Source: a virus
Lineage: Duplodnaviria; Heunggongvirae; Uroviricota; Caudoviricetes
Reading direction: 5' to 3' (one strand)
IMG/VR virus record: IMGVR_UViG_2541047734_000008
Coordinates: 1 to 45,329 of that record
Length of the DNA stretch: 45,329 nt
Position 1 is the first letter of the stretch, and every line of letters begins with the position of its first letter. The translations under genes were made by a program, and so were the position numbers. Shown piece after piece: positions 1-45,329 of the stretch. The notes beneath the pieces are model-generated. The model was given only the letters and a program-made list of their open reading frames with translations. It had not been told where the DNA came from and made no database searches.

Positions 1-996
1 CTGTGTGGTCAGGTACGCATTACAGGTGATGCGCGGCTCCGTGCCGCCAAAGCCGTCCGGCACTGACTGGTCGCAGTACTGGCCGATGACATACAGCGCC
101 CATTTATCCACATCCGCCGCACCAAGACGTTTCCCCATGCCGTAGCGCGGATGGGTCAGCATATCCCACAGACACCAGGCCATGTTGTTGCTGTATGCTG
201 GCTTAAACGTTCCGTCCCAGATACCGCTGTATTGCCGCGTCTGCGGGTTATAATTCGACGGCACCTGCAGAATACGCCCGCGCAGATGATAATTACGGCT
301 CACCTGCTGGCTGCCGAACTGCTCCGAATCCACCTGCACGCCGACCAGTGCCGTGTTCGGGTAGCACTGTTTCACATCGATGATTTCGGTGTATGACGAC
401 CAGAGCGTTTTGTTCTGCAGCTGGTCTGTGGTGCTGTCCGGCGTCATCCTGCGCATCCGTATATTGAACGGGCGCGGCGGCAGGTTATCCACCACCACCG
501 AGGCCAGATACTGCGAGGTGGTTTTGCCCTTAATGGTGATGTCTTTTTCCGTCACCCAGCCACCGTTACGCTGTATCTGAACCAGCAGACGGACTTCCGA
601 CGGATTCCGGTCCCCCTTTGAGGTGGTTTCCACCAGTGCCTGCACACCGAAGGTAAAGCGCAGACGGTCGATGTTTGCCGACGTGATGGTGCGGGTGATC
701 GGCGTGTCGTATTTCACTTCCGTACCCAGCACCGTCTCGGAGCCGGAGGATTCAAAACCCTCAGGCGGTGTCTGCTCCTGCTCACCTGCCCGGAACACCA
801 CCGTGACGCCGGAGATATTGGTATTCCCCTCACTGTCCAGCACCGGCGTACTGTTCAGCAGCACGCTTTTTAATCCATCCACCGGACCTTCAACCGGCCC
901 TTCGCTGATGGCATCGATCACACTCAGCAGTTGCGTGGATTTCAGGTTGTCCTTCGCTTCGCGCGGGGTATGCCCCTTACTGCTGCCTTTACCCAT
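1..996 (-). CDS. Host-specificity / central tail fibre protein J, N-terminal part (gene continues beyond window start)
   Basis: Minus-strand ATG at 996 preceded by GGAG; translation MGKGSSKGHTPREAKDNLKSTQLLSVIDAISEGP... stays open to position 1; lambda J-like N-terminus; lies after I in lambda order. Confidence 0.8.
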   Translation of the reverse strand, partial: MGKGSSKGHTPREAKDNLKSTQLLSVIDAISEGPVEGPVDGLKSVLLNSTPVLDSEGNTNISGVTVVFRAGEQEQTPPEGFESSGSETVLGTEVKYDTPITRTITSANIDRLRFTFGVQALVETTSKGDRNPSEVRLLVQIQRNGGWVTEKDITIKGKTTSQYLASVVVDNLPPRPFNIRMRRMTPDSTTDQLQNKTLWSSYTEIIDVKQCYPNTALVGVQVDSEQFGSQQVSRNYHLRGRILQVPSNYNPQTRQYSGIWDGTFKPAYSNNMAWCLWDMLTHPRYGMGKRLGAADVDKWALYVIGQYCDQSVPDGFGGTEPRITCNAYLTTQ

Positions 997-1056
997 TCGT
1001 CACGCTCCATAAACGACAAAACCGCCCGCAGGCGGTTTCACATAAAATGTTTTGCA

Positions 1057-1704
1057 TCAGCGACCAATCACCACAACCTGACCACCATCCCCTTCGTCTG
1101 CCGTGCTGATCTCCTGAGAGACCACCCGCGACCCCACGCGCATTTCACCGTACAGAACGGGCAGAACATTGCCCTGGGCAACCATGTTATCCAGTGAGGA
1201 GAAATAGGTGTTCTGTTTGCCGTTATCTGTACTGGCTGCCGTGGGCGTCCTGGCTTTCGGTGCCAGCATCTGCGCCACTCCGCCCAGGATCATACTGGCC
1301 CCTGCCGCATACATGCCCGATACAGTCGCGGCACCCAGCCAGCCCACAGGGTTCCACCATGCCACCGCAATCAGCGCCGCCCCCAGCACTGCCTGAAAAA
1401 TACCGCCACTTTTGGCACCCGCCAGACGCGGTACGATGTGGATCACGGCACCATTTTTCAGCGGCTCATTCAGACGGGCTGATAATTCGTTTTCACCTGT
1501 ATCACGCCCGGCAATCCGTATCTGATACCAGCCCTCATTCAGTTTCTGACGAAACGCCGGGAGCTGTGTGACCAGTGCCCGGATGGCTTCAGCCCCCGTT
1601 TTCACACGAAGGTCGATACGGCGACCAAATCGTTGCAAATCCCCGTAAAGGCAGATGCGTGCCATGCCCGGTGACGCCAGAGGGAGTGTGTGCGTCGCTG
1701 CCAT
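1057..1704 (-). CDS. Tail tip assembly protein I
   Basis: 215 aa ORF MAATHTLPLASPGMARICLYGDLQRFGRRIDL..., lambda gpI-like; overlaps the 3' end of K as in lambda. Confidence 0.85.
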   Translation of the reverse strand: MAATHTLPLASPGMARICLYGDLQRFGRRIDLRVKTGAEAIRALVTQLPAFRQKLNEGWYQIRIAGRDTGENELSARLNEPLKNGAVIHIVPRLAGAKSGGIFQAVLGAALIAVAWWNPVGWLGAATVSGMYAAGASMILGGVAQMLAPKARTPTAASTDNGKQNTYFSSLDNMVAQGNVLPVLYGEMRVGSRVVSQEISTADEGDGGQVVVIGR

Positions 1705-2225
1705 TTGTCGGTGTACCTCTCTCGTTTACTCAGTTGTTCAGGAATATGGTGCAGCAGCTCGCCGTCGCCACAGTAAATGGCGGCATGATTCGGCACCGAT
1801 GAACCAAAACAGCACAGCAGCACGTCGCCAGGCTGCGCCTCTGTCAGTGGGACACGGTAAAAACCCGTTGCCTCCATATTGTCAAGATAGAGATTCTGGC
1901 CGTGACGCCACCAGTCATCCCCGCGATGAAAATCCGGCATCTCAATTCCCGCCAGATGGTAAGCGTCCCGGAACAGCGTGTAACAGTCCGTCACCCCGTG
2001 CTCAAAGCGCCGCCCGGTGAGATGCGGCACACAGCGGAATTTATGAATCGCCCCCCGGCAGACCAGCCACCACGGCAAATCACTCTGCACCTGCAGCCGC
2101 CGGTCAGCCTCACTCAGCCAGGGCAGACCACCGGGGTGGCTGTGGACCAGCGCCACAATCTCACCCTGCATCTCTGCCCGCAGCCAGTCCTCCGGCGACA
2201 TCCGGAAATACGCCTCCGGCTCACC

Positions 2226-2233
2226 GGAGATAT
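2226..2233. repeat. 8-bp target-site duplication GGAGATAT (left copy) of the IS66-family element
   Basis: GGAGATAT directly abuts the IS terminus at 2226..2233 and again at 4766..4773. Confidence 0.8.
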
Positions 2234-2318
2234 GTAAGCGTAAACTGACCGCCGTATGTAGCCATCAGACGAGAATTGGTAACTTAGACGCCCATCTGAT
2301 ATAGACGGACATCTAAGT

Positions 2319-2744
2319 ATGGAATTACAGGACTGGCGAAAAGAACCTCGTAAAAACTATTCGAATGAATTCAAACTTCGTATGGTGGAACTGGCATCAC
2401 AACCTGGAGCTTGTGTTGCACAGATTGCACGTGAAAATGGCGTCAATGATAATGTTATTTTCAAATGGCTCAGGCTCTGGCAGAACGAAGGGCGTGTTTC
2501 GCGGCGTCTTCCGGTAACGACCTCTTCTGACACTGGCGTTGAATTATTACCTGTAGAAATAACGCCGGATGAGCAGAAAGAACCTGTGGCGGCCATTGCG
2601 CCGTCTTTATCCACTTCCACTCAGACCAGAGTCAGTGCCAGTTCCTGCAAGGTGGAATTCCGTCACGGTAACATGACGCTGGAAAATCCATCGCCAGAGC
2701 TGCTCACGGTGTTGATCCGTGAACTGACCGGGAGGGGAAGATGA
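2319..2744 (+). CDS. IS66-family accessory protein TnpA (orf1)
   Basis: 141 aa, MELQDWRKEPRKNYSNEFKLRMVELASQPGACVAQIARENGV... HTH-type; first ORF of an IS66 triad. Confidence 0.8.
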   Translation: MELQDWRKEPRKNYSNEFKLRMVELASQPGACVAQIARENGVNDNVIFKWLRLWQNEGRVSRRLPVTTSSDTGVELLPVEITPDEQKEPVAAIAPSLSTSTQTRVSASSCKVEFRHGNMTLENPSPELLTVLIRELTGRGR

Positions 2745-3091
2745 TCTCACTCCCATCAGGTACCCGTATCTGGCTCGTTGCCGGCGTTACCGATATGCGT
2801 AAATCCTTCAACGGACTGGGAGAACAGGTACAACATGTGCTGAATGATAATCCCTTCTCCGGTCACCTGTTTATCTTCCGTGGCCGACGGGGTGACACCG
2901 TCAAAATTCTTTGGGCTGATGCTGATGGTCTGTGCCTGTTCACCAAACGCCTGGAGGAAGGCCAGTTTATCTGGCCTGCGGTACGTGACGGCAAGGTATC
3001 CATTACCCGCTCGCAACTGGCAATGCTCCTCGATAAGCTGGACTGGCGTCAGCCAAAAACATCCAGCCGTAACTCACTGACAATGTTGTAA
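2741..3091 (+). CDS. IS66-family TnpB (orf2)
   Basis: 116 aa, overlaps orf1 stop (ATGA); MISLPSGTRIWLVAGVTDMRKSFNGL... typical IS66 Orf2. Confidence 0.8.
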   Translation: MISLPSGTRIWLVAGVTDMRKSFNGLGEQVQHVLNDNPFSGHLFIFRGRRGDTVKILWADADGLCLFTKRLEEGQFIWPAVRDGKVSITRSQLAMLLDKLDWRQPKTSSRNSLTML

Positions 3092-3121
3092 AAAACTCCT
3101 GACCGCATTATAAAAACGGTC

Positions 3122-4735
3122 ATGAGTCAGAAATACCTCATTCGCATCGCAGAGCTGGAAAGGTTGCTCTCTGAGCAGGCTGAAGCCCTCCGTCAGAAAG
3201 ACCAGCAACTGAGTCTGGTTGAAGAGACGGAAGCCTTCCTGCGCTCTGCACTGACACGTGCCGAAGAAAAGATCGAAGAAGATGAACGGGAAATAGAACA
3301 TCTGCGGGCTCAGATAGAAAAACTGCGCCGGATGCTGTTCGGTACCCGTTCTGAAAAACTGCGTCGTGAAGTTGAACTGGCTGAGGCTCTGCTGAAACAA
3401 CGTGAACAGGACAGCGATCGTTACAGTGGGCGGGAAGACGATCCTCAGGTTCCCCGCCAGTTGCGACAGTCGCGCCATCGTCGTCCGTTACCGGCACACC
3501 TTCCCCGTGAAATACACCGCCTGGAGCCAGAAGAAAGCTGTTGCCCGGAGTGTGGCGGTGAGCTGGATTATCTGGGGGAAGTCAGCGCTGAACAGCTGGA
3601 ACTGGTGAGCAGTGCCCTGAAAGTGATCCGCACAGAACGGGTAAAAAAAGCCTGTACAAAATGTGACTGTATTGTTGAAGCACCGGCGCCGTCCCGCCCG
3701 ATAGAGCGTGGTATCGCGGGCCCCGGATTACTTGCCCGCGTGTTAACGGGAAAATACTGCGAACATCTGCCACTGTATCGTCAGAGTGAAATCTTTGCCC
3801 GCCAGGGTGTCGAACTGAGCCGGGCCTTACTCTCCAACTGGGTTGACGCGTGCTGCCAGTTAATGACACCGGTGAATGATGCCCTGTACCGTTATGTAAT
3901 GAACACCCGCAAGGTTCACACTGATGACACACCGGTAAAGGTACTGGCACCGGGTCAGAAAAAGGCGAAAACAGGGCGTATCTGGACGTATGTCCGGGAT
4001 GATCGCAATGTGGGTTCGTCATCTCCTCCAGCGGTCTGGTTCGCGTACTCGCCGAACCGGCAGGGGAAACACCCGGAGCAACACCTCCGCCCCTTCCGGG
4101 GTATCCTGCAGGCGGATGCGTTCACAGGTTACGACAGGTTGTTCAGTGCAGAACGTGAAGGTGGTGCACTGACAGAAGTTGCGTGCTGGGCCCATGCCCG
4201 GCGAAAAATCCACGATGTATACATCAGCAGCAAAAGTGCGACGGCAGAAGAAGCCCTGAAGCGAATCAGTGAACTGTACGCCATCGAGGATGAAATACGG
4301 GGATTACCGGAGTCAGAGCGTCTTGCCGTCAGGCAGCAGCGAAGCAAAGTGTTACTGACGTCGCTGCATGAATGGATGGTGGAGAAGAATGGTACGCTGT
4401 CGAAAAAATCCAGACTGGGCGAAGCGTTCAGCTATGTACTGAATCAGTGGGATGCCCTCTGTTATTACAGTGATGACGGTCTGGCGGAGGCGGATAATAA
4501 TGCTGCGGAAAGAGCGCTTCGTGCAGTCTGTCTCGGAAAGAAAAACTTTATGTTCTTTGGCAGCGATCACGGCGGCGAGCGTGGAGCACTGTTGTACGGG
4601 CTGATCGGCACCTGCCGTCTGAACGGTATCGATCCGGAAGCGTATCTGCGCCATATCCTGAGCGTACTGCCGGAATGGCCTTCCAACCGAGTTGATGAAC
4701 TCCTGCCATGGAACGTAGTACTCACCAATAAATAA
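3122..4735 (+). CDS. IS66-family transposase (orf3)
   Basis: 537 aa with N-terminal coiled-coil/leucine-zipper, CxxC...CxxC zinc motif and DDE-type core; third ORF of the triad. Confidence 0.85.
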   Translation: MSQKYLIRIAELERLLSEQAEALRQKDQQLSLVEETEAFLRSALTRAEEKIEEDEREIEHLRAQIEKLRRMLFGTRSEKLRREVELAEALLKQREQDSDRYSGREDDPQVPRQLRQSRHRRPLPAHLPREIHRLEPEESCCPECGGELDYLGEVSAEQLELVSSALKVIRTERVKKACTKCDCIVEAPAPSRPIERGIAGPGLLARVLTGKYCEHLPLYRQSEIFARQGVELSRALLSNWVDACCQLMTPVNDALYRYVMNTRKVHTDDTPVKVLAPGQKKAKTGRIWTYVRDDRNVGSSSPPAVWFAYSPNRQGKHPEQHLRPFRGILQADAFTGYDRLFSAEREGGALTEVACWAHARRKIHDVYISSKSATAEEALKRISELYAIEDEIRGLPESERLAVRQQRSKVLLTSLHEWMVEKNGTLSKKSRLGEAFSYVLNQWDALCYYSDDGLAEADNNAAERALRAVCLGKKNFMFFGSDHGGERGALLYGLIGTCRLNGIDPEAYLRHILSVLPEWPSNRVDELLPWNVVLTNK

Positions 4736-4765
4736 GCGTCAATACGGTGCTCCGTTGACGCTTAC

Positions 4766-4773
4766 GGAGATAT
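4766..4773. repeat. 8-bp target-site duplication GGAGATAT (right copy)
   Basis: Identical 8-mer immediately outside the right IS terminus. Confidence 0.8.
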
Positions 4774-4890
4774 TCACGCAGGGAAAATATCTTTCCCCCT
4801 CCGGCGTTCTCACCACGAAGCCGCACGACTCTGCTGGCGCACATCGCCGGGCGTGCGCCAGAATCGCTGATTCTGTCTCTGTCATGGGAT

Positions 4891-5589
4891 TTACTGCGAA
4901 AGTTTGTTAATGGAAAGGAAGCCGCCAAAGTTGCCGACGTTATTGCGAAACTTACAGCCGCTCAGGCATTTGCTGCATTTATCCTTCGTGATATCGGACG
5001 TCGGCTGGTCATATTCATCCGCGACAGCCGGACCGTGATAACCGCACTCATCGCCGCGATAGGTCCAGGTGCAGGTGTTGGCCAGCATGATACGCCCCGG
5101 AAAAACAGCGCCATCCGTTTCCGTCGGCGTGGACAGTACAAAGGAGGCACTCACCGCGCTCAGTTCGCTGCACTGCTCGATGCGCCAGCGGCTGATCACC
5201 TCCTGCTCCGGATCGGCGTCTCTGTTTCCGTTGACGAAGTTCACCGCATCCAGAAAACGGGCGTAAACCTTACGCCTGACCACCGTTCCGCCGACCAGAC
5301 TCTGCAGATCTTCCGCCATCCCGGTGACCATGCCGTACAGATTAGAGACTTTAAGCGTTGGCCTTGCACTGGCTCCTTTGCCGTTCATCTCAAATCCGCT
5401 TCCCTGAATGGGATAAGCCTGATACTGCCGCCCCTGCCAGGTGACTGGTTCACCTTTTTCGTTCTGCTCATTACAGAAGAAATAACGATCTCCGCCGACC
5501 TCTGTCAGATCAATTTCCCAGAGCACGACCAGCGCGGATTGCTCCGTTTTAGTGCACTCATTGAGTGTTTCCTGCTGTATATCCTGCAT
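4891..5589 (-). CDS. Minor tail protein L
   Basis: 232 aa, MQDIQQETLNECTKTEQSALVVLWEIDLTEVGG..., lambda gpL-like; start overlaps M stop (ATGA). Confidence 0.85.
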   Translation of the reverse strand: MQDIQQETLNECTKTEQSALVVLWEIDLTEVGGDRYFFCNEQNEKGEPVTWQGRQYQAYPIQGSGFEMNGKGASARPTLKVSNLYGMVTGMAEDLQSLVGGTVVRRKVYARFLDAVNFVNGNRDADPEQEVISRWRIEQCSELSAVSASFVLSTPTETDGAVFPGRIMLANTCTWTYRGDECGYHGPAVADEYDQPTSDITKDKCSKCLSGCKFRNNVGNFGGFLSINKLSQ

Positions 5590-5945
5590 CAGTGAGTGAC
5601 CTCTTCAAAGGTACAGTTAAAATCGGTATACATGGCATTATCCGAAATGCTCCACTCCCTGCAGACAACCCGGACAGTCCTGTTGTGTTTTGGCGGACGC
5701 CACAAAAAAGCACGAATCCCGGCATGACGGGATAAAAAACTGTCCAGCGCGGCACGGGAATATTCATCTGTGACACGAAATACCGGTTTAAACGTTTTCA
5801 GATCCGCATTCAGACCACCAGCCCGTCGCTGTTCATATCCGTCACCAAACTTTACCGTAATAACTGATGGCTTTCGTGTCGTCTCCATCCCCTCACGGGG
5901 GATCCAGTTAAAAACTTCAGGCTCAGGCACTGTACAATCCTCCAT
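5589..5945 (-). CDS. Minor tail protein M
   Basis: Lambda gpM-like (..KFGDGYEQRRAGGLNADLKTF..); start placed at the second Met (MEDCTVPE..) to limit overlap with H; the ORF track starts at 5975. Confidence 0.7.
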   Translation of the reverse strand: MEDCTVPEPEVFNWIPREGMETTRKPSVITVKFGDGYEQRRAGGLNADLKTFKPVFRVTDEYSRAALDSFLSRHAGIRAFLWRPPKHNRTVRVVCREWSISDNAMYTDFNCTFEEVTH

Positions 5946-8900
5946 CCCGACGCGATGACTGCATAATTGACACAACCCTGCTGTCGATCAGATCCACCAG
6001 TCCCCTGGCTGAGCGCGCATCTATCTCGCCATTGCTCCCTTGATTCTGAATGCTGATGTGATACACGGGAGAATAAACAAATCCACCGCCACCATTCACA
6101 TTTCCAATGGCCCTGACCCCAAGAGAGCCGTCCGCTGCCCGTGTCAGTGGCATGATTGCTTCAGGCCCGGCCTCGCCCATCAACCCGGCACCTTTCGCAA
6201 AAGCAAAATACGTCGGTGTATCCACAATAGTGTTACTGTAAGCACTCAGATTTGCCGATGTGTAAACACCACCTTTTGCGTTTGCCACTGCACCGGAAAG
6301 CCAGTCGCCGACTGTACCAAGCCATCCTCCGGCACCGGACATGCTTTTGGAAAGTGACTTCAGCCCGTTAACGATGGCAGCGTTCATCAGAATTTTTGAA
6401 ACTTCCTGGAGAATTGAACTCCCCCAGTTTCTCCAGTCCACAACATTTCCGGCCAGTGCATCGGAAATATTTGATACCAGCCCGTCCATCGTGGAAACGA
6501 CAGCATCTGCCGCCTGTGAAGCATAATCGGTGGCACTGTCTGCCCAGTTGGTCAGTCCCTCCTGGAGTCCGGCATTCCAGTTATTACGTAAAGCATCGGC
6601 CTTTGCATAATAATTCTGCTGATCGCTGAGACGCTCTTCCAGATATTTTTTATTCAGTTCTTTCTCCTGTTTCCACAGGGCTTCTTCAATTTCTCCGGCC
6701 TGATACTGTCTCAGCAGCTCGTTATTTTTCTGCTCAAACGCCTGCCGGATACTCCACATTTCCTGGAGTCGTTCACGCATCCGTGAGCCTTCACCATATC
6801 CCAACAACTGCGCTTCGTCAGATGCCCGGGCACTGGCATTACTGTCCGCCAGACTGCTCTCATACGCAGCAAGCTGCTCACGAATCTTTTTCTGGTCGAT
6901 GAGTGCTGCATTCTGCAAAAGCGTTTTTTTCTGCGCTTCTGACAGGGTTGATAATTCGCCCTGACTGACCTGATATTTCATCTTAGCCAGTTCAGTATTC
7001 TGCCCTGCCAGTGCTATTTGTTCTTTTTGCTGTTTAATCAGCCGTTTATAAATATCTTCTGTTTTTTCCGCTTCGGTCTTTTTATGCGCTTTGGGTTTAT
7101 TTGCCTGGTTATTTCGCCAGGCATCCAGTGAGTTATTGATATAATTCTGCCTGGCTGTCTGATACGCCTCTCCCACAAAGCCGAGATCATCCGCAGCATA
7201 ACCCAAGCGGGCACGCTCACGGGCTTCCCCCTTCAGGCGGGACAGAGCCAGTTCGCGCTCGCTGTTATTCAGTGCAGTCTGCTGTTTATCATCCAGGGTT
7301 GCCTGTGGTAGCCGTAACGGTACATTCACCAGCCCCTGTCGCTGCTGAAGTAATTCATTACCGAGCCCGAGAAGGCGATTAAACTCGGTATGCTGCCCAT
7401 TCATGATCAACAGGGACTGATACGCTTTGTTTTGTTCCGCGGCCTGTTGACGGATCAACGCCACCCGTCGCTCCTCCAGCCCGGCAAGCACATCCTGAAT
7501 GGATTGCGCTTTGCCCTGCATTTGTGTGAGACGGGACTGTTCAACTGCCAGTTGATTTGTTGCTTCTGCAAGCCCTTCTGTGACAGTTTTTACCGACGTC
7601 ATGTGGTTAATCATAAAACCGTTATCGGTTGTCCAGCCCGGGTTTGCCAGCACATACTGATAGCCAGCAATTTTTTCCTGTAAGGATTTAATCTTACTTT
7701 TCTGCTCGTCAATTAACCTGTTTTGCTCATCAAGTGCCTGCCGCGTCATTTCCTCATTATCTGACGCTTCAGGAAGCGACATTGCCGACGTTTTCTGGCG
7801 AATTTCGTCGATTGTTGCGGCATACTGGCGTGCAGATTCTCTGGCCTGCTCCTGATTCTGATACATCGTGTACCAGGCCGTCGCCCCCAGCATGACGAGT
7901 CCCGGCACACCACCAACCAACCCCAGCGCACCACTTAACAGACGACTCCCCACTGACGTGACAGTATTCAGCGTTGTCTGTGCCGCTGTTCTGGCCGCAA
8001 TATTACGGGTAAGTGACGCCTGGGCAGCTGTCAGCTTCGCTTCTGCTGCGGCCTGCCTTTCGGTACCGCGAGCAGCAACAACCGCCTGTTGCGCACGATA
8101 AACCGCCGCACGCGCCCTGGCGGTTGCTATCTGTGTCCCCCGAAGTTGCGCTTCAGCAAGAGCCACTTCGTTTCTGGCTGCAGTAATTAATCCGGCAGTT
8201 GCAGATCCAGCAGACGACGCCATATTGCCAAAATATCGGGCTACCCCGACGGCAACCAGTGCGCCAGCTGCAGCAGCCACGGTATCAATATTGTCTGCAA
8301 CACCATTCAACACCCCGGTGAGTGTCTTTGTCACTCCGCTTGCCTCGTTCGCACCACCAACCCAGGCCATAAAGGCGTTTTCAACTTTGGTTGCAGAGGA
8401 TGAAACAGTATCAGGCATTGCTGCATATTCATCACGCAACGCCCCAAGCTGACTAATCAGTGCAGGAACAACCTTATCGGCGGTCAGTTTTCCGTTATCC
8501 GCCATGGCCTTCAGATCCTTACGGGCAACACCCATTCCCGCAGCCAGCGCACGAATAACACGATCGCCGTTCTCATTCACAGAGTTAAATTCTTCACCGC
8601 GCAGCACTCCCTGCGCCAGTGCCTGACTGAACTGCGTGATCACCGAACTGGCTTCTGCTGTACTGGCACCGGATAATTTCAGGCCCGTGGAGATCGCCTC
8701 GGTGACTTTCAGTACCTCCTCAGAACTGTAGCCATACTCCCGCATGGAAGCTGCAGAGCGGGCAAAAAGGCTGGCGTTATCAGAAAACGCCGTTCCCGTT
8801 CTCTGGCTGATTGCCATTAATTCACGTTGTGATACCTGAAAATCATCACTGGACTGTGAAGCCTGCTTCAGACGGGCATTTACTGAATTCCACTCATCGG

Positions 8901-9168
8901 CGAGAGAAATAAGATGACCGGTAGCAAAAGCTCCGGCAAATGCCCCCGCCATATTCAGTGCCGAAGATTTAGCTGTATTTATCTGATCCGTCACTTCTGC
9001 CAGTGCACGCCGCATTTCACGGGATGCAGCAGCGGACTGCCGGCCTCCGTTCTGCATGGTACGGTAGTAATCCTGCCCCATACGCGAAGCCCGGGAGATC
9101 TCTGACTGGAATGACCGGGAATTTGCCGAGATTTTAATAATCAGTTCACGTAATGTCGCCACACTCAT
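5923..9168 (-). CDS. Tail tape measure protein (gpH-like)
   Basis: 1081 aa, Ala/Gln-rich coiled-coil centre, positioned between GT and M. Confidence 0.85.
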   Translation of the reverse strand: MSVATLRELIIKISANSRSFQSEISRASRMGQDYYRTMQNGGRQSAAASREMRRALAEVTDQINTAKSSALNMAGAFAGAFATGHLISLADEWNSVNARLKQASQSSDDFQVSQRELMAISQRTGTAFSDNASLFARSAASMREYGYSSEEVLKVTEAISTGLKLSGASTAEASSVITQFSQALAQGVLRGEEFNSVNENGDRVIRALAAGMGVARKDLKAMADNGKLTADKVVPALISQLGALRDEYAAMPDTVSSSATKVENAFMAWVGGANEASGVTKTLTGVLNGVADNIDTVAAAAGALVAVGVARYFGNMASSAGSATAGLITAARNEVALAEAQLRGTQIATARARAAVYRAQQAVVAARGTERQAAAEAKLTAAQASLTRNIAARTAAQTTLNTVTSVGSRLLSGALGLVGGVPGLVMLGATAWYTMYQNQEQARESARQYAATIDEIRQKTSAMSLPEASDNEEMTRQALDEQNRLIDEQKSKIKSLQEKIAGYQYVLANPGWTTDNGFMINHMTSVKTVTEGLAEATNQLAVEQSRLTQMQGKAQSIQDVLAGLEERRVALIRQQAAEQNKAYQSLLIMNGQHTEFNRLLGLGNELLQQRQGLVNVPLRLPQATLDDKQQTALNNSERELALSRLKGEARERARLGYAADDLGFVGEAYQTARQNYINNSLDAWRNNQANKPKAHKKTEAEKTEDIYKRLIKQQKEQIALAGQNTELAKMKYQVSQGELSTLSEAQKKTLLQNAALIDQKKIREQLAAYESSLADSNASARASDEAQLLGYGEGSRMRERLQEMWSIRQAFEQKNNELLRQYQAGEIEEALWKQEKELNKKYLEERLSDQQNYYAKADALRNNWNAGLQEGLTNWADSATDYASQAADAVVSTMDGLVSNISDALAGNVVDWRNWGSSILQEVSKILMNAAIVNGLKSLSKSMSGAGGWLGTVGDWLSGAVANAKGGVYTSANLSAYSNTIVDTPTYFAFAKGAGLMGEAGPEAIMPLTRAADGSLGVRAIGNVNGGGGFVYSPVYHISIQNQGSNGEIDARSARGLVDLIDSRVVSIMQSSRRDGGLYSA

Positions 9169-9176
9169 TCTCCGGA

Positions 9177-9199
9177 CGAAAAAAACCGCCGAAGCGGTT
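9177..9199 (-). terminator. Candidate intrinsic terminator between T and H
   Basis: Minus strand AACCGC-TTCG-GCGGTT hairpin followed by T7, then GGAGA and the H start codon. Confidence 0.45.
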
Positions 9200-9207
9200 A
9201 TGTTGAC

Positions 9208-9896
9208 TCACTGAGACACTATTAAAAGCGCGTTTTCCAGTCCGGCAAATGGATCTGAGACGCCTTCTGTCTGCTCTTGTTCCCACTGAAGAAGCGCATC
9301 ATTCAGTGGGACTTTGACACCCTGCGCACCGTAAACCGCAGAAACTATCTGGGCAGCCCGGATATCAGCCCGCTCGTCACCCAGCGGGCTGAACCTGTCA
9401 AATTCTGCCCACATCATGATTTCTGATGCGGACATTTCCCGGCGTAACTCTGACAATGTGCGCCCGATCCTGAGCGCCAGCATCATCAGAAAACGCATCC
9501 CCGGAAGCTCTACTTTTTTTTAACCTCGCCGGCATCACTGATCAGTTCCAGAGACTGCCGAAGAAGCCGCGCATGCACCGGGCCATACACGGCAATCACC
9601 TGTTCACGATCATCCTCTGAAAATACAGGTTGCAGTCCGGTATCACACAGAACATCAATGAACAGTTCAACATCTGCCTCCAGATTTCGGCGGGCGCGCT
9701 CCGCAACGGATAACGGTGTCTCATCATCTTTTGCTTTAACGATCTCCTGCCAGCGCAACCAGGCTTCTGCAGAAGGTTCCCGTAATACAACCGTTGCCCC
9801 TTCCCATTCAGGCACATCAACAGTTTTATGGCGAAACCCCGACATCGTTGCCAGTGCCAGATTGCGGATATTTTTAGTCATCACATCTATCCTCAT
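9208..9896 (-). CDS. Tail assembly chaperone G and -1 frameshift product GT (G = 9510..9896; T extension 9208 to about 9520)
   Basis: G (128 aa) ends ..GEVKKK* on an A8G run; the 96 aa ORF 9208..9498 lies in the -1 frame and is open across the slippery run; position upstream of tape measure. Confidence 0.75.
9513..9521 (-). other. Programmed -1 ribosomal frameshift slippery site (minus strand A AAA AAG) for G to GT
   Basis: Eight T on plus strand at 9514..9521 (eight A on the coding strand) immediately before the G stop codon TAG; the -1 frame continues into the T ORF. Confidence 0.65.
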
Positions 9897-10600
9897 TAAC
9901 TGACGGTAACAGTGCAGGAAGTGGAGGTCACCTTGTTAACAGGGCTTGCTGAATCAGAAATCTCGCAGGTATACGCACCGGCATCACCTGATGCTGCTGA
10001 TGCCTTACTGAATGTTGCCGCCGTCTGTCCGGAAACAGGAGAACTACCTTTCTTCCAGACATAAGAATAAGGCGGCACACCACCGGCAGCCTCAACCACC
10101 ATTTCGAGTTTCGCTCCGGCAGAAACCTGCAGCGTGCTGTTTAAATCGACCTTCACTTTCAGCGGCTCTGTCGTCAGCACAGGTTTACCTTTCAGGCGCA
10201 GGGAAAACGTTGCAGCCACAACACCATTAGTTCCTGCAGACCAGGTATGCTGACGCACCTCTGCCATAAAGGTAAATCCGTTGCCTGACGGAAAAATAAC
10301 TTTAAAGCCATACGTGGTGTCATTGTCATAGGCACTGCGCAACGCGTTCTGGGCAGCATTGAGGTAAAAGTTGCCTGACATGGAAATCTCTGACGCGGCA
10401 CCAAGGCCGTTAATATTTTCCTGCTCAACAGAACACAGCGTGGTGACATCAATATCCTGCTTTTGTCCTGCGGTAAACTGCACCTCTTTGATTGTACAGC
10501 TCAGGCCAAGATAGCTGGCAGAATCCAGGGTTTCTGCTGTTACCGGTGCAGACGAAATCATAATTTTCGTCAGTTGCGAACGCTCAAAATTAGAGGACAT
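9896..10600 (-). CDS. Major tail protein V with C-terminal Ig-like (Big_2-type) domain
   Basis: Start at MSSNFERSQ.. (ATG 10600) preceded by AGGAGA; C-terminal ..GGVPPYSYVWKKGSSPVSGQTAATF..AGAYTCEISD.. Ig-like fold signature. Confidence 0.8.
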   Translation of the reverse strand: MSSNFERSQLTKIMISSAPVTAETLDSASYLGLSCTIKEVQFTAGQKQDIDVTTLCSVEQENINGLGAASEISMSGNFYLNAAQNALRSAYDNDTTYGFKVIFPSGNGFTFMAEVRQHTWSAGTNGVVAATFSLRLKGKPVLTTEPLKVKVDLNSTLQVSAGAKLEMVVEAAGGVPPYSYVWKKGSSPVSGQTAATFSKASAASGDAGAYTCEISDSASPVNKVTSTSCTVTVS

Positions 10601-10610
10601 ACTCGTCTCC

Positions 10611-10638
10611 TGAAAATAAAAAACCCGCCAGCGGCGGG
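10611..10638 (-). terminator. Candidate intrinsic terminator or attenuator upstream of major tail gene
   Basis: Minus strand CCCGCCGCTGGCGGG hairpin followed by TTTTTTATTTT, immediately before the V RBS. Confidence 0.45.
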
Positions 10639-10659
10639 TGGGTAAAATCATTAACGACC

Positions 10660-11004
10660 TCAGGCTATTACCTGAAATTCAAGCGTGGCTCTGCTCAGAC
10701 GGGAATCAGGATCATAACCCTGAGTTTTAGAAATAACGGAGGGTGCAAGTTGCCTTACCGCATCAAGCGCCTGCTCACGGATATCATCTGCGTCATCAGG
10801 TACTGTTGCCCAGACATCGATCTGCACGGTAATTCTGGATTCAGCCTGACCATCAAGCACATCAGACGCAGTGTCAGACACCACAGAAAATACCAGCCAT
10901 GGCGGAGATACCGCAGGCTTTCCCTCCGTCAGCGGGACCACATAAGGATAAACCTGTCCTCCGGCCAGTTGAGACAGCAGGGAATACAGTGTGGTCTCTC
11001 TCAT
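10660..11004 (-). CDS. Tail completion / tail terminator-like protein (DUF3168-like)
   Basis: 114 aa; position between the gp10-family gene and the major tail gene in an HK97-type connector module. Confidence 0.55.
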   Translation of the reverse strand: MRETTLYSLLSQLAGGQVYPYVVPLTEGKPAVSPPWLVFSVVSDTASDVLDGQAESRITVQIDVWATVPDDADDIREQALDAVRQLAPSVISKTQGYDPDSRLSRATLEFQVIA

Positions 11005-11450
11005 TTACTTAAGACCTCATCAATAGCCTGATTCATTCGCTGTATGGCAATCTGTGCTGCCAGTTCCTCTGTCGTATCGAAAGCCGGGCGAATGAACGGA
11101 TGCGCGGGCATGTTTATCGTTCCCAGCTCCACAAAGCGCCAGTAAAACGCATTTCGGGGATCACTGGCTTTCATGCTGTTATCACTGTTTCCGGTTCGCA
11201 GGTTCCGTCCACGAATGTGGACACCCGAGATAATTTCCCCCCGACGCTTTGAACGCTGAGTGAGAACAACCACATTTTTCTTCAGTTTCCCGGTTCGCTC
11301 CGGCGCACGTTCAACAACTGCATCCCGCATAACTTCAGCACCGGCACGGGTGGCATCGCGCAGTACCTTATTGTTTTCTGCCCTGCTGAGCGTCTCCAGA
11401 TCCCGTGCAATATCCGCCAGACCTGAAAAATCAAGACTGAAATCCATCAC
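11001..11450 (-). CDS. HK97 gp10-family tail component
   Basis: 149 aa; conserved position in the connector module; overlapping start/stop with neighbours. Confidence 0.55.
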   Translation of the reverse strand: MMDFSLDFSGLADIARDLETLSRAENNKVLRDATRAGAEVMRDAVVERAPERTGKLKKNVVVLTQRSKRRGEIISGVHIRGRNLRTGNSDNSMKASDPRNAFYWRFVELGTINMPAHPFIRPAFDTTEELAAQIAIQRMNQAIDEVLSK

Positions 11451-11785
11451 ACATTCCCCTTCTGAGAACAGAGTATCTCAAGCCGTGTGGCACGAGCATC
11501 CGGTATCGGCGGACCGTCTATACTCAGAATCGCGCCTTTGAATGCACCAGTCAGCACTTTCAGACATGAAGTTGCTGTTACATCTCGCCGGAATCTCATC
11601 CAGACCCTCACTGTAGCCTGAGCAGTTTCTGCGCCTCCGGATATTCTCTCCCTGCCACTGATCCCCTTAACTTCTGCCCATATGGTTGCCCCCTCCGTCA
11701 TTGTTTCCACAGGGTGCCCTGACGGAGACCGAACGGTGGTGGCATTCAGAATAACCACACGATCACGTAATCTTCCTGCCTGCAT
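11447..11785 (-). CDS. Head closure / head-tail adaptor protein
   Basis: 112 aa; position downstream of the gp6-like connector. Confidence 0.55.
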   Translation of the reverse strand: MQAGRLRDRVVILNATTVRSPSGHPVETMTEGATIWAEVKGISGRERISGGAETAQATVRVWMRFRRDVTATSCLKVLTGAFKGAILSIDGPPIPDARATRLEILCSQKGNV

Positions 11786-11793
11786 GAGTCCTC

Positions 11794-12099
11794 CTATGTT
11801 CCGGGATGAAATCGATACATCCGCAGTCCGGTATAGAAAAAATCAGGCACTGCATCCTGCATTTCCCTGTTCTCGTACCAGTAGCCAACCAGTTGCATAA
11901 GACGCAGTTTTATCAGAGGTGTTATTACAAGCCCGGTCGTATCCTGCTCAGAAACAGTTTCATCGTAAAGCGTCCGGTTTAAAAACTTTTCAGCCTCTTC
12001 CCTGGCAGCAGCCAGATACATCATAAGAAGAGAATTCTCCTGTTCATTGTCATCATCAATCCGGCACTGAACACGAAGCTCTTCCAGAGTGGGCATCAT
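11794..12099 (-). CDS. Head-tail connector protein (gp6-like)
   Basis: 101 aa, MMPTLEELRVQCRIDDDNEQENSLLMMYLAAAREEAE... gp6-type. Confidence 0.6.
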   Translation of the reverse strand: MMPTLEELRVQCRIDDDNEQENSLLMMYLAAAREEAEKFLNRTLYDETVSEQDTTGLVITPLIKLRLMQLVGYWYENREMQDAVPDFFYTGLRMYRFHPGT

Positions 12100-12110
12100 T
12101 TGGGCAACCT

Positions 12111-12299
12111 CTATGAATGCTGTTTTTTAGACTTATCAGCCCCCCGCGCAACAGGTGTTCTCTTATCAGAGACAATCCCAGCTGCAGTGGCAATTTCGCG
12201 TACCCGTTCGGGTAATTCTTTATCTTCATACTCACCGGCCCGAATAATCTCAACACGCATACCGTCCGGTGACCATTTCAGATCTTGTTTCAGGATCAT
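12111..12299 (-). CDS. Small hypothetical protein between capsid and connector genes
   Basis: 62 aa ORF in operon orientation; no recognisable family. Confidence 0.35.
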   Translation of the reverse strand: MILKQDLKWSPDGMRVEIIRAGEYEDKELPERVREIATAAGIVSDKRTPVARGADKSKKQHS

Positions 12300-12350
12300 G
12301 ATTCTTTCACCTGTCAGAACAGGGGGCGCACTTCTGCGCCCCCTGAATGA

Positions 12351-13556
12351 TTACGCCGCTGCAATCTTCAGCAGTTTGATGGCCTGCGAATCGACCAGCA
12401 TGCCGCCGGTGCGCTTGGTGGTATAAAAACCGACAAACGGTTTATTGGTGTACGGGTCACGCAGAATGCGGGTACCGATACGGTCAACGATGGTGTAACC
12501 CCGTTTGAAGTTACCAAATGCAATGGCTTTCGCATCAGCGGCAATATCCGGCATCTGTTCGTTTTCAGCGATAGCGTAACCCGCCAGAGAGGACGGCTGC
12601 CCCAGCTCCAGCCCAGGACGCCACAGATAGTTACCCTCACTGTCTTTCAGCAGACGGATGGCAAACAGACTGTTGTTGTTCATCATGAACTTCGCGCCAG
12701 TGCGGTGTGCCTTACGCAGCGTGTAAATCAGTTTGATAATGGCATCTGCGGTCACCGCCGTCGCTTCGCCGGATACAATATGCTGAAGTTTGCCGAACGC
12801 CCGGACCTTGTCTGTTTCATCCGTGGACTCATACGCCAGGAACCCTTTCGGCTTCTTGGTACCATCGCCGGTGGTAAAGGCAATTTCTTCCTGTTCGGCA
12901 AATTCGGTTGCCAGCTCGCTGTTGATCCATGCTTCCACGTTGAAAAAGGCATCATCCAGCATTTTCTGGGTGGCCTGCGGGTTACCGTAGATTTCCCCCA
13001 TGAAAGGTTCAATCAGGCCCAGTTTTGAGGTGGCAGTCTTGGAGCGCGCGTCAGTCTCGCCAACCCATCCGGAAGCCGTGCCGCCCAGATTCACCAGTTT
13101 TTTGTAGTCGGAACCACCAACGCTGATCACCGTGGCTTCCTGGCGCATCACCACTTCATCTTTCAGCAGGGTGAGAATGTTGCGATCCAGTGCTTCCGGC
13201 ACGGCATAGCCGCCGTCTTCATCGGTGCCCACCTGTAATGCCTTGCGCTCCAGATCGCGCAGACCGTCTTCACGGCCTTTACGCAGGAAGCCCACAAACG
13301 CTTCTTTATGCTCGGTGGCCAGTTTATTTTGCGCACCACCTGCCGGACGTTTCAGCTCAAGCAGCTCTTTTTCAAGATCGCTTTTGAGGTTTTCCAGCTC
13401 GCTGAGTTTCCCGTTCAGGGTTTCCACCTGCCCGGCAAGTTTGCCTTTTTCCTGCTCAATCGCATCCACGCGCTTGTCGTTCTTTGCTTTGAAGTCGTCA
13501 AACTTCTGCTGCAGCTCCTGCGCGACCTGTTCGACATCTTTAATATCAACCGCCAT
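12351..13556 (-). CDS. Major capsid protein, HK97 family
   Basis: 401 aa; N-terminal coiled-coil delta domain then HK97 fold core (..GFLAYESTDETDKVRAFGKLQ..GYTIVDRIGTR..). Confidence 0.9.
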   Translation of the reverse strand: MAVDIKDVEQVAQELQQKFDDFKAKNDKRVDAIEQEKGKLAGQVETLNGKLSELENLKSDLEKELLELKRPAGGAQNKLATEHKEAFVGFLRKGREDGLRDLERKALQVGTDEDGGYAVPEALDRNILTLLKDEVVMRQEATVISVGGSDYKKLVNLGGTASGWVGETDARSKTATSKLGLIEPFMGEIYGNPQATQKMLDDAFFNVEAWINSELATEFAEQEEIAFTTGDGTKKPKGFLAYESTDETDKVRAFGKLQHIVSGEATAVTADAIIKLIYTLRKAHRTGAKFMMNNNSLFAIRLLKDSEGNYLWRPGLELGQPSSLAGYAIAENEQMPDIAADAKAIAFGNFKRGYTIVDRIGTRILRDPYTNKPFVGFYTTKRTGGMLVDSQAIKLLKIAAA

Positions 13557-13570
13557 CGTATTTCTCCTGA

Positions 13571-14257
13571 TTAGAAGTTTAGATTTTTCAGTGCATTCAG
13601 TGCAGAGCCCACATCCTCAGCGTCGCGCAGGGACAGTGCGCCATAGCCCCCGGCCATGAATGCTTTGGCCTGGGTACGGGAGAGTCCGACATCACGCAGG
13701 ACTCTTTCGATTTTTTTCTGTTCGGGGATTTCCCCGCGGGCCAGTGCGTTCTTGACGTCGCTGATCCGCGCCTCGTCGTTAGACGGGAACGTCACCAGGC
13801 TGACTTCCCAGAGGTCGATTTCTTTCAGCAGAAAGGCTTCTTTGCTCCGGTCGTATTCCCAGTCTTTCAGGACGTACCCAATAGAAAGGCCGGTTAACGA
13901 ACCGGCCTTCATGTGTGCATGTGCGCGTTTTGCGAGGGGATCATCATCAATAAGCAACCGTCCCCTGACGTAAAGCCCGACATCGTCTTCCTTCATTTCG
14001 GTGTAAACACCGATGGGTTCATCCATGCGGTGCTGCCAGAGCAGCGCAGGTAACGCTTTTCTGTCACTCCACGCCCGCAGGGAAGCAGCAAATGCCCCGG
14101 ACATCACCACATCATCGTGGCTGTCCTTTACACCAAAGACGGAGCCATACCCTTCAAACTCACCGGAGTCACTGACAGATTTCAGACTCAGCGGTACATC
14201 AAGACGTTGTTTCGTCTGCATTGGCGTTATCCTTCTGCTTACCGGCTTTACTGCCAT
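13571..14257 (-). CDS. Prohead protease (HK97 family)
   Basis: 228 aa (..GYGSVFGVKDSHDDVVMSGAF..); between portal and capsid. Confidence 0.85.
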   Translation of the reverse strand: MAVKPVSRRITPMQTKQRLDVPLSLKSVSDSGEFEGYGSVFGVKDSHDDVVMSGAFAASLRAWSDRKALPALLWQHRMDEPIGVYTEMKEDDVGLYVRGRLLIDDDPLAKRAHAHMKAGSLTGLSIGYVLKDWEYDRSKEAFLLKEIDLWEVSLVTFPSNDEARISDVKNALARGEIPEQKKIERVLRDVGLSRTQAKAFMAGGYGALSLRDAEDVGSALNALKNLNF

Positions 14258-15440
14258 CGGATGGTTTCGTGGTCATGTTCATCGGTGTGAGATAGACATC
14301 CCCACCGGGACGCGGATTCATATCTTCCAGGTCGCGGCAGTCATTGGGAGAGTAAATTCCCCAGTTGATCCCGGTGGCGTAGGCTTCAAAACGGGACTTC
14401 ATATCCCCGCGCAGTAACGCCCCGGCGTTAAATTTGGCGTAATAAACGCCCTGCTTACTTTTTCGTACCAGTCCGGTGTTGATCCGCTGTTCGATGCGGG
14501 TCAGATACGGCACCAGTGAATAGTTGATAAATCCCAGCCCCAGCTCTTCGATATTGTTGAAGGTGGCGCGATCGGTGTTCTGCACCATGTGCAACGGCAC
14601 CCGGAACAGACGACAGATTTCTTCAAGCTGAAACTTGCGGGTTTCCAGGAACTGGCTGTCCTCGGCGTTCAGCGCCATCGACTTCCAGTCCAGCCCCATC
14701 TCAAGGATCATCGGGCGGTGAGCATTGCCAAGCCCGGTGTGACGCTCCTCAAAATCTTTCTTCAGGCGCTCATAAGCCTGATCTGACAGCGTCTGCTCTG
14801 TACGCAACACACCGGACGTCACCGCACCATTGCTGAACAGTCTGGCCCCGTGCTCTTCGGTCGCTGCCGCCAGCGATATTGCCTCGCGGGCATAGGCGAT
14901 GGGATTCAGCCCCACCAGACCGTCCAGCGTCAGCGTGCGCACATGCCAGATATCTTCCTGGCTCAGTACATCCGTGGAACCGTCCGGGAATGTGACCTGA
15001 TAGACCGGCTCCCAGCGACTGTTAAGCTTCGGTACCACACAACCGGGATCGACGGGCAGCAGTTCAGCCACTTCGCCAAATGCTTTCACTTTGTAGGCGT
15101 AAAAGTTCCCCCTCAGGCACAGACAGGTGACCACCAGCTCCCAGAACTCCTGCGGCGTCATATAGCCATTGGGATGCGTGGAGATCAGCTTATGCAGACG
15201 TTCGCCGGTGGCCCTCTGTTTCAGGCTGCCGTTCAGATGATACAGATTGCAGGGCAACATCCCGACCGACTCTGCCAGCACTCTGACGCAGGAAAAAACC
15301 GCCGTCAGTCGCATGGCCCGCTGACTGCTGATCTGCTTTCCGGTATAGGTGTCGTAAGACAACCCGATGGCATCCGCCAGCTCTGCTGGCGTGGTCACCG
15401 GCACGTCACTTTTTCGTTGAAATAATCCCGAAAAGAACAC
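14199..15440 (-). CDS. Portal protein (HK97 family)
   Basis: 413 aa; upstream of protease, downstream of terminase. Confidence 0.85.
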   Translation of the reverse strand: MFFSGLFQRKSDVPVTTPAELADAIGLSYDTYTGKQISSQRAMRLTAVFSCVRVLAESVGMLPCNLYHLNGSLKQRATGERLHKLISTHPNGYMTPQEFWELVVTCLCLRGNFYAYKVKAFGEVAELLPVDPGCVVPKLNSRWEPVYQVTFPDGSTDVLSQEDIWHVRTLTLDGLVGLNPIAYAREAISLAAATEEHGARLFSNGAVTSGVLRTEQTLSDQAYERLKKDFEERHTGLGNAHRPMILEMGLDWKSMALNAEDSQFLETRKFQLEEICRLFRVPLHMVQNTDRATFNNIEELGLGFINYSLVPYLTRIEQRINTGLVRKSKQGVYYAKFNAGALLRGDMKSRFEAYATGINWGIYSPNDCRDLEDMNPRPGGDVYLTPMNMTTKPSDGSKAGKQKDNANADETTS

Positions 15441-15622
15441 TATTTACCTCCGCCGACAGACGGCTGTGTACGGTCGAGATATCGCGCCACCAGCCACGAC
15501 CAGAACAGGCACAGCACCCCGGCAACAACAAAACCCGCCGGGGGATAAATCAGCCAGGCACCATACGCCAGCAAAAGCGCACCCAGCACGCCCACCAGTG
15601 GCGCGAGAATTATCAGAAACAT
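15440..15622 (-). CDS. Small predicted membrane protein
   Basis: 60 aa, hydrophobic ([24 protein letters not shown]..); between terL and portal. Confidence 0.35.
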
Positions 15623-15633
15623 AATGACCTCGG

Positions 15634-16370
15634 TTAAAGCGAGCGGATGCCCACGCTGATCAGATGTTCAGACAGATCCAGCTCCGGTTCACCACCATTG
15701 ACCAGCATCCGGCTCATTGCTGTAAACATCGCAACAGGGCCGTCGATTTTGGCTTCCAGCGTGGATTTATTCGGGAAGATATTGTCGTTTTTGTCCGGTT
15801 TTACCGTAACGTTAGACATCATCCAGTTCATGACCGGATGATTGCTGTGATGGAAACGCCCGGCATAGACCAGTGATTCCGTTTCCTTCATGGCCTCTGA
15901 CAGATTGCGAACCGTCTGCGGAACCTCCACCAGCGGTATCCCTTCTTCAGCCAGTGCCAGGCTGAACTGCATCGCGCTCCACGGGTCAAATCCCAGTTCC
16001 CTGAGGTTTTCACCACCAATCCATTCCAGTAAGTCACTTTTTATCTGAGCATGATCGATAACATCACCATCCGTCAGAATCAGCTTATCCATCTCCGCCC
16101 ACTTCCGGTAAAGTTCTGCCTGCTGCCGCGAGCATCGTTCCAGCCGTCCTTCCGGAAGCCAGAATTTAAAATCGGCATGAACATGCCCGTTATCCGTTCG
16201 CCAGAGTTTTGCCGCCGCACAGATATCAATCTTATGAGCAAGGTCAACGCCGACCCACATGGGATACGTTTTCAGCTCATGTCGTGGGGCAATGTATTCG
16301 CACTTCTCCCACTTAATCATGTCCATCCAGGCAGACTCTGCTGTTACCCACACATTCATGTGTTTGGTAA
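15634..16370 (-). pseudogene. Prophage terminase large subunit, C-terminal (nuclease-domain) fragment
   Basis: 241 aa ORF (..NVWVTAESAWMD..VGVDLAHKIDICAA..) aligns to the last ~243 aa of the intact island TerL; in-frame upstream codons ..NILTKH end at a stop inside island DNA; no ATPase domain. Confidence 0.85.
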
Positions 16371-16651
16371 GAATATTTCAAGTTTTTTAAAATCACCTGT
16401 ATATCAATCATTTAACATGAAAAAACAGTCTTTATAAATCATCGAGCAATACACAGCGCAATACACGTATCTGTATTGTTTTAATGCTGATACACACCGT
16501 TTTTTGATACAGTGATTCGACCTACCATCGCGAAGCATTTTTTATTTCTTGTGTGTAACAATCTGACGAGGTGAGCACTCAAAGAGATAAGAGGCAGTAG
16601 AAATTTCGATCCCCCCTGAATGCAATTTTTCGTATATATATACAAAACAGT

Positions 16652-16810
16652 GCGGGTTATGCGGGTTAGCGGGTTATCTTCGCGTGCTAAGTATTTTTTA
16701 CTCTTTAATATCAATACGTTAAAAAACAACGTATCTAAATATCAGCCAGAATGTAACCCGCAAGACATTCAAAATAACCCGCAAACACCACTCAAATAAC
16801 CCGCAAAAAC
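16652..16810. repeat. Repeat cluster near island left end: GCGGGTTA x3 tandem (16652..16677) and ATAACCCGCAA x3 in opposite orientation spaced ~22 bp (16755..16810), flanking an AT-rich core
   Basis: Directly visible 8-11 bp repeats in a ~520 bp noncoding stretch downstream of island terL. Confidence 0.7.
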
Positions 16811-16885
16811 ATCCCTGAAAGTGGGTGCCGATAATACTGAAAATTTATTCCATTAAATGAGCATTATCCTCTCTCATCCATTCCG

Positions 16886-18547
16886 TTACACACCATCAAA
16901 CGTCGCAAGCCGCTCTTTGTGGTTGTCGCTCATATCAAATGCAAATTCTTCATGCTCTGCCTGGAATGTGCCAAACGCCATCAGCGCCGCAACGCTCGGG
17001 TCTATCTTGTTGGATGATTTTTTCTTGTTCGGCTTGATATTGGCGTTCGCGTCACTCTGCATCACAACATTACTCATTGACCAGGCCAGCACCGGATCAC
17101 CACGATGCACAATCACCTTCCGGTTAACAAAAACTTCGAACGATTTCGCCGCCGGACTGAAACGAAGGTACGTTTGCGGGAACGGCTCCACCTCAAATCC
17201 TGCGCCCTGTAGCTGCGTCCTCAGGTGCGTGGCGTTCCATGTATCGAAACCCACCAGCCTGATATTGAAATTCTCTGCATCCGCCATGATGTCATCACGG
17301 ATACGGTCATAATCAATGCAGTCACCCGGTGTTGTGCGTATCCAGCCCGCCTTTACCCACTGGCGATAGATGGCGCGGTTTTTATTGGCGGGGTTCTGTA
17401 GCTGAAATTCCGGCAGATAGTGACGGGAAACCAGCATAATCTTTTTACCGACCGGAAAGGCATAGCACACGCTGGAAATATCGCTGGTTGATGATAAGTC
17501 CAGCCCCGCGTAGCACTCCTGCCCGTATAAATCCGCCTCCGCGAACGTTCCGGCGCACTCCGCCCATGCACCGTTACCCATCCACGGCGTGGCCCCCTGA
17601 CACCAGATATTGAATCGCTTGGTGAGCATTTCCACCCACTGCGACGGAATACCCCGCGCTTTCTGGATGGTTGAGGCCAGTTTTTCACGATCGACGGAAA
17701 CATCGATATTGGGATTCGCCTTTATCCACATCGCCGGATCGTCAACCTCGCTTTCATCATCCAGCTCGTAAATCAGCACGAACATGGATTCGTTCACCTC
17801 TTCACCATCCAGTATCTGGCAGCAATAGTCGTAGTGTTGTTTACAGGCTGAAACAACGTTGCTCCCCGATGTGGTGATGGCAAATAATAACCCCTCCGGA
17901 CGCGCCCCCATTCCCAGTTCAAGCGCGGAATAAACCCCGTTGTCAGGGTGCAGGTGATATTCATCCACAATGGCAAGACTCGGGTTTGTACCTTCAATGG
18001 TTGCCGCTTTTGCTGCCAGTGGCTTTAACAGGCTGTTGGTTTTCGGGTGTATCACCTTGTGTGCCTGAATATTTACCCGCTTTCGCAACGGTCGGGATAA
18101 AAGGCACATCTGACACGCATCATCAAACACGATCCGCGCCTGATCACGACTCACGGCGGCGGTGTAAATATCCTGCTGCCCGTTTTCCATAACCAGAAAC
18201 CAGTTAGCCAGGATAGCGGCGACCGTGGATTTGGCATTTTTTCGCGGCACTTCAATGAATGCGCTGGTGTATTTGCGCCGTCCGGTGGCCTTAACCTTAA
18301 AGCCCAGGATGCACGCAAAGGCGAACTGCTGCCACGGCTCCAGCTCAATGGGGCTACCGCGCATTGCGCCTTTTACGTGCGGACACACCCTGGAAAAGGC
18401 AATAAACCGCTCCACGACCTCCGGATCGAACGTGTAAAGGGGGTTTTCAAGGTCAGAAAAATACCGTTTAACGGCCTGTTTCAGTCGTTTACAGGCCGTA
18501 ATTTTGCCGTTTTTTACGCCTTCTGCGTACTCATGCCAGGCGGTCAA
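16886..18547 (-). CDS. Island terminase large subunit (intact)
   Basis: 553 aa; ATPase N-domain and nuclease C-domain; homologous along its length to the two prophage terL fragments. Confidence 0.9.
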   Translation of the reverse strand: MTAWHEYAEGVKNGKITACKRLKQAVKRYFSDLENPLYTFDPEVVERFIAFSRVCPHVKGAMRGSPIELEPWQQFAFACILGFKVKATGRRKYTSAFIEVPRKNAKSTVAAILANWFLVMENGQQDIYTAAVSRDQARIVFDDACQMCLLSRPLRKRVNIQAHKVIHPKTNSLLKPLAAKAATIEGTNPSLAIVDEYHLHPDNGVYSALELGMGARPEGLLFAITTSGSNVVSACKQHYDYCCQILDGEEVNESMFVLIYELDDESEVDDPAMWIKANPNIDVSVDREKLASTIQKARGIPSQWVEMLTKRFNIWCQGATPWMGNGAWAECAGTFAEADLYGQECYAGLDLSSTSDISSVCYAFPVGKKIMLVSRHYLPEFQLQNPANKNRAIYRQWVKAGWIRTTPGDCIDYDRIRDDIMADAENFNIRLVGFDTWNATHLRTQLQGAGFEVEPFPQTYLRFSPAAKSFEVFVNRKVIVHRGDPVLAWSMSNVVMQSDANANIKPNKKKSSNKIDPSVAALMAFGTFQAEHEEFAFDMSDNHKERLATFDGV

Positions 18548-18890
18548 GCTCGTCCTCTTCCTCTGTTTCCGGTGGATTTCTGCGGCGACTTACCGGGTCA
18601 AAACCCAGCAAAGAAGCCATTTTGATCATTATTCTTTCCGCGTCAGCCTTTGCGCTCAGGGCGGGGTTTCTGCTCTCGCTGCCCTGACTGTTAACAATGC
18701 TGAACCCGCGCGTGGCAAGGTCTTCGACGGCTTTGCGGTATATGGAGTAGTTAACGCAATACAGCTCCAGATTGCTCCAGTCGGCGGGGGTAAGGTCTTC
18801 CCGTCCGGAAAGCTGGCGCGATTTTTCCTTCCACTGCCTGACCGCGATTTCATCCAGGTAAGCGGGGGCTTTTGGTGGTCTTGCCATGTT
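18531..18890 (-). CDS. Island terminase small subunit (P27 family)
   Basis: Start placed at MARPPKAPAYLDE.. (compare prophage TerS MSGPPKTPP..); the ORF track's longer start at 19028 adds non-protein-like residues. Confidence 0.75.
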   Translation of the reverse strand, partial: NMARPPKAPAYLDEIAVRQWKEKSRQLSGREDLTPADWSNLELYCVNYSIYRKAVEDLATRGFSIVNSQGSESRNPALSAKADAERIMIKMASLLGFDPVSRRRNPPETEEEDELDRLA

Positions 18891-19175
18891 CTTTTTTCGC
18901 CCAATTATTTTCAAAAAAAATCCCGTGCACAAAAATTTGAGGAGGCGGTCGGTGTCCGGCAGGGACGGTTTCGTCCTGAAAACCTCCCCCACCCCCTCTG
19001 ACAGCCTCACCAGCGATTGCGAAAACATTCCATGACCTCGCGGTCACGGTCGGTTAATCGCTTCGCTGTGGTGCGTTCTGTGCGCCCTGTCCTGTTAGCT
19101 TTGTGCCCTGTCTCCTGTGTCTTCCATAAGTCACGCTGCCTTATCAGTCCACGTATCAGCCTGTTTTGCTCCTGT

Positions 19176-19616
19176 TCAGTCATCATCGCCATACATCCAG
19201 TCGTTACGATGTGCCGCCCGTTCTTCCTGCTCGCGATACATACCCGCCTTACGGTTCGCTTTCGTGGCTGGATCTTCCCGTGTCGTCTTACGGTTGTGGC
19301 ACGTCTGGCACAATGCCTGGTGGTTCCACTCAGGCCAGAAGAGAACATCACCGCCGCCATTGATGGGAATGATGTGATCCACCACAAGAGCTGGCGTATA
19401 AATCCCCTTAGCCAGACAACGCACGCATAACGGGTTTTTGCTCAGGTACAGGGCGCGGTATTTGTCCCACTGTCGGGAATACCCGCGCGCGCGGCGGTGT
19501 CCCCGTCTGGCATCCTCTGCACGCCATGCAGCCCGCCTGTGCTCTTCACACTTGCCGGACTTCACGCGCTTATTACAGCCCGGCTCAGTGCATCGCCTTA
19601 ATGGTTGCCACGGCAT
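19176..19616 (-). CDS. Island HNH endonuclease
   Basis: 146 aa, Cys-rich N-terminus, ..VDHIIPINGGGDV...NHQALCQTCHNRKT.. HNH motif; located upstream of terS. Confidence 0.8.
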   Translation of the reverse strand: MPWQPLRRCTEPGCNKRVKSGKCEEHRRAAWRAEDARRGHRRARGYSRQWDKYRALYLSKNPLCVRCLAKGIYTPALVVDHIIPINGGGDVLFWPEWNHQALCQTCHNRKTTREDPATKANRKAGMYREQEERAAHRNDWMYGDDD

Positions 19617-19915
19617 CAGTACACCCCCACATCACGATAAACCGACCAGAGCGCAGAAATAGCCATAGGCAGTTCAGACTGCTCCACTGGTGAAACTGCT
19701 TCCCTGTTCTCGTACAGGAAAGCGATGTACATCAGGCAACCAACACGCATTGCCGGGGTAAATTCCAGCCCGTCTTCAAAACGTTTCCCGATATGCTTCT
19801 GGCAGGCTTCCAGCGCCGCATCGGTATACATTTTCAGAAGTTCGCCTTCTCCGGAAAAGTCATCAAGGCGAAGATGTGCCCTGACCTCATCAGGTGTAAT
19901 TTTTTCTTCACTCAT
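19616..19915 (-). CDS. Island head-tail connector protein (gp6-like)
   Basis: Start at MSEEKITPDEVRAHLRLDD..; gp6-like. Confidence 0.6.
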   Translation of the reverse strand: MSEEKITPDEVRAHLRLDDFSGEGELLKMYTDAALEACQKHIGKRFEDGLEFTPAMRVGCLMYIAFLYENREAVSPVEQSELPMAISALWSVYRDVGVY

Positions 19916-21122
19916 CTTTTTCACCTTTAATTTCCACCGTCTGCTTCCATGCCTGGCTGAATTCGTCGCCACCTTCGCGCGGCGGCATCCCCTCACGTTC
20001 GCGGGCTTCGTTCGGATTCATGATCCCGTTCTTAATCCCTTTCTCATACGTGGCGTAACGCTCGGTAGGGGTGGCGCGCAGTAAATCGGCTGAATCAAAC
20101 TCAACCAGATAACGGGTACCAGGTACGGGAGAAGCCACCAGCAAAGCGGCCTTGATTTGCTGTTCGAAGTTCGCCAGCCACGGACGCATTGTCATAGTCA
20201 GAAACGCGCGGCTTGCCTCACTGAAATTGCTGTAGGTGCTGTTGCTGTATTCCTGAAGAAAAATCGGCGACACGTTGAACATACGGGCAATGTCTTCAAT
20301 GGAGAAGCGACGGGAGGCCAGCCATTCCGCATCCTGGTTACTCATCCCCAGTTGCCTGTAATCCATGCCCCCTTCAAGGATTGGCGTTTTTCCGGCATTT
20401 TTCGCCCCCTTATAGCGTTCCAGAGCATCTAATGCCTGTTTACCTTTCACGCCGTCCAGCCATTCGCCTGACGTGATAATCCCTGCCGCCATCATGCCAT
20501 CTTTCATAATGCTGGCTCCGTGGCGCTGTTGAGCAAGGCCAAGCCCCAGCGCCTCACGGCAAATCGTGACAGGGGAGCGCCCCAGAAAGCCATCATCCGA
20601 GGCATAGCGGAGATGCAGAACTTCTTCCTGTAAATACGTGCGTACCGTTCCTGTATAGGGTTCGGTGATGGTATAGCGGTATTTGTGTGCGCCTGTGCGT
20701 TCCGGTACAACACACCCCGGCGCATAAGGATGAAGTGATTTTGGCTGACCGTCCCGCCCCCACTCAATAACCGCATAGGCGTTACCGTTCAGCAGGCAGT
20801 GACGCATCATTGTGCGTTTAAACTGGTAAGGTGTCTGGCACGAATTAGGCTGCTCATTCAGCAGAATATCGACCGGGTGACTGTCCAGCCATTCCCGCGC
20901 CTCCCTGCCCTTGTCATTGCGTACCAGATACAGATAACACGGCATCGTGGCCACCGCCTCAGCGATGACAGAAACCGCGTTCATCACAGCAGGCAATGAT
21001 TCAGCCGTCCCGGCAGAAACATATTCTCCGGATCCGGTATTCGGTACGCCGGACAGCGCCAGAAAATCATCAATGGACAGGTTACGCAGATCGCTTTTTT
21101 TACGACTAAAAGGCCACCACAT
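19908..21122 (-). CDS. Island portal protein
   Basis: About 405 aa from MWWPFSRKKSD..; HK97-type portal, homologous in places to the prophage portal (..RPMILEMGLDW.. versus ..TPILEGGMDY..). Confidence 0.85.
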   Translation of the reverse strand: MWWPFSRKKSDLRNLSIDDFLALSGVPNTGSGEYVSAGTAESLPAVMNAVSVIAEAVATMPCYLYLVRNDKGREAREWLDSHPVDILLNEQPNSCQTPYQFKRTMMRHCLLNGNAYAVIEWGRDGQPKSLHPYAPGCVVPERTGAHKYRYTITEPYTGTVRTYLQEEVLHLRYASDDGFLGRSPVTICREALGLGLAQQRHGASIMKDGMMAAGIITSGEWLDGVKGKQALDALERYKGAKNAGKTPILEGGMDYRQLGMSNQDAEWLASRRFSIEDIARMFNVSPIFLQEYSNSTYSNFSEASRAFLTMTMRPWLANFEQQIKAALLVASPVPGTRYLVEFDSADLLRATPTERYATYEKGIKNGIMNPNEAREREGMPPREGGDEFSQAWKQTVEIKGEKDE

Positions 21123-21123
21123 A

Positions 21124-21684
21124 TCACAACCCCGCCAGTTCAGCCCAGCGATGACGATTATTTCCTGTCGGGCGTAATTCAGGGTGCTGTGCAAACAACG
21201 AACGGTGGGCAATCTCCACGCCGGATTCGGGATAAGCAGGCATCGACGTTATCGTGATTTCACGGAGTTCTGCGGCGGTAACAGTGCGCAGATACGGTTT
21301 TTGCGCGATATTCCACTCTTCGCATAATGCGCGAAAGCCAAAGCTCATTCCTGTAATGTCGCCACGCTCCACCAGCGTAAGCACATCTTTTCCAAGCTGG
21401 GTATCAGGCGGTGTCAGTTCAAAACGTAGCCCGGTGTTGTCCTCAGTCAGTACCAGTGTTCCGGATTTGGTGCGCCCCAGCAGTCGGGTATAGTCATGCT
21501 CATACAGGCAGCGCACATCATTACCCGCCGCCAGATAGTCAGCAAAAGCCCCCGGCGTGAACTGTTCGCGGAATTCGTCCCAGATAATTTCTGAAAGGCT
21601 GTTCCAGCGAACGGCATAACCCACCAGTTTTTTATCGCTGGCGGTCAGTTCAGATGTACGGATTTCAAAATCGGTATTTTGCAT
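21124..21684 (-). CDS. Island prohead protease
   Basis: Start at MQNTDFEIRTSEL.. (Met 73 of track ORF), ..KKLVGYAVRWNSLSE.. Confidence 0.8.
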   Translation of the reverse strand: MQNTDFEIRTSELTASDKKLVGYAVRWNSLSEIIWDEFREQFTPGAFADYLAAGNDVRCLYEHDYTRLLGRTKSGTLVLTEDNTGLRFELTPPDTQLGKDVLTLVERGDITGMSFGFRALCEEWNIAQKPYLRTVTAAELREITITSMPAYPESGVEIAHRSLFAQHPELRPTGNNRHRWAELAGL

Positions 21685-21733
21685 CGGTGTACTCCATAAA
21701 GCTGAAAAAGGAGGCCGAAGCCCCCTTTGCTCA

Positions 21734-22879
21734 TTACTTGCCAGCCTGAATTTCCAGAATCTTGATGGCGTTCGAATCCACCACACCACCGCCCAGATAT
21801 TTCTGGGTATAGATGTTAATGAATCCAGGTTCGCTGAAATCCGGACGGGTACGCGTACCGGTTTCATGGTCAACGATGAAATAACCGCGCTTAAAGTCAC
21901 CTACTGCAATCACACCGTCCGGCATAAATTCCAGATATTCAACCGGAAGCCCCAGCAGAGAATCAGGATCACCAGCCTGTAAACGATCGCGCCAGATGTA
22001 ATCACCAGTGGCATTTTTCAGTTTTTGTGCGGAGGCGGCTGTATTTGAGTTCATCACCCATACAGCTTTTTTGCGGTACTTATTGCGCAGCGTAAATTTC
22101 AGGTCAATCAGCATGTCGGCGCTGAGACTGCCAGTAACTTTTTTCGTCTGGAGCGTACCGAAAGGACGGGTTTTGTCGTTATCCGCAGTGCGCGGAAAAG
22201 CCAGGAAACCTTTAGCTTTTTTCTCGCCATCACCGGAAACCAGATCCGTTTCTTCGGTATCAACGAAAGTGTCGCCAATTTCAGAAGATAACCAGCTCAT
22301 AATATCGACTTCGGAAAAATCGATAATTTCCTGAGTGGTTTTTGGGTAAGCGTAGATCGGATACAGGCGGATACTGACTTCATTCAGTTTTGGGGTTGCC
22401 GTCTGGTTACGTGTAGTGCCTTCTTCACCGTGTTCAACGACCGCGCCCCCGGCAGAAACCAGTTGCTTAAATTCATTGCTGTGAATGGTTTTAACAGTAC
22501 AGATTTTACGCATCACCGATTCATCAGAAAGCTGACGCATAATTTCTCTGTTCAGTTCCGGGATAACCGTATAACCACCATCAGCCGGGACACTGCCGGA
22601 CAGGTTGCGGGTTTCCCCGGTCAGAATGTAAGAGCGCAGTTCGTCTTTGGTTATTTTCTCTTCGACGGAAACACCAGGCTGGTTACGTTCTTCATCAGCC
22701 ACAGATTCGAGGCGGGAAATTTCTGTGTCGAGGGAATCGGCTTTTGCACGCAGTTCATCAAACTGTTTGCCCTCGTCATCGTTCAGGCTGCGGTTTTCAC
22801 TGTCGGCTTTTTCCAGCAGGGATCGCATCTGGTTTTTCAGGGCGGTTTTTTGCTGGCGGAGTTCGATTAATTTCTTCAT
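21734..22879 (-). CDS. Island major capsid protein (HK97 family)
   Basis: 381 aa; coiled-coil delta domain then ..KGFLAFPRTADNDKTRPFGTLQ..GYFIVDHETGTR..; parallels the prophage capsid. Confidence 0.9.
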   Translation of the reverse strand: MKKLIELRQQKTALKNQMRSLLEKADSENRSLNDDEGKQFDELRAKADSLDTEISRLESVADEERNQPGVSVEEKITKDELRSYILTGETRNLSGSVPADGGYTVIPELNREIMRQLSDESVMRKICTVKTIHSNEFKQLVSAGGAVVEHGEEGTTRNQTATPKLNEVSIRLYPIYAYPKTTQEIIDFSEVDIMSWLSSEIGDTFVDTEETDLVSGDGEKKAKGFLAFPRTADNDKTRPFGTLQTKKVTGSLSADMLIDLKFTLRNKYRKKAVWVMNSNTAASAQKLKNATGDYIWRDRLQAGDPDSLLGLPVEYLEFMPDGVIAVGDFKRGYFIVDHETGTRTRPDFSEPGFINIYTQKYLGGGVVDSNAIKILEIQAGK

Positions 22880-23152
22880 GAAGGTTTTCTCGTATTGGTT
22901 AAGATTCAGGACGTGAAACCAACACGGAGGGAGCGCCGCCCGACACTCTCGGCATCTCGCAGATCAACCCGGCATCGCGCAGGGGTCAGGCGGCATTGTG
23001 GCGGCTCACGTCTGAGTGCCACACGCCAACATATACATAAAAATCAGTATGTAAACATCAGCCAGAATCACCGAACAACCTGGAACAACCACGAACAAAT
23101 AATTTACAAAACCTGAAAAAAAGACCCGGGAAAAATCCGGGCCTTTATCGCT

Positions 23153-23401
23153 TTATTGTTTCACTGGATCCCGCATTCTGCGTCTTATTTTCCACAGATA
23201 TTCGATCATCGCTTCCACCTGCTCACGGTTGGTTGCGAAAATTTCCCCGGTCAGTGAGCTACGCAGAAAATCATGATGATCCACAACAAACAACGCATCG
23301 GAAGAAAGCAGACGGCGATATTTTTTTGCTGTCGTGGTTTCCAGATCATCAAAACCATGAAACTTTTTATGTTGCTGGACTTCTTCAAATGTCACTGGCA
23401 T
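23153..23401 (-). CDS. Island hypothetical protein
   Basis: 82 aa ORF in operon orientation. Confidence 0.4.
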   Translation of the reverse strand: MPVTFEEVQQHKKFHGFDDLETTTAKKYRRLLSSDALFVVDHHDFLRSSLTGEIFATNREQVEAMIEYLWKIRRRMRDPVKQ

Positions 23402-23934
23402 GTATCCCCCTTTGCTGCCCGGCGCTGGCGCTTGTGCTTCTCATTCAGCGCCATCAGCCGCGTTTCTGCCTCCTGCTGTTCCTGTGGTGTCACTTCCCCA
23501 CATGGCTGGCCTTTCAGGTCGTAGCGTACCCCACCAGCAACCAGGGCGCGGTAATAGCGCGGAGACTGCGCATAAGATGCCAGCGTCGCACGTAATGCCC
23601 CCGGCCCGAATGCCAGCCCCCTGACGGCGAGATCCTGCATCAGGTCGTCGAATATTCCCACCTTAAGCGGCTTCGGTGCTTCCCTGTTGAATAAGTCAGG
23701 CCACATCTCAGTGAGGCGGTTAACGCGCCTGCGGTTTTTGCGCTGGCGTTTGGTCATATGCCGCCACGGTGTCACCCCTGTGGGCTGCCCTTTGCGGCTC
23801 TGCTGTGCGTTCTGATTGCCGGGTATCACTTTATGCGCCGATGTGGTTTTATCCCGCTCTTGCGCCGCCTGCGTCGTTTTCTGCGGCGTGCCGTAAATGC
23901 CTTTCGGTTTTCGGTTAATGGTCAGCTTTGTCAT
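23392..23934 (-). CDS. ProQ/FinO-domain RNA-binding protein (island)
   Basis: 180 aa, basic N-terminus, ..LTEMWPDLFNREAPKPLKVGIFDDLMQDL...RATLASYAQSPRYYRALVAGGVRYDLKGQP.. resembles the FinO/ProQ fold signature. Confidence 0.6.
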   Translation of the reverse strand: MTKLTINRKPKGIYGTPQKTTQAAQERDKTTSAHKVIPGNQNAQQSRKGQPTGVTPWRHMTKRQRKNRRRVNRLTEMWPDLFNREAPKPLKVGIFDDLMQDLAVRGLAFGPGALRATLASYAQSPRYYRALVAGGVRYDLKGQPCGEVTPQEQQEAETRLMALNEKHKRQRRAAKGDTCQ

Positions 23935-23970
23935 GCCTTCCCCTGTAATTACTCTGTTCGCTGTTGTGAA

Positions 23971-24396
23971 TTAAAACGGTATGTTATCCCCGTACAGGTC
24001 ATCGTGCTGGCCTGTCTGTTGTTTTGCCCTGTTCAGTGCGTCAGTAGCTTGGCTCTGCTGGCCTTTTTTGCCGCCCGGTCGCGCCGTTCGCGCACTGATT
24101 ACGCTGTCTGCGATGACCTGCCAGCCCTGCCGCGTTTCGCCGTTCTGGCCTGTCCACTGGCTCACCTGCATGTTACCCGCCACGCTCACCAGTTCGCCTT
24201 TGTGGTGCTTTGCCAGTGCGTCGGCCTGTCTGCCAAACGCCAGGACGGATAACCACATCGTCGCCGTTCCGTCATCTGCCTGGCTGCACGGCAGGGGAAC
24301 CGCCATACTCGCCATCGCCATTTGTGTCCCCTTGCTGGTGGTCTTTAACTGCGGGTCAGCCACCAGCCGCCCGTAAGCCGCTATCTGTGCTGTCAT
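23971..24396 (-). CDS. Single-stranded DNA-binding protein (island)
   Basis: 141 aa OB-fold-like with acidic C-terminal tail ..DDLYGDNIPF. Confidence 0.75.
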   Translation of the reverse strand: MTAQIAAYGRLVADPQLKTTSKGTQMAMASMAVPLPCSQADDGTATMWLSVLAFGRQADALAKHHKGELVSVAGNMQVSQWTGQNGETRQGWQVIADSVISARTARPGGKKGQQSQATDALNRAKQQTGQHDDLYGDNIPF

Positions 24397-24644
24397 GCTG
24401 TCTGCTCTCCGGTTTTAACGTTGATGGTTGTCACCTGTTCCGCTTCGGCAATCTCCCGCTCTGTCAGCGTGGCAAAATTTGCCGCCGCCGTGGTCATGAA
24501 TGCGCTTATCAGTTCGGGATGTGCTTTCGCGTATCCTTCTCCGGCATGGCGGTCTATTGTTCTGATTGCCACCTTTAAGGCATGCTCTGTCATGTCTAAT
24601 GCGCGATATTTTGGCGCTGTCTTATCTCTGGTTTTTCTGGTCAT
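24393..24644 (-). CDS. Island hypothetical protein
   Basis: 83 aa; overlaps ssb start. Confidence 0.4.
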   Translation of the reverse strand: MTRKTRDKTAPKYRALDMTEHALKVAIRTIDRHAGEGYAKAHPELISAFMTTAAANFATLTEREIAEAEQVTTINVKTGEQTA

Positions 24645-24648
24645 TCCT

Positions 24649-24848
24649 CACTGCTCCCCACTTTTACTACCCACTTTTTGAAATTACCCAACGTCTCCCC
24701 ACTTCTTTTTTTTGTGATTCTAACGTGATGTTTTTCAATGTATTTTTTATTCCCCACTTTTTGGGGTATATACAGGTGGGAAAGTGGGGAATCGCGTTTC
24801 AATTTTGTTAAATTCCCCACACTCCCCACTTTTACTACCCACTTTTTA
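24649..24848. repeat. Iteron cluster / candidate island replication origin next to rep
   Basis: TCCCCACTTTTACTACCCACTTTTT at 24649 and again at 24822; additional CCCCACTT copies in both orientations; AT-rich centre. Confidence 0.7.
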
Positions 24849-26261
24849 CAGTGGGCGCACGTCATCACCGTCAATAGCAATAACGCCATCACCTTCCAGC
24901 TTGTACAGCCAGCGCCGGAAGTGTTTCATCTCATACCCCAGCTTTTTCATATCATCGCGCAACAACGGAATTGTGCATTTATCGCCGCGCTGTGTGCGTG
25001 AACGGATACAGCCCCATAGCGCGGCATGATTCTCCGTCTTGTTCCCGGCTTCCTCGATGCGCTCCAGTTCAACAGGTGGGCGCGGCTTATCCACAACCAC
25101 CAGCGACGTGATTAACTCCCCGTCAGTGTCGGTAAAAAGCTCTACCACGCGTAAATCATATGCAGCCTCTTTCAGTTCCTCCGCGTCCTTCATTTTGGTA
25201 CAGGAGATAACCAGGGCTTCACTGTCCGCACCTTCACGGCGAATACGGTATTCAGCGTCCAGAGATGCACGGAATGCACTGGAACCACGCGCTCCCTTTG
25301 TTTCATCCTTGCCGGAATGGTGAACCACCAGCACCGTGGCCCCTGTGCGTCGTTTCAGTTCGTCACATCCACGGATAAACGCCCCCATATCCCGCGCGTC
25401 ATTTTCATCATTACCGCCAAAACACCGCGCCAGCGTATCCAGAATAATCATGCGTACCGGTTTACCCGTTTCCCTTTCAACCTGGCGGGAAGCGATGACC
25501 ATTTCATCGACATCAAGCGGGACTGCCGGAAAAATCGGGCGGTTTACCAGGTACAGATTTTCCACCCGTTTATCATTAACGATTTCCCATGCCTTGATAC
25601 GGCGGGGGACACCAATGCCACCTTCACCGACAACATACATCACCGAACCATGCGCCACCCTGCGGCCTCCCCAGTGGCGACCCGTGGCAACATGACACGC
25701 CCAGGAACACGCGAGGAACGATTTATAGGAACCGCTCGCGCCGTATGTGCTGCACAATGAATTAGCCGGAATCACGCCCTTAACGACATAATCAAGCTGT
25801 GTGTCGTATCCTGCAGATCCAATACTCATTGGTAGCGTGGTTTTTCGCTGGCTGTATTGCTCGTCAGTAAGTATTTCCCCGCGCTCTGCCTGTTCGCGGA
25901 TCCGTTGCAGGTAGTCGTGCCAGTTCTCCAGCTTCTGGTTGTGCATTCCCTCAGGGTAATAATTCGCATCCCGTACACCTGCCGCCGCCAGCTTTTGCCC
26001 GATAGCATTAATATTTGACGGCTTGATGTGGCCTGCCTTGTACAGCCGGACACAATAGCGACCATCGTCGATAATTTTCAGGTCTGCCAGTTCGTCAAGC
26101 TGGCTGTCTCCAAGCCATACAGGCGGAACATTGTCGCCAGCAAGTCGCCCGTCCTGCTCCTGCCATTGTTTCGCGTGCGCCCAGGCATCACTACCCGCAA
26201 AAATAATGACTTCGGTCATTTTGTCGTGCGGCTGTTTTTTTAAGTTCGGTGCCAGTTTCAT
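24846..26261 (-). CDS. Island replication initiator: primase/helicase-type Rep (RecA-like AAA ATPase)
   Basis: 471 aa; Walker A-like GASGSYKSF, Walker B MIILDTL; sits beside iterons as PICI pri-rep genes do. Confidence 0.7.
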   Translation of the reverse strand: MKLAPNLKKQPHDKMTEVIIFAGSDAWAHAKQWQEQDGRLAGDNVPPVWLGDSQLDELADLKIIDDGRYCVRLYKAGHIKPSNINAIGQKLAAAGVRDANYYPEGMHNQKLENWHDYLQRIREQAERGEILTDEQYSQRKTTLPMSIGSAGYDTQLDYVVKGVIPANSLCSTYGASGSYKSFLACSWACHVATGRHWGGRRVAHGSVMYVVGEGGIGVPRRIKAWEIVNDKRVENLYLVNRPIFPAVPLDVDEMVIASRQVERETGKPVRMIILDTLARCFGGNDENDARDMGAFIRGCDELKRRTGATVLVVHHSGKDETKGARGSSAFRASLDAEYRIRREGADSEALVISCTKMKDAEELKEAAYDLRVVELFTDTDGELITSLVVVDKPRPPVELERIEEAGNKTENHAALWGCIRSRTQRGDKCTIPLLRDDMKKLGYEMKHFRRWLYKLEGDGVIAIDGDDVRPL

Positions 26262-26557
26262 TTTTTCCCCCTGAATCCGTTAAGCATTTTTCTTATGGCC
26301 TGAATATTTGCCCGTGCCTTCTCTTTGCTGGTGGGCTGATTGCGCGGCGCGGTCTGTACCAGGGAAAAATCACGCCGGAACTGATAAACAGGCATCACAC
26401 AGTCATAGCCGTACCCATCACGGCGGTAAATAACGCACCGTCCCGCCACGCTTTTAATCGTTACCGTGCCGCCATAGTTATCCCGGAAAATATCGCCGGG
26501 GCGGATTTCAGGCCGAACGGAGCCGCTGGCAGTAAAGCCAGAATTTTTCTGTTTCAT
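26258..26557 (-). CDS. Island hypothetical protein
   Basis: 99 aa ORF, operon context. Confidence 0.4.
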   Translation of the reverse strand: MKQKNSGFTASGSVRPEIRPGDIFRDNYGGTVTIKSVAGRCVIYRRDGYGYDCVMPVYQFRRDFSLVQTAPRNQPTSKEKARANIQAIRKMLNGFRGKK

Positions 26558-26562
26558 GGTTT

Positions 26563-26772
26563 TTATTCCTCTGCGCGGGCCTTGTTGTGTATTTCCATAA
26601 CCGCGTTTAATTCATCAATAACCGGGGTTAACAGAGTGCTGAAAGCAGAAAATAAATCCCCCCCCTGTTCGGCATGAACTTCGGTTAATTTAATTAATAC
26701 TGCTTTCATTTCCAGTGCCCGGTTTAATGCATTCTCAGAATGAATAAGAACATCGAAAGGGATTTTATCCAT
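26563..26772 (-). CDS. Island hypothetical protein
   Basis: 69 aa ORF. Confidence 0.35.
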   Translation of the reverse strand: MDKIPFDVLIHSENALNRALEMKAVLIKLTEVHAEQGGDLFSAFSTLLTPVIDELNAVMEIHNKARAEE

Positions 26773-27025
26773 GGCTTACATCCTCCGTGAATTTTCTTCT
26801 GTACCGTGCCTCTGCCACATATTCCGCATAGTCCGACGCAATATTGAGAATATCGCTACCCGTTCCTGAATGTTCGGCGGTTTCCAGTAAAAAACTTGCA
26901 GCTTTTACCATGTCAGCAACACATAACAGCGCAATATCTGTATCTTCCGGTGCGCCATCAAATTCCTGTTTCAGGGCATTAAAACGATCATCACGCATAA
27001 CCCCCCCCATTTTCACAATCAGCAA
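26765..27025 (-). CDS. Island hypothetical protein
   Basis: 86 aa ORF. Confidence 0.35.
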   Translation of the reverse strand: MLIVKMGGVMRDDRFNALKQEFDGAPEDTDIALLCVADMVKAASFLLETAEHSGTGSDILNIASDYAEYVAEARYRRKFTEDVSHG

Positions 27026-27230
27026 TTAGGATGGCTTTAGCCTCATTCAGTGCCATATCAGCGGTAAGCTGTGCGTAGGCCAGCGAATGGGGGATTATTT
27101 CCCCTGTATATTCCGTCTCTCTGGTAATGTGTTTTTCTGCGGTTGCTGCCGTGCATGAAATATCAATCAGCGCGTGCATCAGCGTTTTGATGGCTTCGGC
27201 GGCTGCGTCCGGACGGGTGTTATTGCACAT
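26991..27230 (-). CDS. Island hypothetical protein
   Basis: 79 aa ORF. Confidence 0.35.
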   Translation of the reverse strand: MCNNTRPDAAAEAIKTLMHALIDISCTAATAEKHITRETEYTGEIIPHSLAYAQLTADMALNEAKAILIADCENGGGYA

Positions 27231-27426
27231 GGCGCACCCCCTGACGAATACGGGCGGCGAATACCATCACACAGCCAGCCGGGGATTGCTGGCGTGCTTC
27301 CTGTTCGCTGGTGGCCTCAATGGTAATCACGCGCGGTTGTGCCGTGCTCAGGGCGATAAAACGCCAGATATATTTATTCAGGTTGTGCGAGTCCCGCCCT
27401 TGCGGGTGTGTGGTATGATTTCTCAT
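27220..27426 (-). CDS. Island small protein, first gene of leftward operon
   Basis: 68 aa from MRNHTTHPQGRDSHNLNKYIWRFIALSTAQP..; GAGG RBS; the track's 358 aa extension upstream is not protein-like. Confidence 0.45.
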   Translation of the reverse strand: MRNHTTHPQGRDSHNLNKYIWRFIALSTAQPRVITIEATSEQEARQQSPAGCVMVFAARIRQGVRHVQ

Positions 27427-27502
27427 AGCTACCTCGATACTCTTGCTATCGTTGGTGGTTAGACGCCCTGCATGTGTTGCGAGCACTGCGGGGCGTTGCT
27501 TA

Positions 27503-27603
27503 ATTTGAGTGACAAAACTCAAACTGTGCGCACAGATTAAAATCATGTGTGCGCACATGTCAATACTTAACATCTCATTTTTTTTGCTGTATTGTGTGCG
27601 CCC
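27503..27603. promoter_or_regulatory. Divergent regulatory region with palindromic operators TGTGCGCACA
   Basis: TGTGCGCACA at 27525..27534 and 27549..27558 (within CATGTGTGCGCACATG), half-site GTGTGCGC at about 27593; lies between divergent gene starts 27426 and 27632. Confidence 0.55.
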
Positions 27604-27631
27604 ATAAAGTCCATTTAAGTGAGGTGCATCA

Positions 27632-27829
27632 ATGTCTAGCGGTAACACAAACAACAAATCAGCAAAGAAAAATATTCGATTCCCACATGAGCTTATAGAT
27701 GGGATTGATGCCAGCGTTGAACAAGAAAAATTAACTAATCCTAGTGCTAATTTTTCCGCATGGGTCTTAGATGCCTGTGGACGCAAATTAAAATATGAAC
27801 AGCGCCGGAAGGCCAAAGAATCAGAATAA
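27632..27829 (+). CDS. Small ribbon-helix-helix (Arc/MetJ-like) DNA-binding protein, candidate island regulator
   Basis: 65 aa; ..KKNIRFPHELIDGIDASVE..NFSAWVLDACGRKL.. beta-strand plus two helices pattern. Confidence 0.5.
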   Translation: MSSGNTNNKSAKKNIRFPHELIDGIDASVEQEKLTNPSANFSAWVLDACGRKLKYEQRRKAKESE

Positions 27830-27871
27830 TCACTATCAGCGCCGTGGTGTGAGTAACTACGGCGCATTGCT

Positions 27872-28060
27872 ATGCAGGACAACACAATGACCGATAAAGA
27901 ATTGACCAAAACATTATCACCGACACGGAAAAGACGGCGCAGAAAGATAGAGCATGAATCAGAAAGATTCGCACCTTGTTCGTTTGCTCTTGAGAAATTC
28001 CTTAAAGAGCGCAGGAAAAAGCTCTCGTTGCAAACCCTGGAACGAACCAAATCTGACTGA
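27872..28060 (+). CDS. Island hypothetical basic protein
   Basis: 62 aa ORF downstream of the RHH gene. Confidence 0.35.
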   Translation: MQDNTMTDKELTKTLSPTRKRRRRKIEHESERFAPCSFALEKFLKERRKKLSLQTLERTKSD

Positions 28061-28126
28061 TCACATTGCCCACCAGCCGCAAATGTGGCATTGTTGGTGA
28101 TGCTTTTGTTTTCCCTTGTTCCCACT

Positions 28127-28155
28127 GGCGACCCTTTTGCGGTCGCCTTTGTTTT
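28127..28155 (+). terminator. Intrinsic terminator
   Basis: GGCGACC-CTTTTGC-GGTCGCC followed by TTTGTTTT. Confidence 0.6.
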
Positions 28156-28251
28156 GCCTGTTATCCGGCAATAGTGGCGCTTCGTCACCTGTCTGATATA
28201 ATTCCACAGCTTATATTCATTTTTTGCGCAGTAGGTTAATTGTTCGCAAGG

Positions 28252-28282
28252 GCGCTCCGGCAACGGGGCGCTTTTTGTTTTT
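28252..28282 (+). terminator. Intrinsic terminator (GNRA-loop hairpin)
   Basis: GCGCTCCG-GCAA-CGGGGCGC followed by TTTTTGTTTTT. Confidence 0.6.
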
Positions 28283-28440
28283 ACCCACCAGCACAATAAA
28301 AATCTTCATTTTCCATTTTTGTAAAATTTCATGCTTTCCGGACGACTGGTCATATGTCATTTTTTAGCAGAAGATTTTGCCTTGCTGGTGGGTAGCTTCC
28401 CGGTCAACACGATGTACCGTATAATCAACACCGCGTGTGG

Positions 28441-29019
28441 TTACTGAATACGCTCACCAAAGTAAAACTCAGGCTGGTATTCACGTATCAGCCTTTTTTC
28501 TTCTTCCTCCAGCTCACGCTTTTTGCGCTTACATGCCTGTAGCTCCCTCCCCTTCTCACTGGCACTTATCTGGTATTGCTCTTTGCGGCGGGAAAAATCC
28601 TGTAATGCGCCCCACGGGATACCATAAGCCCCCGTTTTTCTGATACCCGGTATCACATTTCTGAATACCCAGTTACTGAAACGATGAGCAAATGTGCCAG
28701 GCGTCGTTGCTTTGCGGCTGCGGGCTATTAGTTTGTAGAAACCTGACTCGGAGATAATGCTCATATTCTGATTTCCTCCGGGGGTGTAAGTTAAATTTAC
28801 TCCCTTTTCGTCATCATCAAGCATCTGCAACGCCGTACGCGAATTGGTCAGTTCCAGCGCAGCACAAACATCCTTTGCAACAAACCACGGATCGCCGTTT
28901 AGATACACCACACGAACATCCACGCCATCAAAGCGCAGAACGACCAGATCACGAATATCACAGAATTTTTTCACATGACGTGCGTCACCCTTGCCCGTCA
29001 CGGCAATATTTTTATTCAT
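28441..29019 (-). CDS. Bro-N domain protein (antirepressor-like)
   Basis: 192 aa; ..FDGVDVRVVYLNGDPWFVAKDVCAALEL.. Bro-N signature. Confidence 0.7.
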   Translation of the reverse strand: MNKNIAVTGKGDARHVKKFCDIRDLVVLRFDGVDVRVVYLNGDPWFVAKDVCAALELTNSRTALQMLDDDEKGVNLTYTPGGNQNMSIISESGFYKLIARSRKATTPGTFAHRFSNWVFRNVIPGIRKTGAYGIPWGALQDFSRRKEQYQISASEKGRELQACKRKKRELEEEEKRLIREYQPEFYFGERIQ

Positions 29020-29076
29020 TGCTTTTTACCTCACATACAAAAAACCCCGCATTGCGTGGTGCGGGGTTGTCGGTAA

Positions 29077-29355
29077 TTACTTATTGGCGTTTTTGTATGG
29101 GCTGTTTACTTCCTTTACTCCTGGCGGATGCATAACCCACCAGAGCACATCAGAGAGCAACCAGGAAACAGACACTTTCCCTAAATGAGCACGAGCAGGA
29201 AATGCTCCCTCCTGTTCAAGTACCCAACGTCTGCTTCTTGAAAGCCCGGTACGATTGGCACACTCATGTTCGCGTATACGGCGATCATACGGTTCGCCAT
29301 GATCTTTCAGAATCTGAATGCGTTCTTCGGGTGTAGGATAAATAAATTTTTGCAT
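29077..29355 (-). CDS. AlpA-family transcriptional regulator (second copy)
   Basis: Start at MQKFIYPTPEE..; AlpA-type HTH. Confidence 0.6.
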   Translation of the reverse strand: MQKFIYPTPEERIQILKDHGEPYDRRIREHECANRTGLSRSRRWVLEQEGAFPARAHLGKVSVSWLLSDVLWWVMHPPGVKEVNSPYKNANK

Positions 29356-29418
29356 AAAAATATCACCTATAAAAAAACCCGCCAAAAGACGGGTTGATTA
29401 TATCTCATTTAATTTAGC

Positions 29419-29652
29419 TCAGGGTTTCCATTCACCTTTTACCCATTCCAGCACCTCAGATAAGCGCCAGACTTTTGTTTGTGGGCCAATACATATTTTT
29501 CGTGGAAATTTTCCTTCCTTTTCAAGTAACGATCTGTGTCTCCTGCCAAGAGCGGTTAACCATGCACATTCATCTTCCTTAATCATCCTGTCGATTGTTT
29601 CATCATTTTCAAGTTCTTCACGCGTAACTATTTGAATCATTACTGTCACCAC
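29419..29652 (-). CDS. AlpA-family transcriptional regulator
   Basis: 77 aa; ..KICIGPQTKVWRLSEVLEWVKG..; immediately downstream of int. Confidence 0.7.
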   Translation of the reverse strand: MVTVMIQIVTREELENDETIDRMIKEDECAWLTALGRRHRSLLEKEGKFPRKICIGPQTKVWRLSEVLEWVKGEWKP

Positions 29653-30841
29653 TAATTTGCTTATTCAGATAGTCGTACCACCAGTTCATAGCTTCTTTTT
29701 TTCTGTCCATATACTGGCTTCTGTTATAAACCCCGGCAACACCGCCTAATGTGTGCCCAAGCAACTGTTCAACCACATTATGTTCAAAACCATGATCACT
29801 TAGTTTTGTGGCAAACACTCTTCGCATATCATGCGCCGTCCATTTCTCCGAGTGTTTCATCCTTTTCCATGTCTTACCGATAGTTACGCTTGCCGTACAC
29901 TGACGCATATCAAACCCAATCACATTTTCTTTGTTACCTGTTATTTTTTTTAACGTAACTAACCAGTTAAACATGCCATCAGGAATCGGTCTGATTATTT
30001 CCCTGCCATTTTTGCTATGATCAGCGGGAACGCGCCATAATTTCTTATCAAAATCCCACTCTACCCAGGACGACAGTAATACTTCTGACAGTCGACAACC
30101 AAAAACTACCAGGAAACGTAAAATAATTCGGTTTTCATATGATAATTCGTGATTGTCATAATCAGTATTAATACTTCGCCATAAATCTCTGATTTCATCA
30201 TCTGTTAAAACCCTGCTTCTTCGCGCAGACTTTTTTCCCACATCACAGACCTCAAGATCATCAATTTCATGACTAATCGCGTATTTTCTTACCCTACAAA
30301 ATTTAAGCGCCTGTTTTGATATACGCAACAAAGCTCCGGCCTGTACAGGTGCTACTTTTTTTATTTTGTCAAAACACTTAATCCACATAGATATAGAGCA
30401 ATCACTAAGTGGTACATGACCAATCACCGGATAAATATGTTTACCAAAGCACTGCCTGATATGTTCTGCTCCCCTACGCTTATCCATTGCATAATTATCA
30501 AGCCAGTATTCAAGTGCCTCACGAACGGTAACAGGTTGCAAGGTGGCTTCCCGTTCAATTTTTATCTGAATCCGTGGATCTCTGCCCTCCGCAAGCCAGG
30601 TTCGACACTGATCGCGCATCTCTCTCGCTGATTTGAGACTCAGATCAGGATATTTTCCAAGTGTCAGCCAGATGGGCGCGGTTCCCCTTCCCGCCAGTCT
30701 GTAAAAGAAAACAAAACTAACACATCCGTATTTACTGACCCGTACCGAAAGCCCGTTACCATCAGCGATGGTTTCCTGCCTCTCACTCCTGCGTCCAAGC
30801 AGGGAACGAAGTTTTTTATCGCTCAGTTTGTTTAGCGCCAT
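29618..30841 (-). CDS. Tyrosine integrase (P4-type)
   Basis: Start at MALNKLSDKKLRSL..; C-terminal catalytic region ..HDMRRVFATKL...LLGHTLGGVAGVYNRSQY..; adjacent to the island boundary. Confidence 0.9.
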   Translation of the reverse strand: MALNKLSDKKLRSLLGRRSERQETIADGNGLSVRVSKYGCVSFVFFYRLAGRGTAPIWLTLGKYPDLSLKSAREMRDQCRTWLAEGRDPRIQIKIEREATLQPVTVREALEYWLDNYAMDKRRGAEHIRQCFGKHIYPVIGHVPLSDCSISMWIKCFDKIKKVAPVQAGALLRISKQALKFCRVRKYAISHEIDDLEVCDVGKKSARRSRVLTDDEIRDLWRSINTDYDNHELSYENRIILRFLVVFGCRLSEVLLSSWVEWDFDKKLWRVPADHSKNGREIIRPIPDGMFNWLVTLKKITGNKENVIGFDMRQCTASVTIGKTWKRMKHSEKWTAHDMRRVFATKLSDHGFEHNVVEQLLGHTLGGVAGVYNRSQYMDRKKEAMNWWYDYLNKQISGDSNDSNSYA

Positions 30842-31012
30842 GTGATTTATAACCCGTTTTTGCAATACACAGTGCAATACACAAATGATGAAAACAGCCA
30901 GAACCTTCCAGAAAAAACAAAAACGACGAACAAGAAAAAATCTTTTTCTTTCATTTGGTTACTAAAAAAATCAGGACAGGTCGCACTGTTGTTACGGCGT
31001 GATGTTACTTTC

Positions 31013-32040
31013 TTGGTAAAAAAATTCACCCGCGCAGAGACCTGTTCTTTCGCTTTTTTCGCCAGGCGACGCAGATCATCCCAGCGTTTACAGATGCCCA
31101 GGCCGGGATTCGCTTTCTGCCAGACCGTTTCATCAAACGGATCATCTCCCTCATCGAGGGTGTAAATAATCGCAAAGTAGGAGTCGTCTTTTACCGCGCC
31201 CTCCACGTCGCTGTTATAGCCACGCAATACCTTGATGGCGTAATCACGCTGCTCGTAACAAATCCCTTCCTTGTTAAACCCTGCCGTGGTGATACCAAAT
31301 AAAAGGGACTGCAGACGGGCACCGGTTGCCGTTTCCAGAACGTCCCACACGTCACGGGTTTTATGTGCATGCAGCTCATCAATAATGGCGCAGTGGATGT
31401 TCAGACCATCCAGGTTGTTTGCATCCGAAGAAAGCGGTTCAAATTTTGATGCGCTCTGCTCCTGGTAAATCGCCAGCTTGTTGAAATCAAACAACCGCCC
31501 GAGTGTCGACCGGGCTTTTCTGACCATATTTTTGGCGTCTTCAAACACGATTCTGGCCTGGTCACGCGTGGTTGCGGCTGAATACACCTCAGCTCCGCCT
31601 TCACCATCTGCCCCCGTCATATACAGGCCGATACCCGATGACAGAGTTGATTTTGCGTTTTTACGGGCGACTTCGTTGTACGCCGTCCGGAACCGGCGCA
31701 CCATCACCGGACGTCCGCTGCCATCGCTGCGCATGACAACTTCCCCGGTCTCTTCATTGACCAGCGGAATGACAAAACCAAAAATATTAATGAGGATAAA
31801 TACATGCCAGTCCATCAACTCAATGGGCTGGCCTGCCAGCGCCCCTTTTACATGAGGCACAAATTTGTAGAAATTCAGGATGTGCTGCGCACGGGGTTCA
31901 CTGAAATAAATCCCCCGCTCTTCGCCGTACTTCAGATCATCAAGAAAACGCTGGCAGGCCAGGCGGACAAATTCGCCAGCAACAATTTCTCCTGCAACAA
32001 CACGTTCGGCGTAGCGGATCCCGTCAGCCACTTTTGCCAT
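31013..32040 (-). pseudogene. Prophage terminase large subunit, N-terminal (ATPase-domain) fragment
   Basis: 397 aa ORF with Walker-type ATPase region; homology to island TerL residues 1 to ~310 ends at ..ARVNFFTKK, then about 45 unrelated codons run into island DNA near the integrase. Confidence 0.85.
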
Positions 32041-32522
32041 CAGTCTCTCGCTTTTAAAAGCTCCGCCAGCGGATCAACATCATCCGGTCCGGCGATATTT
32101 ACTTTAGCCCGGCTTGCCGGTGACATACCAAACTCTGCAAGCATTGCCCGGATCCGCTTCCAGGCATCCGCTTTCATTGCCGCCGCGGGGTGCGCCTTAA
32201 TCAGTACATCACCGCTCTGCGTTTCCGTGCGGTAGGTATACCCCTCAACATCGAGTGTTTCGCAGTGATGCCGATATTCGGTGTAGGCTTCCACCAGCAG
32301 CTCGAGCGCACGCGCATCAAGCTGAGAAATGATCCCTTCCGCATTCAGCTCTTCCGCCATTCGCCTGAACCAGTACTTCCCCTGAGCCCCTAAATGCTGC
32401 GGAATTTTAGGAAGACCTTTTTCATCCTTTTTAGCGGTTTTTTTGTGGTCTTTAACGGGGCGCTTTGAGGGGTTACCTCGAATCAAATGCAGGCGTGGCG
32501 GGGTTTTCGGAGGTCCTGACAT
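32040..32522 (-). CDS. Prophage terminase small subunit (P27 family)
   Basis: 160 aa, MSGPPKTPPRLHLIRGNPSKR..; immediately upstream of the terL N-fragment. Confidence 0.8.
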   Translation of the reverse strand: MSGPPKTPPRLHLIRGNPSKRPVKDHKKTAKKDEKGLPKIPQHLGAQGKYWFRRMAEELNAEGIISQLDARALELLVEAYTEYRHHCETLDVEGYTYRTETQSGDVLIKAHPAAAMKADAWKRIRAMLAEFGMSPASRAKVNIAGPDDVDPLAELLKARD

Positions 32523-32670
32523 AATCGGTCTTACCTATCAATCGTTTGTTCACATTTCCAAAAAAAAGTTTTCGAACCTGCGGCGATGTGAGGAAGGGTC
32601 AGGCGGCGGTACTGAGCAGCCAGGGTTGCAGAGATTTGACCCGCCCCTCCCCTACAGATGGGAACTGTTA

Positions 32671-33021
32671 TCAATTGATGCGTTCGCGCGCTGTTTTTGC
32701 TTTATGACAGGGCCAGCACAGACTCTGCAGGTTACTGTCTGCATCTGTGCCACCATGAGCTTTCGGAATGATGTGGTCCACAGTTCTGGCTTCAACGGCT
32801 CTCCCATTGCGCAGGCAGTTCTGACACAGATGATTATCACGCTTCAGTATGCGCGCACGTATGGCATCCCATTTCGAGCCATAGCCACGCTGGTGGCGGC
32901 TCAGTCCGCGTTGATGCTGTACCCATCCTTCGCCACGATGTTTATCGCAGTAACCAGAACTGTCTGTGGTTGTACCTGCACATCCACGCTTACGGCAGGC
33001 GCGTGGGATTCGTGATGGCAT
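32671..33021 (-). CDS. Prophage HNH endonuclease
   Basis: 116 aa, Cys-rich, ..VDHIIPKAHGGTDADSNLQSLCWPCHKAKT.. Confidence 0.8.
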   Translation of the reverse strand: MPSRIPRACRKRGCAGTTTDSSGYCDKHRGEGWVQHQRGLSRHQRGYGSKWDAIRARILKRDNHLCQNCLRNGRAVEARTVDHIIPKAHGGTDADSNLQSLCWPCHKAKTARERIN

Positions 33022-33028
33022 AAATACC

Positions 33029-33229
33029 TCACACCCTGTTCAGTTGAATGACGGGCTGATTCTCGATATGTTCTGCTGTCAGTCTGAAAGTCACAGTGAC
33101 TGTTGGTGGCTCGCCTCCGCGTGACTCTGTCCTGGCGGAAAGCTGCCCTTCCAGTAACTCACCATCAACTGCAATCCCATACCCTGCGAAATGTTTACCA
33201 CGATACAGTTTAGCGACCTGAAACTTCAT
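33029..33229 (-). CDS. Hypothetical protein
   Basis: 66 aa ORF upstream of HNH. Confidence 0.35.
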   Translation of the reverse strand: MKFQVAKLYRGKHFAGYGIAVDGELLEGQLSARTESRGGEPPTVTVTFRLTAEHIENQPVIQLNRV

Positions 33230-33473
33230 AACTCTTCCTTTTAGACATGTTAGACGTGAACCTGTCGCACGGCAGAGTCGCCGAAAGTTTACGGTTTACC
33301 CAGGCTCACAGCTGAAAGCCTTTCTTAGATGTGCACATGCGATATGCTTTGAATGAATTATTAAAAACTTTACTCTTTTTCAAAATTTCGTATCCTGGCT
33401 CGTTAATGTTAAAGAATTAAACGTAAGAAAGTAGTATGTTGAATCGCTTATATCAAAATACATAGGACTCAAA

Positions 33474-33959
33474 ATGCCAGAACTCGTTGATCCAACAGAC
33501 TCATTAATTAGTTTTCAATACGCCTTTTCTAATGGTCTGATTAAGCCTTCACCATGCATAGTTCACCCAAATATGAAGGTGCTTTTGGATGATGCAGAGG
33601 GTACACCACGGTTTACTTATGCATTCTTTGAAGGAGAAAATGTTAAAGGTGTTGCTATATATGTCCCTGCAGAGTTTGTTGAAGGTAAACCATGCTTTGG
33701 CGTTGGCTATGCAGTAGCCGATGAATATAAAGCGCAAGGCATCGGTACTCAACTTCTCATCGCCAGCATTGAAGAAATGCAATACGGATTTAGAAATTCC
33801 TTCAATGAATTCTATGTAGAGGCTATTGTCGGGGTTGGTAATCAAGCCTCCAACAAATTAGCTGCAAAAGTTTTATCTGATACTCCTGAGCCAGGGACAG
33901 ATTCTTACTCAGGAAAACCTATCAATCAGTACATGAAACTTTTCAAAACCACAAAATAA
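33474..33959 (+). CDS. GNAT-family N-acetyltransferase (moron-like gene)
   Basis: 161 aa; ..GVGYAVADEYKAQGIGTQLL.. acetyl-CoA-binding motif; opposite strand to the late operon, AT-rich flanks, own terminator. Confidence 0.6.
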   Translation: MPELVDPTDSLISFQYAFSNGLIKPSPCIVHPNMKVLLDDAEGTPRFTYAFFEGENVKGVAIYVPAEFVEGKPCFGVGYAVADEYKAQGIGTQLLIASIEEMQYGFRNSFNEFYVEAIVGVGNQASNKLAAKVLSDTPEPGTDSYSGKPINQYMKLFKTTK

Positions 33960-33970
33960 CTACCATTCTG

Positions 33971-33993
33971 GCGCAGATTTTTGCGCCTTTTCA
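33971..33993 (+). terminator. Intrinsic terminator after GNAT gene
   Basis: GGCGCA-GATTTT-TGCGCC followed by TTTTC. Confidence 0.6.
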
Positions 33994-34137
33994 GGTTTGC
34001 AGTTCACCTGCCACGCTTTGTTATGCGCCTGAATGTCCCGCTTCGTCTGTTGCATTATCATAAGTAATAGCGTAGGTTGACACCTTGGCTCTCTTTCGCC
34101 ACCGGCGAATCTTTAGCGGATTATCCTTGGCCGTTTT

Positions 34138-34620
34138 TTATCTGAGACATTGCTCACGAATGTATAGCTGTGCCCCTTCCAGTTGCTTCTGCATCGTCAT
34201 CAACCGTTCTCTGAGGGTGAAATAATCCCGTTCAGCGGTGTCTGCCAGTCGGGGGCTGGTTGCATTATCCACGCTGGTGGGTCCGGTGGCTTCACGCACG
34301 GCTGCGGAGCAACTGGCATTGACCCGCAGGCGCTTACGACCAGCGGCAACATCAGCGCGCAGAGTTTCATTTTCAGCTTTCGCATTGGCTAATTCTCTCG
34401 AGTACTTTGCATCGAGCGCAGCAACATCACGCTGACGCTGTTGCATGTCAGCGATGGTGGCAGTCGCCTGCTTCAGCTCACTGACTTTTTTATCACGCTG
34501 TTCTTTGTAGGCGATGGCGTTATCACGGTAATGATTGACCGCCCACGACAGGCAGACGATGGTGCAGATAACCAGAGTATAAATAATCGCTGCGACTCTG
34601 CTCACTGATCTATCCCCCAA
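34138..34620 (-). CDS. i-spanin Rz
   Basis: 160 aa, N-terminal TM segment, coiled-coil; follows the endolysin. Confidence 0.8.
34200..34385 (-). CDS. o-spanin Rz1 (lipoprotein embedded in Rz in alternate frame)
   Basis: 61 aa, lipobox LVVSAC, Pro-rich; entirely inside Rz. Confidence 0.75.
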
Positions 34621-35135
34621 CAGGCTAATGCGCTTTCCTGGTCACGACGAATAACCTGTCCATAGCAGTTATTTGAACGTATGCGGCAATCGCGCCCACC
34701 ATCTTTTATCCACCAGCGAATCGCCTCGCATGCGCCCTTACGATCACCGGCATTCAGCCGCTTATAAAACGTCGACGGGAAACACTTACCGGGGCCAATG
34801 TTATAGGGACAGAATGACGCTATACCCGCTTTCTGTGGTTCGGTCAGTGGTACTTTAATATTGCGCTCCACCCATGCCAGCGCCTTATCACGTTCAATAG
34901 CGTTAACCTGGTCGCATTTTTCCTTCGACAGCTTCATTCCCGGTATGACGGGCTTACCATCCACCATTGTGGCACCACGACAGATGGTCCATATACCGGA
35001 ACCATCGCGGTATGCCGTAGTGTGGTTACCCTCTTTTTCATCCAGAAACTGGTCAAGTATTTGAGGAGCAGACGCGCCTGCAGCAATCAGCGCCAGAACA
35101 GCAGCTGACAGGCCGTATTTGATTTTTGCGCTCAT
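34602..35135 (-). CDS. SAR endolysin (T4-lysozyme-like, GH24)
   Basis: 177 aa; N-terminal weakly hydrophobic Gly/Ala-rich segment [18 protein letters not shown] then ..[22 protein letters not shown].. Confidence 0.85.
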
Positions 35136-35190
35136 GGATATTTATCAGGATGCTACCAATGAAAGATACTGGAAAGCCAACTGCAAAAAG

Positions 35191-35505
35191 CTAACAACCT
35201 GTAATCGAGTTATCAGAACTGTTAATTTTTATGGTATACCGCGCCTCTGAACAGGGGCGCGTTTCTGGCAACAGCTCGTCCCCTTCACATAACCCGGCAG
35301 CAACATCCAAGAAGACCTGTCTGATGCTCCTTCTGGCTGCTGCCTCATAAAACTCCAGCGCGGCACCTTCAACACGGTCCAGCGAGATGTCCAGGTCAAA
35401 AATTTCACCGTCAAAGCGTTTTTTGTCCCGTAACGCTAAAGTTACCGTAACTTTATTCTCAAAATTGCGGATCCCTTTCACAATCAGTTCATAGTTTTGA
35501 GTCAT
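35191..35505 (-). CDS. Hypothetical protein between holin and endolysin
   Basis: 104 aa ORF; position matches small conserved genes in Qin-type lysis cassettes. Confidence 0.5.
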   Translation of the reverse strand: MTQNYELIVKGIRNFENKVTVTLALRDKKRFDGEIFDLDISLDRVEGAALEFYEAAARRSIRQVFLDVAAGLCEGDELLPETRPCSEARYTIKINSSDNSITGC

Positions 35506-35509
35506 TGAA

Positions 35510-35725
35510 TTACTCTCCCCGTGCAGCCTTACGCTTGTCTTCTCTGATTTTGAAGTACAGATTTGTCAGATAAGTCAGGAAGCCCAGAACCAGACTCCCC
35601 AGTACACCAATCGCAGCCCACTGTGAAGGACTGACCTGATCAAGCCACTGTAAAAACCAGTAGCCAGCACTGCCTGCGGAGGTGCCGTAGGCAATGCCCG
35701 TTGAAATTTTGTCCATGGATTTCAT
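35510..35725 (-). CDS. Pinholin (phage 21 S-type), dual-start motif MKSMDK
   Basis: 71 aa; two TM segments; Met1 and Met4 consistent with antiholin/holin dual start; near-identical to remembered S21 sequence. Confidence 0.85.
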
Positions 35726-35785
35726 AGCCTCACCTCCGCAAATAACGGATGGCGTAGTTTTACACTGAGAAATGAAAGGGATTTG

Positions 35786-35810
35786 AAAAGAAAAACCCGC
35801 AAAAGCGGGC
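35786..35810 (-). terminator. Intrinsic terminator between tRNA cluster and holin
   Basis: Minus strand CCCGC-TTTT-GCGGG followed by TTTTTCTTTT. Confidence 0.55.
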
Positions 35811-36016
35811 GAAACGATATATACAGAAAGGAAAGCACTCTATCCAACAAACCACCCACAGTTAATCGGAATAAAAGCAGAGTGCTTATGAATGATCGCC
35901 TGCTCGAAGGTTAGTATTTCTGCACAGCAATTTTGCAAAAAAAGGCGATCATTCATAACTTAAACGTCTTTCAGTCACTCCGGGATTTCCCATCATCGCA
36001 GACTGAAAGACTCTAA

Positions 36017-36092
<76 letters not shown>

Positions 36093-36094
36093 AT

Positions 36095-36171
<77 letters not shown>

Positions 36172-36172
36172 A

Positions 36173-36249
36173 CTGGACCGCCACCGGGGACTCGAACCTC
36201 GCACACTCAACTTAAAGGGTTGACGCTCTTTCCTGATGAGCTAGTGGCG
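36173..36249 (-). tRNA. Atypical tRNA-like gene, anticodon UUU (Lys) by position, with C at position 33
   Basis: Acceptor CCGCCAC/GTGGCGG, anticodon stem TCAAC/GTTGA, loop CCTTTAA, T-loop TTCGAGT with one T-stem mismatch, CCA encoded. Confidence 0.5.
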
Positions 36250-36250
36250 G

Positions 36251-36326
36251 CTGGTGGCCCTTGCTGGATTTGAACCAGCGACCTGGCGATTATGAGTCGC
36301 TCGCTCTCACCACTGAGCTAAAGGGC
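36251..36326 (-). tRNA. tRNA with CAU anticodon (Met or lysidine-modified Ile2)
   Basis: Acceptor GGCCCTT/AAGGGCC, anticodon loop CTCATAA, T-loop TTCAAAT, CCA encoded. Confidence 0.75.
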
Positions 36327-36430
36327 CGGGCGCAGGATAATAACGTTACGAAATCAATGTTGCAAGCATTCAAAAATCACCCTTATCTCCTCCACTAGCG
36401 CATTCACCATGTCTATCCGAGATAAGTGGC

Positions 36431-36453
36431 ACAAAAAACCCGCTTGTGGGCGG
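36431..36453 (-). terminator. Candidate tR'-like terminator downstream of Q
   Basis: CCCGC..GCGGG hairpin flanked by A6 and T-run (bidirectional look); about 60-70 nt downstream of the candidate late promoter. Confidence 0.45.
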
Positions 36454-36504
36454 GTTTTGTTTGCTTTTGCCATCACGTACAAAATCGGCAAAATATCAGA
36501 TTTG

Positions 36505-36539
36505 CATGAAATATATGCCTTTCAATCTACTTTTGCAAC
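36505..36539 (-). promoter_or_regulatory. Candidate late promoter (pR'-like) at the 3' end of Q
   Basis: TTGCAA, 17-bp spacer, TATATT-like -10 on the minus strand. Confidence 0.4.
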
Positions 36540-37217
36540 ACTTTGCTTTGAAAATGCCGCCTTTTGTTTTGAACGTGTTCTCATTACAAACAATAAAGCC
36601 TCACTATCAAGTCGGTGAAAAATGTGTTTCATTGCAACCCAGTGACGAGTAAATGTTTTGGACCAGTTTTTAGTTGTCACTCCCGCCAGTAATGCCAGCT
36701 CCTGGTATTCATAACCTTCCCCACCAAAAAGTTCTGCTTTTACTGCCTGCGCCGCCAGCCAGATTAATTTTTTCAGGCGTTCCTGCGTTTTCCCTGCAAT
36801 TTTTCTGGTACCGGATTGAGTATTAAATTCATTCCACGCCCACTGTGTTATCGCGATCTGATATTCCCAACAAATACTCCCGCTGTAACACCACAACAAC
36901 CAGGCTTTATGATGTTCTTCAAGAGACAGAACAGCCCGCCGCCACGATGATGTCGAAAACTCAACCGGACTGACCAGAGGTATTGACGTCCCCTTCGCCA
37001 GCGATTGCTTTCCCGGGATTGGTGGATTATCCCGCGTTATCATTTTTCCAGTCACTTCATCGCGGTACCGGATTTTTTTTCGCCTGTAACGCCCTGTATC
37101 GAACATGGCATTCTCTTGCCAGGCTTCAAGCTGACCTTTTGTTGCCCCACTCAAATCAGCGGTGGCGATAATGAGCTGCTCACGCACAAACTGTAAATAC
37201 TGGTTATTCATGCGCAC
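36522..37217 (-). CDS. Late-gene antiterminator Q (phage 21/82-type family)
   Basis: 231 aa; between RusA and the tRNA/lysis region. Confidence 0.65.
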   Translation of the reverse strand: MRMNNQYLQFVREQLIIATADLSGATKGQLEAWQENAMFDTGRYRRKKIRYRDEVTGKMITRDNPPIPGKQSLAKGTSIPLVSPVEFSTSSWRRAVLSLEEHHKAWLLWCYSGSICWEYQIAITQWAWNEFNTQSGTRKIAGKTQERLKKLIWLAAQAVKAELFGGEGYEYQELALLAGVTTKNWSKTFTRHWVAMKHIFHRLDSEALLFVMRTRSKQKAAFSKQSVAKVD

Positions 37218-37567
37218 TCCAGTTCTGTGATTTTTATCCCCAGCCGCCCACCAGGAACGAGCTGACCGCGCACAATATTGATTTCATCAAACTGCTCGTC
37301 GTCTATAAGTAGTCCGGCATGCGTCAGCGCATCCAGTGGTGCCTTCAGGATATTGTCCAGGTCGCGGCGGCGCTTATCCGGTGGCTCTGCAATCACCTTT
37401 ATCGCCAGCCTTCCGGACAGGCTTAATTTCAGCCGCTGCTGGCGAACAATAAGCACCACAGCCCGGCGATAACGCTTTCCCTCCTCCGAGATAAAATATG
37501 TGCTGCCACGGCGTCGCCAGTAAGTGTTCACCGTCGGCGGGTAAGGTAAAACCAAATCTATGAGCAT
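37208..37567 (-). CDS. rusA: RusA-family Holliday junction resolvase
   Basis: 119 aa; ..LPYPPTVNTYWRRRG.. and ..RRRDLDNILKAPLDAL.. RusA motifs. Confidence 0.85.
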   Translation of the reverse strand: MLIDLVLPYPPTVNTYWRRRGSTYFISEEGKRYRRAVVLIVRQQRLKLSLSGRLAIKVIAEPPDKRRRDLDNILKAPLDALTHAGLLIDDEQFDEINIVRGQLVPGGRLGIKITELECA

Positions 37568-37579
37568 CAGTCACCTCTT

Positions 37580-38557
37580 TTACCCAAGCACGCCAGTTGC
37601 AAAGGCGTGATCAAGAAAACGAAAAATTAAATCAACCTGAGAACCATGCTTTTCTTCGAACGCCAGAGGATCCGCATGAAGCTCGTTGTGATGCTCCCGA
37701 CACAGCGGTAGCGTGAAAATATCGTGAGATTTTGTCCCCATTCCGCCCTGACCATGACCAATCAGGTGATGGGGATCGTCGGCTGGCTTACCACAACACG
37801 CACACGGCTGTGTCTTCACCCAGCGTGTGTATTTCTCGTTAACCCAGCGGCGACGTTTAGGTCGTTTCATGAAAGATTCCGGAGACTCAGGATCAACGGC
37901 AATGCTGACCACCGTCTTTTCCTGTGGTGGGTTCTGTTGCTGGTGGGCGTGAGGCAGCGGCGCAAGATTTTTTGTGCGCTGTTTCAGTATGCTGGTGGCG
38001 GTCTGCTCTCCCGGTACGATGTCGCTTTCACGGTACATTGAGCGGATTTTTTCCGCACGCAACCCCAGCGAACGACGTAATACCGCTTCCGGTAGCGCGT
38101 CCGCCACCTGATTGCGGACCGCCCACCAGGATAATTCAGCCAGAGATAATTCACGCTCCTGCGTACCGCTTATTGCGTGACCGATGACGTCAATCATCCA
38201 TGCTGACAGGTTTTGATGAGCAAGTTGCTCGAGTGATTCGGATGTCTGGTCACGCAACTGGTTGTCGCAGTGCCAGCACAACACCATTGCGCCGGTACCA
38301 TAACGGTGAATGACGGTTTCGCTGTGATGATAATCGCCGTGTGGCCACTGGCAGGATTTAATATGGCGCAACAGCCAGTCAGACAATGCACCAGCACCAC
38401 CAGCAGCACGAATCACCCGTGCGTTACTGAAAAACGGCAGCAATGTTTTGTCTTCCACCAGCGGCTGGCGAACGGCAGGAACGACCCCGGACGGCAGATT
38501 ACGCATGCTTTTCGGTTCAGGCTCCACCAGCACTCGAGGGTTATGAAATACTTGCAT
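37580..38557 (-). CDS. DUF968-family prophage protein (YdfU-like), C-terminal HNH-like Cys/His cluster
   Basis: Start placed at internal Met (MQVFHNPRV..); ..CACCGKPADDPHHLIGHGQGGMGTKSHDIFTLPLCREHHNELH..; the ORF track's longer start at 38701 is possible. Confidence 0.6.
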   Translation of the reverse strand: MQVFHNPRVLVEPEPKSMRNLPSGVVPAVRQPLVEDKTLLPFFSNARVIRAAGGAGALSDWLLRHIKSCQWPHGDYHHSETVIHRYGTGAMVLCWHCDNQLRDQTSESLEQLAHQNLSAWMIDVIGHAISGTQERELSLAELSWWAVRNQVADALPEAVLRRSLGLRAEKIRSMYRESDIVPGEQTATSILKQRTKNLAPLPHAHQQQNPPQEKTVVSIAVDPESPESFMKRPKRRRWVNEKYTRWVKTQPCACCGKPADDPHHLIGHGQGGMGTKSHDIFTLPLCREHHNELHADPLAFEEKHGSQVDLIFRFLDHAFATGVLG

Positions 38558-38630
38558 GGATTCACAGCCCGGCCTAAGGACCACAAGCCCGAGTTCCGGT
38601 ACCAGAACAGGTCGAAGTAATATCCGCACG

Positions 38631-38903
38631 TTACCTCCAGATCCGTTGCTGGTATGTGCGGGATGGGCGCGGTGGGCGTTCGGAATAAGGGAGCCTGACA
38701 TAGATTATCCAGTGACGATAATCGAGGCTGAGGGCTTTCTTAATCTCGTATCCGCGTCTGCTGTAGTTATGAATTAGCCATTCGGCCTGTTCTTCAGTAC
38801 ATGGTGGGTGTTGGTACCAGTCGGTTTTAAATGCGTGTGAACGCCGCTCATGCCGGATGGCAAGGTCGGTATCAGAATTGTGAAATTTGGTTTTGTGCGC
38901 CAT
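38631..38903 (-). CDS. Hypothetical prophage protein
   Basis: 90 aa ORF upstream of the DUF968 gene. Confidence 0.4.
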   Translation of the reverse strand: MAHKTKFHNSDTDLAIRHERRSHAFKTDWYQHPPCTEEQAEWLIHNYSRRGYEIKKALSLDYRHWIIYVRLPYSERPPRPSRTYQQRIWR

Positions 38904-39070
38904 CTGTTTTCTCTGCTGGCGCAGCAGGTGTCAGGTGTTCAGGCTGACGTGCGAATTGTAAACCAGAATGCCAGGAAAAAACAAAACCCGCCGAAGCGGG
39001 TTAAGTGCGGGTGCGTTGAGGATGCCTGACTCATCAGAGGTGGCGAGGGATTTCTCCCTCGCCAGGTCTC

Positions 39071-39226
39071 TTACTCCTCAGGTTCGTAAGCTGTGAAGAC
39101 AGCGACCTCCGTCTGGCCGGTTCGGATTCGTACCTCGCAGAGGTCTTTCCTCGTTACCAGTGCCGTCACAATGACGGTTAAACAGATGACGATCAGGGCG
39201 ATTAACATCGCCTTTTGCTGCTTCAT
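39071..39226 (-). CDS. hokD: Hok/Gef-family membrane toxin (HokD/RelF-like)
   Basis: MKQQKAMLIALIVICLTVIVTALVTRKDLCEVRIRTGQTEVAVFTAYEPEE: TM helix plus conserved Cys and Hok-family C-terminus. Confidence 0.85.
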   Translation of the reverse strand: MKQQKAMLIALIVICLTVIVTALVTRKDLCEVRIRTGQTEVAVFTAYEPEE

Positions 39227-39463
39227 AGCCTGCTTCTCCTTGCCTTTCGGCACGTAAGAGGCTAACCTAGATTTGCCGTTCATAGATTGAGCCTCAGATT
39301 AATGTTAAGCGTCTTGCCGGACGCGTAATGTTAACTGGGGCTTTTCTCTATCTGCCTTTCAGTGTTCATGCCTGAGACAGATAGCCTCAAGCACCCGCAG
39401 CCATTCTACTTAACTCACGTCACCTCGCCAATATGAAATCAATCAGAAAGGTGATCCATAAAA

Positions 39464-40150
39464 TCACTCCTTCTCTTCTTTTCCGTAGTGGAGTTGGCCA
39501 ATTTTGATAAGAGGGCGTCCCTGAGATTTGCGGTGTAGATTGGTATCGCGCAGAGAATACACACAGCCACAATATTCCTGCTGATAGAATTTTTCGCGCT
39601 TGCTGATTTCAATCATACGGGACGAGCCGCCCTGCTTGCGCCAGTTATAATCCCAGTACACCATACCCGGATAATGCGCAACAGCTCGCCGCCCACACTC
39701 GTTAACCTGCTGCATATTTTTCCAGCGTGAAATGCCCAGTGAACTGCTGATCACACTGAAACCATTTTCAGCAGCGTACAACGCTGTCCGCTCAAAACGC
39801 ATGTCAAAACACATGGTACAACGGATCCCCCTCTCAGGCTCCCATTCCATTCCTTTGGCACGTTCAAACCAGTTGTCGGTGTCGTAATCAGCATCGATAA
39901 ACGGCACGCCGTGTTGTTCAGCAAAGCGAATATTTTCATCCTTACGAATTAAATACTCTTTCTGAGGATGAATGTTCGGGTTGTAGAAAAAGATGGTGTA
40001 GTCGATTCCCGAGGCCTGAAGCGCCTCCATCACTTCACCGGAACATGGAGCACAGCAAGAGTGCAGTAGTAGTTTGTTTGCCCCGTTTGGGAGCTCCAAT
40101 TTAGGCCGTTTGAAATCAGCAATAGTCATAAATATTTTTATTGGGGTCAT
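39464..40150 (-). CDS. QueH-like epoxyqueuosine reductase homolog (DUF208)
   Basis: 228 aa; ..[13 protein letters not shown].. Cys motif and further conserved Cys (..CTMCFDMR.., ..YCGCVYS..) typical of QueH. Confidence 0.6.
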
Positions 40151-40303
40151 GAAAATAGCACAGAGTGTAGCATCAGAGCAGGGCTATCGGGAATATATGT
40201 CTAAATCTGGTAATATCTGGTTTTGACGCAAAGCGGACAACCACGCTGGCTCTACCCTGCGCCATGAAAATGTCAATTCACATCTGAACTAATGCTCTTT
40301 AAT

Positions 40304-40729
40304 CTAGTAACGTCTAAAATACCTAACATTTCCTTGATAAAATGCCAGTACACGCTGCATAGCTTCGCTCTTCCGGCACTCGCGACAGATTATATTCAGG
40401 CGCCTGTCGTAGCGGCGTATTTCGCCGTCTGGTAACGACCAGATAAGGTCCGGATCAACCACTGCAGGTTTCTTCACCTTTGCCCTTGAGAGTTTTTTGC
40501 GGGCATTTTGCCAGTCCTTACGCGCCTGTTCAGACGGGAATAACCCGTAACCAGAGTTGTATACATCGCCGCTGGCAACCAGCTCTCTTGCGAGAACGCT
40601 CATCAGATATCTTGTCGCACCTGTCTTGACTTCCAGTTGCCGTAACGTCTCACGCCCACTCTGGCGTACGAGTTCAACAACCTGTCCTTTAATTTTTTCC
40701 CGCTCTTCTTGTGTAAAAACTTTTGCCAC
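40304..40729 (-). CDS. Hypothetical phage protein (early region)
   Basis: 141 aa ORF downstream of the replication gene. Confidence 0.4.
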   Translation of the reverse strand: MAKVFTQEEREKIKGQVVELVRQSGRETLRQLEVKTGATRYLMSVLARELVASGDVYNSGYGLFPSEQARKDWQNARKKLSRAKVKKPAVVDPDLIWSLPDGEIRRYDRRLNIICRECRKSEAMQRVLAFYQGNVRYFRRY

Positions 40730-40769
40730 AAGCCCTCCTGAAAATTACCTCATGACCAGAAATTAACAC

Positions 40770-41870
40770 TTACCCCCTGAAGCCCGGCGGAATTTCGTTA
40801 TCCGGTTCAGAAATATGATTCACACAACGCTGGTTGTTCGTGCCGCTTACCGGGAGCAACCAGGGGTTCTCAAAATTCCGGTCCGGTCCAAAAAACGTCG
40901 TCGCTCGCTGAACAAATTCCGTTCCCGTTTTCCCGGTAGCCGCCAAGTATCTTGCGTAACGCCTCACGCCATCCAGCATGGCCTCTGGTGGCACCCCCTC
41001 GCGTAATCTGGCCTTCCAGGCACTGAAAGCGGATTTCTTCGGGTTTGCTCCGGCACGCAACGGGTACTCCCGCCAGACCTGTTCGAACACATCCGGATAA
41101 TCCACTCGTCCCACAGACTGCCCGGTGTTTTCCGGGACTACCCGATCAGCTTCCCGCTGAATGGCGGAATCGGCTTCCCGCTGAATGGCGGAATCGGCTT
41201 CGGGCTGCTGCAGTTGGTGTGATTGCTCCAGCCTTGCGGTCATCACCTGCTGCACAGCGCCCGAATCGGCTTTCAGCGCATACGCTGAATCGGCTTCCGG
41301 TGTCGTGCCTGCTGGCTGACCAAGATTGACGGTCTGAACATCCCCTGCCTGGTTCGTGGCGTTTTTTACGCCATGGACCATAGTGTTTTGATCTTCTTGA
41401 TCTGTATCTTTATCTGTATCTTTATCTGTCGTGACTCGTCGTGACATGTGCGTGACATTTCGTGACGCGCCGTGACAATCGCCATTTTGTTCCCGCTTTC
41501 TTTCCCTCTCTCGCTGCGCCCTCTTGCGCTCTGCAGGAGATTTTGCGGTTTGCGAAATATTGCCGTTGTCCTCTTTAAGCACCTGGCGTTTTTCCCATCC
41601 AGTGATTAAATCACCATCAAGTACCCGCCCCTGCATCGTCTGCAAAATTGAATCAATTACCTCTTCTGTCACGTCGAGCGCACTTGCCAAATCTTCTGTC
41701 GTGACATCAATGTGACCTCGCGTGACATTTCGTGACGCGCTCACCAGGAGGTGGATATACACTGCCATCACTGTTGCAATTGGCTGCCCTGACACCCTGG
41801 CAATTGTTCGCCACTTAGGGTCATTTGGCATGTCATGCCATAATCTGAGCCAGGCGTTAGCCATACTCAC
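40770..41870 (-). CDS. Replication initiation protein (O-like; DnaT-like C-terminal domain) with internal repeats
   Basis: 366 aa; N-terminal HTH-like region, acidic repeat-containing linker, C-terminal ..FSAWKARLREGVPPEAMLDGVRRYARYLAATGK.. primosomal DnaT-like. Confidence 0.6.
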   Translation of the reverse strand: MSMANAWLRLWHDMPNDPKWRTIARVSGQPIATVMAVYIHLLVSASRNVTRGHIDVTTEDLASALDVTEEVIDSILQTMQGRVLDGDLITGWEKRQVLKEDNGNISQTAKSPAERKRAQRERERKREQNGDCHGASRNVTHMSRRVTTDKDTDKDTDQEDQNTMVHGVKNATNQAGDVQTVNLGQPAGTTPEADSAYALKADSGAVQQVMTARLEQSHQLQQPEADSAIQREADSAIQREADRVVPENTGQSVGRVDYPDVFEQVWREYPLRAGANPKKSAFSAWKARLREGVPPEAMLDGVRRYARYLAATGKTGTEFVQRATTFFGPDRNFENPWLLPVSGTNNQRCVNHISEPDNEIPPGFRG

Positions 41871-41935
41871 CTCTTCTGATACCGAATCTTTTTACTCACG
41901 AGTTGCCGGAAGCGATTCGATATGGCTATTGTCAG

Positions 41936-42361
41936 TCAATGTACTGCCACAGCATTTCCTGCCGGGCCACCACGGTTCATCTGATTGAAACCGGCGATTG
42001 CCACTGCGACAAAATCATCAGCGTCTCTCACCAGTCGCTCCCGCGTCTCCACCAGCTCCCGAAAATAAGCTGAACTGTGGCTGCGCATTCTGGCCACCAG
42101 CAAAGGTGGCATTGCCTTTTCGATCGCTGGTAACAACGCCTGAATTTTTTCAACTGCATCAGGGGTGTCTTTCTCTACCCAGCGGAAAATTTTCTGGGTA
42201 TTGCGAGCCAGGGCTTCCGGATGGCTGTCGTCATACAGTTCTGGGAACGTCATACCCAGTTCAAAATAAGCCCTGGTTATTTCAGCTGCCGGAACTTTTT
42301 CACCGTCCGGATGCGCCCAGGCATTCATCGCCATGCGGATGTGTTCATGCTTGATTTTCAT
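41936..42361 (-). CDS. YdaT-like regulatory protein (cII-position analog)
   Basis: 141 aa, MKIKHEHIRMAMNAW..; between cro-like and O-like genes. Confidence 0.5.
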   Translation of the reverse strand: MKIKHEHIRMAMNAWAHPDGEKVPAAEITRAYFELGMTFPELYDDSHPEALARNTQKIFRWVEKDTPDAVEKIQALLPAIEKAMPPLLVARMRSHSSAYFRELVETRERLVRDADDFVAVAIAGFNQMNRGGPAGNAVAVH

Positions 42362-42626
42362 GAATCAAGCTCCTAGAAAGTGGTTGTGTTAACGTTTTGG
42401 TATCTTCCAGCTCGGGCCAAATATTCATCCAATCAAAAGGCCTTAGTTGCTGACGTGTAACTTCACCATTACTGGCTCGCTCAATAAGGACGCATAACGA
42501 TGCCCCTAACACTTGACCTTTACTCAATGCCTTTCTTAGATAACCGATGCTGGTACCACACTCGCATGCAAACATACGCTGTTCATCTGACGAAAGAGAA
42601 TTGAGAAATATTCTTAATTCTTCCAT
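42345..42626 (-). CDS. Cro/YdaS-like HTH regulator
   Basis: 93 aa, ..CGTSIGYLRKALSKGQ.. HTH; divergent from the repressor gene. Confidence 0.6.
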   Translation of the reverse strand: MEELRIFLNSLSSDEQRMFACECGTSIGYLRKALSKGQVLGASLCVLIERASNGEVTRQQLRPFDWMNIWPELEDTKTLTQPLSRSLIHENQA

Positions 42627-42653
42627 AGCTACTCCTTAGTAAACACAGTAAAG

Positions 42654-42733
42654 AATACCCACAGGTAAACAAAAGTCAATACCCACAGGTTGTTTACCTT
42701 GCGGTAATCGCATCTATTATTTACCTATGGACA
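42654..42733. promoter_or_regulatory. Divergent promoter/operator region of the immunity switch with repeated TACC-N4-GGTA sites
   Basis: AATACCCACAGGT at 42654..42666 and 42679..42691; TACCTATGG overlapping the repressor start codon. Confidence 0.55.
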
Positions 42734-43146
42734 AATATGAATTTAGACGACAGCAACTCATCAAAATTCGTGATGAGAAATGCGATGGTAAAGCGGTTAA
42801 CGTGGCCAGAAAGATCGGGCGCGAGCCTTCTTATGTATCAAGAATGTTGTACCCAGAGGGGAAAAAGGGAAAAAAACGGATCGCTGATGATATGGTGGAG
42901 ATTATCGAAGAGTCCTTTGGGTTACCCCGGGGATGGATGGATGGTATCGTTTCATCATCAACGAACACAGCCTCCAGTTATGAAACAAGGGTTCTAACGC
43001 CACGACAACGTATTTTTTTAGATCTCTTAGACGAACTGCCAGAAAGTGAAGCGGATAACTTATTAAAAACTCTTGAAGAGAAAAAACAGTATTACAATAT
43101 GATCTACGAAGAAATCCGTAAAAAGAAAGCACAAAACGCATCATAG
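42727..43146 (+). CDS. DicA-like HTH repressor
   Basis: 139 aa; HTH ..AVNVARKIGREPSYVSRML..; C-terminus ..FLDLLDELPESEADNLLKTLEE.. resembles DicA. Confidence 0.65.
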   Translation: MDKYEFRRQQLIKIRDEKCDGKAVNVARKIGREPSYVSRMLYPEGKKGKKRIADDMVEIIEESFGLPRGWMDGIVSSSTNTASSYETRVLTPRQRIFLDLLDELPESEADNLLKTLEEKKQYYNMIYEEIRKKKAQNAS

Positions 43147-43188
43147 CTCACCAAACAACTAGTCACCAGTTAAGACACCGCAAAAAGT

Positions 43189-43225
43189 TACCCATGGGTA
43201 TTTACTTTTTAAATACCTATGGGTA
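43189..43225. promoter_or_regulatory. Palindromic operator-like sites downstream of repressor gene
   Basis: TACCCATGGGTA (perfect 12-bp palindrome, 43189..43200) and TACCTATGGGTA (43214..43225). Confidence 0.5.
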
Positions 43226-43411
43226 TCCTTCTTTTCATACCAACCCACCCCGCCCCACAGAATGCAGGGCAATACTTCGAGTTACCAGGCAGTGGTCAGG
43301 GGTTAAGTAGCCAGCCCGAGGCGTAAGAACATGACGGCAGGGTTCAACTTTAATAACTATGCAGCAGGTTTTTGTTCCGCTACCCCAGCGTTAAGGGGAA
43401 ATGAGGTCAGC

Positions 43412-43567
43412 ATGGATACTATCGATCTTGGCAACAACGAATCTCTGGTGTACGGCGTGTTTCCCAACCAGGACGGCACGTTCACCGCGATGACGTATAC
43501 CAAAAGCAAAACGTTTAAAACCGAAAATGGTGCCCGTCGCTGGCTGGAAAGAAACTCAGGTGAGTGA
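43412..43567 (+). CDS. YdfA-like small protein
   Basis: 51 aa from MDTIDLGNNESLVYGVFPNQDG..; GAGG RBS 6 nt upstream. Confidence 0.6.
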   Translation: MDTIDLGNNESLVYGVFPNQDGTFTAMTYTKSKTFKTENGARRWLERNSGE

Positions 43568-43568
43568 T

Positions 43569-43697
43569 ATGGATTTCGACACAATCATGGAAAAGGCTTA
43601 CGAAGAATACTTCGAAGACCTTGCCGAAGGCGAAGAAGCTCTCAGCTTCAGTGAGTTTAAACAGGCGCTTTCCAGCTCGGCAAAATCTAACGGCTGA
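43569..43697 (+). CDS. YdfB-like small acidic protein (42 aa; below ORF-track size cutoff)
   Basis: Hand-translated MDFDTIMEKAYEEYFEDLAEGEEALSFSEFKQALSSSAKSNG*; starts 1 nt after the ydfA-like stop. Confidence 0.55.
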   Translation: MDFDTIMEKAYEEYFEDLAEGEEALSFSEFKQALSSSAKSNG

Positions 43698-43726
43698 TAA
43701 GCGAAGTAGCACCGCGAGGAATCAGT

Positions 43727-43945
43727 ATGCAGAAACGAGAACCCGTCATAATCGCGCCAGACTATACCGATGATGAACTTTATGAGTGGATGCGCCAGAA
43801 AATTAATGCAGCGCAGGATCTGAAATGGGCCAATGAAGCCAGGGCTAAGCAGGCTGAAAATCTGTCCGCTCTGGAGCAGGATATCACCAGGCTGGAAAAA
43901 GCAGCGGCATTAAGCATTGCCAGAATGATTACATACCCGCGTTAA
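43727..43945 (+). CDS. YdfC-like protein
   Basis: 72 aa; operon position after ydfA/ydfB-like genes. Confidence 0.55.
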   Translation: MQKREPVIIAPDYTDDELYEWMRQKINAAQDLKWANEARAKQAENLSALEQDITRLEKAAALSIARMITYPR

Positions 43946-43967
43946 TAGCTAACCAACGAGGCTAATA

Positions 43968-44297
43968 ATGGAATTTAAAGATTTACCAATGCAATTCCAG
44001 GAAATGGCAGCGAATATAGTTCGTTCCCAACTGGCGACTCTTGACCTGAGTACCGTAGAAAAAGAAACCATCGATACTATATCCGGTAACGTGCGTCGTG
44101 CCTTTATCGGTCTGTACGAAGAGAAGCAGCTCTCTGATAACCAGGATTTACATGAAAAATACTTCCTGGATCTAATGGACATCATTAATAAGGGGTTTGG
44201 CTTGTTAATGGAAAAGAAAGGGATTCGGATAGAACCCCTTGAAAATTGCTTCGTAACAAGAAGCATCAATTCTTTTGATTCAAAACAAGAGAATTAA
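43968..44297 (+). CDS. Hypothetical protein
   Basis: 109 aa ORF continuing the rightward operon. Confidence 0.45.
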   Translation: MEFKDLPMQFQEMAANIVRSQLATLDLSTVEKETIDTISGNVRRAFIGLYEEKQLSDNQDLHEKYFLDLMDIINKGFGLLMEKKGIRIEPLENCFVTRSINSFDSKQEN

Positions 44298-44541
44298 TTA
44301 CAGATTTAACATGCTCTTTCTCATGATTGAAGCTCTCAGGGTTGAAAGTGCCCGGCTGAAGCGAGTCGATATAATCAACGAGATTCTTTCGTACCGTTTC
44401 ATCTTTATTCATGGCAGATGCAAGGTATGAAATTGCTAACAATGTTATATCACTACGCGCCGCAGCATGCTGTAGTGTTTTATCAAAATCATTAATTTTC
44501 CGTATAAGAGAGTTAAGAGTTTCATTGACATCAAACCCCAT
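44266..44541 (-). CDS. Hypothetical protein (convergent)
   Basis: Start at MGFDVNETLNSL.. preceded by AGGAGG 7 nt upstream; the track's 202 aa extension is not supported. Confidence 0.5.
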   Translation of the reverse strand: MGFDVNETLNSLIRKINDFDKTLQHAAARSDITLLAISYLASAMNKDETVRKNLVDYIDSLQPGTFNPESFNHEKEHVKSVINSLVLNQKN

Positions 44542-44875
44542 TTCATCCTCCTGAGGGTTAGTAATTAAGGAGTTCTCCACGGGTGAGGTGGAGTGCGTGC
44601 GCCGGACACGGGTGAGCATCCGGCACTGACAGTTTACTGAAAGGATATCTCCCTGAAAAGTCAGGGCATAACGCGAAAGCGCACGGCGAAGTTGTTGGTT
44701 CATAGATAGCCTGTCGTTAAATTTTCGTCGACCGTGCGCTTCCGGTTGTGGCACTCCGCGAAATGGCGCGGCGGTAAGTATGGCGGGGTTATTCCTTCCC
44801 CGTTGAGGACACCGGGTTGTCAGGTTGACCATACGCTTAAGTGACAACCCCGCTGCAACGCCCTCTGTTATCAAT

Positions 44876-44928
44876 TTTCTGGTGACGTTTGGCGGTATCA
44901 GTTTTACTCCGTGACTGCTCTGCCGCCC
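44876..44928 (+). ncRNA. dicF: DicF-like small RNA (cell-division inhibitor sRNA of Qin-type prophages)
   Basis: TTTCTGGTGACGTTTGGCGGTATCAGTTTTACTCCGTGACTGCTCTGCCGCCC followed by TTTTT matches the remembered DicF sequence; context ydfA-ydfB-ydfC upstream. Confidence 0.7.
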
Positions 44929-45095
44929 TTTTTAAAGTGAATTTTGTGATGTGGTGAATGCGGCTGAGCGCACGCGGAACAGTTAAAACCAAAAACAGTG
45001 TTATGGGTGGATTCTCTGTATCCGGCGTTAATTGTTAACTGGTTAACGTCACCTGGAGGCACCAGGCACCGCATCAACAAAGTTCATTTGTAAAA

Positions 45096-45329
45096 ATGGA
45101 GATAATTATGATTGCTCATCACTTCGGAACTGATGAGATTCCTCGTCAGTGCGTGACTCCCGGTGATTATGTTATTCATAAAGGAAGAACATATATTGCT
45201 TCGGTAAACAACATTAAAAAACAACGGCTCTATATTCGTGATTTTTCCACACAACACTGTATTAAGGAAACCATGATTAAAGTCTTCCTTGGTCGTGATG
45301 GTTTACCTGTAAAAGCAGAGTCATGGTGA
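45096..45329 (+). CDS. Hypothetical protein in dicB-equivalent position
   Basis: 77 aa ORF downstream of DicF; no clear resemblance to the remembered DicB sequence. Confidence 0.4.

Follow-up and report, generated by a model that had tools for sequence, protein, structure and literature searches.

A probable helper-embedded, capsid-forming PICI in the terL gene of an E. coli-type lambdoid prophage with an insertion sequence in tail gene K

Gene content of the helper prophage and the island

The window, the whole stretch of 45,329 nucleotides that was analysed, carries helper prophage genes for an HK97-type head, a lambda-type tail and P27-terS/HNH cos-type packaging (Table 1). It covers neither the prophage ends nor distal J, lom and the tail fibres, only the N-terminal 332 codons of J lying inside. 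The helper morphogenesis genes from L to the portal gene, as well as I, are full length throughout. Its tail genes gave full-length matches, 97.8-100% identical to RefSeq products, and Pfam Phage_tail_L was found; the block from 4891 to 16363 aligns along its entire length (100%) with phage record ON470580.1, at 98.7% identity.

Between two pieces of the helper terL lies an island of 14.65 kb, co-oriented with the helper late operon, with int, alpA, replication and late genes all on the minus strand. The zones follow one another as int, two AlpA genes, Bro-N, the Icd-like/DUF4222/RepA/SSB group and then capsid through terL. The integrase aligned over 402 of 402 residues with a RefSeq product (99.5% identity), and annotation of E. 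coli 2014C-3075 gives the same accessory and replication gene set. The ORFs of the packaging module are full length and 96-100% identical to RefSeq products, the small ORF excepted (93.4%). The first-pass annotation had described complete terS/terL, portal, protease and capsid genes in the island, and indeed these contain no stops. Island and helper counterparts of the head and packaging proteins share 32-41% amino-acid identity, with no nucleotide similarity between island and helper at E <= 1e-3. No tail or lysis families were found among the island ORFs with Pfam and PHROGs, which agrees with the earlier description of a tail-less satellite in a helper-type lambdoid prophage.

A search of the island for the C4 or isrK RNAs of P4-type immunity gave no Rfam match at the gathering threshold, the only Rfam matches in the window, to sok, DicF and four tRNAs, falling in the helper. 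A cos site shared by helper and island was sought upstream of the two terS genes, where only a weak T-run/GAAAT resemblance was seen. Two apparent anomalies of the island were discarded: a suspected frameshift, in which two adjacent ORFs match the halves of phrog_2512, occurs in the same two-gene form in E. coli 2014C-3075 and is a natural variant, and a 358-aa ORF (27220-28296) without family matches ends in the Icd-like repressor, its long form being a spurious upstream extension.

Table 1. Positions of helper, island and insertion-sequence features in the window
Feature	Position	Strand	Evidence or remark
J, tail tip, N-terminal 332 codons	1..996	-	tblastn with RefSeq J: residues 1-332, 98.5% identity, no stops
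Tail assembly I, intact	1057..1704	-	Pfam Lambda_tail_I; full-length 215 aa
K distal part, codons 41-247	1602..2233	-	NlpC/P60 and C-terminal JAB part
8-bp target duplication	2226-2233 and 4766-4773		GGAGATAT
ISEc23-like IS66-family element	2234..4765	+	2,532 bp; opposite strand to K
tnpA of the IS	2319-2744	+	intact
tnpB of the IS	2741-3091	+	intact
Transposase of the IS	3122-4735	+	intact
K proximal part, codons 1-40	4766..4885	-	includes Glu20 in ESCGF segment of JAB domain
Tail genes L, M, tape measure, T/G chaperones, major tail, tail completion gp17	4891..11004	-	intact
Helper tape measure	5923-9168	-	
Helper major tail protein	9896-10600	-	
Helper head and neck genes, including gp10-like	11001..15622	-	all intact
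Helper head completion/closure	11447-11785	-	
gp6-like connector	11794-12099	-	
Helper HK97-type capsid	12351-13556	-	
Helper protease	13574-14221	-	
Helper portal	14199-15440	-	
Helper small ORF	15440-15622	-	
Helper terL, C-terminal part, codons 344-585	15634..16363	-	
attR core TTACCAA	16364..16370	-	equals the 'ttaccaa' att identity of HE-PICIs at A_Terminase_1_246
Upstream attP arm motif cgTGTATTGCgctgTGTATTGCt	16445..16467	-	direct repeat; matches published HE-PICI motif tgTGTATTGCantgTGTATTGCa
Island packaging module as a whole	16886..22879	-	
Island terL	16886-18547	-	Pfam, PHROGs
Island terS (P27 family)	18531-18887	-	Pfam, PHROGs
Island small ORF	19010-19192	-	93.4% identical to RefSeq product
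Island HNH	19176-19616	-	Pfam, PHROGs
Head-tail adaptor Ad1 (Ad1/gp6-like)	19616-19918	-	Pfam, PHROGs
Island portal	19908-21122	-	Pfam, PHROGs
Island S78 protease	21124-21684	-	Pfam, PHROGs
Island HK97-fold capsid	21734-22879	-	Pfam, PHROGs
Island accessory and replication zone	23153..27432	-	
Island small ORF	23153-23401	-	
ProQ/FinO	23392-23934	-	
SSB	23971-24396	-	
Island small ORF	24393-24644	-	
Iterons, probable ori	24654-24848		direct repeats
RepA-type helicase (AAA_25)	24846-26261	-	
DUF4222	26258-26557	-	
Two island small ORFs	26765-27230	-	
Icd-like repressor	27223-27432	-	
Island Bro and integration zones	28441..30841	-	
Bro-N	28441-29019	-	Pfam
Two AlpA-family genes	29080-29355, 29422-29640	-	Pfam
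Tyrosine integrase	29636-30841	-	Pfam Phage_integrase and Arm-DNA-bind_3
Downstream attP arm motif tgTGTATTGCactgTGTATTGCa	30861..30883	-	direct repeat, same motif
attL core TTACCAA	31013..31019	-	match of empty-site genomes to window starts exactly at 31013
Helper terL, N-terminal part, codons 1-343	31013..32040	-	
Helper terS (P27 family), intact	32040-32522	-	
Helper HNH endonuclease, intact	32671-33021	-	

Split terL and its attachment site

The helper terL is divided, as the first-pass annotation had reported, into two minus-strand pieces 14.65 kb apart. Its truncated N-terminal ORF runs on through 54 codons of foreign DNA to a stop at 30847, which lies 5 nt ahead of the integrase ATG. 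The 7-bp recombination core, TTACCAA, lies within terL codons 341-343 (...FFTK/HMNVW), and the island brings no replacement for the terL 3' end. Excision in silico, joining 32040..31013 to 16363..15634, yielded an in-frame 585-aa TerL matching that of E. coli FCI1, an intact allele, at 585/585 positions. Over 600 nt, the reconstructed junction matches the intact terL of two genomes at 100% identity, and of the 935 genomes carrying it, 905 have it uninterrupted. An assembly artefact is ruled out because the same occupied terL/integrase junction is present in 36 complete RefSeq E. coli genomes.

Both island arms carry a doubled TGTATTGC motif, as in published HE-PICIs. Its nearest edges lie 78 nt upstream and 133 nt downstream of the TTACCAA centre, the upstream offset depending on how that centre is defined; the published HE-PICI spacing is two co-oriented tgTGTATTGCantgTGTATTGCa copies, 81 +/- 2 nt upstream and 132 +/- 2 nt downstream of the attP centre. 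Judged from the sequence comparisons, the interruption of terL is a site-specific integration by the island tyrosine integrase and not decay. The earlier description of the prophage as doubly disabled is thus too strong: it probably holds for K, which carries an IS lesion, and fails for terL, which is the satellite's own att site and whose 585 residues excision would restore in full.

Insertion sequence in tail gene K

A 2,532-bp element divides K behind codon 40, and both interruptions, of terL and of K, fall in morphogenesis genes, two points on which the earlier reading was correct. The element has the tnpA-tnpB-DDE transposase order, the 8-bp duplication and the terminal inverted repeats beginning GTAAGCG of ISEc23 (IS66), and is 99.8% identical to a copy whose transposase is annotated in RefSeq as 'IS66-like element ISEc23 family'; nothing relevant sets this ordinary IS copy apart. 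On the distal K remnant, Pfam Prok-JAB matched only profile positions 63-103, while the cured 247-aa K regained the full JAB match (Prok-JAB residues 4-98, E = 4.8e-14). In the distal part, an internal ATG (2201) opens a 199-aa ORF with a GGAGG Shine-Dalgarno sequence 11 nt upstream. A search of the IS for intrinsic terminators on the K (minus) strand found none. Lambda Q suppresses polarity.

The 199-aa K annotated in the lambda reference starts at the same internal ATG as the remnant of the window. We rejected as strong evidence the argument that such a lambda-type K suffices, the long form being near-universal among phages: of 1,760 phage records, 1,721 have the JAB+NlpC version in one piece, T1-like phages among them. 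The short K of the lambda reference stems from a 1-nt deletion that most other lambda-derived records lack, and the extra base that restores the long ORF is present in DE3, imm21, imm434, KT232076, LC730321 and PV340536. The lambda reference form is therefore probably a sequence error.

The insertion in K is private and recent, because its junction is absent from all 36 complete genomes with an occupied terL site; the exact IS/K junction was likewise not found among species-representative genomes. For the right half of the window, none of the complete RefSeq E. coli genomes reached a coverage of 80%. Matches to a mixed K/IS junction query were present in 4,531 of 5,426 genomes, a count that comes partly from IS copies. 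In other prophages, ISEc23 has inserted independently within 25 bp of this spot.

Among the genes judged, the IS in K is the only true, essentially irreversible lesion, the other morphogenesis, lysis, Q and island genes examined being full length with 93-100% identity to relatives. We infer its functional effect: by stripping the N-terminal JAB part with the conserved glutamate, the insertion probably abolishes or strongly reduces helper tail production. If it does block tails, neither helper nor island would be infective from this prophage alone, and the island could spread only via K supplied in trans or via tails from another phage. Another lambdoid prophage could supply K in trans.

Relation to known satellites and fate of the composite

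HE-PICIs, as published, are organized in Integration (int + AlpA), Bro, Replication and Late zones. The island shows these four ordered zones together with a co-oriented insertion in a late gene, a short att without replacement and the doubled arm motif. Tommasini, Mageeney & Williams 2023 (PMC10111431) list Eco1645.15.A_Terminase_1_246, of 14,645 bp, with helper Eco1645.57.potB and att 'ttaccaa'. For the A:Terminase_1:246 group, they give the same target gene, codon, att 'ttaccaa', size and late-operon co-orientation as in the window island, and the attL/attR island arms they print, for an off-target member, match those of the window. This identity of att site and arms lends indirect support to placing the island integrase in the HE-PICI clade. 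A related composite in ETEC4085 adjoins potB; its copy of the island carries a DUF927 primase and PerC, whereas the window island has a RepA-type helicase and ProQ/FinO. Relative to the published A:Terminase_1:246 composites, the helper of the window has the additional IS in K. For Eco567.11capE, in prophage 50icd of E. coli NRG857c, qPCR and deep sequencing revealed excision after composite excision and replication. As in the window, that satellite is nested in a co-oriented helper late gene without attP replacement, and the gene is restored on excision; however, it occupies capsid gene E, measures 11 kb, has no terS/terL and presumably relies on helper packaging, whereas the window island brings a whole head and packaging set.

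This module content matches that of capsid-forming PICIs (Alqurainy et al., bioRxiv 10.1101/2022.09.08.507074). EcCIEDL933 (10.1101/2022.09.08.507074; 10.1101/2025.02.11.637232) has the same order of capsid, protease, portal, adaptor, HNH, small ORF, terS and terL, and shares with the window island the lack of tail and lysis genes and an AlpA-type regulation. Seven of the eight cf-PICI core genes are present at full length, with a single head-tail joining gene (Ad1/gp6-like) against the two listed for cf-PICIs; SatelliteFinder accepts elements short of one core component as 'Type B'. The size of 14.65 kb falls in the cf-PICI range of about 10-18 kb, and the expected integrase, regulation and replication functions are represented by int, two AlpA genes, Bro-N, an Icd-like repressor, RepA helicase, SSB and iterons. 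The packaging module is about 81% identical at the nucleotide level, over 95% of its length, to an island of O157:H7 genomes that lies between phoQ and roxA and may not be EcCIEDL933 itself. That island is chromosomal, whereas ours lies inside a prophage, and it encodes a 112-aa head closure protein that the window island lacks; the helper homologue of this protein is 50% identical to it.

Taken together, we read the window, with a probability of about 85%, as an E. coli-type lambdoid prophage with a helper-embedded PICI of the capsid-forming type (an HE-PICI of cf-PICI type) nested in terL. The composite type is already known: a satellite inside its helper is an arrangement published in 2023, and no new phenomenon. 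Regulated gene integrity, or active lysogeny, is familiar from the skin element in sigK and phi10403S in comK, and has been discussed in relation to HE-PICIs. There too, a mobile element splits a gene that programmed, precise excision restores when needed; here, the split gene belongs to a helper phage and the timing would benefit the satellite, not the cell.

A life cycle can be proposed by analogy with the 11capE/50icd composite and EcCIEDL933, the window itself being known from sequence alone. Induction would cause the composite to excise and replicate, and Q-antiterminated late transcription through terS and the 5' part of terL would run into int and alpA. Int and AlpA would then excise the island precisely, giving the 585-aa terL back to the helper. 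The island would replicate from its own RepA/iteron origin and be packaged by its TerS/TerL/HNH into small capsids that are likewise its own, the virions being finished with helper tails. The helper head-completion protein would probably be borrowed too, because the island lineage lacks a head-completion gene of its own. In EcCIEDL933, which builds small capsids of its own, packages no DNA but that of the island and requires helper tails, helper terL or capsid mutants leave island transfer unblocked and helper tail mutants block it.

This dependence on tails bears on whether the composite is an abandoned, dead one, in which the IS in K (through JAB loss and polarity on K-I-J-lom-stf) and possible defects outside the window have trapped helper and satellite in decay. 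K is physically split, published helper tail mutants abolish cf-PICI transfer, and Tommasini et al. (PMC10111431) state that many HE-PICI helpers appear truncated and call such islands 'potentially abandoned'. The private, recent IS-K junction, found in 0/36 complete occupied-site genomes, also fits. We nevertheless consider this fate somewhat unlikely: decay has not accumulated, the examined genes being full length and 93-100% identical to relatives, there is no damage to the att sites, arm motifs, int or alpA, and foreign tails can, according to published work, rescue tail-less cf-PICI capsids. The opposite view, that the IS sits at a tolerated spot and the prophage is not disabled, the 199-aa remnant or K from a co-resident lambdoid prophage sufficing, appears unlikely. 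The start codon and Shine-Dalgarno sequence of the remnant, the missing terminator in the IS, the independent ISEc23 insertions within 25 bp in other prophages and the frequency of K relatives in E. coli genomes (4,531/5,426, partly IS copies) favor it, but conservation of the N-terminal JAB segment extends from lambda-like phages to T1-like ones, the sole apparent short-K precedent is the probably erroneous lambda reference annotation, and an IS target preference explains the recurrent insertions equally well.

That the 14.6-kb insert is no satellite at all but the remnant of a second phage, nested or in tandem, with its tail and lysis genes deleted, is highly improbable. It has a complete HK97-type head and packaging module and gene finders label its genes as phage genes; yet the precise 7-bp att boundaries, the two AlpA genes, the inward-facing integrase, the Bro/replication/late zone order, the HE-PICI-specific arm motif, the size of 14.65 kb and the lack of nucleotide similarity to the helper all speak for an island. 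Moreover, the same bounded element recurs in 36 genomes, and its packaging module at a chromosomal locus in O157:H7.

For the nested cf-PICI that we favor, split K would make foreign tails a realistic outlet. The suggestion in the first-pass annotation that the system relies on another phage for tails is borne out as a realistic outcome, given that cf-PICI transfer is lost with helper tail mutants and that capsids lacking tails can, in published cf-PICI work, later acquire them from other lysates. Such reliance, rather than a trapped composite, would be the outcome matching published cf-PICI biology. The private K insertion makes the strain a possible natural test case for the suggested arming of released cf-PICI capsids with foreign tails. 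A bolder and quite unlikely extension is that a lineage that lost its head-completion gene, in a helper with its tail tip knocked out, has become a natural producer of tail-less, satellite-filled capsids spread via the tails, and possibly the neck proteins, of unrelated phages.

Annotators who meet a split terminase gene with a second head module alongside should take it for a helper-embedded cf-PICI in its att site, which excision can reverse, rather than for a dead prophage; intactness scores for prophages that penalize a 'terL pseudogene' will rate such composites wrongly. Taken alone, there is nothing unusual about the K insertion. Linked to the bolder extension above, and just as unlikely, is the idea that the ISEc23 insertions within 25 bp in K mark a true target hotspot, which would repeatedly disarm the tails of lambdoid prophages.

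Helper layout and the split terL

The window holds a system of an already known kind: a helper-embedded phage-inducible chromosomal island (HE-PICI) of the capsid-forming type (cf-PICI) at a published site in terL, together with an ordinary IS66-family insertion in the tail gene K. Nearly all genes of the window lie on the − strand. From high to low coordinates, the lambdoid helper prophage runs through an early/regulatory region, Q/RusA/DUF968, tRNAs, lysis genes, HNH, terS and a terL fragment, followed by the 14.65-kb insert (the island), the rest of terL, an HK97-type head module and a lambda-type tail module. The block from L to the 3′ part of terL matched phage record ON470580.1 over its full length with 98.7% identity and phage phi467 with 97.3%; since these records are each about 38.5 kb, the helper lineage is one deposited as phage genomes. 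Its cargo includes four tRNA genes, a hok/sok locus, the DicF RNA, QueH (an epoxyqueuosine reductase) and a GNAT acetyltransferase gene located between the lysis genes and HNH. The CAT-anticodon tRNA is assigned to Ile in the RefSeq annotation of relatives.

Coordinates of features in the window
Feature	Position	Strand	Remark
DicF RNA	44877-44928		helper cargo
QueH	39464-40150		helper cargo
hok/sok locus	39221-39396		helper cargo
Four tRNA genes (Gly-TCC, Thr-TGT, Lys-TTT, CAT anticodon)	36018-36327		downstream of Q
GNAT acetyltransferase	33474-33959	+	helper cargo
HNH endonuclease (helper)	32671-33021	−	Pfam
terS, P27-family (helper)	32040-32522	−	Pfam
terL, 5′ part	32040..31013	−
Core TTACCAA	31013-31019 and 16364-16370		common to both terL junctions
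Island	about 16371-31012		14.65 kb
Repeat tgTGTATTGCantgTGTATTGCa	16445-16467 and 30861-30883		repeat family D13
terL-fragment stop and integrase ATG	30839-30849
Two short ORFs	27632-28060	+	65 and 62 aa
Iterons	24654-24848		26 nt
terL, 3′ part	16363..15634	−
Helper block, L to terL 3′ part	4891-16363
Head-completion protein (helper)	11447-11785
Low-coordinate end of the tail module		−	L, K, I, then start of J
IS66-family element in K	2234-4765		2,532 bases
Duplication GGAGATAT	2226-2233 and 4766-4773		flanks the element

Read on the − strand, the upstream terL junction is ...GTGAATTTTTTTACCAA|GAAAGTAACATC... and the downstream one ...GAAATATTCTTACCAA|ACACATGAATGTGTGG.... Joining the two terL parts in silico gave an in-frame ORF of 1,758 nt, whose 585-aa product agrees residue for residue with the intact TerL of E. 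coli FCI1; this genome matches 31013-45329 of the window with 99.9% identity, the match beginning exactly at 31013. Over 600 nt, the reconstructed junction agreed at every base with the intact terL of two RefSeq genomes, and the junction was uninterrupted in 905 of the 935 genomes with this terL type. In 36 complete genomes, E. coli 042 among them, the site is occupied, with the 5′ part of terL joined to the integrase gene. The terL split is real, recurrent and precisely bounded. Site-specific excision would heal it, with a predicted terL attB of ...GAATTTTT-TTACCAA-ACACATGAATG... and a predicted island attP of ...AAATATTC-TTACCAA-GAAAGTAACATC.... The TAA of the truncated terL ORF lies 5 nt ahead of the integrase ATG, a distance at which ribosomes could reinitiate on int in helper late transcripts.

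Gene content of the island and published satellites

Starting from attL, the island genes code for a tyrosine integrase that has an arm-binding domain, a pair of AlpA-family proteins, Bro-N, an Icd-like repressor and DUF4222, then a RepA-type AAA_25 helicase followed by the iterons, SSB and ProQ/FinO, and finally an HK97-fold capsid, S78 prohead protease, portal, gp6-like head-tail adaptor, HNH, P27-family terS and terL. Every one of these genes is full length, and no tail or lysis genes were found among them. The first alpA gene overlaps the end of int, and terminator-like hairpins on the − strand follow each alpA gene. For integrase, AlpA, Bro-N, SSB and the packaging genes, identity to the annotated counterparts in E. 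coli ETEC4085 is 96-100%. Head and packaging proteins of island and helper share only 32-41% identity, and no nucleotide similarity was detectable between the island and the rest of the window, so the island module did not arise by recent duplication of the helper module.

The iteron region contains three copies of a 19-26-nt repeat (CTCCCCACTTTTACTACCCACTTTTT) at 83-85 bp spacing, directly downstream of the RepA-type helicase gene, and is probably the island's replication origin. The island is mosaic: 23392-26261 of the window and 34901-37951 of the ETEC4085 locus differ in gene content. The window copy and that of E. coli 2014C-3075 carry ProQ/FinO and a 471-aa RepA/AAA_25 helicase, whereas the ETEC4085 copy, which shares the att site and whose packaging module is 98-100% identical, carries PerC and a 706-aa DUF927 primase. 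The two short + strand ORFs, followed by two + strand terminator-like hairpins, sit between the Icd-like repressor and Bro-N and are divergent from the remaining island; this stretch of about 770 bp has no counterpart in the ETEC4085 island.

In its size, most of its gene content and its absence of tail and lysis genes, the island agrees with the published definition of cf-PICIs. Its packaging module shares about 81% nucleotide identity, over 95% of its length, with the phoQ-roxA island of O157:H7; the prototype cf-PICI EcCIEDL933 comes from O157:H7 strain EDL933. Nested HE-PICIs were described by Tommasini, Mageeney and Williams 2023 (PMC10111431), who reported an integrase clade with 14 target sites in nine prophage late genes, the late gene being off until satellite excision. 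The attP of this clade is specifically marked by two copies of tgTGTATTGCantgTGTATTGCa; the upstream copy lies 81 +/- 2 nt and the downstream copy 132 +/- 2 nt from the attP centre (PMC10111431). The window repeats, found before comparison with this publication, have their nearest edges 78 nt and 133 nt from the TTACCAA centre. The supplementary table has an entry for Eco1645.15.A_Terminase_1_246, an island of 14,645 bp whose helper is Eco1645.57.potB and whose att identity is 'ttaccaa' (PMC10111431), and the published island-arm sequences for this site group, which come from an off-target member, agree with those of the window. The ETEC4085 composite adjoins potB. The terL half of the finding is an already described system.

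A head closure gene, located between portal and connector in the O157:H7 island (window 19616-21122 versus 12699-14538 of the O157:H7 locus), is absent from the window island and from both other embedded copies inspected, ETEC4085 and 2014C-3075. The O157:H7 closure protein and the head-completion protein of the helper share 50% identity, and this island lineage may borrow the latter from the helper as well as tails. LR881103.1, a 16.5-kb entry named 'Escherichia phage vB_KppS-Ant, induced prophage', shows about 75% identity to the island capsid-portal region; given its size and module, this phage entry may in fact be a cf-PICI.

Predicted excision and packaging

The att core, the arm motifs, co-orientation, an intact int, two intact alpA genes, the ORF spacing and iterons beside the helicase gene are all present in the window. 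By analogy with the 11capE/50icd composite and EcCIEDL933, Q-modified late transcription would enter the island upon induction and raise Int and AlpA; the island would then cut itself out, restoring terL, replicate, and be packaged by its own terminase into its own capsids, with tails expected from the helper. In the experimentally studied 11capE/50icd composite, the order composite excision, replication and satellite excision was shown (PMC10111431). With island and IS, the window composite would reach about 145% of unit length (relatives of about 38.5 kb), which is almost certainly too large for one helper capsid; lambda tolerates roughly 10% extra DNA, a limit quoted in PMC10111431.

The insertion in K and tail supply

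Relative to ETEC4085, the window carries 2,532 extra bases flanked by the duplication GGAGATAT. The ends of this element are inverted (GTAAGCG...), its + strand carries tnpA, tnpB and IS66-type transposase ORFs, all intact, and it is 99.8% identical to one whose transposase is RefSeq-annotated as 'IS66-like element ISEc23 family'. In silico removal of the IS and one duplication copy yielded a 247-aa K that matches Prok-JAB in full (residues 4-98, E = 4.8e-14) and also contains NlpC/P60. The insertion follows K codon 40 (...CVNIS|GEPEAYFRMSPEDW...) and separates off the segment with the conserved glutamate (ESCGF) of the JAB motif. The 36 complete genomes that carry the embedded island all lacked the IS-K junction, so the insertion is private to this genome. 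No decay was visible elsewhere in the window.

The 199-aa K remnant keeps an ATG, with GGAGG 11 nt upstream, and coincides exactly with K of the lambda reference annotation (NC_001416, 199 aa); the lesion might be harmless if this remnant were a lambda-type K. Relative to the window, however, the lambda reference lacks one G (GGAGGC-TATTTCC), has its first 45 codons out of frame and shows a 148-nt gap between L and the annotated K (1129-1330 of the lambda locus versus window K). This 1-nt deletion is common to only four records. The argument from lambda does not stand: most other lambda-derived records have the extra base (among them DE3, imm21, imm434, KT232076, LC730321 and PV340536, some of them resequenced lambdas), and of 1,760 phage records in which K has a homologue, 1,721 show the contiguous long form, even in T1-like phages. 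The short K of lambda most likely reflects an error in the reference sequence, and the N-terminal segment is therefore probably needed. A leaky lesion is still arguable: no − strand terminator was found inside the IS, lambda Q suppresses polarity, and other lambdoid prophages could complement K. We put at about two in three the probability that the lesion abolishes or badly reduces the supply of tails by this prophage.

EcCIEDL933 transfer is unaffected by helper terL or capsid mutations, whereas tape-measure or major-tail mutations abolish it, leaving tail-less small capsids (10.1101/2022.09.08.507074). The small capsids of EcCIEDL933 are reported to be of T=4 size. Later work showed that natural strains release tail-less capsids, which tails from other lysates make infective (10.1101/2025.02.11.637232). 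Reliance on another phage for tails, one option of the first-pass annotation, is thus an established fall-back for this class; its other option, a trapped defective composite, is in line with the 'abandoned HE-PICI' notion put forward by Tommasini et al. (PMC10111431). Both fit the window. The same annotation had reported a split terL, an interrupted K and complete island packaging ORFs, as borne out by the junctions, the cured ORFs and the full-length genes. Its reading of a tail-less satellite beside a K lesion also holds, but the terL split cannot be counted as disabling since excision would restore terL.

Different lambdoid prophages have acquired ISEc23 in independent events, all within the same 25 bp of K. 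In E. coli 23CRST030 (20193-20200 of that locus), an argW prophage with a different head module has the same insertion position and duplication GGAGATAT as the window; the IS copies are 99.8% identical, while the flanks are only 89.6% and 93.8% identical. In AVS0343 (about 4170-4178 of that locus), ISEc23 lies 22 bp away with duplication GAAAATAC, and AVS0155 gave an equivalent match. Such recurrence suggests a hotspot for insertion of the element, not common descent.

Follow-up and report, generated by a model that had tools for sequence, protein, structure and literature searches.

The window, by which we mean the whole 45,329-nucleotide stretch of viral DNA analysed, carries part of a lambda-type tail module on its minus strand, in the order tape-measure gene, ORF 5589-5975, L, K and I, with K interrupted by an insertion sequence (IS). 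This agrees with the tail-tip gene block H-M-L-K-I-J, ORF 5589-5975 being placed as M by position. L (4891-5589, minus strand; Pfam Phage_tail_L, E = 7e-100) is intact and lies directly upstream of K, and the tail assembly gene I (1057-1704, minus strand; Pfam Lambda_tail_I) is intact downstream and overlaps the 3' end of K. In the annotation of Escherichia coli FCI1, J comes next after I; in the window, J is only partly included. K itself is present as two minus-strand fragments. The 5' fragment (4766-4885) holds codons 1-40 (MTETES...CVNIS) and is read as a 48-aa ORF (4739-4885) in which these codons are followed by eight codons of the IS end and a stop. The 3' fragment (1602-2233) runs from codon 41 to codon 247, with the 8-bp duplicate in addition, and includes a 199-aa ORF starting at Met49 (1602-2201).

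Between the fragments, positions 2234-4765 comprise a complete 2,532-bp IS on the plus strand, directly abutted on both sides by the 8-bp direct repeat GGAGATAT (left copy 2226-2233; right copy 4766-4773). A previous sequence-only reading had proposed an IS66-type element of this length flanked by 8-bp repeats, and its description proved correct to the base; its interval 2226-4773 spans both repeat copies, the IS proper being 2234-4765, and needs no substantive correction. GGAGATAT occurs only three times on the plus strand and once on the minus strand of the window, and two given positions would share an 8-mer by chance with p = 4^-8 (~1.5e-5). The IS ends form an imperfect 24-nt inverted repeat (GTAAGCGTAAACTG... 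/ ...CGTTGACGCTTAC) that is 83% complementary, with the left copy GTAAGCGTAAACTGACCGCCGTAT at 2234-2257 and the right copy ATACGGTGCTCCGTTGACGCTTAC at 4742-4765 (both listed on the plus strand). They begin with GTAAGCG, a signature of the IS66 family and a start common to ISEc22.

The three genes of the element are consecutive, intact and encoded on the plus strand, and each passes its family models. The gene tnpA (2319-2744) encodes a 141-aa IS66 accessory protein (Pfam HTH_Tnp_1; NCBIfam IS66_ISRel24_TnpA, 83 bits against a cut-off of 74), and its end is overlapped for 4 nt (ATGA) by the start of tnpB (2741-3091), which encodes the 116-aa IS66 Orf2 (Pfam TnpB_IS66, E = 1e-36; NCBIfam IS66_TnpB, 121 bits). 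The 537-aa DDE transposase encoded by tnpC (3122-4735) contains the domains LZ_Tnp_IS66, zf-IS66, DDE_Tnp_IS66 (PF03050, E = 9e-98) and DDE_Tnp_IS66_C and scores 452 bits against NCBIfam transpos_IS66 (NF033517; cut-off 180). GC skew is positive across the IS, which fits IS genes lying on the strand opposite to the tail genes.

The element is 100% identical over 2,532 nt to many E. coli copies. We took its name, ISEc23, from the RefSeq annotation of identical copies ('IS66-like element ISEc23 family transposase'; the ISfinder name as given by NCBI PGAP). It shares with the named element its length, tnpA-tnpB-tnpC layout, GTAAGCG ends and 8-bp duplication, and differs in location only. ISEc23 is a well-known mobile element of E. 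coli, present over at least 80% of its length in 2,489 of 5,426 E. coli genomes, and its insertion in K is an ordinary gene knockout. There is one copy in the window, and from its sequence it is apparently active.

Restored K and its empty site

Removal in silico of the IS together with one repeat copy (2234-4773) yields one uninterrupted 744-bp, 247-codon minus-strand ORF whose ATG at 4885 lies 5 nt past the L stop codon, bearing out the expectation of the sequence-only reading that a continuous K would begin right after L. The alignment to lambda gpK that it had called for gave 233 of 247 residues identical (94%; the reference being the full ORF of lambda imm21), including 46 of the first 48. 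Pfam assigns Prok-JAB to residues 4-98 of the 247-aa product and NLPC_P60 to residues 111-224. Matches to K of isolated plaque-forming phages are full length at 95-99% identity, and the protein is covered to 80% or more in 1,721 phage records. Its MPN/JAB plus NlpC/P60 architecture, the L-K-I-J gene order, the 94% identity and the full-length phage matches identify the restored ORF as K. Lambda gpK shares with it the domain architecture, the gene order and a start 5 nt past L; the two differ in that the window gene is broken after codon 40, and that the lambda reference record annotates 199 aa only. For annotators, the two K fragments constitute one pseudogene.

E. coli FCI1 carries a near-identical prophage without the IS and with a single GGAGATAT. 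Its sequence is 100% identical to window positions 1-2233 and 99.95% identical to positions 4765-16377, and its intact 744-bp K is identical in DNA sequence to the restored K. The FCI1 locus is a true empty site. As this isogenic prophage has one copy of the 8-bp repeat, the two copies in the window represent a genuine target-site duplication, as had been supposed. The identity of the IS to other copies and of its flanks to the empty-site prophage suggests that the insertion in K is evolutionarily recent.

IS copies are a well-known cause of assembly errors, and the 5,426 complete RefSeq genomes searched do not include the source genome. One alternative is that a repeated IS was wrongly joined into K during assembly. 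Both junctions, however, carry the 8-bp sequence as a perfect duplication, whereas the isogenic empty site has it only once; a mis-join would not create this, and the identical two junctions are present in an independent complete genome. We regard an artefact of this kind as extremely improbable.

Consequences of the insertion for tail assembly

We are highly confident in an explanation in which transposition of ISEc23 into K of an HK97-head, lambda-tail prophage abolished tail assembly. A staggered cut at GGAGATAT followed by repair would have produced the 8-bp duplication, with the IS genes placed antiparallel to the late operon. K is thereby cut after codon 40, within the N-terminal MPN/JAB domain, and is left as a 48-aa stub and a 3' part that lacks a promoter. 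With 2.5 kb of antisense IS DNA separating the late promoter from the downstream genes, expression of I and J would probably be lowered as well. As the lambda tail tip cannot be built without gpK, functional tails would be absent unless K, and perhaps also I and J, were supplied in trans, in line with the sequence-only reading. Loss of tail assembly is very likely, given the requirement for gpK in lambda tail assembly (PMC12617516) and a break that falls in the MPN domain, which is conserved. gpK is absent from virions (PMC10721106). A consensus scan of the IS gave promoter and terminator counts no higher than in shuffled sequence and no strong terminator in the K direction, so the polar effect on I is one that we infer.

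The 3' fragment raises a second possibility, that K remains functional since the 199-aa protein from Met49 is its real product and is still made downstream of the IS. ORF 1602-2201 is intact and has GGAGG 11 nt upstream of Met49, and its product corresponds to K as annotated in the lambda reference record (NP_040598 in NC_001416; 187 of 199 residues identical, 94%), so that some residual K activity is conceivable. The 199-aa annotation in lambda, however, stems from a single G missing in J02459/NC_001416. Among the 40 matches listed for a 206-nt query across this point, 27 other records, several lambda and lambda-hybrid genomes among them, align it over 207 nt and so have one base more; OM418625.1, the one record that was read directly, has that G as its additional base, which makes K a continuous 247-aa ORF. 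The 1,721 phage records likewise extend over at least 80% of the 247-aa form, Met49 falls in the middle of what Pfam treats as a single MPN/JAB domain, and transcription would have to traverse 2.5 kb of antisense IS in which the consensus scan found no convincing outward promoter. Rescue by the 199-aa ORF was rejected once the missing G had been found, and we think it very unlikely. The one-base gap in the lambda reference sequence has spread a truncated annotation of K, at 199 aa instead of 247.

Transposition of ISEc23 into K is the preferred explanation. The insertion is apparently the sole irreversible lesion noticed in a prophage that otherwise looks complete, although J is cut by the window. 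Lambdoid prophages inactivated by IS elements are known in E. coli, for example in the defective prophage pools of O157 strains. As in those, one IS in a late gene makes an otherwise complete prophage defective; the present case differs in having an exact isogenic empty-site partner and a target struck independently by two members of one IS family. The prophage should be annotated as probably tail-defective, which by itself is of minor importance.

Recurrent insertion at one site in lambdoid K genes

The same 8 bp are hit in other genomes. In strain 23CRST030, ISEc23 lies at the identical target with duplication and in the orientation of the window; that IS differs from the window IS at 6 nt, and the flanks diverge already 22 nt from the IS. 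At the identical target, ISEc23 was read directly in the opposite orientation in REF2, 1446 and an IMG/VR contig (L135), and strains EC17, 1447, AZ189 and AZ190 give the BLAST footprint expected of an opposite-orientation ISEc23. Junction scans of viral contigs gave L135 as their one true match; a junction match in contig L134 was a chance 19-mer in an unrelated context and was discarded. In strain 64.1, direct reading identified ISEc22 at GGAGATAT in K with duplication, and five more poultry strains show the same footprint in BLAST. ISEc22 belongs to the same family as ISEc23, has the same GTAAGCGT ends, and in strain 64.1 occupies the exact GGAGATAT in K, oriented like the window IS, yet it is another element, 2,454 bp long and with a different internal sequence. 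Close by, ISEc23 in AVS0343 is inserted 22 bp away with the duplication GAAAATAC (AVS0155 gives the same BLAST footprint), and JJ1886 retains a ~130-bp remnant at that second site.

In these cases the exact site was struck independently three times or more, probably five (ISEc23 in both orientations, and ISEc22), with one further ISEc23 insertion 22 bp away. They suggest a non-random process, in which either GGAGATAT in K is preferred by IS66-family transposases or insertions there are selected for immobilising the prophage. We lean slightly towards such a process, which would add to transposition of ISEc23 into K as the best explanation and not replace it.

Sequence preference was assessed from a scan for left IS ends in metagenome contigs (120 loci) and species genomes (5 loci), with a position table built from 77 non-redundant flanks. 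A strong target motif was rejected; the flanks show a weak consensus only, with an A/T-rich centre at positions -6 to -2, and reuse of the exact site is therefore not predicted by motif matching alone. Against a special status for K, none of the non-redundant ISEc23 sites from these metagenome and species-genome contigs is the K target, and the event is found in only ~13 of 5,426 genomes, so that the K site does not dominate among targets. Retention is better for insertions in prophage genes, which are neutral, and this inflates recurrence; IS66-type elements are found at other points of the tail module as well (H in strain 98208; the interval between J and I in 2013C-3181). We put the preference at 100-fold or more, a figure that depends on guesses at how many events were independent. 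As for a hairpin cue, the site overlaps a palindrome, CTCCGGctcaCCGGAG, which folds only modestly better than shuffled sequences (z = -2.1 and -2.5) and is missing from the AVS0343 allele.

Taking both sides together, we propose only tentatively that GGAGATAT, at codons 38-40 of lambdoid K, and ~30 bp around it form a genuine hot spot for IS66 transposases, a reading we place a little short of an even chance. To our knowledge, the IS66 family is not known for site-specific targeting, and a hot spot, if true, would therefore suggest that DNA sequence or structure holds a targeting cue not yet described. Our literature search, which was incomplete in coverage and is weak evidence, returned no papers dealing with the target specificity of ISEc23 or IS66, nor with a hot spot in K. 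That two family members reuse an exact target gives a concrete and testable way into how these poorly understood transposases choose their targets.

A satellite embedded in terL

The prophage terL is interrupted by an integrase-bearing satellite of 14.65 kb (14,649 bp; 16364-31019), flanked by the att core TTGGTAA at 16364 and 31013. Removal of the satellite at TTGGTAA yields a 585-aa TerL, the length annotated for the intact terL of FCI1. The satellite encodes an integrase, AlpA-like regulators, Bro-N and a replication module, and after these capsid, protease, portal, adaptor, HNH, TerS and TerL genes; it is without tail or lysis genes, and its size is within the 10-15 kb range of such elements. 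It is co-oriented with terL, a late gene of the helper. Capsid-forming PICIs were reportedly treated by Alqurainy et al. in 2023. From its gene content and position, the terL satellite is of an already described type, the helper-embedded or capsid-forming PICI. It resembles helper-embedded PICIs in gene content and in the absence of tail and lysis genes, and the published site A:Terminase_1:245 has the same in-gene orientation (Tommasini, Mageeney and Williams 2023; PMC10111431).

The interruption of terL is probably reversible by excision. The satellite would, like its helper, depend on the tails disabled by the insertion in K; because it needs the helper's tails, one IS in K would immobilise the prophage and the capsid-forming satellite in its terL alike. 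Since the insertion in K is apparently the sole irreversible lesion and the terL satellite is of a described, excisable type, whether either of them can spread probably depends on the IS. Two smaller observations concern the satellite. A first guess at the att core, AAGTTTTTTA, did not restore the terL ORF and was abandoned for TTGGTAA, which does. The same satellite-in-terL arrangement is present in E. coli 042.

An ISEc23 insertion in tail gene K

The genes flanking the insertion are all on the minus strand: a tape-measure protein gene (5923-9168), an ORF at the M position assigned by position alone (5589-5975), L (4891-5589; Phage_tail_L, E = 7e-100), the split gene K between L and I, I (1057-1704; Lambda_tail_I) and, after I, the start of J, the rest of which lies outside the window. 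The sequence-only reading had described a 2,532-bp IS66-type element with 8-bp direct repeats interrupting K, and both repeats, the element length and the IS66 genes are confirmed. Read directly, the left junction (2226-2233/2234) joins caccGGAGATAT to GTAAGCGTAAACTGACC and the right junction (4765/4766-4773) joins CCGTTGACGCTTAC to GGAGATATtcacg, with exactly 2,532 bp between the repeats and element termini that form a 24-nt inverted repeat (83% complementary). The 8-mer GGAGATAT has just four occurrences in the 45-kb window, both strands summed; the probability of two fixed 8-mers matching by chance is ~1.5e-5.

Three plus-strand ORFs make up the element: a tnpA-type ORF of 141 aa (2319-2744; HTH_Tnp_1, NCBIfam IS66 TnpA), a TnpB_IS66 ORF of 116 aa (2741-3091) that overlaps it by ATGA, and a 537-aa transposase ORF (3122-4735) with leucine-zipper, zinc-finger, DDE_Tnp_IS66 and IS66 C-terminal domains (NF033517, 452 bits). 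GC skew goes positive across the element, consistent with IS genes running opposite to the surrounding minus-strand operon. A megablast search of 5,426 complete E. coli genomes recovered chromosomal and plasmid copies 100% identical over the full 2,532 nt. Their RefSeq label is 'IS66-like element ISEc23 family transposase', accompanied by tnpA and tnpB, and by this identity the element is a complete ISEc23 with intact genes. In 2,489 of these genomes a copy spans 80% or more of the element, and the window has no second copy.

In silico deletion of 2234-4773 restores a single K ORF just past the L stop, as the sequence-only reading had anticipated; it has 247 codons, with its ATG at 4885, 5 nt beyond that stop. 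The restored protein carries Prok-JAB (residues 4-98) and NLPC_P60 (residues 111-224) domains, and is 95-99% identical over its full length to K of isolated lambdoid phages and 94% identical to lambda K as annotated (199 aa). The IS lies directly after codon 40; the duplicated ATATCTCC spans the end of codon 38 and the whole of codons 39-40 (N-I-S), and what is left of K is a 48-aa stub (ORF 4739-4885) and, on the 3' side, 207 codons.

An empty site was found in E. coli FCI1 (NZ_CM172811.1), a genome located via the window's right-hand third; FCI1 has what is in essence this prophage beside tRNA-Ser and mtfA. Window positions 1-2233, 4765-16377 and 31013-45329 correspond to 3173-5405 (100% identity), 5397-17007 (99.95%) and 16994-31304 (99.92%) of the FCI1 locus (L136). 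FCI1 has a single GGAGATAT and an intact annotated K gene of 744 bp (WP_062872864.1), identical in DNA to restored K; this comparison proves the 8-bp repeat to be a target-site duplication and shows the insertion to be recent.

The lambda K annotation and tail assembly

Lambda reference K is annotated at 199 aa, from the residue that corresponds to Met49 of restored K, and the equivalent ORF (1602-2201, GGAGG upstream) persists downstream of the IS in the window. In the lambda reference, the 45 codons upstream of the annotated K start lie in a different frame. Comparison of the reference (NC_001416, 14134-14275) with OM418625.1 located a missing G. Among the 40 listed records, a further 27 matched a 206-nt query over 207 nt, and they include the lambda or lambda-hybrid genomes KT232076.1, LC730321.1 (48,503 bp), PV340536.1, OM418625-7 and DE3. 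Direct reading of one of them, OM418625.1, identified the additional base as G (GAGGCGTATTTCC versus GAGGC-TATTTCC in the reference). With this G, lambda K in OM418625.1 reads through as one 247-aa ORF that begins 5 nt after L. Aligning restored K to this gpK, a check proposed with the sequence-only reading, gave 233/247 identical residues over the full ORF, and 46/48 in the N-terminal stretch. On these records, the 199-aa lambda K is an artefact of the reference, in which one G is absent and the ORF is split, and we rejected rescue by the surviving 199-aa ORF as improbable, since lambda K is 247 aa once the G is present (OM418625.1).

With lambda K read as one continuous 247-aa ORF, the IS interrupts a genuine coding region, within a conserved domain. 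gpK is needed for lambda tail assembly (PMC12617516) and absent from virions (PMC10721106); with K cut in a conserved domain, we infer on good grounds that tail assembly is lost. Polarity may plausibly lower the expression of I and J, though no terminator or outward promoter stood out in a consensus scan of the IS.

The insertion of ISEc23 in K is real and was correctly interpreted at first reading. The case is ordinary: both the IS and the gene are known, and a public genome already contains an equivalent allele, annotated there as pseudogene fragments. Modest added interest lies in the exact-site recurrence, the corrected annotation of lambda K and the nesting of a satellite in its helper.

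Recurrent insertion at the K target

The window's exact locus was not found among the 5,426 complete E. coli RefSeq genomes. Strain 23CRST030 carries ISEc23 in the window orientation at an identical GGAGATAT target, with an IS differing at 6 nt and flanks diverging already 22 nt and 67 nt from it. Because the window flanks are those of the empty FCI1 allele and the 23CRST030 flanks differ, the two insertions look like separate events. ISEc23 occupies the same site in the opposite orientation in REF2, 1446 and an IMG/VR contig (L135), all read directly; between REF2 and 1446 the flanks share 93.5% identity, and EC17, 1447, AZ189 and AZ190 show the same BLAST footprint. Strain 64.1 has a different IS66-family element there, the 2,454-bp ISEc22, with the same duplication, and five further poultry strains share its footprint. 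Across both ISEc23 orientations and ISEc22, the equivalents of window 2226-2233 are in loci L001, L005, L131, L133 and L135. Neither an orientation flip nor an IS replacement can arise by descent, so the same 8 bp must have been hit independently at least three times, and probably five. A second site 22 bp away (equivalent to window 2204-2211; L002, L132) holds ISEc23 with the duplication GAAAATAC in AVS0343, and AVS0155 has the same BLAST footprint.

The target consensus for ISEc23 is weak (77 non-redundant flanks), and the K target is absent from the non-redundant ISEc23 sites of metagenome and species-genome contigs. We take the K site to be a genuine preferred target, though a minor one, with better retention of neutral prophage insertions as a confounder. 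A palindrome near the site was considered as a targeting cue and was not convincing. No published description of the recurrence was found in a literature search of incomplete coverage.

Other insertions were seen in related tail regions. ST131 strain JJ1886 (NC_022648.1) retains an ~130-bp ISEc23 remnant in K at the GAAAATAC site (3964-4093 of its locus, L132), comprising the left and right ends with the interior deleted; its prophage has a truncated tape-measure gene, with blaCTX-M-15 annotated just past it. Strain 98208 (L003) has ISEc23 in the tape-measure gene with the duplication ACAGTATC, and strain 2013C-3181 (L139) an ISEc23-like element between J and I. In a metagenome locus (L027), an ISEc23 right end adjoins the L-stop/K-start junction and lacks a duplication, which suggests a recombinant.

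A satellite in terL and other prophage genes

The HK97-type terL of the prophage is split into an N-terminal part (30847-32040) and a C-terminal part (15634-16359), separated by 14,649 bp (16364-31019) bounded by a TTGGTAA att core at 16364 and 31013. With this stretch removed, TerL is restored at 585 aa, as long as the product of the uninterrupted terL annotated in FCI1. The satellite genes, all in terL orientation, encode an integrase, two AlpA-like regulators, a Bro-N protein and a repressor-like protein; a RepA/AAA_25 helicase, SSB and a ProQ/FinO protein; and a major capsid protein, prohead protease, portal, head-tail adaptor, HNH endonuclease, TerS and TerL, with no tail or lysis genes. 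The ProQ/FinO-domain gene (RNA-chaperone fold; 23392-23934, minus strand) adjoins the SSB gene. Relatives are found at this position in many genomes, E. coli 042 among them; that of 042 has a PerC-family regulator at roughly the ProQ/FinO position.

The satellite fits the helper-embedded PICIs (Tommasini et al. 2023, PMC10111431), possibly at A:Terminase_1:245, one of their integration sites (PMC10111431), and its gene set fits capsid-forming PICIs, which take only tails from the helper. In that model the terL interruption would be undone by excision, and K::ISEc23 therefore appears, from the overall gene layout, to be the sole irreversible lesion visible in the window, whose edge cuts J. K::ISEc23 would deny tails to helper and embedded satellite alike.

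Elsewhere in the prophage, four minus-strand tRNA genes (36018-36327) separate the Q antiterminator gene from the lysis genes: Gly-TCC, Thr-TGT, Lys-TTT and one with a CAT anticodon, called Met in the window and Ile in FCI1. Between the lysis and packaging genes, a GNAT acetyltransferase gene (33474-33959, plus strand) lies on the opposite strand; the early region encodes an epoxyqueuosine reductase QueH homologue (39464-40150, minus strand), and a YdaS/YdaT-like pair (41936-42626, minus strand) lies near the immunity region.

Follow-up and report, generated by a model that had tools for sequence, protein, structure and literature searches.

The window analysed here, a 45,329-nt stretch of viral DNA (IMG/VR record IMGVR_UViG_2541047734_000008), carries at 16371..31019 an insert that is very probably a helper-embedded, capsid-forming satellite of group A:Terminase_1:246, with a body of the EcCIEDL933 type, inserted by its own integrase at TTACCAA in codons 341-343 of the large terminase gene (terL) of a helper prophage. 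A first-pass annotation had proposed a capsid-forming PICI-type satellite in the terL of a potential helper, and precise in-frame excision, an isogenic empty site and homology to EcCIEDL933 bear this out. A terL-embedded satellite is not in itself new: a 2023 catalogue of helper-embedded PICIs (HE-PICIs; Tommasini, Mageeney and Williams 2023, PMC10111431) covers 14 late-gene sites in prophages, this exact site group among them, and the architecture has been on record since 2022-23. The initial emphasis on a prophage gene instead of a chromosomal att site was correct as to fact but not as a discovery, this being the defining property of HE-PICIs.

The helper terL lies on the minus strand in two pieces, an N-terminal fragment (32040..31020) and a C-terminal fragment (16370..15634), with the island between them and every element where the annotation had placed it, the boundaries right to the base. 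The insert is bounded by a 7-bp direct repeat, TTACCAA on the minus strand (plus-strand coordinates 16364-16370 and 31013-31019), and homology to empty sites begins exactly at 31013. When 16371..31019 (14,649 bp) was excised in silico, as the annotation had suggested, a single uninterrupted terL ORF of 585 codons was obtained; its junction is TTTACCAAACACATG, its translation across the junction reads ...RVNFFTKHMNVWVTAESAWMD..., and Pfam recognises TerL_ATPase and TerL_nuclease domains in the 585-aa product. The crossover lies inside codons 341-343, where the junction reads NFFTK followed by HMNV; of the NFFTKK quoted at first, NFFTK stands, but the second K is encoded by the island. The division of terL into an ATPase and a nuclease fragment likewise holds as a split but not as a break at the domain boundary, since the Pfam nuclease-domain model begins at residue 283 and the split falls about 60 residues further on. 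The truncated 5′ ORF continues through 54 island-encoded codons unrelated to terL and ends in a TAA at 30849-30847, and the integrase ATG follows 5 nt after this stop. No terL sequence lies upstream of the 3′ fragment and attP brings no replacement sequence, so that the target gene is disrupted while the site is occupied. The TTACCAA core is absent from the island's own terL.

Comparison with related prophages that lack the island gave the same result. The rejoined terL matches the annotated intact terL of an Escherichia coli FCI1 prophage at 1758/1758 nt, with no mismatches, which is far beyond chance. That prophage is otherwise 99.9-100% identical to the helper, the window being the FCI1 prophage plus two insertions, and it lacks exactly these 14,649 bp. 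Among 5,426 complete E. coli genomes, the 600-bp rejoined junction was found in one piece in about 905, many at 100% identity, while the attL and attR junctions of the occupied site were found in 36 and 34, respectively. Uninterrupted terL is also present in the isolated phages vB_EcoM-606R7, phi467, Evi and PhiR49_2, and in strain 2014C-3075 the same island lies inside terL of another prophage, one that encodes Stx1d. Precise and recurrent, the insertion can also be reversed in silico.

These comparisons bear directly on whether the 14.6 kb might be an ordinary part of the phage lineage, arising for example by duplication of the head module or as a mosaic segment, with terL representing two genes or a decaying pseudogene. 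The HNH, TerS, TerL, portal, protease and capsid genes of the helper have counterparts from the same Pfam families in the island, which at first sight could suggest a tandem duplication; however, the paralogues are only 27-41% identical (capsid 36%, portal 32%, TerL 31%, TerS 27%), and an integrase and a 7-bp direct repeat lie at the boundary. The first-pass annotation had named an island carried as a normal part of phages as the finding that would overturn it, and no phage record was found to carry the island. The isogenic FCI1 prophage, the intact terL of isolated phages and the island-free phage records refute this reading, to which we attach practically no probability.

The genes of the insert are listed in Table 1. 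Pfam scans recognised Phage_integrase with an arm-binding domain, two Phage_AlpA, Bro-N, AAA_25, SSB and Phage_capsid and, on the packaging side, Peptidase_S78, Phage_portal, Phage_connect_1, HNH, Terminase_4 and TerL. The Phage_connect_1 match (score 20.7) is just under the Pfam cut-off of 21.2 and is confirmed by the PHROG head-tail adaptor Ad1 (E 2e-28). The gene content first listed was upheld by both Pfam and PHROG, with only one head-tail connector gene recognisable; the reported lack of tail genes was also confirmed, these scans of the island ORFs detecting neither tail nor lysis genes. The genes form four ordered zones, namely integration (Int, AlpA), Bro, replication and late; int, alpA and the replication genes are co-oriented with the terS, terL, portal and tail genes of the helper. 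Terminator-like hairpins (28127-28147 and 28248-28275) follow the only two plus-strand ORFs, and relatives have a YlcI/YnfO family annotation at the homologous position. The iteron-like repeats, comprising three copies of about 19 nt at a spacing of 83-85 bp and two exact copies of 26 nt that lie 168 bp apart, are the probable origin of replication of the satellite.

Table 1. Features of the helper terL region and the embedded island, in the direction of transcription of the helper late genes.
Feature	Position	Strand	Basis
Helper TerS (32040..32522) and HNH (32671..33021), directly upstream in the same late operon	32040..33021	-	Pfam
Helper terL 5′ fragment, codons 1-340 plus core	31020..32040	-	ORF, in-silico excision, Pfam
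Core copy TTACCAA, int-proximal junction (attL in island orientation)	31013..31019	-	Empty-site homology; published attL alignment
Doubled motif TGTATTGCacTGTGTATTGC, start 135 nt downstream of core centre; candidate integrase arm-type site	30862..30881	-	
Tyrosine integrase, arm-binding and catalytic domains	29618..30841	-	Pfam, integrase comparison
AlpA-family regulator/excisionase 1	29419..29652	-	Pfam
AlpA-family regulator 2	29077..29385	-	Pfam
Bro-N domain protein, matching anti-repressor-type PHROG families	28441..29019	-	Pfam, PHROG
Two small ORFs (27632..27829 and 27872..28060), the island's only genes on the opposite strand	27632..28060	+	
Three small conserved ORFs, PHROGs 2196, 2512/24341, 5146	26563..27230	-	PHROG
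DUF4222 protein	26258..26557	-	Pfam
Replication protein, RepA-type helicase (AAA_25)	24846..26261	-	Pfam
Iteron-like direct repeats	24654..24848	no strand	Repeat families D2, D7
SSB	23971..24396	-	Pfam
ProQ/FinO-domain protein	23392..23934	-	Pfam
Major capsid protein, HK97 fold family	21734..22879	-	Pfam, EcCIEDL933 comparison
Prohead protease, Peptidase_S78	21124..21684	-	Pfam, EcCIEDL933 comparison
Portal protein	19908..21122	-	Pfam, EcCIEDL933 comparison
Head-tail adaptor, Ad1/gp6-like	19616..19915	-	Pfam, PHROG, EcCIEDL933 comparison
HNH endonuclease of packaging module	19176..19616	-	Pfam, EcCIEDL933 comparison
Small terminase, Terminase_4/P27 family	18531..18887	-	Pfam, EcCIEDL933 comparison
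Island large terminase	16886..18547	-	Pfam, EcCIEDL933 comparison
Doubled motif TGTATTGCgcTGTGTATTGC, end 79 nt upstream of core centre	16446..16465	-	
Core copy TTACCAA, terL-distal junction (attR in island orientation)	16364..16370	-	Repeat; published attR alignment
Helper terL 3′ fragment, codons 344-585 plus stop	15634..16363	-	ORF, in-silico excision, FCI1 comparison

Both A:Terminase_1:245 and A:Terminase_1:246 sites have been described, the latter with the core "ttaccaa" and elements of about 15 kb in E. coli (PMC10111431). Supplementary File 1 of that study lists CP027447.1/1392647-1377567 and AGTD01000001.1/1112532-1127509, and the island matches these two sequences with DNA identities of 97.9% and 99.1%, respectively, over 79-96% of its length. 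The core is given there as 'ttaccaa' for most group members, including AGTD01000001.1, and as 'tcacgaa' for CP027447.1. The published attL/attR alignments are near-identical to the junctions in the window, the Eco15611 rows matching throughout. Two members, Eco146.15.A_Terminase_1_246 (E. coli UMNF18) and Eco8512.15.A_Terminase_1_246 (2014C-3075, core listed as tcacgaa), occupy the same codon of the same gene and are about 15 kb in size. Members of the group share with the island the doubled arm motif, its spacing and the orientation to the late operon, and the island, int included, is 97-99% identical to catalogued members. Nothing differs in kind; what varies is the helper prophage, its chromosomal site (potB and 'S' are listed in PMC10111431; a tRNA-Ser/mtfA type here) and the replication module, with a RepA-type helicase here and in 2014C-3075 and DUF927 or primase types in most others.

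HE-PICIs carry a specific doubled motif, tgTGTATTGCantgTGTATTGCa, in two co-oriented copies 81+/-2 bp upstream and 132+/-2 bp downstream of the attP centre (PMC10111431). In the attP reconstructed from the island, the clade-specific form TGTATTGC-N4-TGTATTGC is present, and its edges fall at -79 and +135 relative to the centre of the core. Over 398 aa, the integrase shares 50% identity with that of Eco567.11capE, as against 40-42% with chromosomal cf-PICI integrases, and on these pairwise identities it appears to belong to the 11capE clade, in a subclade fitting the site group. The island shows the sequence features that define HE-PICIs, lying inside a prophage late gene at a mappable att site with uninterrupted attB in reference genomes, co-oriented with that gene, with the doubled motif, no replacement sequence in attP and four ordered zones. 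Eco567.11capE, which lies in the capsid gene of an icd prophage of E. coli NRG857c and is the HE-PICI that has been studied experimentally, shares the integrase clade, the arm motif, the co-oriented embedding and the four-zone layout. It differs in its target, capsid gene E of a lambda-type head rather than terL, and in content, being 11 kb long with a late zone of only capsid and decoration genes and no terS/terL; it is presumed to use the cos machinery of its helper, whereas the island carries its own head and packaging genes.

The body of the island resembles instead EcCIEDL933, the prototype capsid-forming PICI (cf-PICI; Alqurainy et al., bioRxiv 10.1101/2022.09.08.507074). The encoded proteins are 93% (TerL), 88% (TerS), 84% (HNH), 81% (portal), 75% (capsid), 63% (protease) and 57% (adaptor) identical, the common gene order is int-alpA-...-DUF4222-rep-SSB-...-capsid-protease-portal-adaptor-HNH-small ORF-TerS-TerL, and neither element (14.6 kb for the island, 15.4 kb for EcCIEDL933) has tail or lysis genes. 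Between the HNH-terS intergenic regions of island and helper, no similarity was found. EcCIEDL933 differs in its chromosomal site between roxA and phoQ, an integrase only 42% identical to that of the island, a DUF927-type primase in place of the RepA-type helicase, and a head-closure gene and terminal 93-aa gene, both absent from the island. According to the cf-PICI criteria (Alqurainy et al., restated in 10.1101/2025.02.11.637232), such elements measure 10-18 kb and have integrase, regulation and replication modules, for which the island, at 14,649 bp, has Int, two AlpA, Bro-N, AAA_25 and SSB. On Pfam and PHROG evidence it also encodes a capsid, protease, portal, adaptor, HNH, TerS and TerL, which by identity are set apart from the helper's homologues, and there are no lytic genes or tail module among its ORFs. 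It lacks a second head-tail connector (head-closure, as in EcCIEDL933), and its att site lies within a prophage gene rather than at a chromosomal site never occupied by prophages, which is the respect in which it is the HE variant of a cf-PICI.

A full head and packaging module together with an integrase and replication genes would also be expected of a second, defective temperate phage, a remnant without tail and lysis genes integrated by chance into the first prophage, and the cf-PICI papers concede that such elements are hard to distinguish from prophages. The gene order, however, is the four-zone PICI layout, with an inward-facing int followed by AlpA, Bro, replication and late genes, and not the early/late arrangement of a prophage. 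The same tail-less architecture of about 15 kb recurs at the chromosomal sites yifB, preA and roxA-phoQ with late modules 94-99% identical; at the DNA level, the late module at 16879-23419 is 98.7% identical to the element at yifB and 96.8% identical to that at preA. Since the satellite behaviour of the homologous EcCIEDL933 was also shown experimentally, we regard a chance remnant as very unlikely and retain the reading as a dedicated satellite.

The two missing genes affect how self-sufficient this satellite could be. The EcCIEDL933 head-closure protein found no match in the island by tblastn, and ORF family scans identified one connector only. Chromosomal relatives (L002 and L003) also lack both genes and, on this comparison, the loss characterises the lineage rather than reflecting decay of the copy in the window. 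Because 10 of 11 components suffice for a cfPICI in SatelliteFinder ('Type B'), the missing head-closure gene leaves the island eligible for the operational family. In EcCIEDL933, each mutated gene of the packaging module was needed for transfer except 1792, whose loss only lowered transfer (10.1101/2022.09.08.507074); the island lineage may therefore need more from its helper than tails, or be defective, and it might borrow the head-closure protein of the helper.

A true HE-type cf-PICI might nevertheless be a dead end here, with both this copy and its helper inactive relics and the insertion acting only as a permanent knock-out of packaging that domesticates the prophage. The helper is an E. 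coli prophage of the HK97-head, lambda-tail type, and its K-like tail gene (C40 peptidase) is split by an IS66-family element flanked by a target duplication of 8 bp. The pair in this genome is on this account probably stranded unless another prophage supplies tails, and the copy in the window may be a decaying relic. Two EcCIEDL933 genes are missing, and many HE-PICI helpers look truncated (PMC10111431). On the other hand, the ORFs of the island are all intact and share 97-99% identity with their copies in other genomes, the att core and arm motifs are intact, the same two genes are missing from chromosomal relatives, and tails could come from another resident or incoming phage. A dead end is a possibility to be taken seriously, if the less likely one.

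From published sister systems we infer how elements of the terL site group would excise, form small capsids, use tails and affect the helper. Upon induction, the composite of helper and satellite would excise and replicate. Q-antiterminated, terminator-resistant late transcription of the helper would run from terS and the terL 5′ fragment into int and alpA, and excision of the satellite would then restore terL exactly, the core being identical on both sides. The satellite would replicate from its own origin with its own helicase and SSB and build its own small capsids, into which its HNH, TerS and TerL would package its DNA, the helper providing only tails. Small capsids of its own, packaging of only its own DNA and the sufficiency of helper tails are established for EcCIEDL933 only. 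In that system, helper mutants in the packaging-gene homologues lose phage transfer and keep satellite transfer, and tail mutants lose both (10.1101/2022.09.08.507074); this analogy supports the earlier suggestion that the island keeps its own packaging. The companion suggestion, that insertion abolishes packaging by the helper, would apply only to the integrated state. After induction, 11capE undergoes composite excision and replication and then leaves 42-98% of helper copies (PMC10111431), and this, with exact restoration of terL, supports delay or reduction of helper packaging, rather than abolition, as the probable net effect.

We tentatively suggest, as a minority possibility, that terL-embedded elements unite two separately published classes, a cf-PICI having acquired an HE integration module and silencing a helper function that it never needed. 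If so, the island, unlike the commensal EcCIEDL933, which showed no cost to its helper, would impose a real cost, because packaging would be blocked in each helper copy still holding the island. Since the truncated terL ORF ends just before int, expression of int would be coupled to late transcription and translation of the helper, and tails would still be received, because terminator-resistant late transcription would pass through the island. Literature text searches found no statement of the two-class union, the helper cost, the int coupling or a borrowed head-closure protein, nor one that the terL site group is a complete cf-PICI.

Excisable elements that restore the gene they interrupt, termed 'regulated gene integrity', include the skin element in sigK of Bacillus subtilis and the phi10403S prophage in comK of Listeria. 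As in these, attP of the island holds no replacement sequence, the target is dead while occupied and precise excision restores it; here, however, what is interrupted is a gene of a second mobile element, the helper phage, and regulation would serve the satellite and not the cell. The concept was cited for HE-PICIs in PMC10111431. Helper-embedded satellites have been little studied, with one paper and one model element, and no virions were recovered even for that element, 11capE (PMC10111431). Helpers of medical relevance, for example the Stx1d prophage of strain 2014C-3075, also harbour members of the terL group. With a complete cf-PICI body and such helpers, the terL group would be a reasonable system in which to ask whether a satellite gates the packaging of a toxin-carrying phage, and how cf-PICIs swap integration modules between chromosomal and prophage targets.

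The late operon of the lambdoid prophage lies on the minus strand of the window and encodes Q, four tRNAs, lysis genes, HNH, TerS, TerL, portal, protease, capsid, connectors and tail genes. The helper terL is present in two parts, the 5′ part starting at 32040 and the 3′ part ending at 15634. In-silico removal of 16371..31019 (14,649 bp), with one copy of a direct repeat at the breaks kept, gave one 585-codon ORF reading ...RVNFFTKHMNVWVTAESAWMD..., in which the Pfam domains TerL_ATPase (residues 112-268) and TerL_nuclease (residues 283-563) were recognized. The crossover falls within terL codons 341-343, so that the break is not exactly at the domain boundary but some 60 residues inside the nuclease-domain model. 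The first-pass annotation had described two terL fragments meeting without overlap or gap; they do rejoin as one ORF, but NFFTKK, which it quoted at the junction, holds one island-encoded K too many. The restored terL and attP junctions are predicted to be GTGAATTTTTTTACCAAACACATGAATGTG and GAAATATTCTTACCAAGAAAGTAACATC, respectively. At the sequence level, the island has inserted by conservative site-specific recombination at a core of 7 bp, and excision would restore terL exactly. Since attP carries no replacement sequence, terL is non-functional while the island is integrated.

The same prophage was found in E. coli FCI1 (NZ_CM172811.1) at 99.9-100% identity, the window corresponding to the FCI1 prophage with exactly two insertions. 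The rejoined terL showed 0 mismatches in 1758 nt to the annotated intact FCI1 gene, and a 600-bp query for the rejoined junction matched without interruption in 905 of the 5,426 complete E. coli genomes, in many at 100% identity, as well as in the isolated or induced phages vB_EcoM-606R7, phi467, Evi and PhiR49_2 at 95-99% identity. Among the complete genomes, queries for the occupied junctions matched whole in 36 (attL) and 34 (attR), the match elsewhere ending at the core. No exact copy of the island was found in this genome set (best match, 99.1% identity over 79%), and no record of it in the phage collection, where only partial matches of ∼75% were seen, to short records resembling packaged cf-PICIs. 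The isogenic empty prophage, the intact terL of isolated phages and the absence from phage records exclude the island being a normal phage segment or a duplication. Since excision yields a continuous terL and related prophages carry the uninterrupted site, the nesting of the island in terL is confirmed. Inteins, introns and homing-endonuclease insertions are common in terminase genes, but the insert, at 14.6 kb and carrying att repeats and an integrase, is none of these. Self-targeting was also rejected, as the island's own terL reads CTCACCAAGCG at the homologous position and has no TTACCAA.

Features of the integration module place the island in a published class, the helper-embedded PICIs (HE-PICIs) of Tommasini, Mageeney and Williams (NAR Genomics and Bioinformatics 2023, PMC10111431; preprint July 2022). 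That survey counted 491 such satellites, which occupy 14 sites distributed over nine late genes of prophages, point the same way as the gene they interrupt and have integrases of a single clade; a doubled motif tgTGTATTGCantgTGTATTGCa lies 81±2 bp upstream and 132±2 bp downstream of the attP centre (PMC10111431). The corresponding distances in the attP reconstructed from the window, measured from the core centre, are -79 for the end of the upstream copy of the doubled motif and +135 for the start of the downstream copy. The terminase sites are named A:Terminase_1:245 and :246, to which the supplement adds :132, and Supplementary File 1 lists Eco146.15.A_Terminase_1_246 (AGTD01000001.1/1112532-1127509) and Eco8512.15.A_Terminase_1_246 (CP027447.1/1392647-1377567) (PMC10111431); the island is 99.1% and 97.9% identical to these, respectively. 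The published identity block is "ttaccaa" for most of the A:Terminase_1:246 group, including Eco146.15, and "tcacgaa" for Eco8512.15 (PMC10111431). Published attL/attR alignments for the group agree with the window junctions, the Eco15611 rows throughout. The island integrase shares 50% identity with its counterpart in 11capE, the experimentally studied HE-PICI of E. coli NRG857c, compared with 40-42% for integrases of chromosomal cf-PICIs. Every defining feature of HE-PICIs that was examined is thus present. The supplement also notes terminase/int fusions in some genomes (PMC10111431).

Coordinates of features in the window
Feature	Position	Strand	Description
TTACCAA direct repeat	31013-31019 and 16364-16370 (+ coordinates)	read on -	present at both terL breaks
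Truncated terL ORF end / int start	30841-30849		343 helper + 54 island codons; TAA (30849-30847) 5 nt upstream of int ATG (TAAATCACATG); no obvious Shine-Dalgarno
ORF in 27230-28440	27220..28296	-	longest ORF of the region; 358 aa, TTG start
Iteron-like repeats	24654-24848		just downstream of helicase gene; three copies of ~19 nt at intervals of 83-85 bp; an exact 26-nt repeat in two copies at a distance of 168 bp
ProQ/FinO-domain protein	23392-23934	-	Pfam ProQ, E 9e-25; between SSB and capsid gene
IS66-family element	2234-4765		2,532 bp; 8-bp target duplication GGAGATAT at 2226-2233 and 4766-4773; second insertion relative to FCI1
IS66-family ORFs	2319..2744, 2741..3091, 3122..4735	+	
K-like C40 peptidase gene parts	4885..4766 and 2233..1602	-	cut after ~codon 40
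Helper head-closure gene	11447..11785		
Four tRNA genes	36018-36327	-	between helper Q antiterminator and holin
sok antitoxin RNA	39221-39396	-	Rfam; helper early region
DicF sRNA	44877-44928	+	Rfam; helper early region
QueH (epoxyqueuosine reductase) gene	39464..40150		
GNAT acetyltransferase gene	33474..33959	opposite	

The gene content of the island was as first annotated. Followed along the late operon's direction of transcription, its genes begin with those for a tyrosine integrase (arm-binding domain included), a pair of AlpA-family proteins and Bro-N; next come two small genes on the opposite strand, a number of small conserved ORFs, DUF4222 and an AAA_25 (RepA-type) helicase. Beyond the helicase gene come iteron-like repeats, which are a probable origin of replication, SSB and a ProQ/FinO-domain protein, whose position is occupied by a PerC-family regulator in the chromosomal relative at preA and in EcCIEDL933. 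The late part comprises major capsid protein, S78 prohead protease, portal, one head-tail adaptor, HNH, TerS (P27 family) and TerL; no tail or lysis genes were found among the island genes. The 358-aa ORF appears spurious, and the likely real genes there are the two small plus-strand ORFs, one of them YlcI/YnfO-like, which precede two strong terminator-like hairpins and form the sole opposite-strand unit of the satellite; a role in immunity or regulation is possible. P4-type immunity RNAs (C4/isrK), reported in some HE-PICI Bro zones (PMC10111431), were not detected at gathering score in the window or at E<=1 in 26500-31100.

The body of the island corresponds to a capsid-forming PICI. Its proteins were compared with those of the prototype EcCIEDL933, located between roxA and phoQ on the chromosome of EDL933, and with the helper homologues; gene order is identical to that of EcCIEDL933.

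Identity of island proteins to EcCIEDL933 and helper homologues
Protein	EcCIEDL933	Helper
TerL	93%	31%
TerS	88%	27%
HNH	84%	41%
Portal	81%	32%
Capsid	75%	36%
Protease	63%	no match (E <= 1e-3)
Adaptor	57%	

At the DNA level, the late module (16879-23419) is 98.7% identical to a tail-less element in yifB of strain TUM9757 and 96.8% identical to one in preA of strain E300010, yet the integrases of both differ from that of the island, indicating that a cf-PICI body has been joined to a different integration module. A head-closure gene, located between portal and adaptor in EcCIEDL933, is missing from the island (19616-21212, compared with 13896-15735 of the EcCIEDL933 locus) and from the yifB and preA relatives; the helper encodes such a protein, which the island lineage might borrow. 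A 93-94-aa gene 3′ of terL in EcCIEDL933 and both relatives is absent from the island, the corresponding stretch containing stop codons (16371-16885, compared with 18480-18761 of the EcCIEDL933 locus). Between island and helper, the packaging genes and the HNH-terS intergenic region share at most a distant relationship, and comparison of the HNH-terS intergenic regions revealed no meaningful similarity indicative of a common cos site. Three phage-collection records, H182 (LR881103.1, a 16.5 kb 'induced prophage', vB_KppS-Ant) and the short H184 and H185 (Salmonella and E. coli O157:H7 ATCC 43895), match only the head/packaging module, at ∼75%. They are fragments or of satellite size, and probably represent packaged cf-PICIs filed as phages.

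The island follows terS and the terL 5′ fragment directly and has the same orientation as the late operon of the helper. In strain 2014C-3075, terL stop and int ATG are arranged in the same way, and this juxtaposition points to possible translational coupling between int and the helper late genes. A promoter/terminator scan of 15600-33300 gave counts not exceeding shuffled expectation and was uninformative on read-through. For 11capE, the composite is excised and replicated, and the satellite is then excised from 42-98% of helper copies (PMC10111431). EcCIEDL933 makes small capsids and packages itself only; mutations in helper packaging-gene homologues abolish transfer of the phage but not of the satellite, and tail mutations abolish both (bioRxiv 10.1101/2022.09.08.507074). 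By analogy, induction of the helper would lead to late transcription, terminator-resistant via the antiterminator protein Q, reading into int and alpA; the satellite would next excise, restoring terL, and would then replicate, build heads and package its DNA autonomously, the heads being joined to helper tails. The proposal that a capsid-forming satellite has inserted in a helper packaging gene is thus supported, with a caveat of reversibility. Abolition of helper packaging, as first annotated, would apply to the integrated state, in which terL is non-functional, but not after excision, which in 11capE reaches 42-98% of helper copies; delay or reduction of packaging is the better-supported expectation.

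The IS66-family element has imperfect terminal inverted repeats (GTAAGCGTAAAC.../GTAAGCGTCAAC...), and matching copies are named ISEc23 by PGAP. It interrupts a K-like tail gene and is lacking from the isogenic FCI1 prophage. Lambda K is required for tail assembly, and the helper is probably tail-defective through this insertion. As the prototype EcCIEDL933 requires helper tails (bioRxiv 10.1101/2022.09.08.507074), helper and satellite here are probably immobile unless another phage provides tails. E. coli UMNF18, 042 and 2014C-3075 are examples of strains in which the composite is undamaged. Elsewhere in the prophage, ARAGORN identified the four tRNAs as Gly-TCC, Thr-TGT, Lys-TTT and Met-CAT, the CAT tRNA being annotated tRNA-Ile by PGAP in FCI1, where hokD is annotated adjoining sok. 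QueH and GNAT acetyltransferase genes are also present.

Since the element, site, core, arm motifs and near-identical copies all appear in PMC10111431 and its supplement, the finding itself was already known. Full-text searches on helper-embedded and capsid-forming PICIs yielded nothing beyond the original paper and reviews that cite it, with no explicit statement that the terL-embedded group are complete cf-PICIs homologous to EcCIEDL933 and no experiment on the group. What the present analysis adds is minor and does not define a new kind of system: the link to cf-PICIs, the exchange of modules with the elements at yifB and preA, the absence of a head-closure gene, and the closeness of the terL stop to the int ATG. 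In strain 2014C-3075 (NZ_CP027447.1 1361571-1408646), the 97.9%-identical island lies in terL of an stx1d prophage, with stxA1d/stxB1d ∼5 kb upstream of terS, and a Shiga-toxin phage there has its packaging gene split by a satellite. We tentatively raise the idea, which we regard as rather doubtful, that embedding makes a commensal cf-PICI a true inhibitor that gates helper packaging, with int expression coupled to helper late translation.

Follow-up and report, generated by a model that had tools for sequence, protein, structure and literature searches.

The two copies of the heptamer TTGGTAA that lie on either side of 14.6 kb of the window (the whole 45,329-nt stretch of viral DNA analysed here) are very probably the attL and attR crossover overlaps of a helper-embedded PICI (HE-PICI), integrated by its own tyrosine integrase into the terL gene of a helper prophage. 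As far as can be read from the sequence, the insertion is base-precise, orientation-specific and site-specific, and it splits terL within the nuclease domain. Judged by its core, junctions, arm motif, co-orientation and order of gene zones, the island is a HE-PICI of site group A:Terminase_1:246, described by Tommasini, Mageeney & Williams (2023, NAR Genom Bioinform 5:lqad036; PMC10111431). The att pair, the terL site and the core are therefore already known, having been catalogued there in 2023.

The helper prophage and its split terL gene

The window holds an E. coli lambdoid prophage whose head and packaging genes are of the HK97/P27 type and whose late operon runs on the minus strand. From the list of ORFs and the RefSeq annotation of near-identical prophages, the helper genes follow one another, in the sense direction (from about 33,000 down to 1), as HNH, TerS, TerL, portal, protease, capsid, connectors and tail genes. 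The island lies between the two parts of terL:

31020-32040, minus strand: helper terL, N-terminal part, residues 1 to about 340 (ATPase domain and start of the nuclease domain)
31013-31019, minus strand: core copy at the integrase-proximal junction, putative attL in terL sense orientation (alignments of empty sites start at 31013)
16371-31012, minus strand: inserted element, 14,642 bp (14,649 bp with one core)
16364-16370, minus strand: core copy at the distal junction, putative attR in terL sense orientation (junction alignments and comparison with strain FCI1)
15634-16363, minus strand: helper terL, C-terminal part, rest of the nuclease domain (ORF list, Pfam)

The N-terminal ORF (30847-32040) passes the core and 55 further, island-encoded codons before it meets a stop at 30847; in a related genome this part is annotated as 'terminase large subunit, missing C-terminus'. 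The C-terminal part is annotated in a related genome as 'TerL endonuclease subunit, missing N-terminus'; apart from an internal ATG at 16359 it lacks a start codon. In current Pfam the integration site falls at about position 60 of TerL_nuclease; the coordinate 246 of the published site name belongs to the old Terminase_1 model, which is now split into TerL_ATPase and TerL_nuclease. As in other HE-PICIs, the insertion splits a prophage late gene and its attP brings no replacement sequence, so that the helper terL is split and inactive for as long as the satellite is resident. The GC content is about 0.42 at both island ends, as against about 0.52-0.55.

Mapping of the junctions

A sequence-only reading of the window had pointed to a TTGGTAA at each island junction. 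On the plus strand of the whole window the heptamer occurs four times, where about 2.3-2.8 copies are expected by chance, so that its repetition in itself is no proof. Its position is decisive: the copies at 16364-16370 and 31013-31019 sit exactly at the two breakpoints of terL homology, and a 7-bp microhomology at two independently mapped breakpoints has a chance of about 1 in 16,000.

The breakpoints were located by aligning both junctions with four intact terL alleles. On each side the intact alleles are the same as the window through the core. In the N-terminal flank they depart from it at the base directly adjoining the heptamer; in the C-terminal flank they are identical up to the heptamer, and BLAST extends the alignment a few bases into a partly similar island end. 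Because the island ends mismatch terL at the base adjoining the core on both sides, the block of identity is exactly 7 bp long. When genomes with an empty site are aligned to the right junction, the alignment begins at query position 164, i.e. at window position 31013. The imperfect similarity of about 17 bp initially ascribed to the flanks is real but modest: it amounts to 12 of 15 bases with the core included, and past the core to 5 of 8 bases, confined to one side.

On the sense (minus) strand of terL the core reads TTACCAA and belongs to the codons TTT-ACC-AA(A/G), which specify F-T-K at residues 340-342 of the 585-aa TerL. The junction peptides are NFFTK followed by KVTS for the N fragment and NILTK followed by HMNVW for the C fragment; both read T-K, in agreement with the earlier placement of the core in the T-K codons of both fragments. 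Deleting 16371-31012 together with one core copy yields an uninterrupted, in-frame 585-aa TerL, reading ..RVNFFTKHMNVWV... The interpretation of the two heptamers as an attL/attR pair, also put forward from the letters, is thus upheld by the junction mapping: the crossover maps to the core, and excision of the island in silico restores TerL. The restored terL (attB) junction is predicted to contain ..AATTTTTTTACCAAACACATG.. / ..GTGAATTTTTTTACCAAACACATGAATGTG.., and the circular attP junction ..GAAATATTCTTACCAAGAAAGTAAC.. / ..GAAATATTCTTACCAAGAAAGTAACATC...

Uninterrupted copies of the site are common. The 276 nt of the reconstructed attB recur without a mismatch (100% identity) in annotated intact terL genes of many E. 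coli genomes, and a search with them gave 113 records with at least 99% identity and full-length matches in about 905 genomes. Intact versions of this helper terL occur in isolated or induced phages as well. The closest comparison is with E. coli strain FCI1 (NZ_CM172811.1), which carries the same prophage at 99.9-100% identity with the terL site empty. BLAST aligns the two in three collinear blocks, and they differ in two places only, the 14.6-kb island in terL and a 2.5-kb insertion at 2234-4765. As sequence data go, this is the nearest thing to a before-and-after pair that could be had. In the FCI1 copy of the prophage, int and the lysozyme gene are frameshifted.

Gene content of the island

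Pfam matches along the minus strand define the four zones of HE-PICIs, in their order: Integration (Int and AlpA), Bro, Replication and Late.

29618-30841, minus strand: tyrosine integrase, Arm-DNA-bind_3 and Phage_integrase (Pfam), co-oriented with terL
29419-29652, minus strand: AlpA-family protein, candidate excisionase/regulator, overlapping the end of int (Phage_AlpA, E = 1.9e-9)
29077-29385, minus strand: second AlpA-family protein (Phage_AlpA, E = 7.2e-10)
28441-29019, minus strand: Bro-N domain protein, the 'Bro zone' (Pfam)
23392-26557, minus strand: replication zone, whole
26258-26557, minus strand: DUF4222 (Pfam)
24846-26261, minus strand: RepA-like AAA_25 helicase (Pfam)
23971-24396, minus strand: SSB (Pfam)
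23392-23934, minus strand: ProQ/FinO protein (Pfam)
16886-22879, minus strand: late zone, whole
21734-22879, minus strand: major capsid (Pfam)
21124-21900, minus strand: prohead protease (Pfam)
19908-21212, minus strand: portal (Pfam)
19616-19996, minus strand: head-tail connector, weak match (E = 5.6e-4, below the Pfam cut-off)
19176-19616, minus strand: HNH (Pfam)
18531-19028, minus strand: TerS (Terminase_4; Pfam)
16886-18547, minus strand: the satellite's own TerL (Pfam)

The integrase ORF is full length, with both Pfam domains present, and int, alpA and the replication gene are all on the minus strand like terL, which is the co-orientation typical of HE-PICIs. A single connector/adaptor gene was recognised in the island. 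Neither tail nor lysis genes were found there in the Pfam scan of the minus-strand ORFs and the annotation of a related genome. With 31% identity to the helper TerL, the satellite TerL is not a recent duplicate of it. At the position homologous to the helper attB, its residues 308-310 (window 17600-17630), the satellite TerL has L-T-K, encoded by CTC-ACC-AAG, which contains TCACCAA; this heptamer is one base off the core and is the core variant seen most often in terL of other Enterobacterales, and its flanks are unrelated.

The island also has the gene set and the size of a capsid-forming PICI (cf-PICI), the weak connector match included. The prototype of that group is EcCIEDL933 (Alqurainy et al., preprint 10.1101/2022.09.08.507074). 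According to the preprint, proteobacterial cf-PICIs are, like the island, about 15 kb long, have the order int, alpA, rep, capsid-protease-portal-connector and hnh-terS-terL, and are devoid of tail genes.

The island was scanned for consensus promoters and terminators, which is weak evidence. Promoter-like sites were fewer than in shuffles; terminator-like hairpins follow each of the alpA genes on the same strand, and none is seen on the sense strand from the terL N-fragment to int.

The stretch 27100-28400 is the only one in the island that is apparently transcribed from the plus strand. It holds small ORFs, and in a related genome a YlcI/YnfO-family protein and two tiny hypothetical proteins are annotated there. 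Strong terminator-like hairpins on the plus strand lie at 28127-28147 and 28248-28275. A 358-aa ORF that overlaps this stretch on the minus strand has no Pfam match and is probably not real. Within the Bro zone, the stretch may serve as an accessory or immunity module. P4-like immunity RNAs have been reported in the Bro zones of some HE-PICIs (PMC10111431); Rfam searches for C4/isrK gave none in the island, even at E <= 1.

Architecture of attP

Two doubled arm-type motifs flank the core in the reconstructed attP:

16445-16467, minus strand: doubled motif cgTGTATTGCgctgTGTATTGCt, upstream arm of attP, 78-80 bp from the core
30860-30883, minus strand: second, co-oriented copy tgTGTATTGCactgTGTATTGCa, integrase-side arm, 131-133 bp from the core

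Nowhere else in the 45-kb window does the doubled TGTATTGC motif occur. Counted from the core centre, the upstream copy is 78-79 bp and the integrase-side copy 133 bp away. A doubled motif, tgTGTATTGCantgTGTATTGCa, has been described as unique to the attP of HE-PICIs, where it lies at 81+/-2 bp on the upstream side of the crossover and at 132+/-2 bp on the downstream side (PMC10111431). The island thus carries it twice and in the same orientation; the upstream spacing is at the edge of the published range, and both spacings depend on the base chosen as the centre. The doubled TGTATTGC motifs probably bind the arm domain of the integrase. The attP would then consist of the 7-bp overlap TTACCAA, weak inverted core sites and the two doubled TGTATTGC arm motifs.

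The contribution of the heptamer to attP is apparent from an off-target copy, Eco2384, inserted between DUF333 and yeaN, for which the published junctions are attR ..gaaatattcttaccaaGAAtattc.. and attL ..tttgcactGAAagtaac.. (PMC10111431). There, the island end keeps ttaccaa in a target that is without it, which indicates that the heptamer is a part of the attP of the element and not a duplication of its target. We infer that the Eco2384 junctions may stem from the same 7-bp overlap crossed with the mismatched secondary site ttgcact, the heteroduplex being resolved by replication. The right flank of this secondary site, GAATATTC, resembles the inverted left core arm of attP, GAAATATTC, which hints at a core-binding consensus.

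Comparison with the published site group

Supplementary File 1 of PMC10111431 lists E. coli elements under Eco....15.A_Terminase_1_246, about 14.6 kb in size and with the Att Identity ttaccaa; one example is JDFU02000001.1/974338-988982, of 14,645 bp. Since ttaccaa is the reverse complement of TTGGTAA, the core of the window is identical to the published one. When aligned with the published Eal37 rows, the window matches at 160 of 163 positions for attL and at 145 of 154 for attR, including 51 of 52 on the island side of attR. The differences are almost wholly in the terL flanks and the island-side arms are essentially identical. The window element and the published group share the host species, the target gene, the codon position, the att identity ttaccaa, the doubled TGTATTGC motif, the co-orientation and the four-zone gene order, and the sizes are about 14,645 bp (published) and 14,649 bp (here). 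Nothing of substance sets the two apart, save that the prophage of the present copy also has an IS66-family insertion in a tail gene.

A search of the accessible literature for follow-up work on HE-PICIs found no experimental study of the terL site. Among deposited phage genomes there were no close copies of the island, only matches of its head module at 75% identity; one of these, a 16.5-kb record labelled 'induced prophage', is in turn probably a satellite.

Use and conservation of the terL site

In a survey of 5,426 complete E. coli genomes, the integrase-side junction was present in 36, the distal junction in 35 and the empty site in about 905. All 36 copies of the island end are at the identical terL position. 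After these 36 full-length junction matches the ranking falls straight to empty sites, which means that the island end is at no other locus in the collection. Carriers of the junction include E. coli 042 and strain 2014C-3075. In IMG/VR, 17 integrases with 94-100% identity were found, again all at the same terL position; for five of them the junction core is TCACGAA in place of TTACCAA. A satellite with a TCACGAA junction core, Eal51, is also on record (PMC10111431).

The core falls in a TerL peptide, N-F-[F/L]-T-K-H-[M/L]-N, that is conserved across Enterobacterales and beyond. It is invariant or nearly so in 47 of the TerL loci of other species that cover the site, Zobellella and Oceanisphaera among them; three much more distant TerL homologues from Endozoicomonas are without it. 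The nucleotides of the core vary synonymously: intact E. coli alleles of terL have TTACCAA, TCACGAA or TCACAAA, and most alleles from outside E. coli have TCACCAA or other synonymous variants. With a conserved peptide and variable nucleotides, it appears that the integrase targets a protein-constrained stretch and that the identity of the core is not universal. The proposal that the integrase is directed to a conserved terL sequence is therefore supported, a tyrosine integrase adjoining the upstream junction and 36 of 36 island ends being at this site. The comparison with uninterrupted genes, proposed as a check, also comes out in its favour: the peptide is conserved and TTACCAA is found among intact E. 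coli alleles, with synonymous variation of the heptamer at the nucleotide level.

Two other loci are related to these observations. In a 43-kb contig (IMGVR_UViG_2718218031_000006, 1144-1500), an integrase that is 66% identical and likewise comes with the doubled TGTATTGC motif interrupts, about 62 codons in, the ORF next after gpA and gpW, which is where the portal gene stands in the lambda order; its attR might be recoverable. An insertion at the portal position agrees with the published claim that the clade hops between late genes (PMC10111431). A Morganella locus (L051) was considered as an independent insertion at the site, the terL match stopping near the same residue, but it was rejected: the match breaks off a few codons before the site, unrelated sequence and a GNAT gene come next, and there is neither an integrase nor a doubled motif, as in a deletion remnant and not as in a HE-PICI.

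Further features of the helper prophage

The second difference from FCI1 is a mobile element of another type:

2234-4765: IS66-family element, 2,532 bp, ends GTAAGCG...CGCTTAC, absent from FCI1

Its ORFs are on the plus strand (2319-2744, 2741-3091 and 3122-4735), and RefSeq calls an equivalent copy ISEc23-like. It has terminal inverted repeats and an 8-bp target duplication, GGAGATAT, at 2226-2233 and 4766-4773. The element interrupts a gpK-like C40-peptidase tail gene about 40 codons in, and probably leaves this helper tail-defective; the composite may consequently produce no tails of its own, and its satellite may have to rely on a different phage.

The interval from the Q antiterminator to the lysis genes holds a cluster of four tRNA genes (36018-36327, minus strand): Gly-TCC, Thr-TGT, Lys-TTT and one with a CAT anticodon, which is Met according to ARAGORN and Ile in the RefSeq annotation of FCI1. 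Rfam matches above the gathering score were obtained for the sok antitoxin RNA (39221-39396, minus strand), which adjoins a hokD-type toxin in the FCI1 annotation, and for the DicF RNA (44877-44928, plus strand); sok and DicF are typical cargo of Qin/Rac-like prophages. QueH (epoxyqueuosine reductase) is annotated in the prophage early region of FCI1.

The same HE-PICI is also present at the same terL site in E. coli 2014C-3075 (NZ_CP027447.1, 39797-41023), where the prophage is Stx1d-converting. There, the satellite may gate the production of Shiga-toxin phage particles.

Alternative explanations

A target-site duplication left by a transposition-like insertion, with no integrase core involved, would likewise give a single heptamer where the site is empty and one on each side of the island where it is occupied. 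The marks of a transposable element, i.e. a transposase, inverted repeats and variable sites, are however absent: the Pfam scan of the minus-strand ORFs of the island gave no transposase domain, its two ends match at 18 of 60 positions, which is the random level and not that of terminal inverted repeats, and the 36 E. coli copies and the 17 IMG/VR relatives are all at one terL position. It is a tyrosine integrase and AlpA that are encoded at one end of the island, the off-target island end retains ttaccaa where the target has none, and the genuine transposon of the window, of the IS66 family, does display an 8-bp duplication and terminal inverted repeats. A target duplication is thus barely credible. 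Very improbable too is the idea that the split terL is a decayed mosaic of two prophages, in which the 7-bp match would be an incidental microhomology and mobility would be lost. It would account for the phage head and packaging genes of the island, and there are signs of prophage decay (the IS66-family element in the tail gene, the frameshifts in int and lysozyme of FCI1); moreover, many published HE-PICI helpers look truncated or decayed, their satellites perhaps waiting for a new helper (PMC10111431). Against it stand the base-precise insertion, the restoration of the reading frame on removal, the full-length integrase ORF with its two domains, and the ordered Int/AlpA-Bro-Replication-Late layout of Gram-negative PICIs, devoid of tail and lysis genes. 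In addition, the same element, with junctions that are 95-100% identical, is found in different prophages and strains, including the Stx1d phage, and this requires repeated site-specific integration or mobility.

The function of the site is another matter. The surrounding prophage could be no more than a landing pad, the real helper being another phage and the disruption of terL having no regulatory role. Capsid-forming PICIs need only tails and can use several helpers (10.1101/2022.09.08.507074); in the present helper the gpK-like tail gene is broken by an IS, and off-target chromosomal copies of the element do exist (PMC10111431). We nevertheless judge a mere landing pad to be unlikely, given that late genes of prophages are the recurrent targets of the integrase clade, always in co-orientation (PMC10111431), and that the terL site is used 36 times out of 36 in our collection. 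The helper also has the HNH-TerS(P27)-TerL packaging type that cf-PICIs reportedly exploit (10.1101/2022.09.08.507074), and intact versions of its terL are found in isolated or induced phages.

Discussion

If, as is very probable, the TTGGTAA pair marks the ends of a HE-PICI integrated in its helper's terL, then a sequence of events can be proposed by analogy. The only HE-PICI that was induced experimentally is 11capE, at site E:Phage_cap_E:80 (PMC10111431): after mitomycin C the whole composite excised and replicated, precise excision of the satellite followed about an hour afterwards, and the experiment yielded no particles. According to the same paper, 11capE has the same integrase clade and attP architecture; the embedded, co-oriented configuration is also the same. 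It differs by its target, the major capsid gene, and by being a smaller element without terS, and 11capE is the one element in which excision was measured once the composite had replicated. In the present case, Q-dependent late transcription of the helper after induction would pass terS and the N-fragment of terL and enter int and alpA, which are co-oriented with them. From the course of 11capE induction and the layout of the genes, the satellite would then excise precisely, and only then would terL be restored. The satellite would package itself with its own capsid, HNH, TerS and TerL, and take only tails from the helper.

This arrangement differs in one respect from what is described for cf-PICIs. 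In E. coli these use six chromosomal attB sites (10.1101/2022.09.08.507074), whereas here the site is the helper's own terL, and the accessible text of the preprint makes no mention of integration inside a prophage gene. A link between the 'tail-stealing' lifestyle and the use of terL as attB, which we offer as a hypothesis, appears neither in PMC10111431 nor in the accessible text of the preprint (10.1101/2022.09.08.507074). Because the satellite is a complete cf-PICI with its own HNH, TerS and TerL, its residence in terL may be an interference device. In the embedded state, late transcription of the helper could still cross the co-oriented island and reach the tail genes; a helper deprived of its packaging motor would thus make tails for the satellite before it could package anything for itself, a situation that would be especially favourable to a tail-stealing satellite. 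That residence in terL is a hard-wired, cis-acting means of interference with the helper is a possibility that we advance tentatively.

A gene whose integrity is controlled by a resident element is not without precedent. Regulated gene integrity, or active lysogeny, is exemplified by phi10403S in comK of Listeria and by the skin element in sigK of Bacillus. There as here, the element splits a gene without providing a replacement; there, and presumably here, the gene is made whole again at a set moment, when the element excises precisely. The difference is that the interrupted gene here belongs to a prophage, and that the switch presumably serves the satellite and not the cell.

To conclude, the island adds no new kind of biology; it is a clean example of a published class, down to the sequence of the core. 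The configuration, in which a satellite inactivates the packaging gene of its helper until it excises, is nonetheless of general interest. It affects the annotation of prophages: the two halves of terL figure as pseudogenes in RefSeq, and the island can readily be taken for phage DNA. It also bears on the prediction of particle production by such prophages, Stx-converting ones like that of strain 2014C-3075 included.

Follow-up and report, generated by a model that had tools for sequence, protein, structure and literature searches.

Replication origins of the PICI/SaPI type are defined by opposed sets of short iterons on either side of an AT-rich stretch (PMC6092414, PMC9371898), a definition that has been functionally tested for EcCICFT073 (Fillol-Salom et al. 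2018, PMC6092414). In the SaPI origins (Ubeda et al., via PMC9371898), 6-12 short iterons, at least two on each side of an AT-rich centre, are arranged in opposition and are read by the C-terminal winged-helix domain of a self-loading helicase (PMC9371898). The locus described below shares with them the opposed iteron sets, and initiators of the DUF927/HTH_56 (Cch-like) kind found in its relatives belong with the SaPI-type Reps; SaPI iterons differ in being only 5-6 bp long and in always lying directly after rep. To our knowledge, split or orphan origin copies are undescribed in SaPIs, and PICI origins have likewise been described as a single iteron field directly after rep.

The nearest precedent for a split origin is provided by the satellite P4, whose record (NC_001609) annotates an 8-bp "ori type 1 repeat" that is shared by crr, which directly follows the alpha gene, and by ori, at a distance of 4.7 kb. 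The roles of the P4 alpha protein were reportedly described by Flensburg and Calendar in 1987 and by Ziegelin et al. in 1993. P4 resembles the sister islands UMNF18 and L160 described below in being a satellite, in carrying an 8-bp iteron in two clusters kilobases apart, and in the presence of tandem pairs at 9-bp spacing together with inverted copies.

Lambda cosB, which has the order R3-I1-R2-R1, likewise combines an IHF site with short repeats of either orientation and adjoins a cos-like cleavage region, and such a likeness extends to cos1 of EcCICFT073, whose cosB is recognised by Rpp-TerS (PMC6739421). Finally, satellites embedded in their helpers have been reported (bioRxiv 10.1101/2022.07.18.500453). 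The parts of that preprint used here describe islands co-oriented with a prophage late gene (terL, the cognate of lambda A) and a doubled motif in the attP region, both of which recur in our locus; those parts differ from it in dealing with integration and gene zones, in placing ori "downstream of pri", and in describing no distal iteron module.

The island and the repeats after its terL gene

The stretch analysed here (the window, 45,329 nucleotides) is a prophage of E. coli that has a head module of the HK97 type and a terL gene split by a 14.6-kb capsid-forming PICI (cf-PICI) at about 16371-31011. The prophage terL was found uninterrupted in about 900 genomes. All island genes discussed here lie on the minus strand and are arranged in the order int, regulators, BRO, rep, SSB, major capsid, protease, portal, connector, HNH, TerS (P27 family), and TerL. 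The island is a capsid-forming PICI of the EcCIEDL933 kind, embedded in a late gene of its helper (Table 1).

Table 1. Positions in the window of the features discussed in the text.
Feature	Position	Strand	Basis or remark
Island/prophage junction, core TTGGTAA	16364..16370; partner 31012-31018	.	Base-by-base comparison with an uninterrupted prophage terL (L002)
Doubled motif GCAATACACAGCGCAATACAC, probable integrase arm-type site	16446..16466	+	Present in both att arms
cos-B, diverged second phiP27/HK97-type cos-like site beside the TA run	16540..16625 (10-nt cos equivalent ~16568-16577)	-	Comparison with phiP27
GTATATATATAC run beside the tandem triple	16632..16645	.	Conserved end element of origin module 2; possible unwinding/priming site
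Three tandem GCGGGTTA iterons, spacing 9 and 8	16652..16676	+	Motif search
AT-rich spacer, presumed bend and melting region	16677..16753	.	Composition, 70% A+T
IHF consensus TATCAATACGTTA (TATCAAnnnnTTR) in the spacer	16709-16721	.	Consensus match
Three GCGGGTTA iterons at two-turn spacing (21 and 22 bp)	16754..16804	-	Correspond to the spaced copies (2-3) of module 2 in EcCIEDL933 and L042
Island terL (TerL_ATPase and TerL_nuclease)	16886..18547	-	Domain matches; PGAP annotation of the identical UMNF18 locus
cos-A in the HNH-terS gap, probably the cos cognate to the island terminase	18895..19000 (10-nt cos equivalent ~18942-18951)	-	Homology to the phiP27 cos
Rep-adjacent iteron field, AAGTGGGG/CCCCACTT-type repeats at 24655-24840, directly 3' of rep	24646..24845	-	Repeat search
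Island rep, RepA-helicase type (AAA_25), not the DUF927 type paired with GCGGGTTA	24846..26261	-	Domain match
Partner copy GCAATACACAGTGCAATACAC of the doubled motif, beside int	30863-30883	.	Probable integrase arm-type site

The last non-coding stretch of the island, between the terL stop (16886) and the attachment junction, forms most of a gene-free gap that runs from that stop to the next ORF start (16360-16885, of which 16371-16885 belong to the island). A search of a phage database with the gap sequence returned one short unannotated match only. An earlier note, made from the letters of the window, had reported three tandem and three inverted GCGGGTTA units there, and a motif search of the window recovered this layout, with plus-strand copies starting at 16652, 16661 and 16669 and minus-strand copies starting at 16754, 16775 and 16797. 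Two details needed correction, as the first inverted unit is GTAACCCGCAA rather than ATAACCCGCAA, and the inverted units are spaced by 21 and 22 bp instead of 21-23 bp. The window contains 10 copies of GCGGGTTA, six of them within 16652-16804, compared to 1.26 +/- 1.02 over the entire window in shuffled sequences, none of which (0 of 100) reached 10. Between the two sets lies a 77-bp spacer with 70% A+T (49% for the whole window), so that the locus has the two opposed sets of short iterons around an AT-rich region by which PICI/SaPI origins are recognised. Its position is not the one expected from that definition, since it lies 70-235 bp beyond the stop of the island terL and about 8 kb from rep, and not immediately 3' of the initiator gene.

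The pattern of conservation was analyzed in homologous arrays from other genomes. Among 30 distinct distal arrays, 4 of 48 motif columns were variable compared to 55 of 117 non-motif columns (Fisher test; p = 8e-7), showing that the 8-mers, and not the spacers between them, are the conserved part. In a set of 40 distinct arrays the IHF-type sequence WATCAANNNNTTR was retained in 35, with variation at its NNNN positions, and the length of the AT-rich spacer was constant within one base (72-74 as measured in these arrays). The TATATATA run differs among the E. coli copies in its number of TA units. Such conservation shows selection on the array family as a whole, from which continued use of the copy in the window does not follow.

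Homology to PICI origins and exchange of the rep cassette

The array region matches 360 of 5426 E. coli genomes. In EDL933 the match falls inside EcCIEDL933 (L003), where positions 16001-16154 are 80% identical to window positions 16633-16786 over 154 bp, directly 3' of a DUF927 rep gene. The segment makes up one end of an uninterrupted field that contains 11 exact GCGGGTTA copies together with the degenerate TTGGGTTA, reaches the rep stop codon, and thus occupies the canonical position of a PICI origin. The window array also aligns with 10 distinct copies from IMG/VR that are contiguous with rep in the same way. The array is therefore homologous to an origin region directly 3' of rep, sharing with the E. 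coli PICI origins the 8-mer, the opposed iterons around an AT-rich region, the tandem triple, and the TA run; it differs from EcCIEDL933 in that the latter has a field in one piece beside a DUF927 rep, whereas the window has only half of such a field, far from a rep of another type.

From other genera, 80 loci were fetched by means of the island TerL, and in many of them an iteron field begins no more than about 30-45 bp from the rep stop. Read in the orientation of the genes, these fields consist of two modules. In module 1, two or three tandem repeats (9/8) are followed by about 53 AT-rich bp and by inverted copies at spacings near 11, 21, and 21; module 2 comprises 2-3 copies at 21-22 bp, an AT-rich spacer of 53-93 bp, two or three tandem repeats (8/9), and finally a TATATATA run. 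The window sequence at 16632-16804 is an exact module 2, with three copies at 22/21 bp, a start-to-start gap of 85 bp, a triple at 8/9, and then gttttgtatatatatacgaaaa. The 8-mer that fills this layout differs between hosts, being GCGGGTTA in E. coli, GTGGGTTA in Winslowiella (L042), GTCGGGTA in Serratia (L050), ACCGACAA (L044) and GAGACAAC (L026) in Xenorhabdus, and GAACCAAC in Rahnella (L015). Tandem triples with 8/9 spacing made of the respective 8-mers close the fields of L042 and L026 at the matching position, and triples are also present at the rep-proximal end of the field in L050 and L044. The TATATATA run follows the tandem repeats at the corresponding place in the Winslowiella, Serratia, and Xenorhabdus islands despite their different iterons. 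As the TerS proteins of islands with different 8-mers are 67-85% identical to that of the window while the 8-mer changes with the Rep, the motif follows the Rep and not the terminase. Six 8-mers in one constant two-module layout thus co-vary with the initiator, as do the iterons of the distal module in the island L160 described below. The suggestion of the earlier note that the arrays might be origin iterons, or a second origin, is supported by this homology, by the layout shared with the rep-adjacent origins of EcCIEDL933 and of other genera, and by the co-variation of the 8-mer with the Rep.

The sister island UMNF18 (L001) encodes a DUF927 Rep and carries six GCGGGTTA copies beside rep (module 1) and six after terL (module 2), the latter identical to those of the window. 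The gap and the TerL and Int proteins are also identical between the two islands, and the shared island backbone is 94-97% identical overall. Nine more islands with a DUF927 Rep have GCGGGTTA at both sites (L005, L006, L104, L109, L113, L115, L116, L133, and L141), a group that includes cf-PICIs located in the clpS region as well as one inserted into another prophage's terL. In this lineage module 1 remains by rep, and module 2 has been shifted into the interval that separates terL from the att site at the opposite end of the island, next to a cos-like site of the helper type. In L160 the TA run and the cos-B flank of the distal module are unchanged, and its iterons are of the TGGGACA type, like the TGGGACAAG repeats beside its own rep. 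In Rosenbergiella (L010) the AAGTGCGG field beside rep recurs as an inverted copy directly after terL. L160 and Rosenbergiella are two independent cases in which the distal copy tracks the Rep.

One iteron in two clusters kilobases apart, as in P4, is thus found in UMNF18, L005, L006, and L160, whereas in the window this pairing is broken, with GCGGGTTA in the distal cluster and AAGTGGGG beside rep. A likeness to P4 at the level of the initiator is restricted to the D5-type Reps, the only alpha-like ones (L004, L023), and a Klebsiella island with a P4-alpha-like Rep has GGTGAACA, which is the P4 type 1 iteron. The window Rep belongs to AAA_25 and is not homologous to alpha, and BLASTP detected no similarity between the DUF927 Rep and P4 alpha (E = 0.47).

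The separate iteron cluster near rep that the earlier note had mentioned does exist, and it is built from a repeat different from GCGGGTTA. What that note had missed is that the island Rep is of a different type, which leaves the "second origin" without a cognate initiator in the island. In UMNF18 the iterons match the island's own initiator; in the window an AAA_25/RepA-type Rep goes with AAGTGGGG/CCCCACTT repeats, and the RepA-type PICIs L161 and L162 have a matching self-contained rep-adjacent field and no distal array. Window positions 23971-26567 (SSB, ori, rep, and DUF4222) are 98% identical to the PICI located at tRNA-Pro in the pig ETEC strain ETEC1734, and the sequences flanking them match the UMNF18 island, so the replication cassette has evidently been exchanged by recombination. 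This swap of rep and ori left the GCGGGTTA module without its initiator, as a heterologous half-origin. The window is not alone in this respect. Among 15 islands with sequence for both ends, 5 have a distal GCGGGTTA array that is intact but mismatched, and the Reps of these five are of at least three types (that of the window; that of L004 and L128, whose iterons are GGTAGACA; that of L130 and L135, whose iterons are CTGTTCA).

Based on these comparisons, we consider it probable that the arrays are Rep-binding iterons that constitute module 2 of a bipartite GCGGGTTA/DUF927 PICI origin, displaced to the region after terL and orphaned by a swap of rep. In islands with a matching initiator, we infer binding of the Rep to the two iteron sets by way of its C-terminal HTH domain, in line with a weak C-terminal match of the DUF927 Rep to HTH_56 (Cch HTH) that is consistent with iteron reading. 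IHF would bend the spacer of fixed length, the AT-rich/TA region would melt, and the distant modules might be bridged by the Rep in a manner comparable to ori and crr of phage P4. In the window, recombination has put a RepA-helicase cassette with a complete AAGTGGGG origin of its own in place of the SSB-ori-rep cassette, and the GCGGGTTA half-origin is most probably an inactive remnant of this exchange; to fire, it would need a GCGGGTTA-type Rep supplied by another resident island.

A split origin is a variant of known origin biology and not a new kind of element, and for the window itself it mainly brings clarification and no surprise. Nevertheless, this locus and its relatives show a split field where a single one has been described; the arrangement occurs in capsid-forming as well as classical PICIs of a common E. 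coli lineage, with one half at the far end of the island by a cos-like site, and Rosenbergiella has independently placed an inverted duplicate of the whole field after terL. This split and often mismatched architecture appears to be undescribed for Gram-negative PICIs in the literature examined. With a mismatched distal half-origin in about a third of the sampled islands, rep-ori cassettes recombine freely, which is relevant for mapping satellite replicons, for incompatibility and cross-talk, and for the engineering of PICI-based delivery vectors, where the required cis elements need to be known.

The possibility that the distal module does more than persist deserves consideration. The intact arrays of the mismatched islands could reflect a role independent of the Rep instead of a leftover; as the sequences are closely related, persistence alone cannot separate function from recent origin. 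In a version that we regard as unlikely, the distal module would be a functional second Rep-binding locus, similar to crr of P4, next to a helper-type cos, required in cis or coupling replication to packaging where the Rep matches, and allowing the Rep of a co-resident PICI to replicate the mismatched islands. If this were true, one satellite would be parasitising the initiator of another. A related and slightly less probable reading gives the array an active part in this very island, where it would serve as a functional second origin, as an element of the crr or copy-control kind, as a sink for Rep, or as the means by which co-resident GCGGGTTA-type Reps replicate the island in trans. Both the integrity of the six motifs in the window and in the four other mismatched islands and the P4-style two-site arrangement of the sister islands speak for a working element, as does the fact that E. 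coli strains often harbor several PICIs, ETEC1734 for instance having a RepA-type PICI at tRNA-Pro. The N-terminal segment of about 130 residues that is common to all Rep types is a further argument on this side, although across genera the iterons track the variable part of the Rep and not this shared N-terminus. In addition, the RepA-type PICIs L161 and L162 and the D5-type cf-PICI L009 have no GCGGGTTA array, indicating that Reps of these types need none, and the 98-99.8% identity of the window rep cassette to that of another PICI argues for a recent swap. Were the array nevertheless a working origin, a possible route would be the action of the island's own RepA-type Rep through the shared N-terminal part. 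The reading as an orphaned module 2 remains the one that we prefer.

cos-like sites of the island

The record of phiP27 (AJ298298) annotates a 10-nt cos-site, CGCCCGCCCC, between the HNH and TerS genes, and the HNH-terS gap of the prophage in the window resembles this region. The corresponding gap of the island (~18895-19000) reads GGGGGTGGGGG ... ACCGACCGCCTCCTCAAATTTTT, and its layout GGGGTGGGGG...ACCGNCCGCCNCCTCAAATTTTT is conserved alongside the packaging genes in E. coli (EcCIEDL933), Klebsiella, Winslowiella, and Serratia. On the strength of this homology, the site in the HNH-terS gap (cos-A) is likely the cognate cos of the island. A second phiP27-type site, cos-B, adjoins the arrays just beyond the region that the earlier note had marked; the segment is near-identical to the phiP27 cos region in L004, L133, and L115, and its version in the window is more diverged. 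Judged by sequence comparison, the arrays are not part of cos-B. They have no homology to annotated cos sites, and it is their neighbours, the segment at 16540-16625 and the HNH-terS gap, that resemble the phiP27 cos.

Two further observations were considered and set aside. The sequence GACGGGGCGG beside the arrays of L004 was examined as a lambda-type cosN and turned out, on comparison with phiP27 and with cos1/cos2 of EcCICFT073, to be a P27-type cos seen from the opposite strand. The linear record of vB_KppS-Ant, which starts at terS and ends after HNH, was not accepted as a mapping of the ends because about 85 bp of the cos-like segment are missing from it. In the cf-PICI literature examined, the cos site is unmapped.

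The alternative first proposed for the arrays, that they are TerS recognition elements and part of a cos or pac site from which packaging of the island starts, has some features in its favor, as they lie after terL, directly beside the P27-type cos-like segment, and an IHF consensus with inverted sites on its two sides is reminiscent of lambda cosB (R3-I1-R2; PMC6739421). Elements recognised by a terminase should be conserved with the terS/terL module, which is not what we found. The GCGGGTTA motif is nowhere in the cf-PICIs of other genera that have a 67-85% identical TerS and a 72-83% identical TerL, whereas the cos-like motif of the HNH-terS gap, the position of the phiP27 cos, moves with the packaging module in every genus that was compared. 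The repeats of EcCIEDL933, an island that packages itself, stand beside rep at a distance of about 6 kb from terS, and neither terS nor terL has any of them nearby. In L160 the cos-B flank is unchanged but the iterons differ and match its own Rep, and L161 has a cos-B-like site without arrays. The characterised PICI cosB, that of EcCICFT073 cos1, is also free of such repeats, as is cos2; the repeats of the window differ from the cosB sites of lambda and EcCICFT073 in tracking the Rep and not TerS. The comparison with other islands, which the earlier note had proposed as a check, therefore backs the origin and speaks against the terminase sites, and by this comparison the latter reading is largely refuted; we give it very little weight, and such arrays should not be named cos or pac sites in annotation. 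Some link to packaging is still conceivable, given that the distal copies of the array that were sampled are always accompanied by a cos-B-like segment.

Other sites in the attachment arms

It is slightly less probable still that the arrays are arm-type sites for the island integrase or an AlpA-like excisionase in attR/attL. In favor of this, the non-coding arm of the island that holds them is att-proximal, the island integrase contains an arm-DNA-binding domain, and short tandem or inverted repeats are typical of arm and Xis sites. Sites of this kind should occur in both attP arms and track the integrase, yet the motif search of the window found no GCGGGTTA in the int-proximal arm, the arrays are 280-435 bp from the core, and they occur with different integrases and sites (the clpS region, the terL genes of two prophages, and the rep of EcCIEDL933, whose Int is 42% identical). 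The place of such sites is filled in both arms by a different doubled motif, GCAATACAC, at 75 and 130 bp from the core.

The least credible explanation takes the arrays as operators for another regulator of the island or helper, or as coding for a small protein or a structured RNA: as a single strand the region does fold much better than its shuffles (z = -5.4) and mechanical ORFs overlap the region (16620-16799 on the plus strand, 16481-16729 on the minus strand), but the strong fold is due to the inverted arrangement of the arrays, no Rfam family was found for the array (best E = 0.29, a plant miRNA model), a scan of the array for promoters and terminators gave no signal, and 8-mers conserved among free spacers, with changes in the number of TA units and in poly-C length, are not a coding pattern.

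A single CCCACTTT at 16818, which could have been taken as a link between the arrays and the island's own iterons, is no such link, since islands whose Reps are of other types (L001, L004) have it as well.

The split terL and the att arms

The prophage terL is divided by the island, which leaves its N-terminal 349 codons on one side and its C-terminal nuclease part on the other; an uninterrupted copy of the same gene is found in about 900 E. coli genomes. This arrangement matches the published class of helper-embedded satellites (bioRxiv 10.1101/2022.07.18.500453), for which that preprint mentions a 'doubled DNA sequence motif'. The doubled motif GCAATACACAG[C/T]GCAATACAC, whose distance from the core is 75 bp in one att arm and 130 bp in the other, probably represents integrase arm-type sites, and is possibly the motif to which the preprint refers.

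Positions of features in the island and in related loci (window coordinates unless a locus is named)
Feature	Position	Strand	Remarks
Prophage terL halves	15634-16377; about 30993-32040		interrupted by island
Island/prophage junction cores	16364-16370; 31012-31018		
Doubled motif	16446-16466; 30863-30883		one copy per att arm
cos-like site 1	about 18895-19000	-	HNH-terS gap; kept with packaging module across genera
cos-like site 2	about 16540-16625	-	far end of island
Replication cassette	23971-26567		SSB, small ORF, origin, RepA-type rep, DUF4222
Shared Rep N-terminus	25870-26261; L003 (EDL933) 18090-18489; L004 (sister island, D5-type Rep) 15630-16028		
AAGTGCGG fields (two, inverted relative to each other)	L010 (Rosenbergiella) 3895-4057; 11705-11833		

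Exchange of the replication cassette

The replication cassette shares 98% identity with that of a classical PICI inserted at tRNA-Pro in the pig ETEC strain ETEC1734, and the island outside the cassette matches the sister island of UMNF18. This is a clear case of modules being swapped between satellites by recombination. The N-terminal ~130 residues of Rep (MKLAPN...VIIFAGSDAW), for which no Pfam match was found, are common to three unrelated helicase/initiator types (DUF927+HTH_56, AAA_25 RepA and D5_N/DUF5906/Pox_D5), and it is probable that cassettes are also exchanged by recombination anchored in this common segment.

cos-like sites and terL-distal iterons

Two phiP27/HK97-type cos-like sites are present in the island, the far-end one being almost the same as phiP27 cos in sister islands and diverged in the window. 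Two cos sites have been reported for EcCICFT073 too.

The iteron of the window's distal array, GCGGGTTA, is absent from the terL-distal gap of the prototype EcCIEDL933 (L003, EDL933, 7370-7790); in its place, a ~40-bp unit that includes a ATCAACCAGTTACCGCGCC-like sequence is repeated about six times. The rep-adjacent AAGTGCGG iteron field of Rosenbergiella nectarea (L010) is duplicated and inverted immediately after terL, and the duplicate is an independent case of a terL-distal origin copy. The 16.5-kb 'phage' record LR881103.1 (vB_KppS-Ant) is a Klebsiella capsid-forming PICI. It encodes int, a P4-alpha-like primase, capsid genes, HNH, terS and terL, and its rep gene is followed by eight P4-type iterons (GGTGAACA).

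Other repeats

Three TGTGCGCACA-type palindromes (27526-27603), likely operator sites, occupy the island regulatory gap that separates divergent small genes, and UMNF18 has them as well. Within the prophage ORF 40770-41870, nine CGTGACA repeats form two clusters (41430-41475 and 41698-41745). The origin iterons of lambda lie inside the O gene, an organization that this ORF with its internal clusters recalls.

Follow-up and report, generated by a model that had tools for sequence, protein, structure and literature searches.

The satellite island and its apparent early operon

The analysed window, a stretch of 45,329 nucleotides, contains a whole capsid-forming satellite of the PICI type, which is inserted in the terL gene of a prophage (Table 1). 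At the insertion site the split terL fragments can be rejoined into one reading frame, with (G/A)TGAAT as the core, and the same terL-insertion arrangement was found in the islands L001 and L011. The original prediction had placed the gene under study, proQ, within a satellite island, and this context was confirmed by the presence of int, alpA, a replicase gene, genes of the capsid, protease, portal, connector, and HNH proteins, terS, and terL. Capsid, terS, and terL were recognized by Pfam matches, and the full module is annotated in L001, which is 97–100% identical. No tail or lysis genes of the satellite's own were found; such genes in the window are those of the flanking prophage. By its gene content the element is a capsid-forming PICI (cf-PICI) satellite of the AlpA-type enterobacterial group.

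Table 1. Features of the satellite island and of the region around proQ; positions refer to the window.
Feature	Position	Strand	Basis and remarks
Whole capsid-forming PICI-type satellite, ~14.7 kb, in prophage terL	16355..31024	minus	Split terL; rejoinable frame
Capsid gene	21734..22879		Downstream of proQ
Intrinsic terminator ending the early operon, AAAGGCCCGG-loop-CCGGGUCUUU + U-tract	23116..23146	minus	Fold of -19.5 kcal/mol
orf82, 82 aa	23153..23401	minus	phrog_1957; start overlaps proQ stop by 10 nt
proQ, 180-aa ProQ/FinO-family protein	23392..23934	minus	ORF list; Pfam PF04352; tblastn
FinO domain, codons 68–172, with G93, Y127, R137, R115	23419..23733	minus	Pfam, pLDDT, Foldseek, residue mapping
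Basic disordered N-terminal extension, codons 1–67, with conserved motif MTKLTINRKPKG and basic patch TKRQRKNRRR	23734..23934	minus	pLDDT, composition, motif
ssb	23971..24396	minus	36-nt gap to proQ; Pfam SSB, 3.9e-16; TIGR00621
orf83, 83 aa	24393..24644	minus	phrog_1231; overlaps ssb start
Putative replication origin, GTGGGGA-type iterons, two AAAAAGTGGGTAGTAAAAGTGGGGAG copies around AT-rich core	24645..24845		Sequence reading
repA, RepA-type helicase/replicase (AAA_25)	24846..26261	minus	Pfam PF13481, 3.1e-44
DUF4222 ORF	26258..26557	minus	Pfam; stop overlaps repA start
icd-like ORF, first gene of the apparent early operon	27220..27426	minus	Sequence reading
Putative divergent promoter/operator	27528..27600	both	Sequence reading; promoter scan
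alpA	29077..29385
int	29618..30877

The genes around proQ form a minus-strand string that starts with the icd-like ORF and ends in the order DUF4222 ORF, repA, origin, orf83, ssb, proQ, orf82, and terminator, with proQ as the penultimate gene. Its ORFs overlap or are closely spaced, and the minus strand between approximately 27540 and 23150 contains no terminator-like site except the operator palindrome at 27559-27544. The icd-like ORF shares about 91% DNA identity across islands and is annotated as Icd-like in L001, L011, and L012, and the replicase is annotated in L001 as 'helicase RepA family protein'. Within the DUF4222 ORF lies an inverted repeat, CTGGC-N6-GCCAG (26526-26541), that is conserved in 46 of 47 distinct sequences. 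The iteron-bearing stretch between orf83 and repA presumably functions as the replication origin.

The putative divergent promoter/operator was read in the sequence as two parts. On the minus strand, TGTGCGCACA palindromes overlap a putative promoter with a TTGACA -35 element and a T-rich -10 element. On the plus strand, the promoter scan called a promoter-like site (27567..27595) that would serve a 65-aa YlcI/YnfO-like gene (27632..27829). From this reading we infer a minus-strand early promoter at about 27.55 kb, a site that the promoter scan did not call. At the other end of the string, only orf82 and the intrinsic terminator separate proQ from the capsid gene. A role of orf82 as partner of ProQ was ruled out, as the presence of this gene follows that of the capsid module, also in cf-PICIs that lack ProQ. 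In the terminator, A-U pairs lie beneath a closing G-C pair, a feature seen in 28 of the 33 top ProQ ligands (PMC12001967), and a C:G pair is replaced by T:A in L001 and L034, a compensatory change.

The ProQ/FinO-family protein

The proQ ORF starts with an ATG codon that has a Shine-Dalgarno sequence, GGGGAAGG, 5–6 nt upstream, and this start position matches all 29 aligned relatives. Its product is 100% identical to WP_000164226.1, which bears the public name "ProQ/FINO family protein", and tblastn identified an annotated gene in L001 with 100% identity to the 180-aa protein. Plus-strand ORFs overlapping proQ are mechanical. The 180-aa ORF of the original prediction thus is present on the minus strand, between ssb upstream and the capsid gene downstream as had been proposed, and the basic N-terminus ascribed to its product was apparent from 15 K/R versus 2 D/E among the first 67 residues (pI 11.75).

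The proposed resemblance to the FinO/ProQ fold was substantiated by both profile and structure comparisons. Residues 68–172 match PF04352 with an E-value of 9.2e-25 and 87.2 bits (gathering cutoff 27); this match, the sole Pfam match in the protein, spans positions 5–108 of the 109 profile positions. The AlphaFold (AF2) model has pLDDT values above 90 over residues ~61–170, and a Foldseek search with it against the PDB returned FinO-domain structures (among them 3mw6, 7rgt, 7rgu, 1dvo, and 6s10): all 26 matches at E<=1e-3 are FinO domains, and the next match has E>2. Sequence searches of the PDB gave significant matches to the solved structures of ProQ, FinO, NMB1681, and RocC, the best being 5nb9 (ProQ) with E=5.8e-12 for the single sequence and 1.7e-19 with a profile. 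The ORF encodes a genuine ProQ/FinO-domain protein, a family assignment already made in public annotation.

Residues that bind RNA in characterized members of the family are largely kept. The 3'-nucleotide pocket, which in the RocC-RocR crystal structure touches the 2' and 3' hydroxyls of the terminal ribonucleotide (PMC9674577), is formed by G93, Y127, and R137 (RocC Gly52, Tyr87, and Arg97), and the backbone-contact residue R115 (RocC Arg75) is retained as well. None of 30 clade members deviates at Y127 or R137, G93 is nearly invariant among them (>=90%), and across 121 diverse relatives the three pocket residues are present in 107 (G93), 119 (Y127), and 118 (R137). The N-cap S-K-S-K stretch (RocC Ser70, Lys71, and Lys73), whose Ser/Lys side chains contact RNA phosphates in RocC (PMC9674577), reads G-P-G-A here. 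At this N-cap position the 121 relatives have Ser in 41 cases, Gly in 26, and Thr in 24. As Gly is the second commonest residue there, G-P-G-A probably represents a variant rather than a loss, and the missing Ser/Lys residues were not taken as the mark of a defective domain.

Outside the domain, residues 1–55 have pLDDT values below 50 in the model, and the N-terminal extension carries the motif LTINRKP, which is common to IncFII FinO. This motif was found in 21 of 146 family representatives versus 0.5% of shuffles. The protein ends eight residues past the domain match, with a single C-terminal helix in the model, and neither Pfam nor the AlphaFold model revealed the linker and C-terminal Tudor-like domain of ProQ. 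Its build is FinO-like, not ProQ-like, consisting of a disordered basic N-extension, the FinO domain, and a short basic C-terminal helix or tail. Both NCBIfam subfamily models scored below threshold, with 64.7 bits for FinO (NF010317; cutoff 136) and 58.6 bits for the ProQ equivalog (NF003434; cutoff 127).

A frameshifted copy in E. coli ABU 83972 and truncated versions in the databases could be taken to indicate that proQ is decaying, non-functional cargo, a FinO-like gene acquired from a plasmid and left to drift. This is extremely improbable, because the ORF is intact here, the positional conservation among the 30 clade members amounts to 79–82% in the domain and the two conserved motifs, and all these members have kept their pocket residues to the extent given above. 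Moreover, the closest plasmid FinO-type proteins are at most 40% identical over the domain, which indicates that the proQ clade is an old, maintained lineage.

Distribution among satellites

Relatives of the protein were detected in 338 of 5426 complete E. coli genomes, with up to five copies per genome, and all 386 places are chromosomal, none being located on plasmids. A pattern search of genome contigs added two loci only, because the search patterns were clade-specific. ProQ is present in 10 of the 59 DUF4222-type islands; among 13 cf-PICIs it was found in three, PerC in nine, and neither in one. The sister cf-PICI L011 has PerC where ProQ would sit, and PerC fills the proQ slot often, although both sometimes co-occur. 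The replicase gene that precedes proQ belongs to one of three different families, depending on the island. In PICIs and cf-PICIs of the AlpA-type enterobacterial group, proQ is optional cargo and not part of the core functions.

In most islands proQ adjoins ssb, and it is part of the replication module, where it follows shortly after the origin. This position would suit a replication accessory factor that acts together with SSB on DNA or RNA-DNA hybrids, for example in the handling of primers or ssDNA. However, ProQ occurs without SSB in three islands (L008, L013, and L038), whereas SSB without ProQ is the majority state (~45 islands), and an obligatory coupling of the two proteins was ruled out on these grounds. 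The pocket conserved here also contacts ribonucleotide hydroxyls in RocC (PMC9674577), and a function in replication of this kind is very improbable.

Search for a partner RNA

Characterized plasmid FinO-like proteins each serve one element-encoded RNA system (PMC9977716). The FinO-like architecture of the protein may point to a classical pair of the FinO/FinP type, in which the protein would serve a single antisense RNA, encoded in cis on the island, that represses an important satellite function, for instance the replicase gene or the packaging operon. An enrichment analysis of 17 ProQ-positive versus 45 ProQ-negative islands found no DNA co-occurring with ProQ besides the proQ ORF itself. 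Since no segment co-travels with the gene, a dedicated FinP-like partner cassette is unlikely. Rfam searches, performed at the gathering threshold for the whole window and at E<=5 for 16–31 kb, detected no FinP, C4, or other regulatory RNA in the island, and the only matches were located in the flanking prophage (sok, DicF, and tRNAs). The promoter/terminator scan called 11 promoter-like sites versus 16 +/- 4.4 expected from shuffles, i.e., fewer than by chance, and revealed no convincing antisense promoter-terminator pair around proQ.

One candidate was provided by a hairpin on the plus strand with a T-run behind it (26526-26551), which lies antisense to the start of the DUF4222 ORF. Its 5-bp stem is invariant, but it is equally present in ProQ-less islands, and alignments of eight and then 47 distinct sequences showed neither compensatory changes nor a strand preference. 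The hairpin was rejected as evidence for a partner RNA because of the missing covariation and strand preference and its occurrence without ProQ. Taken with the enrichment, Rfam, and promoter results, which all speak against it, a FinO/FinP-type pair appears quite improbable. As both the operon terminator and the DUF4222 hairpin occur in ProQ-less islands, these elements do not depend on the ProQ protein. Since no partner-RNA cassette travels with proQ, the ligands are most likely RNAs of all such islands, of the helper, or of the host.

Comparison with known systems

IncF FinO resembles the protein in several respects. The domains share 37% identity over 90 aa and the fold (1dvo), the lengths are similar (180 aa here versus 186–194), and both proteins lack a C-terminal Tudor domain and have a disordered basic N-extension that begins with an L-[ST]-[LI]-x-R-K-P motif. 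Both are also encoded by mobile elements at the distal end of a long operon. In contrast to FinO, the gene studied here is island-borne and accompanied by neither a FinP/traJ system nor a co-travelling RNA gene, and the N-cap reads S-H-K-K in FinO but G-P-G-A here. FinO ligands have a purine-purine mismatch below the stem, whereas the candidate terminator has A-U pairs.

FopA of the IncI1 plasmid pCol1B9 and PcnR of IncI2 plasmids are FinO-domain proteins that restrain the replication initiator of their own element, and PcnR acts through a stem-loop that it binds within a short leader ORF immediately preceding repA (PMC9977716). The DUF4222 ORF is a similar small ORF, with a stop overlapping the replicase start and an invariant hairpin at its 5' end, but this hairpin is also present without ProQ, and a contact with the protein is only conjectured. 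The replicases here are of unrelated helicase/primase types, and the protein itself was likened to FopA and PcnR by description.

Enterobacterial ProQ shares the FinO domain, including the equivalents of R58, Y70, and R80 (R115, Y127, and R137), and the operon terminator resembles typical ProQ ligands. Unlike this core chromosomal protein, however, the satellite protein is accessory, moves horizontally, and lacks the linker and Tudor-like domain. The best structural matches were RocC of Legionella and NMB1681 of Neisseria (target-normalized TM-scores of 0.82–0.85), which differ in host and genomic context; RocC furthermore has a long C-terminal extension and one trans sRNA partner, whereas the minimal ProQ protein NMB1681 has no long basic N-terminal extension.

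Among satellites, ProQ/FinO-like genes have been noted at the annotation level, among accessory or maintenance genes, in the Enterobacter cloacae PICI AVS0889 (PMC13612085) and in episomal cf-PISP elements of Vibrio (PMC13230959). These resemble the present case in the occurrence of such a gene in PICI-type or capsid-forming satellites, and the Vibrio elements differ in being episomal and in also carrying parA/repA. For functional studies of a PICI or cf-PICI ProQ/FinO protein, the literature yielded annotation-level mentions only.

Possible roles of the protein

The gene product is very probably an RNA-binding accessory protein of the FinO-domain type. The original suggestion that it could modulate helper or host RNAs is a conjecture, which the comparative data refine by showing proQ to be optional cargo without an accompanying partner-RNA cassette. 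As the best overall explanation we favor a FinO-like RNA-binding cargo protein that may act on the satellite's own early transcripts. Judging from sequence, it would most likely bind, after induction, the terminator-derived 3' ends of transcripts from the satellite, the helper, or the host. proQ would be co-expressed with the replication genes upon de-repression of the island, and the protein would dock onto intrinsic terminators at the hairpin base and the U-tail, with its basic tails protecting RNA 3' ends or promoting RNA-RNA pairing. Binding of early transcripts could exert a feedback on replication gene expression similar to that of FopA or PcnR. The characterized FinO proteins of mobile elements (FinO, FopA, and PcnR) all regulate transfer or replication genes of their own element (PMC9977716). 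A narrower assignment of the targets to the satellite's own early transcripts, namely to the 3' end at the operon terminator and/or the DUF4222-replicase leader hairpin, is conceivable but tentative. Against it speak the occurrence of both elements in ProQ-less islands and the shortness of the hairpin, whose stem shows no compensatory changes.

PerC-family proteins, which share the variable slot with ProQ and sometimes co-occupy it, are thought to act on host transcription. By analogy, proQ may encode a moron-like, host-directed regulator that mimics, competes with, or supplements chromosomal ProQ, acts mainly on host RNAs, and reshapes the sRNA/mRNA network of the host in a PerC-like manner for the benefit of the lysogen or the satellite. 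The patchy accessory distribution over islands and genomes is consistent with this possibility, as are the missing island-specific partner RNA and the generic terminator structures that serve as ligands of host ProQ (PMC12001967; PMC9977716). However, the promoter scan found no own promoter upstream of orf83-ssb-proQ, and proQ is part of an operator-controlled early operon, so that its expression in uninduced cells is doubtful. N-terminal extensions of the FinO type moreover go with narrow specificity (PMC9977716). Both a regulator of this kind and such a reshaping of the host network are rather unlikely.

Also unlikely is a dedicated riboregulator of the satellite-helper conflict, which after induction would hold on to particular 3' ends or leader hairpins. 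It might bind the DUF4222-replicase hairpin in a PcnR-like manner, or antisense and antitoxin RNAs of the helper or host. Such a regulator, if it exists, would time satellite replication versus packaging or blunt RNA-based controls of the helper or host. As it would act in trans, one ProQ-positive island could then also serve co-resident ProQ-less islands with the same RNA elements.

Implications

Among bacterial RNA chaperones, FinO-domain proteins make up the third major class, and phage satellites are now recognized as abundant drivers of gene transfer. To our knowledge, post-transcriptional control in phage satellites is essentially unexplored. The proQ sequence itself is unsurprising; what gives the gene its value is where it is found and the hypotheses that can be tested on it, rather than any novelty of the system. 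In enterobacterial PICIs and cf-PICIs, members of a distinct and conserved FinO-type clade are found repeatedly at the 3' end of the early operon, and this clade offers a genetically tractable entry point to the question of whether satellites use RNA chaperones against their helpers or hosts.

The FinO-like Protein and its Predicted RNA-contact Residues

The ORF under study (the FinO-like gene, proQ; see table) begins with an ATG that agrees with the start in 29/29 aligned relatives and is closely preceded by a ribosome-binding site (GGGGAAGG). The original prediction of a 180 aa protein with a basic N-terminus and a region resembling the FinO/ProQ fold holds. The first 67 residues contain 15 K/R versus 2 D/E (pI 11.75), and residues 68–172 match nearly the full Pfam profile PF04352 (ProQ/FinO; E = 9.2e-25) with 87.2 bits (gathering cutoff, 27). 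Single-sequence searches against solved structures retrieved the E. coli ProQ-NTD (5nb9, 5.8e-12), FinO (1dvo, 2.8e-11), NMB1681, and RocC, and with a profile built from 30 members of its clade these matches improved to 1.7e-19 and 4.9e-17. An AlphaFold2 model calculated with the clade alignment as input has a pLDDT >90 at residues ~61–170, whereas residues 1–55 are disordered. The fold was recovered in a Foldseek comparison of this model with the PDB, in which all 26 matches at E ≤ 1e-3 were FinO-domain structures (NMB1681, RocC with and without RNA, FinO, Lpp1663; target-normalised TM-scores up to 0.85) and the first match beyond them had E > 2.

RNA contacts known from the RocC–RocR terminator complex (PMC9674577) were transferred to the FinO-like protein through the profile alignment. 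The 3′-nucleotide pocket is intact, with RocC Gly52, Tyr87, and Arg97 corresponding to G93, Y127, and R137, and Arg75, which contacts backbone and tail, corresponds to R115. All clade members have Y127 and R137, and at least 90% have G93 and R115; G93, Y127, and R137 are also kept in 107–119 of 121 diverse relatives obtained by exhaustive profile search. The helix N-cap reads G-P-G-A instead of S-K-S-K as in RocC, but since Gly is the second most frequent residue at this position in the 121 relatives (S 41, G 26, T 24), this is probably a normal variant. As a FinO-domain protein it is structurally intact, and its pocket for the RNA 3′ end is conserved; that its gene is in decay is unlikely.

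The overall build of the protein is FinO-like. Its scores do not reach the NCBIfam cutoff of either FinO proper or ProQ proper, and it differs from ProQ in that Pfam detected no C-terminal Tudor domain. Its basic N-terminal extension is of the FinO type: the extreme N-terminus (MTKLTINRKPKG) has the motif L-[ST]-[LI]-x-R-K-P in common with an IncFII FinO (MTEDKRPTLSLKRKPG), and the looser motif [LIVM][ST][LIVM]x[RK][KR] occurs in 21 of the 146 diverse representatives of the family versus 0.5% of shuffled N-termini.

Genomic Context in a Capsid-forming Satellite

The island encodes an integrase, two HTH/AlpA-type regulators, and a BRO-N protein, and has a divergent YlcI/YnfO-like gene and an Icd-like gene. 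It further contains small ORFs and DUF4222, a helicase of the RepA type, a putative origin rich in iterons, and orf83, ssb, the FinO-like gene, and orf82. Its HK97-type module for head formation and packaging is complete (capsid, protease, portal, connector, HNH, terS, terL). The island itself lacks tail and lysis genes and therefore is a capsid-forming PICI-type satellite. In a lambdoid prophage it interrupts terL, the gene of the large terminase, whose two fragments join into one reading frame (…ARVN|VWVTAES…) over a (G/A)TGAAT core, and the prophage needs excision of the island to regain terL. The same insertion is present in E. coli 2014C-3075 (Stx1d prophage) and FELIX_MS724; that satellites can reside within prophages is known in general (PMC10085698). 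The imperfect 21-bp direct repeats, GTGTATTGC(A/G)CTGTGTATTGC, probably represent arm-type sites of the integrase or sites associated with att. Almost all genes of the island point in the direction of the prophage late operon, so that helper late transcription could enter the island.

Features of the island and flanking prophage
Feature	Position	Strand	Remarks
Capsid-forming PICI-type island	about 16,355-31,024		~14.7 kb
Prophage terL, N-terminal fragment	30847-32040
Prophage terL, C-terminal fragment	15634-16359
21-bp direct repeats	30860-30882 and 16442-16466		just inside both island ends
YlcI/YnfO-like gene	27632-27829	plus	65 aa
Divergent control region	27528-27632
Icd-like ORF	27220-27426	minus
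DUF4222 ORF	26258-26557
Inverted repeat	26526-26541		codons 6-11 of DUF4222
repA	24846-26261
Putative origin	24645-24845		between repA and orf83
ssb	23971-24396	minus	upstream of FinO-like gene
FinO-like gene	23392-23934	minus	ATG start, 180 codons
Intrinsic terminator	23116-23146	minus	strong fold, -19.5 kcal/mol; end of gene string
Possible late control region	22880-23117	minus	early-operon terminator to capsid gene
Promoter-like site	23055-23028	minus
HK97-type capsid gene	21734-22879	minus	downstream of FinO-like gene
tRNA genes (Met, Lys, Thr, Gly)	36018-36327	minus	prophage
sok antitoxin RNA	39221-39396	minus	prophage; 111.9 bits
DicF sRNA	44877-44928	plus	prophage; 76.7 bits

The predicted placement between the capsid module and ssb is correct, all three lying on the same strand, with one 82-aa ORF (orf82) and a terminator between the FinO-like and capsid genes. 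The minus-strand ORFs from the Icd-like ORF through orf82 overlap or follow each other closely, and between ~27,540 and 23,150 no terminator-like site was found on this strand except an operator palindrome (27559-27544). In related islands, the terminator at the end of the string shows a compensatory change (C:G to T:A). Upstream of the Icd-like ORF, we infer a promoter/operator from a -35 TTGACA and a T-rich -10 with overlapping TGTGCGCACA palindromes, a site that the promoter scan did not call. Judging from the ORF spacing, the single end terminator, and this putative promoter, the FinO-like gene seems to be the last but one in the early, replication operon of the satellite. It is encoded at the 3′ end of that operon; a role of the protein in DNA replication is unlikely.

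The palindrome (TGT)GCGCACA occurs three times in the region separating the Icd-like operon from the YlcI/YnfO-like gene and overlaps the -35 element, so this region likely is the repressor switch of the island. The intergenic region preceding the capsid gene contains a promoter-like site and a GC-rich leader of ~150 nt with a strong fold (-54.8 kcal/mol) and repeated GATGCCG motifs, and may be the late (packaging) control region. The putative origin has several GTGGGGA-type iterons, among them two 26-nt repeats (AAAAAGTGGGTAGTAAAAGTGGGGAG) on either side of an AT-rich stretch. Directly after DUF4222, the first ~130 codons of repA encode an N-terminal domain common to three replicase families (RepA/AAA_25, DUF927, D5_N primase; 53–61% identity in comparisons with the related island loci L002, L008, L009, and L011-L014), which suggests a common adaptor domain fused onto interchangeable replicase bodies.

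Distribution of the FinO-like Gene

The protein is 100% identical to WP_000164226.1, named "ProQ/FINO family protein" by PGAP. A megablast search of 5426 complete E. coli genomes located the gene in 338 of them, in up to 5 copies and always on the chromosome; in E. coli ABU 83972 a proQ copy is frameshifted. Plasmid FinO-type proteins reach at most 40% identity, over the domain only, and phage records contain distant relatives only. Among 1.84 billion representative proteins the profile retrieved 4783 family members at E ≤ 1e-3 and only 20 at E ≤ 1e-30; the family is large, and the enterobacterial clade to which the protein belongs is a narrow part of it.

The islands of relatives keep the order int-alpA-…-icd-…-DUF4222-replicase, with replicases of three unrelated types (RepA/AAA_25, DUF927, D5_N-primase) and, as downstream cargo, the capsid module or something else. 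Of 59 further islands collected via DUF4222, nearly all have SSB, 10 have the FinO-like gene, and about 20 have PerC. PerC-family genes occupy the post-ssb slot of proQ in L008, L009, L011, L012, and many of L016-L074. Three of the 13 capsid-forming islands in this set carry ProQ, nine PerC, one neither, and none both; in classical PICIs the two are often adjacent. This patchy presence, and the replacement by PerC in L011, a sister cf-PICI at the same terL site, identify the FinO-like gene as optional, modular cargo in a variable slot, with no core satellite function. The 82-aa ORF follows the presence of the capsid module, not that of ProQ.

Candidate RNA Ligands and Possible Function

Rfam searches detected no known regulatory RNA in the island, and promoter-like sites were not over-represented in the scan. 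A dedicated antisense partner, travelling with the gene as a FinP-like RNA would, is unlikely, since a tile-by-tile comparison of 17 ProQ-positive and 45 ProQ-negative islands found no DNA associated with ProQ presence except the proQ ORF itself. Two island elements fit the ligand type of FinO domains, and both also occur in islands lacking ProQ. The first is the operon's own terminator; most types of ProQ-positive island have a terminator 137–657 nt after proQ. Beneath its closing G-C pair, the operon terminator has A-U pairs, as do 28 of 33 top ProQ ligands, a configuration that the ligands of FinO lack (PMC12001967). The second is the inverted repeat CTGGC-N6-GCCAG within DUF4222, whose stop overlaps the replicase start, an arrangement that resembles the leader ORF with a stem-loop through which PcnR represses repA (PMC9977716). 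Of 47 distinct sequences, 46 have the repeat unchanged, three synonymous positions included, with variation in the loop and at synonymous sites nearby. Conservation is unusually high over the whole first ~75 nt of the ORF, which are near-identical even where the remaining protein is 47% identical. The stem has only 5 bp, and the 47 sequences revealed neither compensatory change nor strand preference. This repeat, whose presence is independent of ProQ, is a lead rather than a result; it could act as an RNA hairpin or as a DNA operator, or mark a recombination boundary.

On de-repression, the FinO-like protein would be made together with the replication proteins, would bind terminator-type 3′ ends, and would stabilise the bound RNAs or help them to pair. 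Our preferred, tentative reading is that the satellite's own early transcripts are its targets in a FopA/PcnR-like feedback. Action on the host as a ProQ mimic ranks next and seems rather doubtful. In the flanking prophage, sok, DicF, and the four clustered tRNAs are structured RNAs that a FinO-type protein might in principle meet.

ProQ/FinO-like genes of satellites were found in the literature at annotation level only, for one PICI of Enterobacter (PMC13612085) and for episomal, capsid-forming satellites of Vibrio (PMC13230959), and no functional study of them was found; a family review mentions phage- and island-borne members in general (PMC9977716). The clade is uncharacterised, while the family is well known and the protein already named in RefSeq. 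The modest interest of the finding derives from the satellite context and not from the protein itself.
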